Source: Phallusia mammillata
Lineage: Eukaryota
Direction of reading: 5' to 3'
Length of the DNA stretch: 64,000 nucleotides
NCBI GenBank assembly: GCA_965637545.1
Contig: OZ281494.1
Location: 34,100,001 to 34,164,000 of the forward strand
The position numbers and the translations under genes are program-made. Shown here one piece after another: positions 1 through 64,000 of this stretch. Within the stretch, counting starts at the first letter, position 1; each line of letters starts with the position of its first letter. The notes beneath the pieces were generated by a model. It was given only the letters and a program-made list of their open reading frames with translations, was not told the origin of the DNA and searched no databases.

Positions 1-787
1 TACACAGAGGTGGTACAACAAGCCTAGTCACTATCAAATCTTCTGGTCTTCCTGAGCTAGATTTCATCATTAGAAGAGGCACATCTTCTTCAGGAATAGA
101 TCGAAACAGTTCTAACACCACTAAAGGGTTTAAATCCTCTTGAGCCCGATTCACCAAACTTTCCAGTTCTTTGTTGTGTTTAGTAGCGTTGTGAAACGAC
201 TGGTAAAATTCATCTATTTCTGGTCGAACTACCCTTTTTGTGTAGCTCTTGTACTTTTCATGAACGATCTTAAAAAGCCCACACTTCTTCACTGTGCCAT
301 TCATAGCTCCGCAATAAAAGCATGAATGGCATTTTCTAGCTTTGGTGTTGACTTTTTTGCGCAGAGATCTGAGCTGTAAATATGTCAAACCTGGTCTTTT
401 CAGTGTGTCCTTGAAAGTGTGCTTCTCAGGGGAGGTCAATAGCACTCTGCTGCATGATTTACATATAATTTGTAAAATGTTGATGATTGCTTTAAAGTAG
501 CCAGCATGGAAACATGGCAGCTCCAAATCTATGTAACCATAGTGACCAAGGCACTCCGCTAAATTTTTGCCACAAGTGTCACATAATTTGTCTTTTTGAC
601 TTGTGCCCATCCGTCGATCGAGTACTCCATATTCTGCAGCTTGATGGCTCTGATCTTGTGTGTAAAGATTTTTGCTGACACATTGCAAATGCGAATATTG
701 TCGCATTTCCTGAGCTGTTTGTATGCAAAAGCGAACTTCATTGATTTTCTTGGCAACATCGGCTGCACGGTATTGTTCCTTCACCAT
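1..787 (-). CDS. POLR3A: RNA polymerase III largest subunit RPC1, 5' part (runs off the left edge)
   Basis: Manual minus-strand translation from ATG at 787 is open to base 1: [20 protein letters not shown]...[46 protein letters not shown]...[22 protein letters not shown]...[23 protein letters not shown]...RLVVPPLC. This matches the N-terminus of RPC1, including the Zn-binding clamp motif CxxC...CxGHYG. Confidence 0.96.
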
Positions 788-1790
788 CTTGTATGACAAT
801 GTATAAATTATTCTATAACTTACACATTAGCCCTAACATTCTAAACAAAAAAACAACATGAAATAACATTAGTAAATAAGATAAAAGTAAATTTTTTTCC
901 AACACATTTTATTGCTATTAAATCTTAAAAACAGTAAATTGTCTTTACAATATTTAATTATAAAATTTGTTATTTGTGTTAAAATTAGTAAATTATAACA
1001 CAAATAACAGTTTAGGTACTTTAGATATTGTAATATTTGTTTCAAGAGGCATCCAAACAAGTCTAATCTTAACATGCCTCCTCAAGCGCCCCCACAAGCG
1101 TCATAATACGCATTCCTTCCGGTTTGTTGTACAGAAAACAATAACACACTTCCGATCCGCCAAGTCTGCGGCTCTGCGCATTTCAGGTGAACCAAAATGT
1201 GACCTTCAAGCAAATTATGACAAAACAATGCTCCAAAACCAAAGGTCATAATAATCATACTGATGTCCTGTTATAAACATTACAAAACGACCAAATTGGC
1301 ATACTTTGCACCAAGTCGATCTACAAACACTAATTTACAATTTATCTCGTCATTCTCGTGTTATGACCGCAGGGCGCAGACAAATGCTAGTTACGTCATG
1401 CACCTCTACTGCCGCTAGCGGCCAATGTTTATCATGGATATGATTTCAATGTTATTTCCTTTTTTGTTTCACATTTTTGCACTAGGATGGCGCATCAACT
1501 GCAATTAAAGATTTTATGGTTATAATATTAGCATTTTAAAAAAGAGATCTTTTGGCGAGTCGACCTTGTAGTGTGACGTCATCTCAACATAAACTATCGA
1601 CCAATAAGGCGCTCTAATCCAATAATCCGAACTGCAGCAAGACACAAAAGCGTTTTAATACGACAACTAACGATTTATTTTCATTTGAACATTAAAAACA
1701 TGTCTGTTTGCTGACGGGCGAAAAAACTCGCCGAGTTTTTGTGTCTTTTAATTAAGTTTGCTTTGCGTTTCAAGTAAAACCATATGTTAG

Positions 1791-2048
1791 CATGGGCGCC
1801 GCCACGTAGGGGCAAGAGGGGGCACTTGCCCCCCCTTGAAATTTCAGTGTACCTCAATTTAACATATTTAGCAGCAAACCTAATTAAAGTGGCAGCGTGG
1901 CGATTTGTGACGTCGCTCAATGCTTTAACTTTAGGCAACTCAATTGTGAAGTACACGATTTATGGCTTCATATGTAACAAATTCTTGATGCGGTAAAGTA
2001 TCAGCCAAAATTTGCCCCCTCTTGCAAAATTTTCTGCCGGCGCCCATG
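1791..2048. mobile_element. hAT-type MITE (258 bp)
   Basis: TIRs catgggcgccg...cggcgcccatg; perfect 8-bp TSD tatgttag (1783-1790, 2049-2056). Confidence 0.9.
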
Positions 2049-2351
2049 TATGTTAGTGTTTAAAATGTTGTCAATGAAAGTGCATTGTGCCCCGAAAAAA
2101 ACACAATAACAAATAAACAAAATAAAACGAGGCCAGAAGCATTACACTTACAGCAAGTAAAATCTGTTATCAATCTGATTAATTTTTAACCGCAGCCGCA
2201 CTTAGCCGATATTGACACATATTGGTTGTCATATTTATTCGCTTGACTGCAATGAAACACAAATATTGGTCTTGCGCCGATTGTAGGTACACTTGTCGTC
2301 ATTCGTAATGTGTTGCTGCTGTTGAAACTGATTTAAAGACTACTCGTAAAA

Positions 2352-5300
2352 ATGAGAGACACCATTATCTGTTGCTTGCTCTGTTTGCTTGGAGCTTCCA
2401 ATTCGAGTTCTGTAGTGGAAAAACAGTCGCCACGGAATGGTATTGATTCCATCAATCAAGGTATTGTATTTCTTTATTTTGTTTAAAGCCTTATAGCTAG
2501 TTTAGGTAAGAGTTGTAAGCCGGGATGGACTTTTTAAGTCAGGTTCGAGCTTGTTGACTAAAATCTGGCTTAAATCAGGCGCAAATGTACACTTTACTAG
2601 AGTTTGAGTTGTATTTTTTTAATGTTCTAAGCCCTAATTCAAGCCTTAAACCATGGGTGGGCAACCTGCGGCCCTTCATTAAAGGTTGTGCGGTCCGCAG
2701 AGAGGCTTGGATTTCAAAAATACTGGCAAACGAGTTCAATTATTACATATTTTTGAGATGATTAATGCGCCTGATGCTAGTTTTCTGCGATCTCGCAAAA
2801 TGTGGCTTGAATCAAATACGAATTATACTTGTAGTTAAGCATATTTGGTAAGAAGGACAGCAAAATCTCTTTGTGTTATACACATGTGCGGCCCGCGATC
2901 CAATTTTGATATTCATGATTGGCCCTACAGTAACAAAGGTTGCCCATCCCTGCCTTAAACAAATTAGGCCTGGTGCCATTAGCTGCTTGGGATCCAATAT
3001 GTTGGGCCCAAATACCTGAAGTGTTATACAACATAGTGACTGTTGACCATTAGATTTTGTTGTAATTTGTCTGGGGTAAAGTTACGTACTACTATAAAAT
3101 ATTTTTTAAACAACACAAATTCGTGGCTTAATACCAATTCAAATCGTGTTTAACCTAAAAAATGTTAATAAAGGGGTAAACCTACACAGTAAAATTAACA
3201 TGTGGCGTCTAGTAACTATATCTATTGTTTTTAGAGTTGACAACTTGTCTGGGAATATGCAAATGCGATGAGTCTGTGGGGTTGGTTGATTGTTCCGATG
3301 CTTTACTTCACAAAATACCTCCGTATCTCCCTTGCCCAACAAAGATCCTATACTTGAATAACAACCAGATTCAATACATTGATTCCGAATCATTCCAATG
3401 CTTAAACTTGCTGGAGATATTAGATTTAAGCCAAAACGAAGTTTCAAAGTTGGACGAAAACAGTTTTCAGCACTTAAAGAGCTTGAAGAGTTTAAACTTA
3501 CGAGAAAACCAAATCACAGAAGTCGGAAATAATACTTTTGCAACTTTAAACAACACTTTAGAAGAACTGGATATGTCAAAGAACCAATGGGCTCCTGCCG
3601 ACTCGGACATTTTCCAGAAACCGATGCTGCAATTAAAGATTCTGCGTTTAGAAGAAGCCGGAATTCAGGACCTATATTCCTCCATATTTAATGGACTGTC
3701 CTCACTTCAAGTGCTTGACCTTACTACTAATATCATTAGCAGCTTGGGAACTGGGGGAAGTGCCCTTGCTGGTTTAAATAGCTTGGAAGAACTTTATCTC
3801 GACAACAACTTTTTTGCTTTCATCCCACAAGACAGCCAATTTCGGCATGTAAGGGAAACGCTTAAAGTTTTGTCGTTTGTGGGTCACTGGCGAATAAACT
3901 CGGTACCACAACTTAACTTATCCAAACTAGAGATATTCAATGTTTCGGGCTGTGCGCTGACCACTTTAGCGAACAACACATTATCTGGTATGCCAGCCTT
4001 AACGAGACTTGACATTTCTTACAACGGAATTCAGCTACTGCAATCACGTTCGCTCGTTGGTCCCCAATCTTTAACGCACCTCTACTTATCCTATAACTCT
4101 CTAGTCGCTTTTCCGTACCGCGCGTTGGTCGAAGCTCCTTCACTAAAGCACCTTGAAGCCGATTACCAGAACCTACTCAGAATAGGAGTAGCCCCTTCGA
4201 TGTTACCGCACGATTTTCTGGCGAACTTGGAGTATTTGTCACTTGAGCGAAATCTCATCATGTCAATTGAAACCGGGTCGTTTTTCAGCCGTTTGAGGGC
4301 GCTCAAAACCCTCCGTCTTTCCTACACCCAACTTAGTGAAGTGCCGCATGCCGTCAACGATATTCCGGCTTTGGAAGAATTGGTTTTTGATGGGAACTTA
4401 ATTACTAGGTAATGTGGCTAAAAGTAAAATTGTTTCGTCTCGATAAAGGCTGTTATCGTAAACAACTCGGCAAATGATAAGAAACTCAAGTGCACAAAAT
4501 CACAATTGCGTTACACACAAGTATAATGGATTGTTTTTTGTTATTGTTTTTTTTTAATCTATTATGCATTAAACCGTTCATGGTTTTTTTGCCAAGGTTT
4601 TTGTATAAATTCAAATTCAATGGCAATCCGTAGAATTTTTTTACCACAGTTCGGCAAATCTCCTTCATTGCACTTAATCTTAGAGATGCAAGTACAATAA
4701 ATTTTTATTGTTATTATAACCTATTTGAAACTTGCAATCTATGATATCTAATGTTAATGTGCTTTACGCGGGCAACACTTGTAACACAGTTTCTAGACTT
4801 TTTACAAATTTTTAGACTCGCTTCGTCGTCGTTACCAGTTTTCAAACCGACATTAAAAAGTTTAAAAATCCGCGCATCGTCCTTACTTGAAGAAATCGAA
4901 GACAGGACTTTTGCAATGTTTGGAAACCTACAATCCATAACAGTAACCGACAATGAACAATTACAAAACATAGCCAAAGACGCCTTTGTGGGTTTAAACA
5001 GTCTGACAGAATTGGACCTCACCAACAATGCTCTGCAAACCAGCCATTCAGAATGGTTTCAAGGTAAAAACTATTTTAAACGACTTTTAGTTGGCTAATT
5101 TTTTGTCGGTAGGTAGCAGCATTGCTGTTGGGTTTTGGTAAAAACGTACCATATATATAAACGCGTAGTGGTAATTTAAAATCCATCTCTTGAAATATGC
5201 TTGATTTGCTACCAATACTCCAAGCATATGTTCGCGAATTTTCTATGAAACATCGGCGAAAAAACAAAACTCGATATCTTGACATAACCCAAAGGTAACA

Positions 5301-8300
5301 CAGACACTATCAAACTTGACACAGGGGTAACACATTGAAAAAGTTTACCTGGATATATGGATAAAAATAAATTTCTAAAACACCTATTTTAGCTTCAATC
5401 ACTACGCAGTGTATAAACATATTTACGATTCAAACTGAATCTTTTTACAAAGATTCTACCGTTGCAGATAAAACCCTTCAAAGCTTTCTCTTTTCTGGCA
5501 ACAAACTCTTCTGCGACTGCAGCGCTCAGGATTTTCGCGACTGGCTTGGTACGGAACAATACAGCAACATCACGTCTACTGACGACATATTTTGTTACAC
5601 ACCAAGGTTTATGCGAGACCAATCCCTTATGTCGATGACCAATGAAGAACTAACATGCGGTTTAAGCTCTTGTCCAATTGAATGCCTTTGTCTTGACAAC
5701 GATTTTCAACCGTAAGTGATAGAAAATTTGGTTAGTAACATTGTTTGCTTGTCCAGTATTACTTTGCACTTTGCTGGTTAAATCTGGCCATCTTTCTGAC
5801 AACATATTACACACTTTCGAAACCCGGGATACTTTCAAGGACGAATCCCAATCAGTTTCGTATGTCTGTATGTGGGTAATGCACGCCAGGCATCTCGACC
5901 AAGTCCTGTCTTAGACTTTGCAGTTACAACACTGTCGCCTCCTTACGGTCTTGTAAACGCAAGAGAGGTGGGATTAGAACTAACAACAGTGCTGGATTAA
6001 CCATTAGGCAAAGTAGGCACGTGCTATCTACAGGCTAGTCAAAAATCCAGGCCAAAAATCCAATCATTGTCTTTGTGACAATGATTTGGCAACACTGATA
6101 ATTCTAATTTTTAGTTGGCAACCCTGATTTTCGAGCCACTTATAAAATGTGCCTACAGGCCAGCAGACCCTTAATTCGGCACTGACTAACAACCGTGAAA
6201 ATATGTAAAGTCGGCGCCAACCATTTGGCCAGCTACTCAATATTTCTAAGCGCTTTAAACATTTAATTTACCAGTACAATATTTAAAGATCAGATACAAA
6301 CACAAAGCGAATGCAGTCTGTCATTTATGGCTTTTGGTTAAGTTTAGCTAAAAGCAAAACGCATACAGGATTTAAAATGCTTAATTCAGGCTTGAAATTT
6401 CCTCAGAACCACATCAAGCATCGTGAGATTAGATTGCAGTCAAGCCGAACTTACAAAAGTACCGGAAAATCTGCCCAACACAGCGCAAGAACTCAGACTC
6501 GATGGCAACCAGCTGACTTTACTGAATAGAAGTTTGCTTGACATGGACGCTATCAGCGTGCTATACTTATCGAACAACCAGATATCAAGCCTTGATGTAA
6601 GTTTCTGTATTGTTTAATTACGTTTAACGCAATACGTTGAAACATAGTCTAAATTTTCAGTAATTGTAAAATGTCATAAAGTAAATACACATTTTAAGGC
6701 AGTATTTTTCCAGTAACGTACACAAGTTAGTTGAAAATGTGTGCATGAAATGTATGTTTTGTGTTTTTCTTACACAGCACCATCCTAACTAAACCCTTTC
6801 CTGAAATAAATAGTTCTATTTTGAGTCCAATCGAAATTTGTACGTGGCTCGTAATCATAAAATATTTGGTAAAAACTTAACCATTTTGACCAAATTGACC
6901 CAATCTCGGTTTTGCAGGAACAAGAGTTTGCGAAACTTACACAACTCAAGCAGTTGTATCTACAAAACAACAGGATACAGGAACTCCATTCTGCTATGTT
7001 TCGTAACTTAACAAACTTAGAAGAACTGAGAGTTGACTCAAATTGGCTTCAAACATTGGACGGAGAAATTTTTCGGAACTTAGGAAAACTTTTGTCATTG
7101 GACGCATCGAAAAACAGTTTGTCAGAATTGGGTGATAACACATTTTCCGGCCTTGTGAGCTTGGAGACTTTGGTTTTAGCTTCCAACATCATAAGCCAGA
7201 TTCATGAAAACGCTTTTAGTACTCTCATAAAGTTACGAGTTCTTTATCTTGCCAATAATCGAATTGTGACTATCCCGCCGAATTCAGTTTTAAACTTGCC
7301 TGTGTTGGTGAACGTCGATTTAAGTGACAACAGATTTCAATTATTGAATTCAAAATTTCTATGGTCCGAATCACTGACGCTTTTAAATATGGAAACAAAC
7401 GTGTTGGCCAGCATTGAAGACGACGCTTTCGCGGGTCTACCTAGTCTCCAAACTGCTCGACTGGGCGACAATATTATTTCCTTCATTTCTAAACAAGCTT
7501 TCAGAAACTCAACCAGTTTCGTGACTCTTGACTTGAGCGTCAACTCTTTTACAGAGATACCAGCTGAATCCTTTGAACCTTTAACCAAACTTTACAGCCT
7601 TTATATTGACAACAATCCTATTACTTCTCTTGCTGTTAATACAACTTCTCTTAATCTATCACAAGACTACTTGCCAAGTCTGAAGTCATTAAGTGCTGCC
7701 TTCACCTCCGTTGAAAATATCGGTGAAAGTTCATTTTTGTCGCTGGTTCCCGGCCTTGAAAGTCTGATAATGAACGATTGCGCATTTAAGGAGTTCCCCA
7801 CGCGAGTGTTGGAGCTTTTGCCCGAGTTAAAGAGTCTGGTTTTGGACTCGAACCGGTTTGAAGTAATCCGCACAGAAGATATTGCTTACCACGAGAACCT
7901 GGGCACACTGAGTCTACGCTTTATGAAAGAGCTTCGTAAGGTAATGTCTTTGGAAAACCACTGAATAAATTTTGCATTCGGCTAAACAATCGCTATTGTT
8001 TTTAACAATCTTCATTTTGTATTGACTGTCACAACAGAGATTGTTAAAACGTTTACAACAAAACGCTTTTACCTCATGCAAACTGCGCGGCATTTGATTT
8101 TTGATCAAGTTGCTTTTTAAGTCAGTGTATTGGGTTCATGTCATATTACCTGTTTGTCGCCTTGTTTTAACACTTAGAAACCAAAGTAATAATCAATGGA
8201 AATATTTTTTTTAAGATAAAATAGTAATTGTTTTAAGACGAGGCTACAACAAATAACAGTTCTTGTCTTTTTGCCTGGACATTTCAGTAACTGTTAGGCG

Positions 8301-9588
8301 ATAAATTATTGGCCAGGGTTGCGTCTTAACGATCACCGATCGAATTGCGTTGCAAAACTTGCAGGGTCTGCTAACTTGTATCTGTAATAAAGTAACAAAT
8401 TGAGTAACAAATTTTTCATTTGCGATTTTAGATTGAAACCGCAGCATTTTCTGGTCTTCCAAATCTCACCAGCTTAAAAATGTCGGAATGTTCGATAAGC
8501 AGCATCGCCTCTGATGCTTTTGCAAACCTCACAAAAATAAAGTCGTTAGATTTTTCACAAAACCTGCTCACTTTCCCTGATCAGCTGTGGTTTGAAAGTT
8601 TTGACTCGCTGACTTTGTCATCCGTTTCTATGTGGGGAAACCCATGGGTTTGTAACTGTTCCTCTCTGGATTATCAACAATGGTTGCAAGGAAATGGAAG
8701 CAGGTTTTCTGCATATTCTCTCGCGATATCTTGCTACGATCCTGTCTACTTTAAAGGTATGTATGTTTACTTTAGGATCAAGTGAGTGGTGAATAGTAGT
8801 TTATTGGGTGAGTGCACTGATGCACCGAAGTTTCGTTTGGCCGAAAGATTTCGGCCGAATACGCTGTTTTAGATGTTTCAGTTTCGGCCTGAACTTTTTT
8901 GAAAATTCGGCCGAAACCGAACTTATTGATTGTATGGAATTAATGCCTAAACTTTCATTTTCGCCAATACGAAATTTGATAAATTAACTAATTGTTGTAT
9001 CTACATAATACAAATCACGTGGTCTGCAAAATAGTACAAGTTTAGTAAAACGTCTGCATTGTGAAAGCGATTTTGGTTTGTCATGATTGAGTTCACTTGC
9101 ATCAACAACACACAATTCAGTTGAAAACATCCATAAGAACAGGATTGTCGGTTCGGCCTCATGTCCGAATATTCGGTTTCGGCCCGAACCATTTTAGACG
9201 GGTTCGGTACAACTGTTTAAGTGGGTGAGTCGGGAAGTTTGCATGAGTCAACGTGTTAGTAAGTGAGTGAGTAAGTAATTGGTTGATTGAGTGACTAAGT
9301 AACAGTGCGCTAGTAACTATATAATTGAGTGAAAAAATGTAAAAGTTATACTAGTTATGCAAAGCAAACCGATAAAATTATTTTTTAGGTACGCCAATTG
9401 AAGACATTCCGAGCGAGTATTTGTGCTTCGACGGAGTTATTACTCGTCCCGATACGACAACTCTATCAAATGGAAACGAGTTAAACACGACATCTGCAAT
9501 GATGACCACCACAAGCGGCGCTAGTCGTCGTTCGACGAAATTTATTATTTTTTTGACTTTGTATTGTGCTTTGTTGGTTTGGCAATAA
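2352..9588 (+). CDS. Secreted, probably GPI-anchored leucine-rich repeat protein, ~1175 aa; join(2352..2460,3235..4408,4816..5063,5453..5711,6407..6596,6918..7940,8432..8756,9389..9588)
   Basis: GT-AG junctions keep one frame (intron phases 1,2,1,2,0,0,1). Signal peptide MRDTIICCLLCLLGAS. LRRNT, LxxLxLxxN repeats, LRRCT (GNKLFCDC..C..P), second LRRNT (CPIECLC...LDCS), more repeats, second LRRCT (GNPWVCNC). Then an S/T-rich stalk and the terminal hydrophobic tail SGASRRSTKFIIFLTLYCALLVWQ*. The exon 4 acceptor could alternatively be 5468. Confidence 0.88.
2652..2952. mobile_element. hAT (Buster/Charlie-like) MITE in LRR intron 1
   Basis: TIRs catgggtgggcaacct...aggttgcccatccctg; perfect TSD ccttaaac (2644-2651, 2953-2960). 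Confidence 0.88.
5987..6184. mobile_element. hAT-type MITE in LRR intron 4
   Basis: TIRs cagtgctggattaa...ttaattcggcactg; perfect TSD actaacaa. Confidence 0.85.
8815..9215. mobile_element. Degenerate MITE with ccgaa/ttcgg subterminal repeats in LRR intron 7
   Basis: Imperfect TIRs (cactgatgcaccgaa...ttcggtacaactg) and many internal ccgaa/ttcgg motifs; no clean TSD. Confidence 0.55.
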
Positions 9589-10154
9589 GTCTTTACATTG
9601 ATGAGTAATTAACATGTTAAATTTAGCCTTATGGAGCTTTTTTGGCAATTTTATTTTTACAAAAATACAATTGCCAGGAGAGCTCTATAAAGTGTATGTG
9701 TTCAATTTAGGTTTGTGCGAAAGCTGTTGTCGACACTGATTATTTCCTGTTTTGCAATGCCGTTGTTTCGTGTACAATGAATTATCATAAATTTAATTAA
9801 ACGTTTTCGCTGATGATTTTCGACCTTTTGCATTAATGACAAACCCAGCGCTGGTTTGATAGTTTGGAATAAAATATATTTAAACCACGATCAATTGTAG
9901 TACTGCGACAGTTTACGCAGTACCGAAACCGAAAACAATCTGATTTCAGAGGTATGGTTACAGACAGGCGGATAAAATCAACAATTTTAAATGGCGTAAT
10001 AATTTTGCTGATTATATTTTGACCTAAACGGAGTCTTCGAAATGCGTATTTGATTTGGAAAATATCGTCAAAACAATTGCCGTACAAGACAAAAAATCAA
10101 CAAATTTATCAATCATAGTGTGCAATTCTGTCCTCTTGCTGATAACAAGAAAAT

Positions 10155-11581
10155 TTATGACTTTTTGGGCGACTTCAACCAAACTTGAACTTCTGAAATA
10201 AGTATTTCAAAATCCCGAGCTTGGTATTGCAAAGCAAATGGGATTTCCTCTGTCTGAATAAGTTCCATTTTGTCAGACAGAATCTCCTTGATAGTTTGTG
10301 AAGCTGTAACCGTCTGTCCGTCTTTGTCTAAAAATCCACCGATCCAGTTCTCCTAAATTTGTTAAGCACTTTGTTAACAACGTGATACACCAGTGTTTTA
10401 GCTACCTAATATTTTATAATGCATGTTGCAAGTTGCGAAATTAACATGGAATTTACGCAAATATTAGCAACAAAAGTTAGCATTTGTTTATTTTTAAAAT
10501 GAGGCGAAAATTGATTGAGTTGCCTAAATCTTAAATTGATGCTGGTTATTTTAAAAACCCAGTATGCAGTTTGCCGTTTCGTGCTTATTGTATTGCGGAG
10601 GCTACAGACTTGACTGAGTTTCACAGTTCATTCTTAACAAAGCTTATGACACAACCTTTGGTGTGAAATCTTCCAATGGGTCATGTGGAGACGCGATCAC
10701 ACAAATTCCATAATCATCCAAAAGGTTAGGAAGGTTCCTTAACACTTTTATTGGGTTCTCAAGACGCCCAATCACGTTGCTTATCACTACACAACCGAAC
10801 GTGCCAATGTCAGAAGGCAAAGCCTGGACATCTCCCAACTGAAAACTACACCTGCTTCGGTCCTAAACAAGTTATGTATGTTTAGTCAAATACATGATAA
10901 TGAAGTAAAGGTTCTTTTGAGCCTGCTATCACAACTCGCAAACAGATGCAAACTTACAATTGAATCTGGTATCTCAGCCAGCATTTCTTTTTTCAAGTCA
11001 CCCTCTTCACCAGCGTAAATTTTTGCTTTTCCGTTTTCCTTCAGTTCTTCACAAAACTCAATGAAGCCTTTGCAATAATCGAACCCGATAACTTCATCAA
11101 ATTTCGCTGCCAGGTTGAACGTGACACCACCAACGTTGCATCCAAGATCCAAAGCTCTTTTGTTGGTGCACGCCTGGGTACAAACATGGAAAACTGTATC
11201 AGCAATTAACAATACACGGAAAAATGTTCAATATCCGGGTCAACCCTAACGTTTGTTTTATGTAGACCAGCGATAACGGCACCAGAGTACATTGGAATCG
11301 AGGTAATCCTGCGCCTTTTTTATAAACGGTCCCTTTAAGGTTAATTTAATAAACGGTCTTTTCAAGGTTTGACGCACAAGGTTTAACACAAAACAAAGTT
11401 AAATAATAAAAATTACCCCGTCAACAGAATCAAGAGACAATTTAGACAGCTTCTCGACAAATTCGAAAGTTTCTGCTGGAATAAATTTGCTCCAACGCTT
11501 TTTGAGGTGGCGGGCGCCATAATGCATTCCTGTGAACAGGTTTAACCAGTCCATATGGTTTTTAACATAAAGAGACTCCAT
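10155..11581 (-). CDS. OvoA-Cterm-like SAM methyltransferase copy 1 (261 aa); complement join(11417..11581,10958..11173,10656..10862,10155..10352)
   Basis: Four exons of 165/216/207/198 nt with GT-AG phase-0 introns. Motifs HYG, RALDLGCNVGG (SAM motif I), DEVIGFD, EEGDL, GDVQALPSDIGTFGC, FTPKENWIGG, IPF..Q...R, VQVW. Confidence 0.9.
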
Positions 11582-12275
11582 GATCAACATCAATAACATA
11601 ACTACACAAAAACAAGTCGGATTCAGTTCCTCATTACTTACTAAAACAGATCGATATGTTTTGATAAAAAACTTCATGATGAAAATGAAATATTTACAAA
11701 ACACATTTTTCTCCTTTTTATTGCTGGTTCAACACCCATGGACAACGTCTTCACACATGCCCACCAGGTACTGAAGTTGTACAGCAGGATCAGGACACCT
11801 TTTACAATCTAATACCAATTACCGACATCTTACATGAAGTTTGGGGAGTCTTGTTTTAGCTTGGGAACAGCTATCAAACCAAAAAGTTAAAACAAGTCGC
11901 TGATCGAATGTATAAGTGCTTTGCACCAATGCGTGCCCTGGGTACCAATCTGCATCAGCCGAACTGCGAGAACATGAAAATAAAATCGTAATAATTCACA
12001 AAGACAACTTTTCATCAATCGTTCGCATCTATTTTTAAAAAATGCGACTACCAAATAATGCTTTCCTTGACTTGTGTCGCGTAATTCAACATAGACTGGT
12101 TTCCACTTGGTTCAGGGCTAATTCTTTTTCTAAAAGTTTTATCAAACATCTGCTACTCAAGCAGTTTCTTTTTTCTCACACGGCGCGGTTTCCTGGGAAT
12201 GCGACAAAACGATTTGTCTTGTCGTGCAAGACAAACTTCAGCTTTGTATTTCGAAATGAACTGCATGGTTTAGTG

Positions 12276-12573
12276 TTGGTAGTCAGCAACATAAAAACCT
12301 ACGGGTTCAAGATATTGCCTCAGGAAAATTCCGGTGAAAGTTTGTGCTCGCCGATGTTTACTTGAAGCAGATATGTTGATGTTAAACGGCAATGTCTGGT
12401 ACATGCTCAGTCGTTAATTAGCATTGTCATAGGCAAGACAAATCAAGCACACCTCGCTAAATGCGATTAGCAACACGCAACCGGACCGATACTTAATCCC
12501 ACATATCCAGGATTTTTACTGACTGTCAGGTGACTGTCAGGTGCTACGATGTTTTGTAAAATCGATCTGGCCC
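12276..12573 (+). mobile_element. Degenerate Ty3/Gypsy pol fragment (protease end to RT start)
   Basis: Frameshifted remnants ..KFVLADV..DVKRQCLVHAQS and PHIQDF..LSGATMFCKIDLA; homologous to 38570-38900. Confidence 0.7.
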
Positions 12574-13324
12574 TTGTGTGTTTTTCGACACAAACTTGAA
12601 GCACTATTCGGAACTTGGCTGCAACAGATCGGATGACAATTCTACAGGCTTTATCAGATGTCAATGTAACCATCCGTCGTCTGTGTTTAGCGTTCTTCTG
12701 AATCTGTTCCATTGCAGCACTTAGCAATAAAATCAACATTTTTGTCTCGATGTTGCTTGTTGTTTTGTTTTTTTATCAAAATACGCCTATATTATTTATT
12801 TGACATTTTTATTCACAATTTACAAGTTGTACAATGAATTTTAACTGTATATTATGATGCAAAATCTTTGTATTGGGGGCATTTCTTCCAAACTTGCACT
12901 TCTGATACAGCCAGTTCAAAATTCCGTTTTCTGTATTGATTCACAAACGGGATTTCTTGGACCTCAAGCAATTTCATCTTTTTGCACAAAATGTCTCTGA
13001 TAGTTTTCGAAGCAGTGATCTCAGTTCCGTCTTAGTTCAAATACCCCCCGAGCCAGTTCTCCTGTGACATAACTTTGATCATTATTATGCAACAATTGCA
13101 GTATTATGCAATAATTGCAAGAGTTCGACATGACGAATTAAACTTACGGATCCGGCCCGCGACGGGGTTTTGAGCGGCCCGCAGACAGTTTCAGGTCTTA
13201 CATGATAATGTGGCCCGCGGCCACAGTCTGCCGCAATCCCCCACTACTTGCTTACAGCGTCAAATTGTAGTTGTAACGGACAGTACGCTCCACAATAGCA
13301 AAAAAAATTCCCGCCGTTGCTACC

Positions 13325-13556
13325 ATTGTACCATAAGTCCATTGTTACGACATAACTGCCAGCCAAGTGTGGCCTGCTTTCACGGTTTCCTTTGTTTCCA
13401 CACGTATAGGCAGGGTTGCCATACCGTCCTTATTTCTAAGATTGTACCATAAGTCCATTGTTACGACATAACTGCCAGCCAAGTGTGGCCTGCTTTCACG
13501 GTTTCCTTTGTTTCCACACGTATAGGCAGGGTTGCCATACCGTCCTTATTTCTAAG
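13325..13556. repeat. 116-bp direct tandem duplication spanning the left junction of a hAT MITE
   Basis: 13325-13440 equals 13441-13556; single-copy in unit 2 (~19435-19550). Confidence 0.92.
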
Positions 13557-13908
13557 ATTTGTCCTTATTTTGAAGGGCTATGTCTTAGAAAAGTTCATTG
13601 TCCTTATTTCTAAGAAATGTCCTTATTTTTGACTTGAGTCCTTATTTTGTCTTATTTTCAACAATTATGAGTCAAATTCCTGCTACAAGTAAAAGTAAAC
13701 CTAGACCTGAGCTGTTGTAAGATGCACGAAACATTTTCTCCGGACAAGGGGTTGCTGGAACAGACTGTTTCTGGCCAAAATATAGCATATGAAATGTCAT
13801 GGCTGGTATAAATGCAAAGATTTGTTCAAAAACGCTTGTTTTTGTTACGTATGAAAATTTGATTTTTCGATTGTCCTTATTTTTGGTTTCAAGTCGATGG
13901 CAACCCTG
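13527..13908. mobile_element. hAT MITE (382 bp)
   Basis: TIRs cagggttgccat...atggcaaccctg; perfect TSD cgtatagg; internal gtccttatt repeats. Confidence 0.92.
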
Positions 13909-15075
13909 CGTATAGGCTATAGGCTAGTTAGTGTTTCAGCAGTATCTCTAAGTCTGTGGTGTATGCATTAAATTTGCTGTGGTGAATAATTTTATGTTAT
14001 ATCAGTTAGATTGTTTGGACTGTATTGTATTTGTGATGTTCTTGAATGTATTTGGTTTAGGTCAGGGTTCTTCAACGGGGGCGATATCAAATTTTACATT
14101 TTGTTAATTTGGTTTCATGGTTACAGATGTATCTGTCACTTCTATCAAACTAAAAAAATCTGTAATGTTAAAACCATATTCCGTTTTTCTGCGATTCAGA
14201 CCCACGTTACAGCTTGAGTGGCATGAAATCGTCGTTTATGAAATTCATTTAACAAATTAAGCGCTTGTGTTGTAGGAGTTGGGAACAAACTTACAAACAT
14301 TCTGCTATACCTTCACGGTTTGTTCAACGGCTCTCAAGTCATCGTAGTGTTTATTTTTTGCGATAGGGCGAATAGACAAGCGATCAGTTTTTTGCGCAGC
14401 ATAGAATTTCCATTGTCCAATAATACACACAAGTTCCCCTGAGCACACCGAGGACCACTGTGAGCAGCGTTAGATGTGCCACATACAAATTTAACCGTAG
14501 TATACCAAAAGTTCCGTTTTCGTCTAAAACTCAGATTGTGCGCATCTATAAAGTCATATATGTGATCACATCCATATGAGTTAAACTTGTCAAACTCTTG
14601 TATCGGTTCGTGCAAGTTTGTTAGTGCTTAGTCATAGTAAAAGCCTCAAACACGACGTGGGTCAGAAACGGTGCATGACGGCCGGATTTGACCAGATTTA
14701 AACTCACATGAAGGAGGTATTACAAACAGAAACAGAGCAAATGAAAAAGCGGGTCAGCAGTTGTTTGTCTAACTGACCGGAGGCAAAGTAAAAGGTTTAC
14801 GAGCTTCTTAAAGACGCGGTACGCGACGAACAGTAAGTTGTTGTTTACCACTTGTCGTGGCAAGGCGGGAGTTGTTTTTACAAGTGAAATAACTTTTAAG
14901 CAAGAAAATAATTTACAGTTGGGCTATACAAAGCATATCATATCTTTAGCTAGAGTTTCTTTAAATAGGTCGACAGATTGCTACTGCACATGGTGCTATG
15001 ATAAATTCTCTAAATGCTTTGAAAAATGAGCATGTTTCCATTTTGTGTACAGTGTCGTTATAAGTTAGTGGAAAA

Positions 15076-16535
15076 ATGGAGTCACTTTATGCTAAACAAC
15101 ACACAGGCTGGCTAAACCAGTATGCTGGAATGCACTACGGTGCCCGTTACCTTAAAAAGCGTTGGAGCAAATTTCTTCCAGCAGAAAATTTCGAATTTAT
15201 CGAGAAACTTTCAAAGATGTCAATTGATGCTGTTGATGAGGTAACTGGACACAAGAAAAGTTTGTTCAATTTATTTATTTGCTTAGTCATTAGTCATTAT
15301 TTTTTACCCAGGCGTGCACCAACAAAAGAGCTTTAGATCTTGGATGCAATGTTGGTGGTATCACGTTCAACCTGGCAGCTAAATTTGATGAGGTTGTTGG
15401 GTTCGATTGTTCCGAAGGTTTCATTGAACTCTGTGAGGAATTGAAGAAAAACGGAAAAGCGACAATTTACTCCTGTGAAGAGGGAGAACTTGAAAATGAA
15501 ATGATGGCTGAGATACCAGATTCCATAGTAAGTTGATTTTGTCTGTCAAGAAGAGGTTCAATTCTTTTTATTCGTCTCTTGCTTGGAATGAAATATTAAT
15601 CAACCAATTTTAAATAATACAAAACTTTAAAAAAAAAAATTCTGCACAAAGAAATTGCGACTACCAGGGTTGGTACATCTTCGAAAACCGTTTCCCATCA
15701 ACCTTTTAAACCCAATGAGTTTTGTTTTTCTTCCCTTAGGACCGAAGCAAGTGCAGTTTTATGTTGGGAGATGCTCATGCTTTGCCTTCTGACATTGGAA
15801 CGTTCGGTTGTGTGGTCATAAGCAATGTACTCGATCGCCTCGAGAACCCGAAGAAAGTTTTAAAAACAATTCCTGACCTTTTGGCCGATCGTGGTATCTG
15901 TGTGATTGCGTCTCCTCATTGCTCTTTGGAACCATTTACACCAAAGGTAAGGCTTAGTTCGAAGTAAACAGCAAAGCCAGATAAAGCCAAAGAATAAGAT
16001 ATATATTACTTATGAAAGATGACCTACTTAAAAAGCAATCAATAATTCGCATAAATTCTGTTTTATAACCCATTTAAACAAAGAGAGATGAAAAGTGGCA
16101 TCTGAATGAGTGATTTATTACTTACACAAACTGATCAGTATTACGTGCCTGTTCTATAAAAGTAGACGCATGTCACAGTGTGTCGTATAAAAATCACTTG
16201 AGGTCGAACCGTAATGACTTTTTCATCAATCACAAATTTCTGACAAAGTGCGCACACTCATTTTGCTGAGTCGAATTGTTGACCAAAACCAATCAAGCCT
16301 TACTTGACCCGCAATAATGTTACTTATTAACGGGTAACAAATTTAGGAGAACTGGCTCGGTGGATATTTGAACAAAGACGGACAGACGGTTACAGCATCA
16401 CAAACTATCAAGGAGATTCTGTCTGACAAAATGGAACTTATTCAGACAGAGGAAATCCCATTTGCATTGCAATACCGGATTCGCAACTTTGAATTGGCTA
16501 TTTCTGAAGTTCAAGTTTGGAAAAAATACCCATAA
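15076..16535 (+). CDS. OvoA-Cterm-like methyltransferase copy 2 (258 aa); join(15076..15240,15312..15527,15740..15946,16347..16535)
   Basis: Same exon architecture, open frame, canonical splice sites; ALDLGCNVGG, NVLDRLENP, TPKENWLGG. Confidence 0.92.
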
Positions 16536-18384
16536 AATAATTAACAACCCTGCAAATATAGGCTACAACTTAATCGGCTATTGTACAATCTAATTTACAG
16601 AAGTCGACTATTCTTGTGGATTTTGTTAATAAAAAAACAAGCACACAACTTGTTTAAAAGTGACAAATAAGAAAATTTACATATTTTCGATATTGCGATG
16701 TAACTACCATGCGAAGAACTTACCAAGGTGTTAAAACCGTGTGACACCATGTGATTAAATTACCCATTAAAACAAGCGCGCGCTTTGATTACCATGTGAT
16801 GAAATTATTCTTTAAATTAGGGTTAATGCTTTACGGGTCTTTATACAGATAGTTATTTATGGTTTATCAGTGTCATTTTGAATTCACTTACTGACTATTC
16901 GGTAAAAAGTTCGTGTAATATTTTAGTGGTCTATGGAAAAAGTTGAATTGGCCACACTGGCTGGATAAACAGTTTACAAACCATATGTTCGAAAAGTTGA
17001 CTTATCAAATAAAAACAAGAGTCCCATAGTGTTTGGACTGTAACGAATACCCTTTATTGCAGTCACTTCAACAATCGCTGTTGTCGTTATAGTGTTTCAG
17101 CGCATTCTAAAAGTTGTCTTTGCACACTGGCGTGAATGGAGTTTATTTCGCTTGGTAAAACAAACTGTAGCAGCACTATTAAGCTAAAATGCCACCAAGC
17201 CGGAAATAGACGTGAGTTGAGACGTTATAAAGCGCGACAAAACTACGGTCACAAACAGTTAGAAGCGCGCTGCAGCTGTGGTCACTACATAGCTTTATAT
17301 GAAGCAGGAAATCGAGAGTGAGGTTGGCGCGTTAGGAAATCAAGAATGGCGATGACAACAAATTTTGATAAAATGTATTATCTACCTACAAGTTATTGAT
17401 TTTTTTAGGTGTTGTTATTATTTTATTATTTTCAATTACAGTTTTTCTCTGAAGTAAACATAGGTTGAATGGTACGGTTTTATCGAAGCAATAACAAATG
17501 TTTTACAGCAAGGAAACGCAAAGTTGTATAAACCCAAAATTCATTTTTTGAAGCAGGTTCAATTTATAACTCTTCACCAAAAGGCCGAATGTAATGTAGC
17601 TGGAGATTATTTTAGATTAATGTTGCAGTCGGGTACACGGTTATTTATCTGAGATGAAACAAAGTGTAATAATCTGTACAAAAACACTATACAAAAACAA
17701 GTCGGATTCAGTTCCTCATTACTTACTAAAACAGATCGATATGTTTTGATAAAAAACTTCATGATGAAAATGAAATATTTACAAAACACATTTTTCTCCT
17801 TTTTATTGCTGGCTCAACACCCATGGACAACGTCTTCACACATGCCCACCAGGTACTGAAGTTGTACAGCAGGATCAGGACACCTTTTACAATCTAATAC
17901 CAATTACCGACATCTTACATGAAGTTTGGGGAGTCTTGTTTCAGCTTGGGAAACAGCTATCAAACCAAAAAGTTAAAACAAGTCGCTGATCGAATGTATA
18001 AGTGCTTTGCACCAATGCGTGCCCTAGGTACCAATCTGCATCAGCCGAACTGCGAGAACATGAAAATAAAATCGTAATAATTCACAAAGACAACTTTTCA
18101 TCAATCGTTCGCATCTATTTTTAAAAAATGCGACTACCAAATAATGCTTTCCTTGACTTGTGTCGCGTAATTCAACATAGACTGGTTTCCACTTGGTTCA
18201 GGGCTAATTCTTTTTCTAGAAGTTATTTCTTCTGCACTTTGAATGTTTTATCAAACATCTGCTACTCAAGCAGTTTCTTTTTTCTCACACGGCGCGGTTT
18301 CCTGGGAATGCGACAAAACGATTTGTCTTGTCGTGCAAGACAAACTTCAGCTTTGTATTTCGAAATGAACTGCATGGTTTAGTG

Positions 18385-18682
18385 TTGGTAGTCAGCAACA
18401 TAAAAACCTACGGGTTCAAGATATTGCCTCAGGAAAATTCCGGTGAAAGTTTGTGCTCGCCGATGTTTACTTGAAGCAGATATGTTGATGTTAAACGGCA
18501 ATGTCTGGTACATGCTCAGTCGTTAATTAGCATTGTCATAGGCAAGACAAACCAAGCACACCTCGCTAAATGCGATTAGCAACACGCAACCGGACCGATA
18601 CTTAATCCCACATATCCAGGATTTTTACTGACTGTCAGGTGACTGTCAGGTGCTACGATGTTTTGTAAAATCGATCTGGCCC
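18385..18682 (+). mobile_element. Gypsy pol fragment (duplicate of 12276-12573)
   Basis: Same sequence carried in duplication unit 2. Confidence 0.7.
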
Positions 18683-19520
18683 TTGTGTGTTTTTCGACAC
18701 AAACTTGAAGCACTATTCGGAACTTGGCTGCAACAGATCGGATGACAATTCTACAGGCTTTATCAGATGTCAATGTAACCATCCGTCGTCTGTGTTTAGC
18801 GTTCTTCTGAATCTGTTGCATTGCAGCACTTAGCAATAAAATCAACATTTTTGTCTCGATGTTGCTTGTTGTTTTTTTTTTTTATCAAAATAGGCCTATA
18901 TTATTTATTTGACATTTTTATTCACAATTTACAAGTTGTACAATGAATTTTAACTGTATATTATGATGCAAAATCTTTGTATTGGGGGCATTTCTTCCAA
19001 ACTTGCACTTCTGATACAGCCAGTTCAAAATTCCGTTTTCTGTATTGATTCACAAACGGGATTTCTTGGACCTCAAGCAATTTCATCTTTTTGCACAAAA
19101 TGTCTCTGATAGTTTTCGAAGCAGTGATCTCAGTTCCGTCTTAGTTCAAATACCCCCCGAGCCAGTTCTCCTGTGACATAACTTTGATCATTATTATGCA
19201 ACAATTGCAGTATTATGCAATAATTGCAAGAGTTCGACATGACGAATTAAACTTACGGATCCGGCCCGCGACGGGGTTTTGAGCGGCCCGCAGACAGTTT
19301 CAGGTCTTACATGATAATGTGGCCCGCGGCCACAGTCTGCCGCAATCCCCCACTACTTGCTTACAGCGTCAAATTGTAGTTGTAACGGACAGTACGCTCC
19401 ACAATAGCAAACAAAAATTCCCGCCGTTGCTACCATTGTACCATAAGTCCATTGTTACGACATAACTGCCAGCCAAGTGTGGCCTGCTTTCACGGTTTCC
19501 TTTGTTTCCACACGTATAGG

Positions 19521-19902
19521 CAGGGTTGCCATACCGTCCTTATTTCTAAGATTTATCCTTATTTTGAAGGGCTATGTCTTAGAAAAGTTCATTGTCCTTA
19601 TTTCTAAGAAATGTCCTTATTTTTGACTTGAGTCCTTATTTTGTCTTATTTTCAACAATTATGAGTCAAATTCCTGCTACAAGTAAAAGTAAACCTAGAC
19701 CTGAGCTGTTGTAAGATGCACGAAACATTTTCTCCGGACAAGGGGTTGCTGGAACAGACTGTTTCTGGCCAAAATATAGCATATGATATGTCATGGCTGG
19801 TATAAATGCAAAGATTTGTTCAAAAACGCTTGTTTTTGTTTCGTATGAAAATTTGATTTTTCGATTGTCCTTATTTTTGGTTTCAAGTCGATGGCAACCC
19901 TG
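19521..19902. mobile_element. hAT MITE (duplicate of 13527-13908)
   Basis: Same TIRs and TSD cgtatagg. Confidence 0.92.
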
Positions 19903-21069
19903 CGTATAGGCTATAGGCTAGTTAGTGTTTCAGCAGTATCTCTAAGTCTGTGGTGTATGCATTAAATTTGCTGTGGTGAATAATTTTATGTTATATCAGT
20001 TAGATTGTTTGGACTGTATTGTATTTGTGATGTTCTTGAATGTATTTGGTTTAGGTCAGGGTTCTTCAACGGGGGCGATATCAAATTTTACATTTTGTTA
20101 ATTTGGTTTCATGGTTACAGATGTATCTGTCACTTCTATCAAACTAAAAAAATCTGTAATGTTAAAACCATATTCCGTTTTTCTGCGATTCAGACCCACG
20201 TTACAGCTTGTGTGGCATGAAATCGTCGTTTATGAAATTCATTTAACAAATTAAACGCTTGTGTTGTAGGAGTTGGGAACAAACTTACAAACATTCTGCT
20301 ATACCTTCACGGTTTGTTCAACGGCTCTCAAGTCATCGTAGTGTTTATTTTTTGCGATAGGGCGAATACACAAGCGATCAGTTTTTTGCGCAGCATAGAA
20401 TTTCCATTGTCCAATAATACACACAAGTTCCCCTGAGCACACCGAGGACCACTGTGAGCAGCGTTAGATGTGCCACATACAAATTTAACCGTAGTATACC
20501 AAAAGTTCCGTTTTCGTCTAAAACTCAGATTGTGCGCATCTATAAAGTCATATATGTGATCACATCCATATGAGTTAAACTTGTCAAACTCTTGTATCGG
20601 TTCGTGCAAGTTTGTTAGTGCTTAGTCACAGTAAAAGCCTCAAACACGACGTGGGTCAGAAACGGTGCATGACGGCCGGATTTGACCAGATTTAAACTCA
20701 CATGAAGGAGGTATTACAAACAGAAACAGAGCAAATGAAAAAGCGGGTCAGCAGTTGTTTGTCTAACTGACCGGAGGCAAAGTAAAAGGTTTACGACCTT
20801 CTTAAAGACGCGGTACGCGACGAACAGTAAGTTGTTGTTCACCACTTGTCGTGGCAAGGCGGGAGTTGTTTTTACAAGTGAAATAACTTTTAAGCAAGAA
20901 AATAATTTACAGTTGGGCTATACAAAGCATATCATATCTTTAGCTAGAGTTTCTTTAAATAGGTCGACAGATTGCTACTGCACATGGTGCTATGATAAAT
21001 TCTCTAAATGCTTTGAAAAATGAGCATGTTTCCATTTTGTGTACAGTGTCGTTATAAGTTAATGGAAAA

Positions 21070-22533
21070 ATGGAGTCACTTTATGCTAAACAACACACAG
21101 GCTGGCTAAACCAGTATGCTGGAATGCACTACGGTGCCCGTTACCTTAAAAAGCGTTGGAGCAAATTTCTTCCAGCAGAAAATTTCGAATTTATCGAGAA
21201 ACTTTCAAAGATGTTAATTGATGCTGTTGATGAGGTAACTGGACACAAGAAAAGTTTGTTCAATTTATTTATTTGCTTAGTCATTAGTCATTATTTTTTA
21301 CCCAGGCGTGCACCAACAAAAGAGCTTTAGATCTTGGATGCAATGTTGGTGGTATCACGTTCAACCTGGCAGCTAAATTTGATGAGGTTGTTGGGTTCGA
21401 TTGTTCCGAAGGTTTCATTGAACTCTGCGAGGAATTGAAGAAAAACGGAAAAGCGACAATTTACTCCTGTGAAGAGGGAGAACTTGAAAATGAAATGATG
21501 GCTGAGATACCAGATTCCATAGTAAGTTGATTTTGTCTGTCAAGCAGAGGTTCAATTCTTTTTATTCGTCTCTTGCTTGGAATGAAATATTAATCAACCA
21601 ATTTTAAATAATACAAAACTTTTTAAAAAAAATTCTGCACAAAGAAATTGCGACTACCAGGGTTGGTACATCTTCGAAAACCGTTTCCCATCAACCTTTT
21701 AAACCCAATGAGTTTTGTTTTTCTTCCCTTAGGACCGAAGCAAGTGCAGTTTTATGTTGGGAGATGCTCATGTTTTGCCTTCTGACATTGGAACGTTCGG
21801 TTGTGTGGTCATAAGCAATGTACTCGATCGCCTCGAGAACCCGAAGAAAGTTTTAAAAACAATTCCTGACCTTTTGGCCGATCGTGGTATCTGTGTGATT
21901 GCGTCTCCTCATTGCTCTTTGGAACCATTTACACCAAAGGTAAGGCTTAGTTCGAAGTAAACAGCAAAGCCAGATAAAGCCAAAGAATAAGATATATATT
22001 ACTTATGAAAGATGACCTACTTAAAAAGCAATCAATAATTCGCATAAATTCTGTTTTATAACCCATTTAAACAAAGAGAGATGAAAAGTGGCATCTGAAT
22101 GAGTGATTTATTACTTACAAACTGGTCAGTATTACGTACTTGTGGTCAGTAGGTAAAGTAAACGCATGTCACAGTGTGTCGTGTAAACAGGTCACTTGAG
22201 GTCGAACCGTAATGACTTTTTCATCAATCACAAATTTCTGACAAAGTGCGCACACTCATTTTGCTGAGTCGAATTGTTGACCAAAACCACTCAAGCCTTA
22301 CTTGACCCGCAATAATGTTACTTATTAACGGGTAACAAATTTAGGAGAACTGGCTCGGTGGATATTTGAACAAAGACGGACAGACGGTTACAGCATCACA
22401 AACTATCAAGGAGATTCTGTCTGACAAAATGGAACTTATTCAGACAGAGGAAATCCCATTTGCATTGCAATACCGGATTCGCAACTTTGAATTGGCTATT
22501 TCTGAAGTTCAAGTTTGGAAAAAATACCCATAA
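21070..22533 (+). CDS. OvoA-Cterm-like methyltransferase copy 3 (258 aa); join(21070..21234,21306..21521,21733..21939,22345..22533)
   Basis: Almost identical to copy 2; by eye differs by S>L (MSID/MLID), A>V (DAHAL/DAHVL) and one silent change. Confidence 0.92.
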
Positions 22534-24592
22534 AATAATTAACAACCCTGCAAATATAGGCTACAACTTAATCGGCTATTGTACAATGTAATTTACAGAA
22601 TTCGACTATTGTTGTGGATTTTGTTAATAAAAAAACAAGCACACAACTTGTTTAAAAGTGACAAATAAGAAAATTTACATATTTTCGATATTGCGATGTA
22701 ACTACCATGCGAAGAACTTACCAAGGTGTTAAAACCGTGTGACACCATGTGATTAAATTACCCATTAAAACAAGCGCGCGCTTTGATTACCATGTGATGA
22801 AATTATTCTTTAAATTAGGGTTAATGCTTTACGGGTCTTTATACAGATAGTTATTTATGGTTTATCAGTGTCATTTTGAATTCACTTACTGACTATTCGG
22901 TAAAAAGTTCGTGTAATATTTTAGTGGTCTATGGAAAAAGTTGAATTGGCCACACTGGCTGGATAAACAGTTTACAAACCATATGTTCGAAAAGTTGACT
23001 TATCAAATAAAAACAAGAGTCCCATAGAGTTTGGACTGTAACGAATACCCTTTATTGCAGTCACTTCAACAATCGCTGTTGTCGTTATAGTGTTTCAGCG
23101 CATTCTAAAAGTTGTCTTTGCACACTGGCGTGAATGGAGTTTATTTCGCTTGGTAAAACAAACTGTAGCAGCACTATTAAGCTAAAATGCCACCAAGCCG
23201 GAAATAGACGTGAGTTGAGACGTTATAAAGCGCGAAAAAACTACGGTCACAAACAGTTAGAAGCGCGCTGCAGCTGTGGTCACTACATAGCTTTATATGA
23301 AGCAGGAAATCGAGAGTGAGGTTGGCGCGTTAGGAAATCAAGAATGGCGATGACAACAAATTTTGATAAAATGTATTATCTACCTACAAGTTATTGATTT
23401 TTTTTAGGTGTTGTTATTATTTTATTATTTTCAATTACAGTTTTTCTCTGAAGTAAACATAGGTTGAATGGTACGGTTTTATCGAAGCAATAACAAATGT
23501 TTTACAGCAAGGAAACGCAAAGTTGTATAAACCCGAAATTCATTTTTTGAAGCAGGTTCAATTTATAACTCTTCACCAAATACCGAATGTAATGTAGCTG
23601 GAGATTATTTTAGATTAATGTTGCAGTCGGGTACACGGTTATTTATCTGAGATGAAACAAAGTGTAATAATCTGTTTTAGCATGACTTGTAGATTGCAGT
23701 CTGACACAGCGAAAACTAAATTCTCGCCTTAAAGAATATTTAACTGGCAGTCAAAAACATGAAACTTATAAAGTACGCCTCATGCGAACATGTTGTGGTA
23801 TGTGAACCTAGCATTAATTTTAATAACGCTAAATAGTTAGTTAGTCGAAAGAACCTACGGTTGATTTTTGAAAGTTGCCCTATTAATTCTAGTCCGAAAC
23901 GTTTGTTTGGTATTTTCACAACAAATACAAAACACTAGAAAAGAAAACGAAAAAGGGTGGAGAATCGGAGGTTTGGCGCGATAAACGATAAACAAGGAGT
24001 AAAAGGACCAGTTCTTAAAGCAGCTGTCAATTATGAACATGTCCATGCCTGGTTTTGAGTCAGACACCCCCGGCCATGGTGGGTGAACGTGCCATGATTC
24101 CCGAAACAACCTCGGATTTACAACAGATGTTTAGACAGATGTATATGCTGGCATATAGCGTGTTTTGCAACATTTAATGTTTCTGTCATTGCTATTGACA
24201 ACATGTTACGCAAGATCACCTAAGGTAAAAGGAAAACATTAAAACGGAAATCACAAAACTGAAGTAACGCGACAACAGACTCGTGGACTAAACAAACACC
24301 AAAATAAACACGTATTACAAACAACACGCCCTACGCAAGTGATGCGAACCACGTAACGATTTATTAAACTGGCGAAATATGTGTACATAAGGGACAAGCC
24401 GTTGGACAACGCATTTAGAAGTTTTTTGAACAGTTATAGCTAGTTTTTTTGAACAGTTATAGATATGTAGCAGAGGCAGGCATTGGTGCAAGGCGTTGTT
24501 AAAAACTTTCTGTGTCTTACAGGCAGCAAAGAGAAACAGTATAAAGCGCTCAGAAAGTGTGATAATAGTTACATTGTTGTTGCCACTAAAAA

Positions 24593-26596
24593 ATGGAGCC
24601 ACTTTACGCTAAGAAACACTCCGGTTGGCTGAACCATTTTGCTGGAATGCATTACGGTTCCCGCTACCTCCAAACACGATGGAGCAAGTTTCTTCAACCA
24701 GAAAACTTCGAATACGTCCCGAAATTGTCAAAGTTGTTACTAGGCGCTGTTGACGAGGTATTTAGAAATTTCTCAATGAAAAAAAGTGTTTACTAGAAGA
24801 CTTGATTCTGTGTTTCGCGGCTTTATAGCCAAATTCAACTTTTGAACAATAATAAACCGGAAAAGCATCTTGTAAATCACAAAGCATATTACAATTATCG
24901 TATGTCTTGTAACTTTGAAGTAGATGTAGCCTATATTTAAAAGGCAACAATAATTGTAAAAATGCGTAATTGTTTATAGCAGTGGTCGGCAACCGCGGTC
25001 CGCGGCCCGGTAACCAACTCCTCGCGGACCGGTACCGGGTATAATTTTTTAGGTTAAATGCTACAAAACATTTTGCCCATGTATCTCGGCCATCACAAAC
25101 TAATTTAAGCGTTTTTATAGCGATATATTTGTAGTTTTTTGAAGACCGGTCCGCGATAAAATTTTGGTTTCAAAACCGGTCCGCAGTGCGAAAAAGGTTG
25201 CCGACCCCTGGTTTATAGTACCAAATGGATAGAAGAACCAGTATCACCTATTTTTAAGACTTCACTTTATTTTGCTATACATGAATTATCACATGCTTTT
25301 ACACTATGCTTCGTCCCCTAATTAGGCTATCCACATTTATGTTGTATCTTTTCCCAGGCGTGCACCAACAAACGAGCTTTGGATCTTGGTTGTTGTGTTG
25401 GTGGTGTCACGTTCAACCTGGCAGAGAAATTTGATGAAGTTATCGGGCTGGACATTAACAAAGGCTTCATAGAGCTCTGTGATGCATTAAAGGAAAACGG
25501 AAAAGCGAAAATTTACTCGTGTGAAGAGGGCGAACTTGAAAGAGAAATGATGGCTGAGATACCAGATTCCATAGTAAGTTGATCTTGGATGTCGGTTCTA
25601 AGAAGTTGTCGACTTTGCGTGACTCTTCATTGTGCGATCGTCGCAAGAATTCACCCAACTAATCTTATGGCATTGTTAAAACCCCTGAAACCCAGTGATT
25701 TATGGGAATACGAGTTTGCATAATGTTTTAACAAAAGCAACATAACCTTAATTATGTAGATCGGACACCTTTTTCATTGAAAAACCCACTTATTTTAAAA
25801 CACGTTTCCTTAAGGGCCATATATCATATTTTTCTAAACTTCGATCTGAACTAAATGTTTGATCGGCTTCAACGCAAGACTTAGAGTAGGAAAAAAGGAA
25901 AGGAAAAACGCATGAATTCAAATTTATCAATTCAATATCAGCGGAATTGTTCAATGTTTCTTCAATGTTTTAGGACCGGAGCAGGTGCAGTTTTATTTTG
26001 GGAGATGTCCATGCTTTGCCTTCTGACATTGGAACGTTCGGTTGCGTCGTAATGAGCAACGTAATAGACCGCCTCGAAAACCCCATGAAGGTTTTGAAGA
26101 GCTTGCCAAGTCTCTTGGATGAAAACGGAATCTGCGTAATTGGTTCACCCAACAATTTTTTGGAAGACTTCACTCCAAAGGTAATGTCATTACAGTTTGC
26201 AAACAATAAGAATAAATATTGAATTTACATGACATTAGTAAAACTTCTGCTAAGTGTAAAGTCAGACTCTAATCAAGGCCGTAGTTAAATTTAGATCCGA
26301 AATGCCCGGCCTAAACTTTGCAACCAAAAACCTTTAACCTTACCTAGGCAACCCCTTGACCTTATATGTAGTGAATGAATTTCTCAAACATTTAGGAGAA
26401 CTGGCTTGGTGGATATGTGAACCAAGATGGACAAGTAGTTGAAGCAACAAATTCTATAAAGGAGATTCTGTCTGATCAAATGGAACTCATTCAGACTGTG
26501 GAAATTCCATTTGTTCTGCAATATCGATCGCGTGCATTTGAGCTGGTTATTTCAGAAATCCAAGTCTGGAAGAAGTCGCCAAAAGCAATCAAATAG
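24593..26596 (+). CDS. OvoA-Cterm-like methyltransferase copy 4 (262 aa); join(24593..24757,25358..25573,25974..26180,26396..26596)
   Basis: Exons of 165/216/207/201 nt, open frame; ALDLGCCVGG, NVIDRLENP, GSPNNFLEDFTPK. Confidence 0.92.
24980..25210. mobile_element. hAT (Buster-like) MITE in copy 4 intron 1
   Basis: TIRs cagtggtcggcaacc...ggttgccgacccctg; perfect TSD gtttatag. Confidence 0.9.
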
Positions 26597-27215
26597 CCTT
26601 TATTGTAACTTACAATTAAACAATGTAAATTAAGAAAACGATTGCTTTGTTGCCTTGTACAGAAAAATCAATAAGCATTTTAATGTCTTAAGATTTAGTT
26701 ACTTAAGGCGCAAAAATGGTGTTCTTTTAATTTAAAAACTTGCGCAATAAAACAATATGACATTGTGTATGGTTTTATTTCAAAGCTTGTACCTAAGAGA
26801 CCGTTCTGTAAAAGATTACCTTGGACTTTCAGCGTCAAATCCCGCATTTCGGACACTTCTTTAGAAATCATATTTTTTGCTTTCAAACTTGGTCGCGGAC
26901 TGTGCGTCGTGTTGATAATTAACTGGACGTTATACAATCTCCGAATCGCAAGAGTGTAGAGATTGTAGAACCGCAAAAAAACGTGTTTCCAAACAACTAG
27001 AACAGTGTTGCATCACAAAAAATCTGGTTCATGTCGACATGTTTCTTACAAACGCCAAGCTTTCCGCAAGGTTTACAGAAAGTTATAGGTCAATGTGCAT
27101 GAGGAAGATGCAAGAAATCTTAGCCTAGTCCTGTGGTCGGCAAACTATGGACAGCAAATTGGGCCTCGACGTGTAATTAAAAATCAATATTATTACGTTA
27201 TTTGATGGTGTAACC

Positions 27216-27779
27216 CAGGGGTGGCCAACTTGCCAGTCGTTAAGATCGACGAAAATTTTCTTAATTGTACGCGATCGACTGATCAGTCGTAATTTAGGCT
27301 GACACTAACACAAAGCAATAACGCAAATTTTTTCATGCGATTTGCTTGACAATTGCCACATATTTATGGTCATGAGTTTTGTTGGCAAGCATCACCTAGT
27401 TATTACAACAATAAAACGTCGCATATGCACACAATTTTTATCAAAGTAGTCAGTGGGAACTTTTAAATCTCCCCAATCAATAGCAACAGCTTCGTTAAAG
27501 CAAACACTCAAGTTGTGACGACAAACATTGTAGTTGTTACGACATAATTTGGTGCCAAAATAACAATTGTTACGCAACAAAGAAAGTGACAATTACTTAG
27601 GTATTGTCTTATTACACATGTGTGCGTTGTTTCAAAATGACAGAAGTGCTGTTTTATAATATTTAATTTGTTTTTCAATTAATAAGCGTTTGATTAGTTG
27701 TGGAGAATTTAGTGGCGATCGACCAGTCAAAAGCAGGCGATCGACCAGTCGATCGCGATCGACGTGTTGGCCACACCTG
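27216..27779. mobile_element. hAT (Buster-like) MITE (564 bp)
   Basis: TIRs caggggtggccaac...gttggccacacctg; perfect TSD gtgtaacc; gatcgac subterminal repeats. Confidence 0.9.
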
Positions 27780-28448
27780 GTGTAACCGCTTTAATTTGCT
27801 TTTGTGTCGTGGTTCGAAACTAAACCTTTATTTGACACAAAAACGATTGATTTGTAACAATGGATTGTGACGAAACAGACGCCTCATGCATGCACATATA
27901 TAACAAACGCGTTTGATGTAGTTCAATTAAACGTTCAAGCGTACTTTTAGCGAAGAAACTTAATTTTCCTGTAAATAGTTTTCGCGGAAAATTTAGCGCT
28001 GGCCTAGTCAGTACAAAGAAAGCGTTTGTGTTGATTAACAATCACAACGTCCATGTTGCATTTAGCCTCTTTGTTGTGCAGCCAATTGATTTTGAGTTTA
28101 TGTTTTAATGAAATCAGTCTTTTACAATATTACCTTTCTTACTATTTTTAATTCCTTTTCAAGAATATACAAAAGAATATAATATATTCTTAATCGACCT
28201 GTCGCCCGGGTTCTTGTGATAAAAAGTGGTCAGGAAAACAGCACAGGTCCAGAAATACTTTTTTGAGTAAAGCTTTCATATAAAGAAACGTTTTGAATAA
28301 TTATTAAAAATAAATAAAAAAGAGCAATTTTGGTCCTATAAGTAGATCGAAAGATTACTTAACTACTAACGCATTATACAACAATAGTTTTGTTCTGGAA
28401 AATATTACAAACGTATTTCCTTTTGATACAGAGTTGCTATAGTAAACA

Positions 28449-29793
28449 ATGGAGTCGCTTTATACTAGAAAACATATGGCCTGGCTAAACCAGTATGCTG
28501 GAATGCATTACGGCGAGCGCTACCTTCAAGAACGTTGGAGCAAATTTCTTCCAACGGAATTCTTTAAATACGTTGCCCAGCTTTCAAAATTGTCAATTCA
28601 TGCCTTTGACGAGGTAGTTAAACTAAGAGACATACTGATTTTATTGTGTGTGTTTTTACTTTATTATCACCCAGGCGTGCACCAACAAAAGAGCTTTAGA
28701 TCTTGGATGCAATGTTGGTGGTGTTACGTTCAACCTGGCAGCGAAATTTGATGAAGTTATCGGGTTGGATTGTTCCGAAGGCTTCATTGAGGTTTGTGAG
28801 GAACTGAAGGAAAACGGAAAAGCCACAATTTACCCGTGTGAAGAGGGAGACCTGGATACAGAAATGATGGCTGAGATACCAGATTCAATGGTAAGTCAAT
28901 TTAGAAGAGATGGGCGCTTTAATACCTTAACAACCCAACGAACATGCCATTTTCACAAAGACATCGCTGTTTACAATGCTTACTTTTATTTTCATACGTC
29001 CATATGTAAAAATCTTAGTTGTTTATTGAGGTTATCGCGACATTAAAATGTTTACGCTGCAGCAATTGTGGTAAAGTATCTGACATAACATCAGATTTTT
29101 TGCACGGAATCTTTAGGATCGAAGCAGGTGCAGTTTTATATTGGGAGATGCTCATGCTTTGCCTTCTGACATTGGAAAGTTCGGTTGTGTGGTGGTGAGC
29201 TGCTTGCTCGATCGGCTTGAGAACCCGATGAAAATGTTAAAGAGCCTTCCTGATCTTGTGGACGACAAAGGCATCTGCGTGGTCTCTGATCCTTATACTT
29301 TTTTGGAAGCCTTTACACCTAAGGTAATACCATGAAATTTGTTGACAAGGAATTGAATTGTAGTATGTGAAAAAAGATATAAAATCATAATGAGCATTTT
29401 TTTGCAAAGTGACCGGTACTATACTTTTAGAACGTTTAACCGTTTTAGTCTCTTAGTAAGGTTTTGACATGTAAACTGATACAGTTTTTGCAAAGCTGTA
29501 GCCTATAACGTTTTGCTAATTCCACTACATTAGAATTTGTTGATAAATTGTAGATTTTTTACAGCAATTCCACATGATGTTTTTAGGAGAACTGGCTTGG
29601 TGGATACTTGAATAAAGATGGCAAAGAGGTTAAGGCGTCCAATACTATGAAGCAGGTTATGTCTGACAAAATGGAACTTATCCAGATAGAGGAAATGCCG
29701 TTTATGATACAAGATCAAGCCCGTGTTTGTCAATTGGCTGTTTCGGAAGTCCAAGTTTGGAAGAAGAAAACATGTATAGAACAGGGCAACTGA
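28449..29793 (+). CDS. OvoA-Cterm-like methyltransferase copy 5 (264 aa); join(28449..28613,28675..28890,29117..29323,29587..29793)
   Basis: Open frame, canonical sites, 61-nt intron 1; SCLLDRLENP and DPYTFLEAFTPK (closest to the recalled OvoA SPYTWLEE motif). Confidence 0.92.
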
Positions 29794-30177
29794 TTTGTTT
29801 GAAAACAGACGCTCCGAACATGCACCGTTTCATACTTATGCATGAAAACCTTAATTCATCTTTGTCGTATGGTTTGTTTTGTCTATTTATACTTCATTTT
29901 TGTCAAAATAAACTTATTAAAATACATTGCGTGTTTGAAAACCATTATTTTAAGTTTTGGGTCCCAATGGCGAAGTGAGGTTGTGCATGACAACGCTAAA
30001 ACATTTGTTAGTTGCACATTAACTTCCACAAAAACCACAGTGTTTTTCCTGCAAATTGTGCTGCCAACAGTAATTAGTTTGGCGCAAGCCTTAAATAGTT
30101 GGTATAAATTCTTTGCATGATGGAAGTATAAAGCCAACTTTTGCAACAAAAACTGATGATAAACCTTGAACAAGGTA

Positions 30178-31104
30178 CCTGCAGCTAACAAGGCCCATTA
30201 AAAAACTATTGCGTATAACTGAAAAAAACATTTAACCGTTCCAGGCCAAATTCGGCATGATTGTTGCAGAGGTTGATATTAAACATCCATTAAATTTTGA
30301 GGGCGTTTGCAAGTTTTGTTTTTGTAGGATAACAGTTTAAAAAAAATTAAAACTTGGGCCTTAATACAAACCTATGCTGTTAATAAAGCCCAACATTTTC
30401 ATATTTTTAAAAATAGTCTAGAAACCAATCAGACTCATTTATACTTTGCTTCGGTCAAATAAAAGTTCAAACAAGCAACGTTATTAACTTATATTACACA
30501 TATACTGTTAACTAAGACATATAACTGTTAATCTGAAGGTACTAAAAAAAGAATAAACGACCCCTTGACATTTGATAACCAAAAATACTAAACGAAAGAT
30601 TACTTCCACAAACATCTTATTCGGACATTTTATCTCCCTAAGAAAGCAAAAAAGCAAATTTTGTGCATATCAGTCGCTTTTACTATAAAAGAGACTTGAG
30701 AAAATAACAAATTATCGTTGGGCCTTATTGCAAGCAATGCCTGATAAACAAAACCGTAATAAAATTTATTTGAAGTAATTCTTTTTTCCTGATCGGATAA
30801 TGCTCCAATTAAACTAAAATGACCCCATTACTAATATATATTAATAAGTTTTCATTTCGACAACACAACCTTTTCATTTTTGCTATCAATTTTAACAAAA
30901 AATAATAAAAAGTTGAAAATAAACCCTTCTTAATTTGGATTGGTCATGATAACAATTACATATAACTTGCAGGTCCAAAACTTTGTAAATCATTTTAAGT
31001 ACATATATATTTTAAAATTACATCAAAACGGAAGCATTTTTTCTGGCACATAAAAAAATATTAGCAGTGGGCCTTATTACCTTCCGGGCCTATATACCTT
31101 CAGG
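30178..31104. mobile_element. TA-flanked non-autonomous DNA element (imperfect ~20-bp TIRs)
   Basis: TA|cctgcagctaacaaggccc...gggcctatataccttcagg|TA; a shorter family member lies at 47583-47905. Confidence 0.65.
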
Positions 31105-31817
31105 TACCTCATATTTTTTTTATCAACCCAAAGCCTAAATAATTTACTAGAAAATAACTAGAAACAGATCAAGAGTTTTCTACGCATTTTGATTTTATTT
31201 TACAGAGAACTGCAAGATTTTAAAATTCTTTAGTTCATGCAATTTAAGTTTTTTGTAATTTCTCAATACATGTTACAAATGTAATTAAACATTCGTTTGA
31301 CAAATATAAGAATCCAGTGTCCTGTCATCAACCTGTTACGAACGGTGGATCGACAGGGTTTAATACGACAAGAACAGCATTTACAGCTGTTTTCTCGTCC
31401 ACAGTTTCCGAACATTAACACGTGCTGAGAGGAGATCCTTTCTGCTTCATTGACGTCATAAGCGTCAGATGTTAGACCTTGTTTGCAGGCGAAACCAAAC
31501 GTGAGAAATTCAGGCAGCCAAACAAAAGCTTCAGTTGTAATTTATATAATAGTCTATTGCATGTGTTTGCAACAAGACAGTGCAGTCCTTTTATCGGCTT
31601 GTTTTAGGTGCTGTTGATTATAATCAATAATATTAGCTGTGTAAATGATTTATATTTTATAAAAAACCGACCAAACTATAGTTTACAAGGCGTTAAAGAA
31701 ACCTATACCAGACCAAAAGATTTTTTATACTCGGCCTACGACAGATTTTTTTATACTTGCCTTTGATATGATCTCTTCCTTTTATTTAATGTAGAGTCAA
31801 TATAAGTTAGTAAAAAA

Positions 31818-33143
31818 ATGGAGTCGATTTATGCTAAGAAGGATTCTGGATGGGTCAACCATTACGCTGGAATTCATTACGGTGCACGCTTTCTTCAAAC
31901 AAAATGGAACAAGTTTGTACCAGCAGAAAATTTTAAATTTGTCGAAAATCTGTTGTCGATCGCTTCGGTTGATCAGGTAAATTAGAATTAAGCAATTACA
32001 TTTATTTCTCGTAACATTTTTTGTTTCATTTGAACAGGCGTGCAGCAACAAAAGAGCTTTGGATCTTGGTTGTTGTGTTGGTGGTGTCACATTCAACCTG
32101 GCAGCGAAATTTGATGAAGTTATCGGTATCGATATCAACAAAGACTTTATAGAGCTCTGTGACGAACTCAAGAAAAACGGCAAAGCTACAATTTACTCGT
32201 GTGAAGAGGGCGACCTGGAAACAGAAATGATGGCTGAGATACCAGATTCTATAGTAAGTTGGTCGCTAAAGCATGTTTAAATCAGTAAAACAAAAATTAC
32301 TTACAGACTAAAATTGATAACTAGTCCATCGTTTTGATATGACCCATTCAAACATATTTTCGTCTTGCACTGGAAATCATTTTTTTAATCAAAAATAGAC
32401 CCTTACAGTTGAAGAAATAAGAAAGGCAATGATGACAGCAACACGTTTGACAGGTTTTCTATATTGGATGAAAAAAACTGCGTGTGTTGTCGAAAATAAA
32501 ACAGATGGTGTTTTTGTGAGTTTCTTAGTCGTGAGGACGTAATAAGTCTATTTTAATCCCAGTTATAACTTATTTCTTAGGACCGAGGCAGGTGCAGTTT
32601 TATATTGGGAGATGTCCTTGCTTTGCCTTCTGACATTGGAACGTTCGGTTGTTTGGTGGTGAGCAACTTGCTTCACTGTATCAAAAACCCGATAACAGTT
32701 TTGAAGACAATCCCTAGTCTCTTGGATGATAACGGAATCTGCGTAATCGCTTCTCCTCACTATTCTTCCGAAAACTTCACACCAAAAGTATATATTTTAA
32801 ATTGCCTATGCTGGTAATGAATTTTAGAGTACACACCACCATAGAAACTTCGTCAAGGAAAACCAACGCACATACACACGCACGCAATGTTAACCTTTCT
32901 CACGTGTTTCCCCCCCACTAAGTTATTAACAAAAAACATGTTTAGGAGAACTGGATTGGTGGCTATTTTACCCAAGACGGCAAGACGGTCACATCATCAC
33001 AAACTATAAAGAAGGTTTTAAGTGACGAAATGGAAGTTATTTGCACAGTGGATATTCCGTTTACATTGCAGTATCGGGGCCGTGTATGCGAACTAGCTGT
33101 TGCAGAAGTGCAGGTCTGGAAGAAGTTGCCAAAAGTTATTTAA
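31818..33143 (+). CDS. OvoA-Cterm-like methyltransferase copy 6 (259 aa); join(31818..31976,32038..32253,32581..32787,32946..33143)
   Basis: Open frame; exon 1 is 159 nt (2-codon deletion); variant motif SNLLHCIKNP; weak intron 3 donor GTATAT. Confidence 0.88.
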
Positions 33144-34401
33144 ACAGCACTGCGGAATAGTTTAAAGAAATTGATTACCTATAGCCTTATGATTTCAACT
33201 TCATAAGCATACGTTGCAAATAAAATATGCTGATTAATTCCCTTGTTTAAAATAACAAGTTCTTCGACTGACTTTTGGTTTTAGAAATATTTTAAGCCTT
33301 GTAATAAATAGTTAAACAGTTTAATTTATGATATTGATTGCTGTGTTTTCAATATAAAAATGCAAACTAATGGTTTTATTGGGACAGTGCAAAAAGAATT
33401 TTGCTACCAAGCTATTCAGAAACAATCAAATAGATTACAAATAATCCACACAATAATTATCTTTACTGCTAACATTGAAACCATGTCCAAAGTTAATAAA
33501 CTTGTTTGTGGTGTGGTTTGACATCCTTTTGTATTTAATGCAGATATTCAAAACAAAACAAAATTTCCATTGTCATTTCTAACAGCCTATCATGAATCAA
33601 TATCCTAGAAAAACACTACATAAGTACAAGGGAACATTTCAAACTGCACGAAAAGCCCCACTACAAAAACCAAACAGTAGTTATAACATGTGTGCATTTA
33701 TTGAAACTCATGTATTTAAAGATTTACCTGTATACGAAAGTAAGTTGTTTTTGATGCTGAAAGTATCCATTTTTGCATTGCAAGTTTTCCACATTTTTGG
33801 TCATCTTTCCTCCCTCTTTTACATTTTAAAAACCTTGATGGCAACTTTGTTTAAGCAGCTATTCAGCAGAACTTCAATTGCAAATATTTGAATTTAAACA
33901 GGACATGCATACAAAATGCTTCTTACCTATTAAATAAGTTTGTTTTCTTTTTTACTGGTTCGGTTTTGCAATACATACTGTATCATCAAAGTTCAGAGTG
34001 CTTAACTACTGGTGGCAGCGTATACCATTGTGCTATTTAAAAACATGACAGCAATGCACTGGATTAGAAATATTTTTGCAATCATAACAGGCCTATAGTT
34101 AGTATACATGTAACTTATCACCTGGTCAGAATGGGGTACACCATACACATTGTTGGGTACTTATTTGAATTGTTCAGACTTCCATACACTTGTCCAATAA
34201 CTTTCCATTTGACTTTGCTTGGAGCTCTGTAAAACAGTTAGCATTTTGTGGTCACTGTATCACTACAGATGATTATGAATAGTCACAAAATGAAGTCACA
34301 AAAGTCAGTGTATAAAATAGTTCAGGAGTTTTAGCTAAATACAATCCACACAAACCAAACATTTGTCTCTACTGCTTATTTATTTATACTAGTTTCTAAA
34401 G

Positions 34402-34645
34402 CAGCAGTTCCCAACCTTTTGTGTGCCGTGACCCCTTGATAACATTTGCCAAGTTGCGGTGACTCCAAGGATAAAATTAGTAGGCTTTAAATTAACATGG
34501 ACTGTATTTTTTCTCAACAATAAAGTGGTCAATGAGTTTATTTTATTGGGGCTAGTGGTTCATGACCTAAAATGAGTTGGGAACCATGCCTTAGGCGACC
34601 CCTGGCAAATTGTTGGGGTCGCGACCCACAGGTTGGGAACCGCTT
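34402..34645. mobile_element. hAT (Buster-like) MITE
   Basis: TIRs cagcagttcccaacc...ggttgggaaccgctt; TSD ttctaaag/ttctgaag. Confidence 0.8.
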
Positions 34646-35422
34646 TTCTGAAGTATTCAATTGGATGTTTGCCCATTCGCCAAACTTCAAATTAAGCGTT
34701 CTGCCTATTACTCCAAACTCTCGCTAGAAATTTTCCTCTGAGTACTTGCAAAGCAATTAATAAACACATTTACCTTTTTCATCAAACCTTACAATTACTT
34801 GTCGGTGGAGACATAGCTGTCATGGGCTGGATTTACAAATAAAAACTCTACCCTTCTGTTCACAATTGGCAGTAGCTAGATAATATGACATGAACTTTAA
34901 TTCTTTCAGGCGGCTAAGTGTGTAATATGCTGTTGTTTTTAAATTTACACAACAAAACAGCACAACATTGGACATTGAATGTTTTTCTTTAAATTTACAT
35001 TAAAACAGCATCATTATTCCAAAACAAATTAAGATTTTTAATATTTTGGTATAGAATCTAACATAAACTGTCAAGTATCAGCTAAACTCTGTGGCTGTCG
35101 GACTTTATTTACATTGCCCAGTTTCGTGTGATAACCCAGTTTCAAATGCCAAACACAGGTAAACGGGTATTTACACAAAGACAAAGCAAACGACAGATCT
35201 CGCAGTACCGAAACCAAAAACTCAAACAATCTAATTTCACAGGTATGGTTGCAGACATGCGGATAAAAACAACAATTTTAAATGGCGTAATAATTTTGCT
35301 GACATATTTTGACCTAAACAAAGTTTTGGAAAATTTTGTCAATAAATTGCAGAACAAGGCAAAAAATATTTGAATTCGTCAATTATAGTGGGCTATTGTG
35401 TTCTCGCATTTTACAACGTAAT

Positions 35423-37400
35423 TTAGGATATTTTGGGCGACTTCAACCAAACTTGAACTTCTGAAATAGTTAATCCAATTTCCCGAGCTTGGTATTGCAA
35501 AACAAATGGAATTTCTACACTCTGAATGAGTTCCATTTTCTCGGACAGAATATCCTTTATAGTTTGTGAAGCTTTCATCTTTTGTCCGTCTTTGTCTAAA
35601 AATCCACCAAGCCAGTTCTCCTAAATTTGTTGAGCAATTTGTTAATAATTTGATACACTGTGAGGCTTATTATGATGCAAAATGCGAAATTGACCTGAAC
35701 TTATGTCAATTATTTACAACAACAGCAATTTTGAGAACCGTACTGTCAGCTATTGTTTGTGTTACATAAAGTAGGCTAATTGAATGGTCATCTCATAAAT
35801 TTCGAACTTGGTCTTCAGTTTGCTGTTTCGTGATTATTCTGATGTGCAGTTTACAGATTTAACTGAGTTTCACAGTTGCCAACAAAGCTTATGACATAAC
35901 CTTTGGTGTAAAATCTTCTAAAGGATCATGAGGAGACGCGATCACACAAATTCCATAATCATCCAAAAGGCCAGGAAGGTTCCTTAAAACTTTTATTGGG
36001 TTCTCAAGACGCCCAATCACGTTGCTTATCACCACACAACCGAACGTTCCAATGTCAGAGGGTAAAGCTTGGACATCTCCCAACTGAAAACTACACCTGC
36101 TTCGATCCTAAAAAAATATGAGAAACAGTAAGTGACATTAGTCAAATACATGATAATGCAGGGTTCTCATTGTTAGGAATAAATTCAGAAAAAAAATCTT
36201 TCATTATAAACAGCAAAACTCGTTAGGCCAATAATGGGCAAATTTTCAGTTGAGGTGTCAACCATATATAATTGTTTGAAACAATTAAGTACAACTATAA
36301 AATTTATAAAAGCTGTAAACTGCTTTCGGGCGCAATTCGTGGTTTAAAAAATTGTTTTACTTTAGGCCGGGTTGTAGCTCGAAATTTGAGCCGCTAACAA
36401 CTCGTAAACAGACGCAAACGTACAATTGAATCTGGTATCTCAGCCATCATTTCTCCGTCCAGATCTCCCTCTTCGCACGAGTAAATTGTTGCTTTTCCGT
36501 TTTTCTTTAGTTCCTCACAGAATTCAATGAAACCTTTGCAACAATCGATACCAATAACTTCATCAAATTTTTCTGCCAGGTTGAATGTGGTACCACCAAC
36601 ACAACAACCAAGATCCAAAGCTCTTTTGTTTGTGCACGTCTGAAATATGGAACCAAATAAGCACGTATAAATATATCAAAAATATAAAATATGTGGATCA
36701 ACCATAAATGGTCTATTTATGCGGTCCAGTGATAAAGGCACTCAGACTAGACCAGTGGTTCTCAACCTTTTTTCTTTCGTGGCCCATTTTCATTGCTTAA
36801 AAATTCTGTGGCCCAGTAAATTTTTTTAAAAGAAAAAAAACAACTTTTGAATAGGTTAAGAAAAAAATGCAGAACATATTTCAAACAGATTATAAGTAAT
36901 TGGACAATGGATATGATTCTATTATCTGGCTTTATTGTAATCACAAAGTAGTTTATTACATCATAAACATAAAGTGTTGCAGAAACTCAAAGTAACTTTA
37001 TACCGTAATAAGATTAATTTAAATTTATTTACATCCCTTCTCAATTCCTCCCCAAGCCATTATGTTTGTAAAACTGTGTTGCAAAGCTTTCTATTTGATT
37101 GGTCTGTGGCCCAATCAAAATGCTTACATGGCCCACCGGGTTGAGAACCGCTGGACTGGACCTTGTAAAAACGTTTGGTACACAGACTTTGTAAGGTTTG
37201 GCCTATTAGAAAAAAAACTGATTATTTTTAATTACCTCGTCAACAGAAGCAAATAGTAATTTAGACATTTTTTCGACGTATTCAAAGTTTTCTGCAGGAA
37301 GAAATTCTCTCCAACGGTTTTTAAGGTATCTGGCGCCGTAATGCATTCCAGTAAAGAGGTTCAACCAGGCCATGTGTTTTTTAGCATATTGCGACTCCAT
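35423..37400 (-). CDS. OvoA-Cterm-like methyltransferase copy 7 (261 aa); complement join(37236..37400,36424..36639,35901..36107,35423..35620)
   Basis: Open frame, canonical sites; exon 3 protein nearly identical to copy 1 (NVIGRLENP, SPHDPLEDFTPK). Confidence 0.92.
36753..37153. mobile_element. hAT (Buster-like) MITE in copy 7 intron 1
   Basis: TIRs cagtggttctcaacc...ggttgagaaccgctg; TSD gactagac/gactggac. Confidence 0.87.
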
Positions 37401-38569
37401 AATTAACAACAACACTAAGGGAAGAAATATAAAATACGAATTAAGTTGATGAAAATCATCATGTTGTAATTAAATTTCTAGATCAATGTAAAACCATTGA
37501 ATTAAACAAATTTACAATCAGTTGCTTTACCGATTTTAGGTCATTTAATATGACACTTATAGTTGCGCACTTCCTTGCTGCAAAAGCTTGTAATAAACTA
37601 TTAACAACTTGAGGTTTTGATGTCTGAATTTCCTCAATTGCCTGTAAAAATAAGATCTTACATGTAACGCTTACGATGCCAATGGTGGCATGAAAATGAT
37701 CTTCTGTTAGCATGTGGCAATATTTGAAAACGGTGTATCGGCTGCCCGTTTAACACCTAAAGCAGGTTGTTAAACATAGTTTATGTGATTGTGAAACACA
37801 CTGTTACTTTCACGCAATTGGGACATTGCAAAATTTGGCCTGCTTTAAGCGATTTCAGTTTTCACCAGAATAACATCTTTCTCTTTCCCGGTTAAAGGTG
37901 TAACTGACATGGTTTAACGAGACAACAAAACATGCCACAACTCCATGACTTTCAAACAGGGTAATGTGCTGGTCTCAAAATAAAGGATTTTTACAGTGGT
38001 CGGATAACATTAAAAATAACTCGCCTGGGCCACATAGGTTATTTAACGCAAAGCCGTTCCAACGAATAAGGTTTATTTTAAGATGTAACTTATATAAAGA
38101 CCAAAACACTCGCACACAGTAGTTTGGTGACCCGTGTTTTAGCTGTGGGTTACAGCTATAGCTAAACTAAAAGTTTGAAACGAAACGGCTTGATTTCACC
38201 AATGATTGCCTCACATCTACATCAGCCGAACTGTAGGAAAATAAAACAAAATCGTAACAATTCACAATTTAAAATAGCTTTTACTAACTTTTCACATCTG
38301 TTTTTAAACAAAGTGCAACTGAAATGCTTTCCTTGACTTGAGTTATCCGAAATGAACCGGACTCCGCGTAGCTTCAGGCTTAATTACTTTTCTTCTGAAA
38401 CCAAATTTCATTCCGCACAATGTTTTGATTTTCATTCTGCACAATGTTTTGCCAAACATCTGCTATGAAGGATGGCTCATTCTTTTGCACACGGCATGGC
38501 TTCCTGCTCCTGTTCGTGTGAAACAAACTCCATCGTTGTATTTCGAAATGAACTGTAGTGTTTAGTGTT

Positions 38570-39360
38570 GGTAGGCTGCAACTTAAAAAACCTTCGGCTC
38601 CAAGTAAATTTTTCTTGACATGTCTTCTGGCAAACTTCATTGGAAGTTTGTACTCGCACATGCCTCCAGACCACCTTTGGAGAAGATTTCCTTCGAACAT
38701 ACAGTCTGCTTGTTGATGAAAAACGCCAATGCTTGGTACATGCTCAGTCGTTAATTAGCATTGTCATAGACAAGACAAACCAAGCACACCTCGCCTAAAT
38801 GCGATTAGCAACACGCAACCTGACCGATACTTAATCCCACATATCCAGGATTTTACTACACGTCTGTCAGGTGCTACAGTTGTTTCTAAAATCGACTTTG
38901 CCCGAGGATACCATCATGTACCTGCTGTGCCAGCAAACATTCCCAAACGGCTGTCGTAACGCTGTTCAAACATTTTCAGTTTCTGCGCATGACGTTTAGA
39001 CTTAAAAATATAGCGCAAACGTTGTCAAAAATGATGGATACATTGTGTCAATCTTCTCAATTCGTCTTCGTTTATCTAGATGGCGTAATGGTTGCAAGCA
39101 AATCATCAGAAGAACATAACAACCATCTTCGTCAGCTTTTAAACAACCGGCAAACCACGAACTTGTCATTACTCTAGCCAAGTGTAATGTTGGAAAAACG
39201 AAAAACGATTTTCTCGGACACCGCGTAAATAGATTTAATGCAAGACCATTACCTGACAAAGTCAAGGCAATTCAAAGCTTTTCAAAACCTACCACGATCA
39301 AAGGTCTGCAAGAGATTTTTGGCAGGATAAAATTTCATCACAGATTTTTTTCCTGCTGCA
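38570..39360 (+). mobile_element. Degenerate Ty3/Gypsy pol remnant (protease C-terminus and reverse transcriptase)
   Basis: Frameshifted translation: WKFVLAHASRPPL..EDFLRTYSLLVDEKRQCLVHAQS; RLNAISNTQPDRYLIPHIQDFTTRLSGATVVSKIDFARGYHHVP; TAVVTLFKHFQFLRMTFRLKNIAQT...FVFVYLDG (decayed YxDD); KCNVG...FLGHRV...PLPDKVKAIQSFSKPTTIKGLQEIFG. Confidence 0.92.
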
Positions 39361-40192
39361 GTCAAATTTAAAATGCCACTGACGATTTTTTGGCGTCGGA
39401 CATAGAAGGCCAAATTATTGTCTTTTGTCCGATGTTTAGGCCATCTGGCAACCCTGATTGAACTCAATAACACCTATTGTAGAAATTATGTCGATACTCT
39501 TGTGGTTGACTTGTTTTCGGGTGATCGGTTACTATACTACTAAAAATTAATAAGCCTTATTCATTTTTGTTGCTTGAGGGATGCATACATGCAATTTGAG
39601 CAATTTGAACTTGCAGATGATATAGTAAAGCTACCATAATCACTTGTGACCTTACAATTATTTTCAAAACTTGCAAGATGTAAAAGGCCACAGACCAGTT
39701 TTCACTAATTCTTGAAGTATAAAAAATTGGAAATCTCTGGCTTAAAAATGGCGCATTGATTTTCCGCATTTGGTATGATTTAAAACGTGGATCTTTTAAA
39801 GCTATGCACTTAACATATCTAAAATGTGCTTATGTTATTTGACTGGGGTGGAGAATTGTATTTGGCGGAATAGCTGTTTAAAAACGACTTATAAAACTGG
39901 GTACCACTTTCACAACACTGTAATGAAAAGGCAAATGAGCATTTAAACTTGACATTTTGGCACTGATATTGAATTTAGCTCTGATGCAAAATCAAAGGCG
40001 ATGCACTGCAGTTTGTTGTTAAAACCAGAAATTTACCATATTACACTGGGGAAGAAATGCACATCTTGTTTTTTGTTGTGCTTTTTGTTTCATCAAAGCC
40101 ATTAATTTGCATATTTGATTTTATTTCCTACACATTATAATGCATTAGTAATTAATATTAAAATTTACTATTTCAAATCGTATATTACAAGG

Positions 40193-41769
40193 CTATTTAA
40201 TTGTTTTGGGCAACTTTTTCCAGACTTGAACTTCTGAAATAACTACTTGAAAAACACGGCTTTGGTCCTGTTCTACAAATGGAATATCAACAGTCTGAAT
40301 GAGTTCCATTTGATCAGACAGAATCTTCTTTATAGAATTTGTTGCTTCAACTATTTGTCCATCTTGGTTCACATATCCACCAAGCCAGTTCTCCTGAAAT
40401 TGTAAAACAATTTACAAAACTTTCAAAATTTGGCTGCAAACCTGGTAAAATGTAAGTATTAAGTTTTAGGCATCATAAAAATAACTTTTAGAAAACTTTA
40501 AGAAAACAGACAAGCTAATATACTGTAAAAAAACATAACGTTTTGACAAGCATACAAGGGAATATAGCTTCAAGATAAAATTGGATGTAAGTGAACATCC
40601 ACTAAAAGCATGAAGAACACAGAAACTGCAAATATACAGAAAAGTTTTCTATATAGGGCTAAATACCTTTGGTGTAAACGCTTCTAGGAAACAATGAACA
40701 TCAGCCACAACGCAGATGCCGTTTTCAGCCACGAGGTCAGGGAGGCTTTTTACAACTTTAATAGGGTTTTCTAGGCGGTCGAGAACGTTGCTTATTACCA
40801 CACAACCGAACTTTCCAAGGTCAGAAGGCAAAGCATGGACATCTCCCCACATAAAACTGCATCTGCTTCGGTCCTAAAGAATCAATTATTAGAAATCAAA
40901 CTTTTTTTAAAAAACCTCTTTCCTTATCAAAGGTGGTTAGTTTTTTAGGCCCACTCGACTGGTTCCACCAACGTAAAACTTTCTTTAGCTAATGTTTTTT
41001 CTCGCGTTTGAAATGTTTTAATGTTTTCCGATGTGTTGGCCTCCAGGTATGCTTACAAAAATGTTTGGGCCCAGGTAATGTGTTTCTCAACTGGTTTAAA
41101 GTTTCATCTGTTGCAAACTAACTTACAATTGAATCTGGTATCTCAGCGATCATTTCTGTATCCAGGTCGCCCTCTTCGCACGAGTAAATTGTTAATTTTC
41201 CATATTTCTTTATTTTTTCGCCAACCTCAATGAAACCTTTGGAATAGTCGATACCGATAACTTCATCAAATTTTTGTGCCAACTTGAATGTGACTCCACC
41301 AACATTGCATCCAAGATCTAAAGCTCTTTTGTTGGTGCACGCCTGCATGAGCAGAAATTATAAATGTAAAGTAGGCAATTATGAATATATATATGCTAAA
41401 GCAGTGGCCCTCAAGCGGGATGTAATTTACTTTAATTTGTACACGTGGTTTGTAATTAGACACTTTAGCTTTGAGAATATAATCTGTGAAATTTATAATG
41501 ACCCATTTTTAAATAATCTTTGTACAGTTTAGAGCTATAGCATCTACTATTTAGTATATTGGGAAGGAATTAGGATGTGTAATTTGTGAAAAATTCCTAA
41601 TTACCTCATCAAATGAATCAATGGACAACTTTGAAAACTTTTCGACAAATTTAAAATTTTCTTCAGGAATAAATTTGCTCCAACGTTTTTGAAGGTAGCG
41701 GGAACCGTAATGCAGTCCTGTGAACTGGTTCAGCCATATCATATGTTTCCTAGTATAAAGCGAGTCCAT
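40193..41769 (-). CDS. OvoA-Cterm-like methyltransferase copy 8 (262 aa); complement join(41605..41769,41127..41342,40667..40873,40193..40393)
   Basis: Open frame, canonical sites; MWGDVHALPSDLGKFGC subtype shared with copies 10 and 11. Confidence 0.92.
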
Positions 41770-41909
41770 CACCAACTGCACCGAAAAAAAACAAAAACTG
41801 GTGCTAATATTTCGACAAAAAAATCGTTTCAATGCAGTACCTGTAAACCAATTTGAGTAAAACTGACGTAACTCTGTGTTCAATCGCAATGTACCCACTT
41901 AGTTTAGGT

Positions 41910-42330
41910 CAGTGGTTCCCAAACTTTTTCAGATTTTTTTCAAAACGGTCCCTTTGCCAATATTTCGAGGGCTCGCGGTCCTTAAGCCTAAATGTGTATT
42001 TCATAAAAACGAAAGTTGATTGTAGGATTTTAGCCAGTTATGCAAAATTGCGCATAACAATCATTCAAAAACAGCATGTGACATCACAAACAGGACAAAA
42101 ACAATACGATTGTGCGCGAACAATTGCATTTTTGATAGTTGTCATTCAATAAAGGCCATTGTTTAGCAATGGAGACAGTCGATTCTCAATTCTACTTTGA
42201 TTTTAAACTTATTTAGTGGCACAAACTGACGCCAAATAAGATTATAGAATTACTTCAACCGCTTCGCGGTCCCCCCAAAATTGCCTCACGGACCCCTAAG
42301 GGACCGCGGACCCCAGTTTGGGAACCGCTG
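41910..42330. mobile_element. hAT (Buster-like) MITE just upstream of copy 8
   Basis: TIRs cagtggttcccaaac...gtttgggaaccgctg; perfect TSD gtttaggt. Confidence 0.92.
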
Positions 42331-44036
42331 GTTTAGGTGAAATATTTTGCTGCACAGTAGGTTTTTGGTCAAAGTTACGTTACCCAAATATAACGCAATT
42401 ACGCTTTGGTTACAGACATACATCAGTTGCATACGTAATAATTACGATAGAATTTCACAATATCCCTTCTCAACTATTCGTGAACACGTACGACTGTAAA
42501 AATGAAATATATTATTCCTTGCATTCTAGACTTGCAAACTATTAAATATTAAAATAGAAATACAGATACTTTACGCTAGTGATCCACTCAGTACCAGCAA
42601 AAAATGAACTTTTATAGTTTTGTAACTTGGCCCGTGAAAAAGATTCGTTAAAAACAGCTTCGTATAGTCCGGCAACCGCAGTTGCTGGACCCTCTTTAAT
42701 TGTACGCAAATACAAAAAAATGTCTAACATCAAACTGTAATGTTCTACATCCAGAGGCTTGTTGTGCAACGCGGAAAACAGTTTTTCACCAATAGAAACG
42801 GATTTAGCACCCATGGGTGCAAATTTTAAAATCAAAAAATATATATTTTATGGTTCAAACGACTTTTGTTAAATAAGCTTATCGTACTAAGATAGTTTGA
42901 ACTAAACACTATCGGACCCTTTAACGACCACAGTGTATGTGATTAAATAACTAAGAAATTGAGTAAAAAAGATTGAATAACATAAGGCTTATCTGTTGCA
43001 GAACCACCTCGGTTTCTTACGTCAAATACGTGACATAAGAATGTGCAAAACAAAAAAATTACAAATCAACATTTTTTAAATCTATTTTTTTTGTTCAAGT
43101 TTCAACGAAACGGGCATGATATATGGCTGACTTCACAATCCGCCACATTTGTGTCATAATTTCACTTTGACAAATTTCACTTTCAGTCTAATTCGGGTTG
43201 TTATTTTTTTGTAAAGTGGTTCATGCCCTATTTTGCGGCCAGCTTGTAAACCCTGTTTGGAAGTCATTGGGTTGTGCCATGTTTCGTTGTCTCGTTAAAC
43301 AACGCCAGTTACTCCTTAACCCGGAAAGAGAACGATGTAAATCTGGTGAAAACTGAAATCGCCTCAAGTAAGCCAAATTATACAATGTCCAAATTGCGTA
43401 AGAGTGACGTAGTGCATGTGTACAACATGAAAGAACGTGTTTCAAAACTCCCATAAGGATGTTACATTAAGTATGATATCCTGTTTTACAAGGTCCGTAA
43501 GTTTCGCAAAACCATGTCATAAATGTGATGAAACATGCGAAAGGCAAATCTAAAAATTCGTGATCACCTGTTATTCGAACATTTGCAACTACTGTGTTTT
43601 ACAACCACAAGAACTGCGTTTAACAACCAGATCTAGGTGTTAAACAACCGAGGCACCGTTTTCAAAAATTGCCACATGCTAACAGAAGATCATATCCATG
43701 TTGCCATCGTAAGCGTTAGTCGAGTGAGGAAATTCAGGCAGCCAATTATAATCTTAATCTGTTAATAGTCGATTACAAGCTTTTGCAGCAGGTCAGTGCG
43801 CAACTAAGTGTCGTATTAAATGCCCGACAATCATTCATACGATTTGTTTTAGGCCCAGCTAGTTCTAAACTATGTTTGTGGCCCATAAAGCATCCGGAAC
43901 TATACGATAAGGGTTCCCAAGTGAATCAATATAATTTTACTATTTCGAAGTGATTTCTTTGTTATGAAATACCATAAATATCGCCAACATAGCGTATTTT
44001 CTTTTGATGTAGGCTATAGAGTCGTTATTGTAAAAA

Positions 44037-45526
44037 ATGGAGTCGATTTATGCTAAAAAGGAATCTGGTTGGGTCAACCATTACGCTGGAATTCATTACG
44101 GTGGCCGTTATCTTAAAAAGAGATGGACCAACTTTGTTCCAGCAGAAAATTATCAATTTGTCGAAACTCTTTCGAAATTGTCAATACATTCGATTGATAA
44201 GGTAAGAATTTAACAACCGAAATGAAATTGTGTTTAAGACATTTTGATTTTTTGCACAGACATGCACCAACAAAAGAGCTTTGGATCTTGGTTGTTGTGT
44301 TGGTGGTGTCACGTTCAACCTGGCAGCGAAATTTAATGAAGTTATCGGGTTCGATTCTTGCGAAGGCTTCATTGAGTTTTGTGAAGAACTGAAGGAAAAC
44401 GGAAAAGCTACAATTTTCTCTTGTGAAGAGGGCGACCTGGAAAATGAAATGTTAGCTGAGATACCAGATTCAATTGTAAGTTGATGTCCTAACTTATTTA
44501 TATTTTAGCATGCCTAATTCAGTATGAAAACTTTCGCAAACCTGACGTGGTGTCAATTATTTTGAGATGTTACGAAATTAAAACTCGGTAAACAAAAACT
44601 GTTCTCGTAACATCTTAGGACCGAAGCAAGTGCAGTTTTATATTGGGAGATGTCCTTGCTTTGCCGTCTGACATTGGAACGTTCGGTTGTGTGGTGGTGA
44701 GCAACTTGCTTCACTGCATCAAAAACCCGATGAAAGTTTTGAAGACGATCCCTGGTCTCTTGGATGATAACGGAATCTGCGTAATCGCTTCTCCCCACTA
44801 TTCGTCGGAAGAGTTTACACCAAAGGTAATGTTTTATAACTGCTTTACTGGTGATGATTCCAACTTCTGTTTAACGCACATACGCAAACAACAAAAATAC
44901 AAACCTTAAAAACTAACAATAAAACCCCAACAAACTGAGTGTCGTTGGATGGCTACACTATCTCTCGTCGCCAGCTGCAACCTTATAGGTCAAACCAGTG
45001 TTCACTGTCTGCAGCCTATCATCGATTGGCTTAATTCTTTTACAATAGGAATAAACCAAGTTATAAACTTAGTTGTTAACGATAAAACTAGCCCCTAACC
45101 CTATCCCAGTCCCACTGTTAATTTAAATAACTATGCACTTCATGTCTCCTATCAGAAATTAGCAATTTTTGGGGGGATTTGAGTTCTTATGAAATAGCTA
45201 TTGCTGTCAGTCATAATGTATAACCAAGTATTGCTCATCCAGCAGTTTTATTGTAAACATTCGACGTTGAGTTCTTATGTTAGTAGCTCTACCTTGTTTC
45301 ACACTATAATTAACGAAAACCTATTTAGGAGAACTGGTTAGGAGGATACTTGAACCAAGAAGGAAAAGCGGTTACAACAACACAAACTATAAAGGATGTT
45401 CTATCTAAAAACATGGAACTGATTTGCACAGTAGACATTCCGTTCATTTTACAATACCGGCTCCGCTCATACGAAGTGGCTATTTCTGAAGTGCAAGTCT
45501 GGAAAAAGATGCAAACTAATAATTAA
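44037..45526 (+). CDS. OvoA-Cterm-like methyltransferase copy 9 (261 aa); join(44037..44201,44260..44475,44619..44825,45329..45526)
   Basis: Open frame, canonical sites, 58-nt intron 1; SNLLHCIKNP subtype like copy 6. Confidence 0.92.
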
Positions 45527-47271
45527 ATACTCCGTTAATTTAACACCGAACAGTTTGTGGTAATTTTACAAATTGAATATAACCTCATGCCTTCAATGTT
45601 TTGATCGTACATTCCAAGTAGAAAGTGCATTTCAATGTTTCTGATTAAAAGTTAAATAGCAACAATGTACAGTTTTTCAGGACAGTGTGTGAAGTCAGTT
45701 GCCAAATGCTGCCTGCTGTATGTGACCATAGTAGTAATAAACACCACTGGTTTTGTATGATAGGCTTACTTGCAATATGAATTCTCCACGTAATGAGGCA
45801 TTTTACGTCATATACGTTAGTATAGTCGCCCGAGTTTAACTTAAAGCGCTCAGCGGCCGGAACGTTATTGTTTCGTTTTGGAACCTGTTGAAACATCCGC
45901 CATCACTTCCGGCTACTCGGTAAATGTATCTACAATTTGATGGTAGAACTACTTACACAAGAACTAACAGTAGATTTTTTAAATACCAATAGATGAGGTA
46001 AAGAGCACATTTTCTAACAGTGAGACTGGGATATTGACCCACATTTATTAAATCATTAAGTCATCCATTCTTACTTCTTATCATAAGGAAGTTTTAATCA
46101 ATAAGCATAAGGTTCATTACAGTTTTCATTCACCAAGCAATCAGCTTTGAAAAAATAAATAAAAATAAAATGCCAAATGCAAAGTCAGTAACTACCGGTT
46201 AACGGCATTACAAACACAGAAAGCATTGTGCTACTTCAAAACCATCTGTTTTTGGCTTTCCGGGGAGTTTTTGTTCGAATTTTGCTGATTGATTGATTTT
46301 TTGTCTTCTTCTTAGTTTTGAAGGTTGCAACACTCGTTTTTCAATTACATGCTGACAAACGTCAATGGTCGCCAAGAACTGCTGGCAAATTGCCGAACCC
46401 TTTGTCTTTAACAATACACATTGTCACTTAATACCCTGCCTTTGCAATGTAAATACGAGCGCAAAAAAATAAAAGCTGCATCTTAAGTGGGATGTAATAT
46501 AAGCAGTTGTAAAGTTGGGTTTATTTCTCTTGATGAAAAAACACATTTAATTTCGCTTGGTGAAAAAAAACACATAATTCTGCATTCAGCGCCCCAGCCC
46601 GCTTAGCACTTGGCTCGCTTTGAATACACGCGAAGGGCTATTAGGGTTGGGGTGAGGGTTTGCAATTAAACTAACACTATATTCTCATCTTAGATACTTT
46701 GAGATGGGTTAGTTTAGGGATTAGTCTGCTTGTGTTTTTATGCGACACTGTGTCGGCATTACGTGGCAACCCTCATTTACATGCTCTCACTTAAGGTACG
46801 ATGGTTGCAGAACACGCCTCTTGATGTGAAACACTGTATTGTGGTGTAAAACATTTCCTTGCGTTCGTGTGCTTTAGTTTAAACTTTAAATCAATCGCAT
46901 AGCAACTAGAGTTATCTCATAGCAAGTTTACAAGTCTTGAATGAAATATAAATTTTTTTTACAGTCGTACGCGTTCAAAAATAGTTGAAAAGAGATAGTT
47001 TTAAATCGTATGGATTGTTTATTCAACTGCTGTAGGTTTGTAGCTAAAGAACGTGTTGTTAAATACGTCAATTTGACTAAAACTCATTGTGCAGCAAAAC
47101 ATTTTCCCAAAAATAGTGGAGCATGATGCAATTTAAACCAAATTTGTTTACAGTAAACTAGGTCAAATACAGCTTGCAATTGCATTGTAACGTGTGTGTT
47201 TTTTTCTTTTTTAGTCGAAATATAAAAAATATTACCAGCATTGTGATAGTTTCGTTGCAGTAGGCTAAGTG

Positions 47272-50223
47272 ATGGAGACGCTTTATACTAGGAAACATAT
47301 GATATGGATGAACCAGTTTACAGGAATGCATTACGGTTCCCGCTACCTTCAAAAACGTTGGAGCAAATTTATTCCTGAAGAAAATTTTAAATTTGTCGAA
47401 AAGTTTTCAAAGTTGTCGATTGATTCATTTGATGAGGTAATTAGGAACTAAACGTCTTTGACTGTATTTGCGATGTTCGCGACGCGTAATTAAGAGACGC
47501 GGCACCTAATTACGTCAGTCTGTTAGGTAAACCTTTACTGATCAGGACGTGGGTTAAGTCTCTTATTATAATGCATAAGGTACCTTCAGGTAACAAGGCC
47601 CCTTAAAAAAACTATTGCGTACAATTATAAAGCAATTTAAGAGTTTAAGGCCAAGTTTGACATGATCGTTGTAGAGGTCGAATGTAAACATCCATCAGCC
47701 TACAAACCAATCAGACTCTTTTGTACTTTGATTCGGTCCAAAGTTTAAACAAGCAACGTTATTAACTTTAGAACACAACTGTTAATCTGAATGTATTGAT
47801 CGAATAAACGACCGCTCGAACATTTTTTCTTGTATATTGTTTTTCTTGTACATAAAAAATATGAGCAGTGGGCCTTATTACCTTCAAGGGCTATATACCT
47901 TTAAGTTTTTGTATTTTTATCCCAGGCGTGCACCAACAAAAGAGCTTTGGATCTTGGTTGTTGTGTTGGTGGTATCACGTTCAACTTGGCAGCGAAATTT
48001 GATGAAGTTATCGGGTTAGACTATTCCAAAGGTTTCATTGATGTTTGTGAGGAAATAAAGAAAAACGGAAAAGTGACAATTTATTCAACTGAGGAGGGAG
48101 ACCTGGAAAATGAAATGATGGCTGAGATACCAGAATCAATTGTAAGTTGGGTCGTAACAGATAGTACGCTTCACTAACTTAAACCAGTGGTCGGCAAACT
48201 TTCATTACCTCGTCCTAAACTATGTGTTGTCATACCTGAAGATCCATTAAAATAATTTTGAGGACCAGTCGATTGTAAAGTATAAGGATAAAGAAAGCAT
48301 CCACAACAAGAATGTGGCTTAAAATAAATTCCTTCAATACAGAATTTCAAGAAATTATATCTAACAACTGACAGCTAACAATCAATAACTTTGAACAAGC
48401 TTTTTTCGTAATGAATATTCAATAAATTGTATGCAATTATTTCCAGTTCATCACCAAATATAACTAACGTATTGTGTATACCCCAAAAAGTCACCGTGAA
48501 CTATTAGTGATCTATGGACGGTCAAGGGAAAAAGATAGGGACCCAATGAAATCTAGGTGTCAAATATATATATCCATTATAAATGTAGTAAATGGTATAT
48601 GTGATACATCGTTAAATATGATGTAGTTGGAGTATATATAAACTGGCAATATATAGGAAAACCACTATTCTAGTATTCTTTTTGCTGTTGGGACCACAGA
48701 TTCAGTGTATTACAAGTTTTTTTAAAAACAACTTTTTTGACTGGGGTGGACAATATTTAAATAAACGTGTAACATTTTGAAAAAGGATGACAAGCACTGC
48801 ACTAAAACTACGTTGTGGCCCATAGTTTGCCGACCTATGATATAACGAACATGCCATCTCAACAAATTGGTTGTTCATAAAGCTCCCATCAACACAATGC
48901 TTACAATAATTCGTTCTAGTGGCTGGAAATACTTACTATTTTTCTAGTTGTTAGCATTGGTGTGATTGTTTATTTAAAACTGTTCTGATTTTCTATCAAA
49001 TAAACTCCATCAATTAAAAGGACCGAAGCAGATGCACTTTTATGTGGGGAGATGTTCATGCTTTGCCTTCTGACCTTGGAAAGTTCGGTTGTGTGGTAAT
49101 AAGCAACGTGCTAGACCGTCTCGAAAACCCAATCAAAGTTGTAAAGAGCCTTCCGGATCTCGTGGCTGATAACGGCGTCTGCATTGTGGCTGATCCTTAT
49201 GGTTTTCTAGAAGCATTTACACCAAAGGTATTTCCCACCAGAAAGTGGCTTTCCTACCAATTTATGTATACTACATGCTTTTAATTTTACATTCCCATAC
49301 AACCTGTAATAGAGGATCAACTTCAGTCAACTAACCATCCAGCTATAGACAAAAAATGGATAAAAACAATTTACAAATATACATATCCCCTAAAAGATTA
49401 CAAAATGTTCACAAGGGTAGTGTAGTACGGTTTGAAAAACAGCAAATTATGCATTATATGCCCACTAGGATTTATTTCCTACACTAGTAATCTGAGATAA
49501 AAGATCCAAAAAGAGTAATCCTGCTGTGGTGCTTCTAACGTAAGCTGCTGCACATTGGTGTGTTGTTAGATAGTGGCTGACCTTTTTTAAATGCAGAAAC
49601 ATATCTTTATTACAAAATCAGACACATACTGTGCTTATTAGATAAACATTAGAATAGTTAGGTACGCAATTTACAGTTTTAAGATTCTGATAAGAAACAA
49701 ACAAACATGTGTAGAATTGTAAAAAACATGTTTCGACAATCCAATCCATATGTCATTCTCAATTGAAATGTAAAATCCAACCAGCAAGTAAAAACGCACA
49801 GATGACAGGTGAAAATGTGTAGATAAAAGTGACAAATATTGATCAGAGGTCTAATTCTGATCCACATGTAGCTTGGGCTGTAATCGTGTATGCTTGTTGA
49901 AACATTGTTTTTACAACATTAAACTAGTTGAATTTACAAGTTGCCCTAGATTAATACTCACATTTTTGCTTGGGGTTTGCATCCACATTTAGAAAGTTAT
50001 ACAAATTGTTTTACAATTTCAGGAGAACTGGCTTGGTGGATATGTAAACCAAGATGGACAAATAGTTGAATCAACAAATTCTATAAAGGAGATTCTGTCT
50101 GATCAAATGGAACTCATTCAGACTGTTGATATTCCATTTGTGCAACAGGATCAAGGCCGAGTGTTTGAATTAGTTATGTCAGAAGTTCAAGTCTGGAAAA
50201 AGTTGCCAAAAACAATTAAATAG
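47272..50223 (+). CDS. OvoA-Cterm-like methyltransferase copy 10 (262 aa); join(47272..47436,47926..48141,49021..49227,50023..50223)
   Basis: Open frame; exon 3 acceptor is a pyrimidine-poor caattaaaag, other sites typical. Confidence 0.86.
47583..47905. mobile_element. Shorter member of the TA-flanked element family, in copy 10 intron 1
   Basis: Shares taacaaggccc-ttaaaaaactattgcgta and gcagtgggccttattaccttc with 30178-31104. Confidence 0.6.
48185..48839. mobile_element. Older hAT MITE in copy 10 intron 2
   Basis: TIRs cagtggtcggcaaact...agtttgccgacctatg; TSD decayed; the left end is also at the equivalent position in copy 11 (~54315). Confidence 0.65.
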
Positions 50224-51410
50224 CCTTGTAACACATGATTAAAAAATGTAATTTATAACATTAATTCTTAATGCATGATAATGAGTTTTGGAAATAAAAA
50301 TCAAATATGCAAACTAATGGATTTGCAAAAAGTATATCGAAAAAAGGATTAGCAGGGCAATTGTTTATTGCTATAATAAAACTAGTCACAAATGTCTTTT
50401 TTCAAATGTTTGTTTTTTTAAAGCATATAAGCTTTGTGCCTAGCTCATCAAAGGCTATGACATTGGCAACCAGTTTTATCAGTCATTTTTGAACAGCTAC
50501 TTAGTAAAATACAATTCTTCACCCCAGTCAAACATAGGCACATTTTGGATGATTTGTGTATATACCTGCAATAAACCCACATTTTAAGTCATACTAAACA
50601 TGGAAAAATCAATGCCTCAATTAAGCCCGACGTTTCAAACCTTTTATTCAATCTTCCAAAAAATAGTAAAAATTGCTTTGTGGCTTAGGCTAGATCCACA
50701 CAGGATTTCTCGCGAGCTTAGCGTACGCCCATGAGCTGCCCCGCTGGCGCAGTGACCGCAAGTTTTATTACAACTGAAGGTCACTAGTAATTATGGTAAC
50801 TTACTTTATCGACTGCAAGTTTAAATTGTTCTGCATGAAATCATTTTCTTTGTCTAAAGTTGGGAAATCACTGACTTAATCTAACAGTAGCCTACAACTC
50901 CACTAGACTTTACAGCAGTAAAAGCTAAATGATACAAATTACAACAATTCGCGGTGTTTGTGAAACTGTCTCCAGCCTTCATGAGTGTGCTTTGGTTTAA
51001 GTTTAATTTTCTTAATCGTGAAACGATTATCAATCCCATTTTACAATTTTATCCATGGATGGCTATGCTGAAACAAAATAGCCCGATCACAAGACAGGTT
51101 CTGTATCAGGAAAATATTTCAACTCGAGTTCATCTGGAAGGAAAAACGTCAAAGCCTGTTTTAATACACATTATTCTGGTTCAAAGCAACTCCAATATTT
51201 TTTGTGGCTAAACATAATATGCAAAGAATCGAAATAAACATAATATGCAATAAATGTTTTTGACTAAGGGAATTGTGGATAAAAACAGAATCATTTTTTT
51301 AAGAACAAAGAACAAACCTCTTTATTTATTTCAGGTGTGTTTTTTATTACTATTTTCAGGTGTCTTAATTTAGTTTAAATTGGCATCACAACAACTTATG
51401 TGGTGGTTTA

Positions 51411-51833
51411 CAGGGCTGCCACTTTTGTTTGAGTGAAAACATCTAGTTTTACCTAAAAAATATCTAGAAACATCTAGATTGAAAAACGAAACACCCAAAC
51501 ACGTATCTAAGCATAAAACAATCCAATTTATTGTAATACATTAGCCAAACAACAACACATATGAAAGGTTTTTGATTAAAATTGCTCTATATTAGATGTT
51601 AAAGAAGCTTATTTGTTCCTTTTCATCAGTCTACGTTTTCTGAGACAGTTATAGCTTTGAGACCTTTGTGGTTATCTGGGTGGAACATTTGTATTAGCAC
51701 GGTTCCTACAGTCTTTACAAACGGTAAAAACACATCTAGATTTTATAGCCATCATCTAGATCCCAAATTTTACATCTAGGCTTAACCAAAACTATCTAGA
51801 TCTAGTTATAAAATATCTAGATTGGCAGCCCTG
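51411..51833. mobile_element. hAT MITE (423 bp) with atctag repeats
   Basis: TIRs cagggctgcca...tggcagccctg; perfect TSD gtggttta. Confidence 0.9.
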
Positions 51834-52408
51834 GTGGTTTAAATCAAAAATAAACTTTAGTTTATAACCACACTGTCCACACACTAGAATACCTTTGTTT
51901 AACTGGGAAAAGCAAGCCTTTGGGAACGTAGTGCATTCCAGTATGTAGGTTTAACCAGGCTATATGTTTTATGGCACAAAGCAACTTTTCCGTTTACTAT
52001 AACAGCTGCATCAAGTGAAAACACGTTTTTTCATGTTCACCAAAAAATAACACGATGAGTTTTAGGCCAAACAAAAAAACAAATCCGCAATTGTTTTTAA
52101 CGTCCAGCTTTTACATTCAGAAAATTCCTAAAAGGGGCCACAAAACAAACAAAGATAAACTAAAAACCACTGCTCGAAAAACGTTTTGAAGCGATTTCGG
52201 CTAGATCTCGATTCGCACATTCTTATTAATGCTAGTTATGTATATGACGTAAAAAACTGCATTTGGTTCAATGGTGAAACAATGTTTTCGGCGTTGCGAA
52301 ACACGTATGTTGATGTGAAACATTGTATTTTGATGTAAAACACTTCCTTGGTCGTAGCGGATCAAGATGCTAACAGGTGACAATTCATGCCTTACTTGTT
52401 CTGAATGC

Positions 52409-52695
52409 CGTGAGTCCTGGTCTGCATCGACGCAAATGCATTCATCTTAGCTGATATGGTCGAACCGGCGATCCCACACTACGCAGCTGACATGTGCAGC
52501 ATACAAGGCAGGGAACGGTGCTTGTGACTCGACTTTCGGCAGCTTCACCACTGAGCCTGTGCAGTTTCTGTCGTGGGTTCGAGTCCCACCGTAGGCTAGA
52601 TTTTTCTAGTCTGTGCATTGCCACACGGTAATGTTTGGGAGACAGGCTTGATTCGGTATCACGCCTTTAATAGGTCTGGCGTACTATGATGATAG
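52409..52695 (+). mobile_element. SINE-like retroposed insertion (~287 bp)
   Basis: Absent from the homologous region upstream of copy 12. 13-bp TSD ttgttctgaatgc/ttgttctaaatgc, Pol III B-box/T-arm gtgggttcgagtcccac, and a short (tga)n-like 3' tail. Confidence 0.72.
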
Positions 52696-53031
52696 TTGTT
52701 CTAAATGCACAAGTAAACGTATTTCAGGATCTTTTCGAGGAAATCTTTAATAGTTTGCTACCCTCAAATGAAAGGAATGGCGTGTTACTTTTTTGCAGTC
52801 GTACATGTTCAAGAATAGTTGTGAAGACAATTTTGTGAATTTCTATCATAACTATCACGTATTCACTGGTGTAGGTTTGTAGCTGAAGAAAGCTTTGTTC
52901 CTTTAAATTTGGGTAACGTAAATTTAACTAAAAATCTCAAATGTTTTCCCGAAAGCAACTGCACTGTAACAGTTATTTGTCGAAACAAAAAAATATTACC
53001 GCCATCGTGGTTTTGTTTGATGCAGTAAGTC

Positions 53032-55730
53032 ATGGAGTCGCTTTATATCAGGAAACATATGATATGGCTGAACATGTTCACAGGAATGCATTACGGTGCC
53101 CGCTACCTTCAAAAACGTTGGAGCAAATTTATTCCAGAAGAAAATTTTGAATTTGTCGAAAAGTTTTCCAAGTTGACGATTGATTCATTTGATGAGGTAG
53201 TTACGAATTGAACATTTTTCACTTTAAAACATACTCTTTTTAACAAATTACACATCCTAATTCCTCCCCAATAGTGTAAATAGTAGATACTAAACCAGGG
53301 GTGGAGAACCGTTTGATTCATAAAGGCCACCCAACGTGTTGTCGACACTCGTGTAGGTCGCATCGAATATTTTTCAGGTTTAGAACAGTGGTTTATAAAT
53401 ATTTTTGTTTACATAATGCTCGTTTTGCAATCTTTCCCAATAGCACGTTCCAAGCTGAGTGCAATGATATACCTATATAAACTCCCCACTATATTTCCAC
53501 TACAACATTCAAGATTTATTTCACCTACAGATTCGATTTTTACGCATATCAATTCTAAGAGAAGTTTGTTACATCGGAGACAAATCTAAAATATTGCATT
53601 ATGCGCAAACAATTGGTTAATTATCACATAAATAAGATTGTTGAGTCATAAGCTTTTATAGTAGTCCCACGAAAATAACTAGTGGTAAAACAACTGGTCT
53701 AGAACCAATCAAATAGCAACCTAAGAAAGGAAATAAAGGTGGATAAAACTAGCATTTCTACATATTTCTTTTCGGCTGATGCACTGTGCTATATCAAGGT
53801 CTTTAAAGAGATTTTGACAGCGAAGGCCGCACTTACTGCACAAAAGGGCCACAGGTTCTCCACCTTTGTGCTAAACCGTACAAGATCATTTAAAAATGGG
53901 CCATTATCAACTTCACAGGTTATATCCTCAGAGCTAATGCGTCTATTTACAAACCACAAGTAGGCTACAAATTAAAGTAAAATACTTCCCGGTTGGGGCC
54001 ACTTCTTTAGCATATCTAAGCTTATTGATAGTTGCCCACTTTACTTTTGTAATTCAGGCGTGCACCAACAAAAGAGCTTTGGACGTTGGCTGTTGTGTTG
54101 GTGGTATCACGTTCAACCTAGCCCAAAAATTTGATGAAGTTGTCGGTATCGACTATTCCAGAGGTTTCCTTGAGGTTTGTGAGGAATTGAAGAAAAACGG
54201 GAAATCGAAAATTTACTTGTGCGAAGAGGGCGACCTGGAAAGAGAAATGATGGCTGAGATACCAGATTCAATTGTAAGTCTGATTAAAAATATAGGGACT
54301 GTATTAACGTAAACCAGTGATCGGCAATCTTTCATTACCTGGGCCAAAACATTCTTAACAAGCATGCGCGAGAAAAAAATTTACCGAAAGCAAGTTTCAT
54401 CTCTACAAACACATTTGAAACGCGAGTTTAATTTAGCTACTTCTTCTCTTCAAATTTAAGTGTTATACACTTCACGTCAAAATTTACGTCGCTAAAAAAG
54501 TAACCAAGCGTGATAAGGAAAGAGGTTATAAAAAACTTTGATTTCTAATAATTGATTCTTTAGAACCGTAGCAGATGCACTTTTATGTGGGGAGATGTCC
54601 ATGCTTTGCCTTCTGACCTGGGAAAGTTCGGTTGTGTTGTCATAAGCAACGTAATTGACCGTCTCGAAAACCCTATTAAAGTGTTAAAGAGCCTTTCCGA
54701 CCTCGTGGCTGATAACGGCGTCTGTGTGGTCGCTGATGGTCATTGTGTCCTAGAAGCGTTTACACCAAAGGTATTTCGCACTATAAAGAGGACTTGCATA
54801 TTTGCAACTTATGTGTTTCGCGTGCTTTCAGTGGATATTCACATTCATTAATGTTTAGCTTGGGGCTGTATGTTCCTGCATAGGCTCCGAGTGGGCGGTG
54901 GCGGGGTGGCGCCGCCACCTTGGGTTTGTAAAGCACGGTGGCGGTCACCGTGATTTTTTTGGTTGTTTATAGCGGTATCGTACGTACATCGTCAAAACTA
55001 GCGTGCTGGCGAAAAAGCAACAAGAAACTGCAACCTTGTTCATGACGCCAAATTGTTGCCATTGTTGTGTGCAATTCGATCGTGCTGTAATAAATGTTTT
55101 TTTAGCTGATACAAAGCAGCAACAACGTGACGAAACATTTTTTAAACGCCGCTAAACCAATTATAAACGTTACACAGCAAAGTGGCCCCAATAAATATTA
55201 CTGCAAAACCGTTTTTTAACAAATTTGGACAAAAGTTGCACTCCATCGGAAGTTTGCTGGGCTTTGTGTTTGAGCACGCATTAGTGACGTGACGTCACAC
55301 AAAATGACGTCATACTTAAAGTCCGCCACTTTGCATTTTTGTAAAACTCGGCGCCTATGTGTTCTTGTATGTTTGTCAAAACGTTATGTTTTTACATTAT
55401 ATTTGGCTTGTCTGTTTCTTACCAAAGTAACTTATTGTTATTTTTATGTTACCTAGATTAATACTCACATTTTTGCTTGGGGTTTAATGACAAATTAGAA
55501 AAGTTATGTAAATAGTTTTACAATTTTAGGAGAACTGGCTTGGTGGATATGTGAACCAAGATGGAAAAGTAGTTGAATCAACAAATTCTATAAAGGAGAT
55601 TCTGTCTGATCAAATGGAACTCATTCAGACTGTTGATATTCCATTTGTGGAACAAGTTCAAGGCCGTGTGTTTCAACTGTATATTGCAGAAGTTCAAGTC
55701 TGGAAAAAGTTGCCAAAACCAATTAAATAA
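53032..55730 (+). CDS. OvoA-Cterm-like methyltransferase copy 11 (262 aa); join(53032..53196,54058..54273,54564..54770,55530..55730)
   Basis: Open frame, canonical sites; ALDVGCCVGG, ADGHCVLEAFTPK. Confidence 0.92.
53296..53868. mobile_element. hAT (Buster-like) MITE in copy 11 intron 1
   Basis: TIRs caggggtggagaacc...ggttctccacctttg; TSD tactaaac/tgctaaac. Confidence 0.85.
54879..55359. mobile_element. hAT-type MITE in copy 11 intron 3
   Basis: TIRs cataggctccgagt...actcggcgcctatg; TSD tgttcctg/tgttcttg. Confidence 0.85.
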
Positions 55731-57216
55731 AAATGTTATTTTGTAATATTGATTACTAACACATGATATTTGGTCTTGGAAATTATAATCAAATATTGCA
55801 AAACACTAATGGCTTTGATAGAGCAAAAACTACAATTAGCCTCTATTTTTTCAGGGCAAATGTTTTTGCAATATTGACAAACTGGAAACGCCTTTGTTTT
55901 TTCACCAAAGTTATACACAAATATCAGTGTCAATAAATTATGAGTGTGCTGTGGTTTAACTTTGATTATTGTTGATGGTTTCACTTTGAATCATGCACTG
56001 ATGATCAAACTCATTTTACACTTTTTATTGCATCCACAAATGGTTATGCTGAAACAAAAACAGCCGATAACAAGAGATTCTGTGTTAGGGGAATAATTCA
56101 ATCAGAGTTCGGGAAATGTTCTGACAAAAGCAAAACTGTCTAAGCTTGTTTAATACACATTACCCTGGTTAAACGAAAAAAAATAGTTAACAACCACACA
56201 CTAAAATACCTATGTTTGTTTGACTGTGGAAAGCAAGATTTTTGGAATGTAGTGTAGGTTGAGCCATGCCATATGCTTTCTGGTATAAAGCAACTTGTCT
56301 GTTTACTATAACAAAAAACACTGCGTCAAGTGAAAAGACAGTATTTTTTATCATGTTCACCAAAAAAACATGATAAAATATAATTCTATCGATCCGATTA
56401 AATGTGTCCAGGTCAAATGAAAAAAATCGCAATTGTTCATAAAGTCCAGTTTTCACTTTCCTAAAAGGGACCGCAAAGTAAAAAATCCGCTTGTAGATCG
56501 CGCGCTTATGGTTTTCACACATTCTGTGGCATAGATATCAGTTTGCGCAACACGTGTAAATTTGTGAGAAGTGTACCAATTGTCCCCGCCAATTTTTTAA
56601 TGCTAGATATGTTAGGTATGTGACGTAACAACCTGCATTTGGTTCAATGCAATGCAAGGTAAAGGTAGTTTTGCAAAACTCGAGTGAAACACGTTTACTT
56701 ATGTTACTTAACCGCGGTAAGACGTTTGCTTAACACGTATCTTTTGGTGAAGCACTGTTTTAGGAGTTGCAAAACACGTATCTTGATGTGAAACATTGTA
56801 TTTTGATGTAAAACACTTCCTTGCGTTTGTTTGCATTAAATTAATCTCATAGCGGTTCAAGATGTTACTTGTTCTGAATGGACCACTAGCACAAAGTAAA
56901 CGTATTTGAGGATCTTTTAAGGTGGAAATCTTTTAATAGTTTGAAGCTCTTATATGAAGGGAATGAAGTGTTACTTTATTGCAGTCGAACGTGTTTAAGA
57001 ATAGTAAGACGATTTTGTAAATTTCTGTCGTAGTTATTATGTATTTAACTGGTGTAGGTTTGTAGCTATAAGAAAAGCTTTGTTTCGTTAAATTTGGGTC
57101 AGGTAACTTTGACTAAAAATTTCAAAAGTTTTAACAAAAGTAATTTCATTGTAACAGTTTTTTGGTCGAAACAAAAAGTAATACCACCATCGTGGTTTTG
57201 TTTGATGCAGTAAGTC

Positions 57217-58842
57217 ATGGAGTCGCTTTATACTAGGAAACATATGATATGGCTGAACCAATTTACAGGAATGCATTACGGTTTCCGCTACCTTCAAAAA
57301 CGTTGGAGCAAATTTATTCCAGAAGAAAATTTTGAATTTGTCGAGAAGTTTTCAAAGTTGTCCATTGATTCATTTGATGAGGTAGTTAAGAGTTAAACTC
57401 TTTTACTTTAACTTGTGTTATCCGCCACTTATATAAGTGGCACCTAATTCAGCGGCATGTTAGGCAATTTACACAAAATTGGACATAAGCTACCTGTCTT
57501 TAATGTATTCATGTATAGATAATGTGTGTATAAGGGTATGTTGTTCCACATAAACGCTTCAGTGCTGATCCCTATATAATGCTCTTAAATACATATTCAT
57601 AGTTGCCTATTTTACTTTAATTTTCACTCAGGCGTGCACCAACAAAAGAGCTTTGGATCTTGGATGCAATGTTGGCGGAGTCACGTTCAAGTTGGCATCG
57701 AAATTTGATGAAGTTATCGGTATCGACTATTCCAAAGGTTTCATTGAGGTTTGTGAGCAACTAAAGAAAAACGGGAAAGCCCCAATATACCCGTGCGAAG
57801 AGGGCGACCTGGATACAGAAATGATGGTTGAGATAACAGATTCAATTGTAAGTTGATTAGGTTTTCTTCTTGGTGGGCTACACAAACCACCAAACAAAAC
57901 AGCGTTAATTGCTCTTGTGCAAACATACACCACATATTACAAATTATTAACTCTTTAACGAACATGTAATCCCCACAAAGATATTGTTGTTCGTAAAGCT
58001 GCCATCCACACAATGCTCACCACAATCTTAATCGGTCTAGGTGTTTTTCTAGTTGTTAGTGACATAATTTTGATTCTAATTAATTAAGTATTTAGGACCG
58101 AAGCAGGTGCAGATTTTTGTGGGGAGATGCCCATACTTTGCCTTCTGACATTGGAAAGTTTGGTTGTGTGGTTGTAGCCAACCTGACTGACCGTCTCGAA
58201 AACCCCAAGAAGATTTTAAAAAGCCTTCCTGACCTCGTGGCTGATAACGGTATCTGCGTGGTCGCGGAAGCTCACGTTTACATGGAAGCTTTTACACCAA
58301 AGGTATTTCTCACTATAAAAGTGGCTTTCCTGTATGTGCGCAAGTTATGTATACTACATGCTTTTAATGGATATTCACATTAATAACTTGCTAGGCTCAG
58401 GAACTGCATACTCATAAACTAATATTTGCGTGTAAAAGGGCAAAAATTGGTGAATCAAAATAACATTTACCAAAAACTTAACTTACAGATGGACACATAC
58501 TGTGTTCAAAAACATTATTTGAAAAAAGACAAAAAATTTAAAGTCACAAGTTATTTGTATGTCGCAAGGTTGATACTCACAGTTTAATTTTGGCTTTGCT
58601 GACAAATTAAAAAAGTTATGCAAACTTGTTTACAATTTCAGGAGAACTGGCTTGGTGGATATGTGGATCAAGATGGACAAGTAGTTGAATCAACAAATTC
58701 TATAAAGAAGATTCTGTCTGATCAAATGGAACTCATTCAGACTGTTGATATTCCATTTGTGCAACAGGATCAGGGCCGTGTATTTCAACTTGCTATTCCA
58801 GAAGTCCAAGTCTGGAAAAAGTTGCCAAAAACAATAAAATAG
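57217..58842 (+). CDS. OvoA-Cterm-like methyltransferase copy 12 (262 aa); join(57217..57381,57632..57847,58096..58302,58642..58842)
   Basis: Open frame, canonical sites; ANLTDRLENP, AEAHVYMEAFTPK. Confidence 0.92.
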
Positions 58843-61472
58843 CCTTTTTATTTTCCATTGAAAAATGTAAATTGATAATATAGATTAGTAATTCACAATA
58901 TTATTATGAGTCTTGTAACTGAAAATCAAATATGCAATTTATGGTTTTGATAAAACAAAAAGTTTAACACAAAAAAAAACAAGATTAGTATCATTACCGT
59001 AACAGGCAAACTATAACTTGGAAAATGTTTCTGATTACAATGACAAACTGCAAACACATTTGTTTTTGCACCAGAGCTTGTTTTTGCGCCACAAAATATT
59101 TGGGCCAAAATTGTATGCAACTTTTGCAAGTGTCAATTTCCATGGTCATAAGTTTGTGACCGGTATATCAGTTTCTTGTAGCAGTGGTACCTAGAGTATC
59201 AATTCATTTATAAATCCCTTTTTTGCAAAATATATTTGTTGTCAAAATAAGTGAGTTGTTGTGCCCAAGGCTACTGGTGTTAAAAGTGAGAGTAAATAAC
59301 TTAGTAAGCTAAGGCTGAAATTAGGCGACTGGCGATCATTTTAAATGGTGCATTGTTAAGGGACACAAAAAAGGTGAACAACTTTATGGTCCATGCATAC
59401 ATTAAAGTTCTCCCAAACATAATTGAACAGTTGTTCTTTGATATATTCCTGAATGATTTTATCCAAGTGGCTTTTGGTCTGTTCAGTTACAGTTGTTGTA
59501 TAGTTAAAGTGGGCATGGTGTTTACTCAATGTGTTTCAATTCCTACTGTAATGTGTTTTCAATTCCTAAGTTCTATGATTATGTTCAATATTCATCTAAG
59601 TCAGATAAAGCAAAAAAAAATATTTACAGTCCCGTTTAAAAGTAAGTGATTCTGCCATACCACATTGAAAGTAATCTGTAATAGCTCATTAGTACCTAAC
59701 TGACAGACTGCTAATTTTAGAAAAACTTACCCAGTGGATATTTCAATGAAGAGTGACAAAAGGTTACAACAATTAAACTGAAGATTTATACTCTTTCGGG
59801 TGAAATGTAACTAATTGAGAAAGTGAATATTTCATTTGTACTTCAAGACCAATTCCGCACTTTTTAAGTGTCCATCGCAAAAGTTCAAGCCTGAAAAAAC
59901 GCAAAAATTAAAGTGACAAACTTGACAACATGCAAGTGAAACATATATATAGCATTAAAGACATTGGCTTCAATTTTGTCATATATTGCAAAAACCTTTT
60001 TAAGCAAAAAATATACCTATTTAATAAATTGTTTAAAAAAGTCCAAAATTAGGTTTATTAAAGTGATATAAACTGACACAAATATGGCCGCTGGTTAAGC
60101 AGCTTGAAATTTAGGACCCAAAAGTATGTGGTGGGGACTTACAATCAAGTGTGGGTTAGACACATAATAACAGCTTTTGATAAACATATTCATTACATAC
60201 AAGCTCTCTGGCAGTTTTACTTACAAGTGCATTGCTGAGTAGATTGAATTTTGATCATAAAAGGGTTAGGTTTAGTGTTTGCGAATAGTCTATTAGACAC
60301 AGTATTTATTTTAGTAGATTAGACGGTAACGATAATAATCAAACAACCACAACTGTAACAGTGTACTTTCATAGACATACCCATTCTTGTGTCTGAAAAC
60401 CATAAACTTGTGCACCAGTTGCTTTGTATTGGGATACCAAGGAGTTTATTCTGATGGAATTTATCACTTTGCTTTTCAGTGTGACAACCAAGCATATTTA
60501 TGTGTACAATAGTCACCATACAAGACCACAGAGAATAGCCCTTTTAGATGCCTTTATAAAAAAGAAAAGAAGGTGACAACATAACATGTTTAGAATTGCA
60601 TTTGTTCAAGAGTTTTGTGTAGAGTTCTGATAAGTAATGGGATCACCATATCTCACAGAGCACTTTGCAAATAAACAACACAAATTCATTTTTAATGCAT
60701 GCATAGTGACAAATGGCAACTCTTCTTGGTCAGAGAAATATTCTAGGTAATTAGATGTTCCAATTAAAAGCAAGAAACAGCATTTAAACTACAGTTGCTA
60801 GTAAAGTGTAAACAATTGTCAGTGGTTTTAAACAGTCTTATAATATCAAACATATTAAAGTTAAAGGTGTTTGAATCCACTTTAACCAAAACATTTGTGG
60901 TTTCGTTTTCCTTCACACATCCTCCATGCGTTTACAAAACATAGCAGTCAGCACCAACAAAGCTATCTTAGCTGGATTTAATGCAGTTTTACATACAATT
61001 GGAATGAAACTTTCCCTTGCTACTTTCTATTGGCTATTACTAGATAATATACCACAACATTTATTCCATGCAGTTTACACATTGAGTAATAAACTTTTCT
61101 TATCAAAAACTATTTTGCTTGTTTTTTCACAGTATTTAATCAAACCAAATTTTTTTTTCTGTCACAAAGATAAATAAACCTACTAATATTAATGTGAACT
61201 AAATGTTACCTTACTAATTCATTTTTACCCAAATCAACGATATTAGGATGACACAAACGCCAGACACCGCATTCCATTTCCACTCCCGCAAAAAAAAACG
61301 AAAACTGTCTGATTTCACAAAAATGGTTACAGACTGGCGGATAAAAACATCGATTAGATTTTTTAGATTTGTCATTCATTTCGCAATTTCATTATAATGC
61401 TTCTTTATTCAAACAAATTTTGCACGACAAAACAAGAATCAAGTTCATAATTTACTGTGTACTATTTAATTT

Positions 61473-62015
61473 TTAATTTGTTTGAACAATTTTTGAAGAC
61501 TTCTTCCAAATTTGGACTTCTGAAATATTCAGCTCAAAGTCACGATACCGGTATTGCATCGCAAATGGAATATCAACTGTCTGAATGAATTCCATTTGAT
61601 CAGACAGAATCTCCTTGATAGTTGTTGAAGCTTTAACAGCCTGTCCATCTTTGTTTGAATATCCACCAACCCAGTTCGCCTAAAATCACCTAAGGCTTGT
61701 TAATGCCTGCGTTTACAATTCACTCTTTTTAGGAGTTTATAACTAAAGCGAATTTACAGAAACGTACTTACAACTTTTAAGGCAAATATTTCAGCAAATG
61801 TTTTTTATTCTACCAAACAATTTGATTTTTTGTACTAGTACCACTACTTTATTGGCTACAGCAAAAAGTTAATTGTTGATTTTATTTGACCAAAGTAACA
61901 CTGGGGTTGTGAAACTTGAGGCAACATTCACCTCAATCAAATCAATTGCACATAATTGCCTTTGGTGTAAACTCTTCTGAAGAATAGTGGGGAGAAGCGA
62001 TTACGCAGATTCCGT
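61473..62015 (-). pseudogene. Methyltransferase copy 13: intact exon 4 (61473..61679) and 3' end of exon 3 (61960..62015), interrupted by an LTR element
   Basis: Exon 4 reads ANWVGGYSNKDG...IPFAMQYRYRDFELNISEVQIWKK. The exon 3 remnant ..GICVIASPHYSSEEFTPK stops abruptly at the LTR start. The intron 3 donor is GC. Confidence 0.88.
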
Positions 62016-64000
62016 TGTAACATAATGATGTAATATTCGCATTGACGTCATGAGTAAGAGCGGACGTGACTTGTAAGTTTTCCCATTACGTGATTTATAT
62101 ACCTCAAGTGTTTGATTGCGTGAGACCGCAGAGGTACATCCCATATAATTGCTAATTGATGTTTTGAACACAGGATGGAAACGTTCTGTACCTCCAGGCC
62201 AATAACAGATCCCACGTGCGTAGTTTAATGACGTTGTTTTGATACGTATTTATATACCGTGTGTTTCAAGTTCTCGTGGGCCACAGGGTCACAGGGCACA
62301 AGGGCTTCGCCCTACCCCTGGACATTATTCTATTCGATTCGACTTCGGTTGGGCGTATGAATCACATTACGTCAAGCCACGTTTAAATTGCATTACTGTT
62401 GGTGTTATAATAAAACAAACTAACCAACGGCTGGACTATTGCTGTTAGCACAATCGGAAGCGCAAGAACACGTAATACACATACCTACCTATTTCCTACA
62501 ATTGGTGACCCCGACGTGATTTGCTACCAGCAGTAAATTGCAAGAAGAGAAGAAGAAATACGTCAAACAACAACAACAACTGTGACCGTGAGTACCAAAA
62601 CAATTGTACTTTTTGGTCGGAAGATCTTACATCATCTAAACGAGGATAATCCTTCTTAAACAATTCAACAAATAACCTTCTGATCCATTCAAGTGTCAAG
62701 CAACAATCAAGCAAGCGGTACAACTTAACCCCGCAACAATCAAGCATAGCTTCGACTACGACGAGTCGACGAACAAGCATTAAGCCTTGCCAAGTGCTAG
62801 AAGGTTACTATCAATCAATCAATCAATCCATCGTGTACGGGATTCACATTATTCGAGGTACGGAGATCGGAAACACAAACTGTCTATTACAACTGGATTA
62901 CGGAACAAATGGAACAAGCAAATACATTAGGCATCGTCATAAATCACTACTTCAACGATGACGCTTCTTAAATCTTACCAGTTAAGTTTTACCTTTTTGT
63001 TTTTACTATGTCATTAAGTTCTTTGCCTACCCCATTCTCGGGATATGTTATACTAACACCTTATTTGTCTCTTTATTTGTAATGTGCTAGTTTAAAAGCT
63101 ACTTATGGTAAACACACACTTAATTTGAACTATTAATTTCGAAACTAAGCTTTTTATTATTGCTTTTGCTTGTCTCGATATCCATTAGCTTCGTGGAGAC
63201 TCGACTTTGCGAGTTGAGACACTTTATTCTCTAGTATGCCACCTAGGAAAAGTTAGCTCTTGGTAGCGATTGTGACTGATCACCACAATTTTTTACTTTT
63301 CGTGGTTCTGAGAAATACGTTAGCTTCTCGCGCGTACCTGCTTTACACCAGTCCTTATTGTCTGCAAGCAACATGCTCTATTTTTGACGGGATAAGCTTT
63401 TCCCCGCACTTATATTCTCCCATGACACTTCACAAGGTTGCTATACCTTTACTGGCTAGATGGCGTCCCAATTGGAAACATGATGCATTAGACACTAGAC
63501 CAGATATCTTTACTAGGCCATAGCTGCCTCAGATGTTGCTTACCGAAGCATATTGCGTGAATAACTTTGACCACGTAGAGTAAAGGCGATATTTATTTAG
63601 TGATGTTTTGTTATTTGTAATTGCATCTAAATTTTGCTCTAGCACAAAGCAAACCGTTTATGTACGTGTACTGCTGTTTATTTTATTGTTGCAGAAATGT
63701 GAATTCATACAACTACTTGTGGCACAATGAAGGAGGACATTTGAATTTCCCATACCACTGCTGAGCCCGATTCTCGAATTTTCGGATAACTGTCGACAAC
63801 CGAGCTCGAGAGACGCGCAAGCGTTATGACAAATTTTACTGTTAGTTAACGCGTATCAGTTTTGGTGTGGTTAATTAAATGTTTTTCTTTCGTATCGTCA
63901 CAATTGTTTTCACATGTTGTTTCACAATTCTTTCTTGTGAATGTTTCTTGTAAAACACTTTTTGGAGGAAGACTAATGTAACATAATGATGTAATATTCG
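62016..64000 (+). mobile_element. Non-autonomous LTR retroelement: 5' LTR 62016..62500, internal 62501..63976, 3' LTR from 63977 (runs off the edge)
   Basis: tgtaacataatgatgtaatattcg occurs at both 62016 and 63977. LTR ends are TG...CA, with AATAAA at 62409. A PBS follows the 5' LTR and the purine-rich ggaggaag precedes the 3' LTR. No gag/pol-sized ORF inside. Confidence 0.9.
62503..62523 (+). promoter_or_regulatory. Primer-binding site complementary to the 3' end of tRNA-Trp
   Basis: tggtgaccccgacgtgatttg is the reverse complement of the eukaryotic tRNA-Trp 3' end (..CAAATCACGTCGGGGTCACCA), 2 nt after the LTR. Confidence 0.9.

What the first reader, a model, noticed from the sequence alone, without database searches (positions are those of the whole stretch)
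10155..62015. Array of 13 stand-alone OvoA-type methyltransferase genes: candidate diversifying small-molecule methylation cluster in an animal
Seen: 12 intact genes and 1 interrupted copy (~260 aa) in ~52 kb, on both strands, with identical exon architecture and about 6 subtypes. Established: OvoA (ovothiol synthesis) fuses a sulfoxide synthase to a C-terminal 4-mercaptohistidine N1-methyltransferase. The motifs here (HYG, ALDxGCxVG, EEG(E/D)L, GD, NxxDRLxxP, TPKENWLGG, PF, terminal W-K) match that domain as I recall it (TIGR04345 ovoA_Cterm). Each gene starts at its own ATG near the domain boundary, and no sulfoxide-synthase exons occur in the window. Inference: the domain was split from OvoA, or descends from a stand-alone homologue, then amplified and retuned for new substrates such as thiohistidine or imidazole metabolites, defensive alkaloids, or dietary/microbial toxins. 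I know of no description of such an expansion.
Basis: partly seen in the sequence, partly recalled or inferred. Interest (0 to 1): 0.88.

Follow-up and report, generated by a model that had tools for sequence, protein, structure and literature searches.

The report
Expanded stand-alone OvoM-like methyltransferase array
A sea squirt (Phallusia mammillata) chromosome carries a tandem array of about 15 small methyltransferase genes that descend from the enzyme family making the antioxidant ovothiol; they have lost that family's signature motifs, so they probably act on something else.

Summary
The window holds 12 intact four-exon genes of 258-264 aa with all introns in phase 0. It also holds the 3' half of a 13th copy, broken by an LTR-type insertion, and four relic fragments. 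The array runs about 10.7 kb past the window and adds two more intact genes. Three dispersed copies lie elsewhere in the genome.

Exons 2-4 match NCBIfam TIGR04345 (ovoA_Cterm) colinearly. The nearest solved structures are OvoA, OvoM and OvsM. OvoM and OvsM are stand-alone bacterial 5-thio/5-selenohistidine N-methyltransferases, so the stand-alone form is already known.

The genome is the ascidian Phallusia mammillata. Its canonical gene is 100% identical to a UniProt entry of that species. That canonical, membrane-anchored gene is conserved but uncharacterised across marine animals. The array genes descend from it, share its intron positions and sit on a very long stem among tunicates. They are not a split of the resident OvoA genes.

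The array genes keep the SAM-binding motifs and evolve under purifying selection (dN/dS about 0.24). One is transcribed and spliced exactly as modelled. All have lost the anchor and four family signature motifs. The likeliest reading is active methyltransferases with a changed substrate or location. Diversifying selection was not shown. The scan had noted the canonical gene and OvoA before, on other DNA.

The parts
10155..11581 (-). G1, intact 4-exon gene, 261 aa (exons 11581-11417, 11173-10958, 10862-10656, 10352-10155)
12876..13064 (-). relic exon 4 with an in-frame stop
15076..16535 (+). G2, intact, 258 aa (exons 15076-15240, 15312-15527, 15740-15946, 16347-16535). It lies in the 6-kb tandem unit 11601-17677.
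   Evidence: A spliced exon2-exon3 contig fits G2/G3.
18985..19173 (-). duplicate of the relic exon 4, in the second 6-kb unit
21070..22533 (+). G3, intact, 258 aa, 99% identical to G2 (second 6-kb unit, 17686-23675)
24593..26596 (+). G4, intact, 262 aa (exons 24593-24757, 25358-25573, 25974-26180, 26396-26596); transcribed
   Evidence: all three introns are removed at the modelled GT..AG sites in contigs of RNA-like runs. Introns 1 and 3 are seen in 4 runs of 3 studies; intron 2 in 2 runs.
28449..29793 (+). G5, intact, 264 aa; no own transcript seen in the four runs laid
31818..33143 (+). G6, intact, 259 aa (exon 1 is 159 nt)
35423..37400 (-). G7, intact, 261 aa
40193..41769 (-). G8, intact, 262 aa
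44037..45526 (+). G9, intact, 261 aa
47272..50223 (+). G10, intact, 262 aa
53032..55730 (+). G11, intact, 262 aa
56258..56290 (-). 11-codon exon-1 scrap
57217..58842 (+). G12, intact, 262 aa
59715..59891 (+). decayed exon 4 with several stops
61485..62016 (-). 3' part of the interrupted copy G13 (exon 4 at 61685-61485, end of exon 3 at 62016-61954). Its exons 1, 2 and 3a lie beyond the window's end at C1:34,164,458-34,165,221.
62017..64000 (.). Most of a 2441-bp insertion in exon 3 of G13. It has 480-bp direct terminal repeats (99.8% identical) and a 5-bp target duplication, like an LTR element. Its ORFs give no Pfam hit.

Best explanation
The region is a lineage-specific tandem array in the ascidian Phallusia mammillata. 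It holds 14 intact genes and one broken by an insertion; 12 of the intact genes are in the window. Three more copies are dispersed in the genome. Each gene encodes a roughly 260-aa class I SAM-dependent methyltransferase of the OvoA-C-terminal / OvoM / OvsM family (TIGR04345).

Shown:
- The genes arose by DNA-level duplication of the conserved canonical animal stand-alone gene of this family, with the same phase-0 intron positions. They did not arise from the resident OvoA genes.
- They lost the canonical N-terminal hydrophobic segment.
- They diverged sharply (stem of 1-1.7 changes per site) and then radiated into 6-7 subtypes under purifying selection.
- At least one copy is transcribed and correctly spliced.

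Inferred:
- They are soluble, catalytically active enzymes that take a methyl group from SAM. The SAM-binding motifs and 31 of 43 family-conserved columns are kept.
- All copies have replaced four signature motifs that the characterised 5-thio/5-selenohistidine N-pi-methyltransferases and the canonical animal protein share. So they most likely no longer act on free 5-thiohistidine in the canonical way. They more likely methylate other nucleophilic small molecules, perhaps imidazole- or thiol-bearing ones, or they work in a different cellular place or assembly.
- The substrates themselves are unknown.
For: Gene models and architecture.

Family:
- TIGR04345 hits for G5 exons 2, 3 and 4 score 68, 52 and 40 bits; G8 scores 69, 46 and 40 bits. 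The hits are colinear.
- Exon 4 of G8 matches OvoM 9BXL at E 7e-12 and OvoA 8KHQ at 2e-8. Exon 3 matches OvsM 9BXH at 3e-7.
- OvsM is a stand-alone N-pi-methyltransferase shown in vitro.

Origin:
- The canonical copy at C1:7.8236-7.8254 Mb is 100% identical over 279 aa to a Phallusia mammillata UniProt entry.
- It has exons of 216 and 207 nt with the same boundaries as the array genes.
- All 15 array-type rows in each tree form one clade with 100/100 support. That clade sits inside the tunicate canonical group (80/97) and is sister to the own canonical gene in the smaller tree.

Functionality:
- Median pairwise dN/dS is 0.24, range 0.15-0.38, with dS 0.25-1.0.
- 31 of 43 columns conserved at 80% or more in the family are kept. 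These include LDxGCxVG, the acidic residue after strand 2, GD(A/V), N, R and P.
- G4's three introns are removed exactly as modelled in contigs of four RNA-like runs from three studies. An in-frame stop sits 6 nt before its ATG.
- A second spliced contig fits G2/G3.

Remodelling:
- The motifs RE[TH]xRK, SPY[TS]W, FPxRC and GCAVG occur in 71%, 66%, about 89% and 95% of 173 full-length family members. They occur in 0 of 16 array-type proteins.
- The summed TIGR04345 score is about 155-160 bits against a cut-off of 170. Canonical animal proteins score 231-246 bits.
- A home-made family HMM gives 218-260 bits for array-type proteins against 331-371 for canonical ones.
- The most variable segments among paralogues fall on these motifs.
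Against: - No activity, substrate or product is known for any array gene or for the canonical animal gene.
- In the solved OvoA (8KHQ), the strand carrying the second half of the RETxRKxQH motif is a dimer interface. The hairpin that aligns with variable segment 207-216 docks on the sulfoxide-synthase domain (PMC10696552). The motif changes may therefore reflect altered assembly rather than a new substrate pocket.
- dN/dS stays below 1 even in the hot spots, so adaptive diversification is not shown.
- Expression was shown directly for one gene only. G5 was not seen in the four runs laid.
- The spliced proteins could not be scored whole against TIGR04345 or folded, because no single reference exists for a spliced product.
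Confidence: 0.6

Rival explanations
1. Dosage amplification. The array genes still methylate 5-thiohistidine to ovothiol A (or the selenium analogue), and the array simply raises capacity.
For: They belong to the family whose characterised members do exactly this. The genome has two OvoA sulfoxide-synthase genes whose own methyltransferase module looks very divergent, so a separate methyltransferase could be needed.
Against: A canonical stand-alone gene that scores 231 bits on TIGR04345 is already present for that role. The array clade sits on a stem of 1-1.7 changes per site and lacks four family signature motifs in 16 of 16 copies. Paralogues differ by 13-39% in protein sequence, which is more than a dosage array needs.
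Confidence: 0.2
2. Non-catalytic proteins. The genes encode SAM-binding or scaffold proteins, or pseudo-enzymes, that are kept by selection but no longer transfer methyl groups.
For: The conserved non-SAM motifs are lost and the score lies below the curated equivalog cut-off.
Against: The SAM-binding motifs and most family-conserved columns are intact in all copies. Purifying selection acts along the whole length, including exons 3 and 4.
Confidence: 0.1
3. Gene fission. The array arose when the methyltransferase domain was split off the resident bifunctional OvoA gene and then amplified.
For: No TIGR04345 hit lies next to the OvoA N-terminal loci.
Against: Both OvoA loci are followed by their own divergent class-I methyltransferase-like exons, with an intron inside what is exon 2 of the array genes. 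The array genes share exon boundaries with the canonical stand-alone gene and nest among tunicate canonical genes in the tree. The same exon-2 boundary is seen in exon-sized ORFs of canonical type from other sources.
Confidence: 0.03
4. Assembly artefact. Part of the copy number comes from haplotypes laid in tandem.
For: The units 11601-17677 and 17686-23675 are 98.2-98.9% identical, and G2/G3 differ at dS 0.006.
Against: All other copies differ at dS 0.25-1.0 and by 13-39% in protein sequence. Several DNA runs from different studies hold 64-78% of the sampled words of the 8.8-kb stretch 24500-33300.
Confidence: 0.15

Closest known systems
OvoM (5-thiohistidine N-methyltransferase, PDB 9BXL) and OvsM (5-selenohistidine N-methyltransferase, PDB 9BXH) of bacteria
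   Same: Both are stand-alone proteins of about 270 aa of the same family. The match is colinear; G8 exon 4 hits OvoM at E 7e-12 and exon 3 hits OvsM at 3e-7. The SAM-binding motifs are shared.
   Different: The bacterial enzymes carry IRETxRKxQH and SPYT(L/W), which every array copy has replaced. They are often encoded next to ovsA/senBC. The array genes have introns, lie in an animal genome and have no pathway neighbours in the window.
C-terminal methyltransferase domain of bifunctional OvoA (TIGR04345; PDB 8KHQ)
   Same: The domains are homologous. The profile match covers positions 41-242. Exon 4 hits 8KHQ at E 2e-8.
   Different: The array genes are not fused to a sulfoxide synthase. The summed score is about 155-160 bits, under the 170-bit cut-off. 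The dimer-strand and hairpin residues described for 8KHQ are changed.
Canonical animal stand-alone gene (Ciona LOC100180046 type; here C1:7.8236-7.8254 Mb, identical to a Phallusia mammillata UniProt entry)
   Same: It is the direct ancestor by the tree. The three intron positions and the exon sizes of 216 and 207 nt are the same.
   Different: The canonical protein is about 300 aa, with an N-terminal hydrophobic segment and an extra 5' exon. It scores 231 bits on TIGR04345 and keeps all signature motifs. It is a single copy here, and in the tunicates among the best 120 hits only proteins of canonical type were seen. It is only 37-42% identical to the array proteins.

Membership tests
TIGR04345 ovoA_Cterm (NCBIfam equivalog domain) | Whole-protein score at or above the curated cut-off of 170 bits | tested here: inconclusive
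   Only single exons could be scored. G5 gives 68 + 52.4 + 40 = 160 bits and G8 gives 69.1 + 45.6 + 40.2 = 155 bits; exon 1 alone gives no hit. Canonical animal proteins score 231-246 bits. On a home-made family HMM the array proteins reach about 70% of the canonical score. The true score probably lies just under the cut-off.
TIGR04345 ovoA_Cterm (NCBIfam equivalog domain) | Colinear match over the domain, with the class I SAM-binding motifs | tested here: met
   Profile positions 41-105, 115-182 and 183-242 match in exon order. 31 of 43 family-conserved columns are kept, including LDxGCxVG, GxD, GD(A/V) and NxxxRLxxP.
TIGR04345 / OvoM / OvsM | Signature motifs outside the SAM site shared by the characterised enzymes (RE[TH]xRK(F/Y)QH, SPY[TS]W, FPxRC, GCAVG) | tested here: not met
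   Present in 0 of 16 array-type proteins, against 66-95% of 173 full-length family members. Alignments to 9BXL, 9BXH and 8KHQ show the motifs in all three solved proteins.
OvoM / OvsM (stand-alone thio/selenohistidine N-pi-methyltransferases) | Stand-alone architecture with no fused sulfoxide synthase | tested here: met
   Each gene has its own ATG at the domain boundary. G4 has an in-frame stop 6 nt upstream, inside a transcribed 5'UTR. No ovoA_Nterm match lies within the window or near it.
OvoM / OvsM (stand-alone thio/selenohistidine N-pi-methyltransferases) | SAM-dependent N-pi-methylation of 5-thio- or 5-selenohistidine | not testable with these tools
   This needs an enzyme assay. The lost motifs argue for caution.
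Bifunctional OvoA | N-terminal DinB/FGE-type 5-histidylcysteine sulfoxide synthase in the same polypeptide | tested here: not met
   TIGR04344 hits occur only at C4:16.044-16.048 Mb and C1:22.719-22.724 Mb.
Canonical animal stand-alone orthogroup (LOC100180046 type) | About 300 aa with an N-terminal hydrophobic segment, and orthologous placement in the tree | tested here: not met
   The array proteins start at the domain boundary, where MESLY aligns with the canonical PYES. They form a separate long-stemmed clade beside the tunicate canonical genes, not within them.

The most novel reading that the evidence does not exclude
The array is an animal-encoded, tandemly radiated set of neofunctionalised small-molecule methyltransferases. 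They derive from the ovothiol N-pi-methyltransferase. Each subtype would tailor a different imidazole-, thiol- or selenol-bearing metabolite in the ascidian, such as thiohistidine-derived or other specialised metabolites. The conserved canonical gene, rather than the divergent OvoA C-terminus, would then be the true ovothiol methyltransferase of animals.
Probability: 0.3. Interest if true: 0.75.

Novelty: new variant of a known kind. Interest (0 to 1): 0.55.

Why it matters
Ovothiol and related thio/selenohistidines are major redox metabolites of marine animals. [quoted passage not shown]

This locus shows three things:
- Animals carry a conserved, untested stand-alone enzyme of the OvoM type.
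- In one ascidian that gene spawned about 18 soluble paralogues that keep the cofactor site but have rewritten the rest.
- These paralogues are under selection, and at least some are expressed.

This gives concrete candidates for unknown methylation steps in ascidian metabolism. It also offers a natural series of variants for learning what sets substrate choice in this enzyme family. It is not a new kind of system. It is a family expansion, and the same genome shows other methyltransferase arrays.

Tried and rejected
- Search for close relatives. A word-indexed search with a 181-aa open frame covering exon 1, an in-frame intron and exon 2 of G13 found nothing at E <= 0.001. An exhaustive HMMER search with G8 exon 2 found nothing above 53% identity among the ten best hits; the sequences read are of canonical or bacterial type, several of them exon-sized ORFs. 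No close array-type relative was therefore found in public protein sets. This shows rarity in those sets, not absence in other ascidians, whose genomes could not be searched.
- 'OvoA is split in this genome' was my own first idea. I dropped it when weak but consistent methyltransferase-like exons turned up downstream of both OvoA loci.
- A positive-selection reading was rejected at the level tested: dN/dS is below 1 everywhere. No codon-site model was available.
- The ESM Atlas look-up of the OvoA C-terminal piece gave only generic methyltransferase look-alikes.
- Rfam found nothing in the window.
- Gerdol et al. 2019 is not held, and searches did not find Ireland et al. 2025. The residues that contact the substrate in OvoM/OvsM therefore could not be read.
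- Whole spliced proteins were not scored against Pfam or NCBIfam and were not folded. They have no single reference and I did not type them. Structure prediction, fold search and the complex test were not used.
- Only one reads call was allowed, so expression of 10 of the 12 window genes is untested.


Full report
**1. What is in the sequence**

I used exon peptides read from the window's own open frames as tblastn queries. I then modelled the splice sites. This gave 12 intact genes.

| Gene | Strand | Window coordinates |
|---|---|---|
| G1 | - | 10155-11581 |
| G2 | + | 15076-16535 |
| G3 | + | 21070-22533 |
| G4 | + | 24593-26596 |
| G5 | + | 28449-29793 |
| G6 | + | 31818-33143 |
| G7 | - | 35423-37400 |
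| G8 | - | 40193-41769 |
| G9 | + | 44037-45526 |
| G10 | + | 47272-50223 |
| G11 | + | 53032-55730 |
| G12 | + | 57217-58842 |

Each gene has four exons of 165 (159 in G6), 216, 207 and 189-207 nt. All introns are GT..AG and in phase 0. The products are 258-264 aa. Protein identity between copies is 61-87%, and 94 of 264 alignment columns are invariant.

G2 and G3 are 99% identical. They lie in a 6-kb tandem unit (11601-17677 and 17686-23675) that is 98.2-98.9% identical.

The window also holds four relics:
- an exon 4 with a stop at 13064-12876
- its duplicate at 19173-18985
- an exon-1 scrap at 56290-56258
- a decayed exon 4 at 59715-59891

**2. The interrupted copy and the true extent of the array**

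The window is C1:34,100,001-34,164,000 of a 240-Mb assembly.

The 13th copy (G13, minus strand) has the end of exon 3 and exon 4 at window 62016-61954 and 61685-61485. Its exons 1, 2 and 3a lie just past the window's end. A 2441-bp element separates the two halves. It has 480-bp direct terminal repeats that are 99.8% identical and a 5-bp target duplication. This is the layout of a small LTR-type element that inserted recently. Its ORFs have no Pfam match.

Two more intact genes follow outside the window: G14 (+) and G15 (-). The array therefore has 14 intact genes and one broken gene in about 64.5 kb.

Array-type copies also occur at three other places:
- C1:33.705 Mb, intact
- C3:17.81 Mb, intact
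- C3:13.12 Mb, with stops

**3. Family**

Exons 2, 3 and 4 of G5 and G8 match NCBIfam TIGR04345 (ovoA_Cterm) colinearly, at profile positions 41-105, 115-182 and 183-242. G5 scores 68, 52 and 40 bits; G8 scores 69, 46 and 40 bits. Exon 1 alone gives no hit. Pfam sees only generic class I methyltransferase domains.

Against solved structures, exon 4 of G8 hits OvoM (9BXL) at E 7e-12, OvoA (8KHQ) at 2e-8 and OvsM (9BXH) at 4e-4. Exon 3 hits OvsM at 3e-7.

OvsM is a stand-alone enzyme shown in vitro to methylate N-pi of 5-selenohistidine and not histidine (bioRxiv 10.1101/2024.04.10.588772). OvoM is deposited as a 5-thiohistidine N-methyltransferase. The stand-alone form is, however, already known and characterised in bacteria.

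**4. Organism and ancestor gene**

A more canonical copy lies at C1:7.8236-7.8254 Mb. It gave the best single-exon TIGR04345 score in the genome. It is 100% identical over 279 aa to a UniProt entry of Phallusia mammillata named 'Uncharacterized protein LOC100180046'. The genome is therefore this phlebobranch ascidian.

The canonical protein is 303 aa, has an N-terminal hydrophobic segment encoded partly by an extra 5' exon, and scores 231 bits on TIGR04345. Its last three introns sit at the same codons and phase as those of the array genes, giving exons of 216 and 207 nt.

Orthologues of about 290-306 aa appear in many marine animals: sharks, rays and chimaera, amphioxus, other tunicates, echinoderms, hemichordates, molluscs, annelids, a brachiopod, Trichoplax and Nematostella. 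All are named 'uncharacterized' or 'methyltransferase type 11'. The five tested score 231-246 bits. Exon-sized ORFs from other sources end at the same exon-2 boundary.

**5. Phylogeny**

In a tree of 59 family members, the 15 array-type proteins form one clade (SH-aLRT 100) on a stem of 0.99 changes per site. That clade is sister to the genome's canonical gene (92) and groups with shark proteins (95).

A careful tree used 26 eukaryotic canonical proteins (22 from named animals) and 8 outgroup rows (one named bacterial, the rest unnamed metagenomic). In it the canonical genes broadly follow animal relationships. The array clade (100/100, stem 1.71) falls in the tunicate group (80/97). It forms an unresolved three-way split with the Clavelina-Phallusia-Ciona group and the Styela group.

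The array therefore comes from a duplication of the canonical stand-alone gene within tunicates. Whether this happened before or after the split from Ciona is not resolved, and long-branch effects are possible.

**6. Relation to OvoA**

The sulfoxide-synthase part (TIGR04344) is found only at C4:16.044-16.048 Mb and C1:22.719-22.724 Mb. TIGR04345 finds nothing beside either locus.

Relaxed tblastn and ORF reading do show a divergent class I methyltransferase-like module downstream of each. Its motifs include VIGCGPGKLAFDL, VIACDASARCINFALKLKSNGK and LIINMYLDRAENP. It has an intron inside what is exon 2 of the array genes. Its only family hit is a sub-threshold one to Pfam CARME, carnosine N-methyltransferase (21 bits, E 2e-4).

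OvoA is therefore not split here, and the array did not come from it. This agrees with two earlier notes of the scan.

**7. Are the genes alive?**

- Pairwise dN/dS has a median of 0.24 (range 0.15-0.38), with dS of 0.25-1.0 apart from G2/G3. The four exons give 0.20-0.29.
- Contigs of four RNA-like runs from three studies skip G4's introns. The junctions are 24757/25358 (four runs), 25573/25974 (two runs) and 26180/26396 (four runs), exactly as modelled. The contigs run colinearly through the 43 nt before the ATG.
- That stretch holds an in-frame stop 6 nt upstream of the ATG, so G4 starts at its own ATG.
- A further joint, 25574 to 29120 with 'AC' between, has higher depth in two runs. It is best explained as a spliced exon 2-exon 3 contig of G2/G3.
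- G5 itself was not seen. The other copies were not tested, because the limit was one reads call of at most 6 kb.

**8. What changed**

Of 43 alignment columns conserved at 80% or more in 43 other family members, 31 are kept in the array. These include the whole SAM-binding set.

Four motifs common in the family are absent from all 16 intact array-type proteins:

| Motif | Share of 173 full-length family members | Array-type proteins |
|---|---|---|
| RE[TH]xRK | 71% | 0 of 16 |
| SPY[TS]W | 66% | 0 of 16 |
| FPxRC (loose pattern) | about 89% | 0 of 16 |
| GCAVG | 95% | 0 of 16 |

RET-RK and SPYT are visible in the solved enzymes aligned here, and the canonical animal proteins carry near-exact forms of all four. 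The segments that replace them (SPH../DPY../DVH.. and LQYRxR/EQDQxR) are the most variable parts among paralogues, together with residues 207-216 and 4-12. dN/dS there is 0.36-0.69, against 0.21 elsewhere.

The summed TIGR04345 score (about 155-160 bits) lies under the 170-bit equivalog cut-off. On a family HMM built here, the array proteins reach 218-260 bits against 331-371 for canonical animal proteins.

**9. Interpretation and its limits**

*Shown:* a real, selected, at least partly expressed expansion of a divergent subfamily of the OvoM/OvoA-C family. It derives from the canonical animal stand-alone gene and lacks that gene's N-terminal hydrophobic segment.

*Inferred:* the proteins are soluble, active, SAM-dependent methyltransferases whose substrate, location or assembly differs from the canonical 5-thiohistidine enzyme.

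One caveat matters. In the OvoA structure, residues T690-Q700 form the dimer strand, and these cover the second half of the RETxRKxQH motif. The G653-K662 hairpin docks on the sulfoxide-synthase domain (PMC10696552; numbering from the alignment). Some of the change may therefore reflect loss of those contacts rather than a new substrate pocket.

R692 and the acidic partner D682 of that interface are still present in the array proteins. Nothing here shows diversifying selection.

**10. Novelty**

No paper in the searchable library mentions the stand-alone family in animals or such an expansion. No close array-type protein was found in the protein collections searched.

The kind of enzyme is known, and so is the stand-alone form. 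What is new is the animal array of a remodelled subfamily. As a side result, the conserved canonical animal gene is an untested candidate for the ovothiol methylation step.

The same genome has other methyltransferase arrays. This tempers how special this one is.

Noticed in passing
window 3225-8785 (+): Exons of one or more large leucine-rich-repeat proteins (Pfam LRR_8, LRR_4, LRR_5) lie directly left of the array.
   Followed up: partly
window 62017-64000 and L041 1-457: A 2441-bp element with 480-bp direct terminal repeats (99.8% identical) and a 5-bp target duplication sits in exon 3 of copy G13. Its ORFs give no Pfam hit, so it looks like a small non-autonomous LTR-type element that inserted recently.
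   Followed up: partly
window 11601-17677 and 17686-23675: A 6-kb tandem duplication, 98.2-98.9% identical, carries G2/G3 and a relic exon 4. It is either a very recent duplication or two haplotypes placed in tandem by the assembler.
   Followed up: partly
L047 (C4:16,040,000-16,049,999) 2368-3861 (-); L048 (C1:22,715,000-22,724,999) 2592-3531 (-): Both OvoA genes of this genome end in a very divergent class I methyltransferase-like module that TIGR04345 does not detect. Its only hit is a sub-threshold match to Pfam CARME, carnosine N-methyltransferase (21 bits, E 2e-4).
   Followed up: partly
L050 3619-5426 with an exon in L042/L050 upstream (C1:7.8236-7.8254 Mb): This is the canonical stand-alone TIGR04345 gene with an N-terminal hydrophobic segment. 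It is identical to a Phallusia mammillata UniProt entry. Orthologues named 'uncharacterized' occur in the animal groups reported to keep OvoA and not among the listed hits from insects, nematodes or bony vertebrates. It is a candidate for the real ovothiol methyltransferase of animals.
   Followed up: partly
G000 C2:6.235-6.245 Mb, C2:26.81-26.83 Mb, C3:29.03-29.05 Mb, C5:8.37 Mb, C6:18.29-18.30 Mb: Several clusters of intron-free open frames of about 290-340 aa give weak matches to the methyltransferase motif region of TIGR04345.
   Followed up: no
window 24948-25345 and 27216-27781: RNA-like contigs also lie inside intron 1 of G4, with high depth and many loose ends as for a repeat, and between G4 and G5.
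   Followed up: no
window, upstream of the ATG of G8, G11 and G12: A CAG lies 6-7 nt before the start codon (for example gcagTAAGTCATG). Such a site could serve as an acceptor for spliced-leader trans-splicing, which is known in ascidians (my own knowledge).
   Followed up: no

Follow-up and report, generated by a model that had tools for sequence, protein, structure and literature searches.

The tandem methyltransferase array of Phallusia mammillata is best explained as a family derived from an OvoM-type gene whose copies have diverged functionally at residues of the acceptor side or dimer lid, a reading that we hold as a whole at a probability of about 0.55 and in which positive selection is not demonstrated. 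Two short protein segments are at issue, segment A (alignment columns 185-189) and segment B (columns 236-247, the 12 residues after PF), which on average change at about the pace of unconstrained sequence. The array copies are most likely active methyltransferases with putative altered, copy-specific acceptor or dimer-lid surfaces.

About 15 copies are spread across C1:34.110-34.175 Mb, and 13 of them, one broken, lie within the 64,000-nucleotide stretch of DNA analyzed here (the window), where the motif [LMS]E.FTPK occurs 13 times. Copies 1-12 are intact four-exon genes encoding 258-264 aa, in which every intron is in phase 0 and bounded by GT/AG splice sites, and reading frames and splice sites are undamaged in every array copy but copy 13. 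In that copy an insertion of ~2.4 kb splits exon 3; exons 1 and 2, and 51 codons from the start of exon 3, follow ~2.4 kb onward, past the right end of the window (L023:458-1221). Copies 2 and 3 share 99% identity and reflect a recent ~6 kb duplication. Exons 2 and 4 of copy 6 are covered by contigs from probable RNA runs. Outside the array, two intact copies and one pseudogene represent dispersed members of the derived family.

Table 1 Positions of the methyltransferase copies and relics, counted from the first nucleotide of the window.
Feature	Position	Strand	Segment A	Segment B	Description
Copy 1	10155-11581	-	10677-10691 SPHDP	10200-10235	intact, 4 exons, 261 aa
Copy 2	15076-16535	+	15911-15925 SPHCS	16464-16499	intact, 258 aa
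Copy 3	21070-22533	+	21904-21918 SPHCS	22462-22497	intact
Copy 4	24593-26596	+	26145-26159 SPNNF	26513-26548	intact, 262 aa
Copy 5	28449-29793	+	29288-29302 DPYTF	29704-29739	intact, 264 aa
Copy 6	31818-33143	+	32752-32766 SPHYS	33063-33098	intact, 259 aa
Copy 7	35423-37400	-	35922-35936 SPHDP	35468-35503	intact, 261 aa
Copy 8	40193-41769	-	40688-40702 DVHCF	40241-40276	intact, 262 aa
Copy 9	44037-45526	+	44790-44804 SPHYS	45446-45481	intact, 261 aa
Copy 10	47272-50223	+	49192-49206 DPYGF	50140-50175	intact, 262 aa
Copy 11	53032-55730	+	54735-54749 DGHCV	55647-55682	intact, 262 aa
Copy 12	57217-58842	+	58267-58281 EAHVY	58759-58794	intact, 262 aa
Copy 13, 3' part only	61500-62013	-	61981-61995 SPHYS	61527-61562	exon 3 tail (61960-62013) and exon 4
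Exon-4 relic	12876-13061	-			lone pseudo-exon, in-frame stop
Exon-4 relic, second copy	18985-19170	-			same relic, within the 6 kb duplication
Exon-1 relic	51886-51981	-			weak, E = 0.001

Judged by sequence comparison, the array genes are stand-alone relatives of OvoM/OvsM and of the OvoA C-terminal domain, i.e., of the 5-thiohistidine N-pi-methyltransferases. Exons 2 and 3 match the Pfam families Methyltransf_31/25/11, and the motifs LDLGCxVGG, G[FIL]D, GD and FGCVV.SN, conserved throughout the array and including motif I (D-x-G-C-x-V-G) and the acidic residue that closes beta2, identify class I SAM methyltransferases. Scored singly, exons 2-4 match NCBIfam TIGR04345 (putative 4-mercaptohistidine N1-methyltransferase) at 67.9, 53.8 and 41.9 bits (model positions 41-242), to be read against a curated cut-off of 170 bits that was set for the whole protein and not for single exons; exon 1 gave no TIGR04345 match in this single-exon profile search. 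Exons 2-4 also match the PDB chains of OvoM (9bxl) and OvsM (9bxh), with E = 6e-11 to 7e-10, and that of OvoATh2 (8khq), and the model of a canonical chordate homolog superposes on OvsM/OvoM with a TM score of 0.93 and an rmsd of 1.8 A. In the tree, the 17 derived copies group as a single clade (100% support) whose stem measures 0.58 substitutions per site; within it, copy 5 is the earliest-branching array copy and retains a near-canonical segment A. The canonical gene persists at C1:7.82 Mb, and its introns fall where those of the array genes do. Array and dispersed copies all derive from one canonical gene of the animal stand-alone OvoM type. An OvoA-type sulfoxide synthase is also present, as TIGR04344 matches (model positions 9-443) at C4:16.044-16.048 Mb and C1:22.719-22.724 Mb; both loci are unlinked to the array, and no methyltransferase match adjoins either of them.

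All 13 segment A strings and all 13 segment B strings listed in the original prediction were found in the sequence and belong to the copies named, with Q and R the only fixed residues of segment B. The flanks, described there as near-invariant, are indeed so (GICV[IV], FTPK|ENWLGG, IPF, SEVQVWKK), and the exon 3 proteins of copies 8, 10 and 11, singled out as almost identical otherwise, share 89-94% identity once segment A is set aside, while 2-4 of the 5 residues in that segment differ between them. Across 15 non-redundant derived copies, mean entropy was 1.69 bits in segment A and 1.60 in segment B, compared with 0.67 elsewhere. Segment B ranked first among 245 twelve-residue windows (P = 0.0025 for any window of shuffled columns), and among five-residue windows lying outside B, segment A came first (P = 0.001 for that fixed window, 0.28 for any window).

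The same positions are highly conserved among canonical enzymes. In 28 canonical proteins from bacteria to sharks, segments A and B carry the near-invariant motifs SP[YF][TS]W and IRE[HT]xRK[FY]Q, and the segments correspond to the two non-SAM signature motifs of the family. Of 38 columns conserved across these proteins, 27 are invariant in the array and 6 variable, 5 of the latter falling inside the two segments. The full SP[YF][TS]W motif is absent from the array, the nearest versions being those of copies 5, 10 and 14 (SPHTF), and IRE[HT]xRK[FY]Q is absent from all 17 derived copies, in which only the second Arg is kept. A fixed Gln takes the place of the first Arg (canonical R238), Tyr, Asp or Val that of Glu, and any of eight residues that of Lys. 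Some array copies may be inactive, since the motif-IV Asn is missing from copy 5 and other conserved positions are altered in a few copies.

An AlphaFold model of the canonical chordate homolog (rather than of an array copy; pLDDT 95-98 around the segments) bore out the expected placement of both segments, with A at the end of beta5 and in the next loop, and B running from the last part of beta6 through the turn into beta7. The further proposal that they shape the acceptor pocket holds in part. Because the segments coincide with the two non-SAM signature motifs, they could plausibly act at the acceptor site, and fold topology together with conservation suggests that they adjoin this site; the pocket would not be their sole structural role, as in a solved OvoA and in a predicted dimer of a canonical chordate protein they also lie side by side in the two-fold dimer interface. 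The OvoATh2 crystal structure shows dimerization through strand T690-Q700 (columns 240-250), R692-D682', H696-H696' and Y638-W650 (PMC10696552). In the homodimer predicted for the canonical shark protein, interface residues 227-230, 277 and 281-291 correspond to columns 186-189, 236 and 240-250. This prediction scored 0.77 (best of 3 controls, 0.00), although similar complexes have been solved and the predictor may simply be reproducing them; its runs shared at least 82% of contacts, with partner pLDDT of at least 86. The benchmark mark for this score was reached by 21 of 30 solved one-chain pairs and 0 of 23 solved single chains, and on eukaryotes by 17 of 29 pairs (7/16 for animals; 1/7 without an older solved relative) and 0 of 30 single chains, counts that apply only approximately, a small molecule having been included. 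Columns 243 and 247, the two most variable, pair across the two-fold axis in the homodimer model, and the salt-bridge pair R242 / D-or-E232 is present in all copies.

Codon models separated the segments clearly from the remaining protein, with omega of 0.75-0.85 for the former and 0.24-0.25 for the latter, a fit preferred to a single omega by 2dlnL = 89, and 71% of sites were placed at omega 0.14 in the site model. The segment value was indistinguishable from 1 (2dlnL = 2.5-3.2), and simulated neutrality gave a median estimate of 0.86, compared with the 0.80-0.85 observed. No site class was significantly above omega 1, leaving the predicted diversifying selection on substrate specificity unsupported. 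Comparison of M1a with M2a found no positively selected class (2dlnL = 0.00-0.05); M7 versus M8, the comparison originally proposed, was borderline (p about 0.05), and M8a versus M8 gave p = 0.19-0.46. The extra M8 class (omega about 1.4) had its highest posteriors at columns 188, 241, 243 and 247, all within the segments, and FEL returned a single nominal site (column 247, beta > alpha, p = 0.03) together with purifying selection at columns 186, 187, 189 and 239. A BUSTED-like test gave 2dlnL = 2.8, and 0 when the local synonymous rate was free. Power was ample, as omega = 2 was detected in 60/60 simulations and omega = 1.5 in 39/60. Subclades behaved differently: segment A had an omega of 0 among c6/c9/c13/c15 (p = 0.001-0.01), compared with 1.2-2.2 among c8/c10/c11/c12. 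With the segment unchanged in one of these subclades and changing rapidly in the other, the pattern is not pure drift. Under a constant synonymous rate, clade-wise omega reached 1.9 for segment B (clade X, p = 0.017) and 2.2 for segment A (clade Y, p = 0.047), but neither value survived correction for six tests, and both were gone when the local synonymous rate was free.

Synonymous change is itself uneven along the gene. Its rate is 2.1-2.4-fold higher in the segments than in the rest (2dlnL = 25-26, p about 3e-7), pS is 0.68 in the segments and 0.45 elsewhere, and alpha reaches 3.3 at the codons of the invariant Q238 and R242, whereas synonymous rates are low beside exon junctions. With the local synonymous rate free, segment omega falls to 0.36-0.37. 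The nonsynonymous rate is close to that of other fast positions, with beta of 0.78 in the segments and 0.73 at the 17 most variable sites outside them. Columns 160-171 combine alpha of 1.8-2.2 with beta of only 0.23-0.30, i.e., a high synonymous rate without amino-acid variability. The recombination screen yielded discordant trees from the two gene halves, and non-sister copies share significantly long identical tracts, three of which end at column 236, the start of segment B. Gene-conversion tracts homogenize the flanks, which sharpens the contrast between segments and flanks.

Had the founder simply lost the ancestral substrate, both motifs could now be drifting surface loops without functional meaning; the near-neutral segment omega, its closeness to the simulated neutral median and the similar beta at other variable sites all fit such relaxation. 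However, four copies share SPHYS despite synonymous differences among them (neutrality rejected, p = 0.001 and 0.01), segment B has two invariant residues, Q238 and R242, at its center, four segment columns are under purifying selection by FEL, and the variable positions are clustered, not scattered, which leaves relaxation alone an unlikely account. Less likely still is that paralogs diverged at the homodimer interface so that each copy pairs with itself and paralog interference is avoided. The OvoATh2 contacts, the predicted shark interface (subject to the caveat above), the pairing of columns 243 and 247 across the axis and the universal R242 salt bridge are consistent with this idea, but the canonical residues are near-invariant from bacteria to sharks, more than is usual for mere interface residues, columns 243 and 247 have no obvious complementary pairing across copies when the alignment is inspected by eye, the homodimer prediction concerns a canonical homolog instead of an array copy, and EEG[DE]L, the partner loop, does not vary.

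Pervasive diversifying selection driving residue turnover at both segments, as originally envisaged, is again less probable: the four top M8 sites, the nominal signal at column 247, the uncorrected clade values and the fact that the changes hit canonical motif positions speak for it, whereas the M2a, M8a and BUSTED-like results and the ample power speak against it, and the recombination present inflates such tests and does not hide a signal. We give least credence to a rate artefact, in which the contrast would stem mainly from faster local mutation or deeper coalescence in the segments, along with conversion and splice-site constraint flattening the flanks, and not from protein selection. The elevated synonymous rate and pS, the alpha at the invariant codons, the tracts halting at the edge of segment B and the low rates beside exon junctions would all be expected, yet columns 160-171 have an equally high synonymous rate with amino acids that are not variable, segment omega with free alpha still exceeds the 0.25 found elsewhere, and the replaced positions are family motif residues. 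In the preferred reading of functional divergence from an OvoM-type ancestor, the array founder would have lost three hairpin residues (Arg, Glu and Lys) along the long stem branch, probably together with 5-thiohistidine recognition. Both stretches may then have changed among the copies at an average pace close to neutral, with bursts in some subclades and purifying selection on new sequence in others, while the SAM site and remaining fold would have stayed under purifying selection and ongoing conversion between copies would keep the flanks alike.

The known activity of OvsM and of the OvoA methyltransferase domain is N-pi methylation of 5-selenohistidine or 5-thiohistidine. CARNMT1 (carnosine N-methyltransferase) likewise methylates the histidine imidazole N-pi. 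It is the next-best structural neighbor of the canonical chordate model (PDB 5YF0-5YF2; Foldseek E about 6e-10), but is a larger protein of another family with 13-14% identity. Bacterial OvoM/OvsM (PDB 9BXL-9BXN, 9BXH-9BXK) resemble the array proteins in size (~250-260 aa) and class I SAM methyltransferase fold, and share with them the N-terminal HYG, motif I, FTPK, WLGG, IPF and the hairpin second Arg. In contrast, the array lacks SP[YF][TS]W (near-canonical in copies 5, 10 and 14) and, in all copies, the Arg, Glu and Lys of IRE[HT]xRK, and consists of intron-containing animal genes in a 15-copy tandem array. The OvoA C-terminal domain (OvoATh2, PDB 8KHQ; sea-urchin OvoA) is homologous to the array proteins, and the OvoATh2 dimer contacts map onto segment B and the surroundings of segment A; unlike in the OvoA fusion, the methyltransferase here is a gene separate from the sulfoxide synthase. 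Loss of the hairpin Arg, Glu and Lys after duplication, with the second Arg kept, is also seen in diverged tandem paralogs elsewhere, on L030 (an animal contig) and in a protein of the bivalve Solemya velum (P0009), which are single diverged copies without a large array; their origin appears to be independent, although their placement in the tree is weakly supported. In the tree, the array is sister to the canonical animal stand-alone form, comprising the C1:7.82 Mb copy (L027) and the shark cluster P0030 (e.g., XP_078065302.1), whose 'uncharacterized protein' has an N-terminal membrane anchor that the array copies lack. The canonical animal form has 39-46% identity to the array over exons 2-4, is single-copy and, unlike the array, keeps both SPYT[FW] and I[RQ]ETARKHQW.

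All strings quoted in the original prediction for two variable segments of the array proteins proved correct, and the motif it named, [LMS]E.FTPK, was found 13 times in the window by motif search. Segment A (columns 185-189) comprises the five residues before this motif and segment B (columns 236-247) the 12 residues after PF. Across 15 non-redundant derived copies, mean column entropy was 1.69 bits in segment A and 1.60 in segment B, compared with 0.67 for the rest. Among 12-residue windows segment B varies most (P = 0.0025 for any window reaching such variability after shuffling of columns), and segment A is the highest 5-residue window outside B (P = 0.001 as a fixed window, 0.28 for any window). 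Exon-level alignment to solved chains places segment A where canonical proteins have SPYTW/L and segment B where they have [VL]IRETxRK[FY]QH[ST], both motifs being near-invariant among 28 canonical proteins. Within exons 2-4, 38 columns are conserved in canonical proteins; 27 are still invariant in the array and six are variable, five of which lie within the segments (S185, P186, W189, E239 and K243), while canonical R238 has become a fixed Gln. The pattern is real and neatly localized, and it occurs in a lineage-specific expansion of an OvoM-derived methyltransferase.

The family was identified from single exons or database proteins, which were used for all search, fold and complex jobs, with joined coding sequences reserved for alignments, tree building and codon models. 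Generic SAM-methyltransferase Pfam families are matched by exons 2 and 3, and exons 2, 3 and 4, scored singly, match NCBIfam TIGR04345, the OvoA C-terminal "putative 4-mercaptohistidine N1-methyltransferase", at 67.9, 53.8 and 41.9 bits. By sequence, the closest chains of known structure are OvsM (9bxh), OvoM (9bxl) and the bifunctional OvoATh2 (8khq). OvsM performs N-pi methylation of 5-selenohistidine (bioRxiv 10.1101/2024.04.10.588772) and the OvoA domain N-pi methylation of 5-thiohistidine (PMC12631010).

Using tblastn with the exon peptides of one copy and inspection of junctions, array genes were found to consist of four exons with introns all in phase 0 (junctions, marked by a slash: GAG/GTA, CAG/GCG, ATA/GTAAGT, TAG/GAC, AAG/GTA and TAG/GAG). 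Twelve copies in the window are intact (258-264 aa), accompanied by two solitary exon-4 relics that carry an in-frame stop and by a single weak relic of exon 1. Copy 13 is broken within exon 3; the window holds only the tail of that exon and exon 4, the first exons lying ~2.4 kb further, beyond the window end. The break is flanked on both sides by the same two codons (Gly plus Val/Ile), and its insert contains no open reading frame with a recognizable family. In the 240 Mb genome the array continues past the window with two extra intact copies (c14 and c15), and no related sequence was found in the 10 kb preceding the window or the 7 kb following c15. A tandem duplicate with 97-100% identity points either to segmental duplication in the very recent past or to a duplication in the assembly. 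In exon 3 of copy 5, Cys replaces a near-invariant Asn after beta4 (SN to SC), and copies 6, 9, 13 and 15 read HCI where the others have DRL, replacing a near-invariant Arg (the instances in 13 and 15 lie outside the window); judged from these substitutions, catalysis may be altered or lost in some copies. Contigs from four probable RNA runs cover copy 5 at exon 4 and copy 6 at exons 2 and 4, along with intronic and intergenic pieces and no reported splice joint, and a deep contig matches exon 3 of a paralog.

Locations of the array, its tracts and its relatives (columns refer to the array alignment)
Feature	Copies or type	Location
Window		C1:34100001-34164000
End of array	c14 and c15 beyond window	C1:34.1747 Mb
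Tandem duplicate, ~6.0-6.1 kb	copy 2/copy 3 plus exon-4 relic	window 12133-16477 and 18242-22475
Exon with Asn to Cys change	copy 5, exon 3	window 29117-29323
Insert, ~2.4 kb	copy 13, exon 3	window 62014-64000 plus L023:1-457 (stretch past the window's right end)
Conversion-like tract	c4 with c10/c11	columns 213-231
Conversion-like tract	c1-c2	columns 214-236
Conversion-like tract	c10-c11	columns 210-236
Conversion-like tract	c8-c12	columns 213-236
Conversion-like tract	c9-c15	columns 140-176
Dispersed gene L027	canonical copy	C1:7.82 Mb
Other derived copies		C1:33.70 Mb; C3:17.81 Mb
Pseudogene		C3:13.12 Mb
OvoA-type sulfoxide synthase locus		C4:16.04 Mb (C4:16044408-16048321)
OvoA-type sulfoxide synthase locus		C1:22.72 Mb (C1:22719363-22724400)
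Gene pair on L030 (ENA contig of another animal)	canonical OvoM-type gene adjoining diverged tandem paralog	L030:8630-9553 and 10031-11073
Weak-match clusters, C2		C2:6.235-6.245 Mb; C2:26.81-26.83 Mb
Weak-match clusters, C3, C5, C6		C3:29.03-29.05 Mb; C5:8.37 Mb; C5:18.02 Mb; C6:18.29-18.30 Mb

Structural placement was assessed on an AlphaFold model of the shark canonical protein (mean pLDDT 89.5, 95-98 at the segment regions; array column = shark residue - 41), which superimposes on OvsM/OvoM with a TM of 0.93 and an rmsd of 1.8 A. In this model beta5 (216-226) is followed by a loop, and beta6 and beta7 span 266-279 and 285-297. Segment A corresponds to the final residue of beta5 and the following loop, and segment B to the beta6-beta7 turn with the adjoining end of beta6 and start of beta7, so the predicted post-beta5 loop and beta6-beta7 hairpin were correctly placed. 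In the topology of class I methyltransferases, this side of the sheet is the acceptor-binding side.

The same elements recur in a dimer interface. OvoATh2 dimerizes via several elements, including strand T690-Q700, a salt bridge R692-D682', a contact H696-H696' and the stretch Y638-W650 (PMC10696552). By our own mapping from the exon alignment, T690-Q700 corresponds to columns 240-250 with H696 at column 246, the salt bridge to invariant R242 and conserved D/E232, and Y638-W650 to segment A plus what comes after. Homodimer prediction for shark residues 45-300 with SAM scored 0.77 (best control 0.00), with at least 82% of contacts agreeing between runs and a partner pLDDT of at least 86, although similar complexes have been solved and may by themselves account for this pass. 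The mark was reached by 21/30 proteins solved as same-chain pairs and 0/23 solved as single chains, and in eukaryotes by 17/29 paired (animals 7/16; 1/7 without an older solved relative) and 0/30 single proteins, counts that are only rough because a small molecule rode along. The predicted interface involves shark residues 153-156, 227-230, 240, 242-245, 251, 253-254, 277 and 281-291, i.e., columns 186-189, 236 and 240-250, together with the partner's invariant EEG[DE]L loop. The predicted interface columns cover both segments, which would thus serve as interface elements as well as active-site-side elements, two roles that are not separable here. In the predicted dimer the beta7 strands pair over the axis with columns 243 and 247 facing each other; no pattern of covariation between these two columns was seen by eye across copies.

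The original prediction had attributed this variability to diversifying selection, for which codon models gave no support at any level. The models were custom-written, with an M0 likelihood identical to that of IQ-TREE (-6296.34). The gene halves gave discordant trees (c1 grouped with c7 and c16, a further derived copy, at 100% in exons 3-4 and not in exons 1-2), and partition trees were therefore used. M1a against M2a gave 2dlnL = 0.00-0.05 in every partition, with 71% of sites at omega 0.14 and 29% at omega 1. The proposed M7/M8 comparison reached p ~0.05, but the proper test, M8a against M8, gave p = 0.19-0.46; the extra M8 class held 5-6% of sites at omega ~1.4, led by four segment columns (188, 241, 243 and 247) and by column 117. 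A partition model estimated omega at 0.75-0.81 in segment A, 0.83-0.85 in segment B and 0.24-0.25 elsewhere, outperforming a single omega by 2dlnL = 89, and the segment value did not differ from 1 (2dlnL = 2.5-3.2). FEL flagged column 247 as its single nominal site (p = 0.03) and placed columns 186, 187, 189, 238, 239 and 242 under purifying selection, and a BUSTED-like test on the segments gave 2dlnL = 2.8 when the synonymous rate was shared and 0 when it was free. In power simulations with omega set at 15 variable segment sites, omega = 2 was significant in 60/60 runs and omega = 1.5 in 39/60, while omega = 1 yielded a median estimate of 0.86, matching the observed value. Given these null tests and ample power, pervasive positive selection at omega ~2 or more is excluded, and diversifying selection in the strict sense is not demonstrated by the array data.

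What sets the segments apart is also visible at synonymous sites. Nei-Gojobori pN/pS was 0.54 in the segments vs 0.32 elsewhere with pS raised too, and in the likelihood models that replaced it the synonymous rate within columns 185-189 and 236-247 was 2.1-2.4x that of the rest (2dlnL = 25-26, p ~3e-7), lowering segment omega to 0.36-0.37 when this rate was free. A by-product of choosing variable sites was ruled out, as the 17 most variable exon-3/4 sites outside the segments had alpha 0.92 and beta 0.73 vs alpha 2.13 and beta 0.78 in the segments; the codons of invariant Q238 and R242 had alpha 3.3. The elevated synonymous rate might stem from escape from gene conversion, from a mutational hot spot or from multi-nucleotide changes. 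A GENECONV-style permutation found that some non-sister copies share long identical tracts; all the pairs in the table except c9-c15 reach the test floor (p = 0.0005, Bonferroni level 0.0004), and three tracts stop at column 236, where segment B starts. Gene conversion thus flattens the flanks, leaving the segments as older or faster-diverging islands, and the tract ends could reflect either selection against conversion or divergence itself blocking conversion.

Clade-specific freezing shows that new segment sequences come under constraint, and the pattern is not pure drift. In c6/c9/c13/c15, all four copies share SPHYS as segment A although they differ at synonymous positions (omega = 0), and neutrality was rejected (p = 0.001 with a shared synonymous rate, p = 0.01 with a free rate). 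In c8/c10/c11/c12, omega for segment A was 2.2 with the shared rate (p = 0.047) and 1.2 with the free rate (not significant), and segment B showed the opposite tendency between these clades; the contrasts are post hoc and omega values > 1 fail correction. In terms of order, the stem branch of the array saw the loss of hairpin Arg, Glu and Lys; segment A, still close to canonical in the basal copies 5, 10 and 14, diversified afterwards, a sequence of changes that fits a functional shift. Overall, the pattern is best read as functional divergence at the acceptor/dimer-lid motifs of the family, combining average neutrality, clade-specific constraint and a gene-conversion background.

A bolder proposal, which we consider unlikely (roughly one chance in eight), is that the array's proteins are homodimeric N-methyltransferases of small molecules that together form a combinatorial toolkit. 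A lid made of the post-beta5 loop and the tip of the beta6-beta7 hairpin from both subunits would determine which acceptor is used, and selection would preserve differences between copies against continuing gene conversion, which would explain raised dS and dN islands with tract ends at their edges. The enzymes would act on a set of imidazole or thiohistidine-derived metabolites, and their reactions might include the N-alpha-methylation step from ovothiol A to ovothiols B and C, for which the methyltransferases are still unidentified (PMC12631010, PMC8623360). Apart from this proposal, the array offers candidate enzymes for unknown methylation steps on metabolites derived from histidine in marine animals, and it is a natural variant series for probing whether the motifs act in acceptor choice, dimer pairing or both. 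As a lesson in method, a hypervariable patch amid invariant flanks in old tandem paralogs is possible at an average omega of ~1, the contrast being helped by gene conversion and local rate variation.

The array can be set against a canonical gene in the same genome. The dispersed copy L027 keeps the bacterial motifs (SPYTF...FTPK and FLIRETARKHQW) and shares its intron positions with the array genes; the 3.4 kb upstream of it did not reveal its exon 1. The genome also has two loci of OvoA-type sulfoxide synthase, and none of 94 methyltransferase matches genome-wide lies beside either, so the methyltransferase module is detached in this genome. A library of 1.84 billion proteins contained no close full-length relative of the array genes (best matches 50-55% identity over exon 2, many of them exon-sized fragments); the closest full-length relatives were of canonical type, including a 300-aa membrane-anchored "uncharacterized protein" of sharks (P0030 cluster). 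Weak matches to the same methyltransferase model (E = 1e-7 to 1e-3) formed other clusters of uninterrupted frames of ~280-350 aa on C2, C3, C5 and C6, which look like additional, unrelated methyltransferase arrays. In a protein tree the 17 derived ascidian copies form a single clade (100% support, long stem) within an animal stand-alone group, with copy 5 (near-canonical DPYTF) as its first branch. Literature searches turned up no previous report of this array, nor of OvoA-type methyltransferases that are detached or expanded in tunicates, and the lineage-specific OvoM-derived expansion is previously undescribed.

Among known systems, CARNMT1 (carnosine N-methyltransferase), which likewise methylates histidine imidazole, is the next structural neighbor of the shark model in the PDB after OvsM, OvoM and OvoA. 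The paralog on L030 and a protein of the bivalve Solemya velum (P0009) have lost the hairpin Arg, Glu and Lys and retained the second Arg, in parallel to the ascidian array. Sharks have a stand-alone, membrane-anchored methyltransferase of the same form, which together with the separate synthase loci suggests that OvoA is split in these chordates. Animal ovothiol biosynthesis is usually described as the work of a single fused OvoA enzyme; here, as in sharks, the methyltransferase module is a separate gene, and in one ascidian it founded a family of 17 or more members that kept the SAM site yet rewrote precisely the two motifs that are invariant across canonical enzymes.
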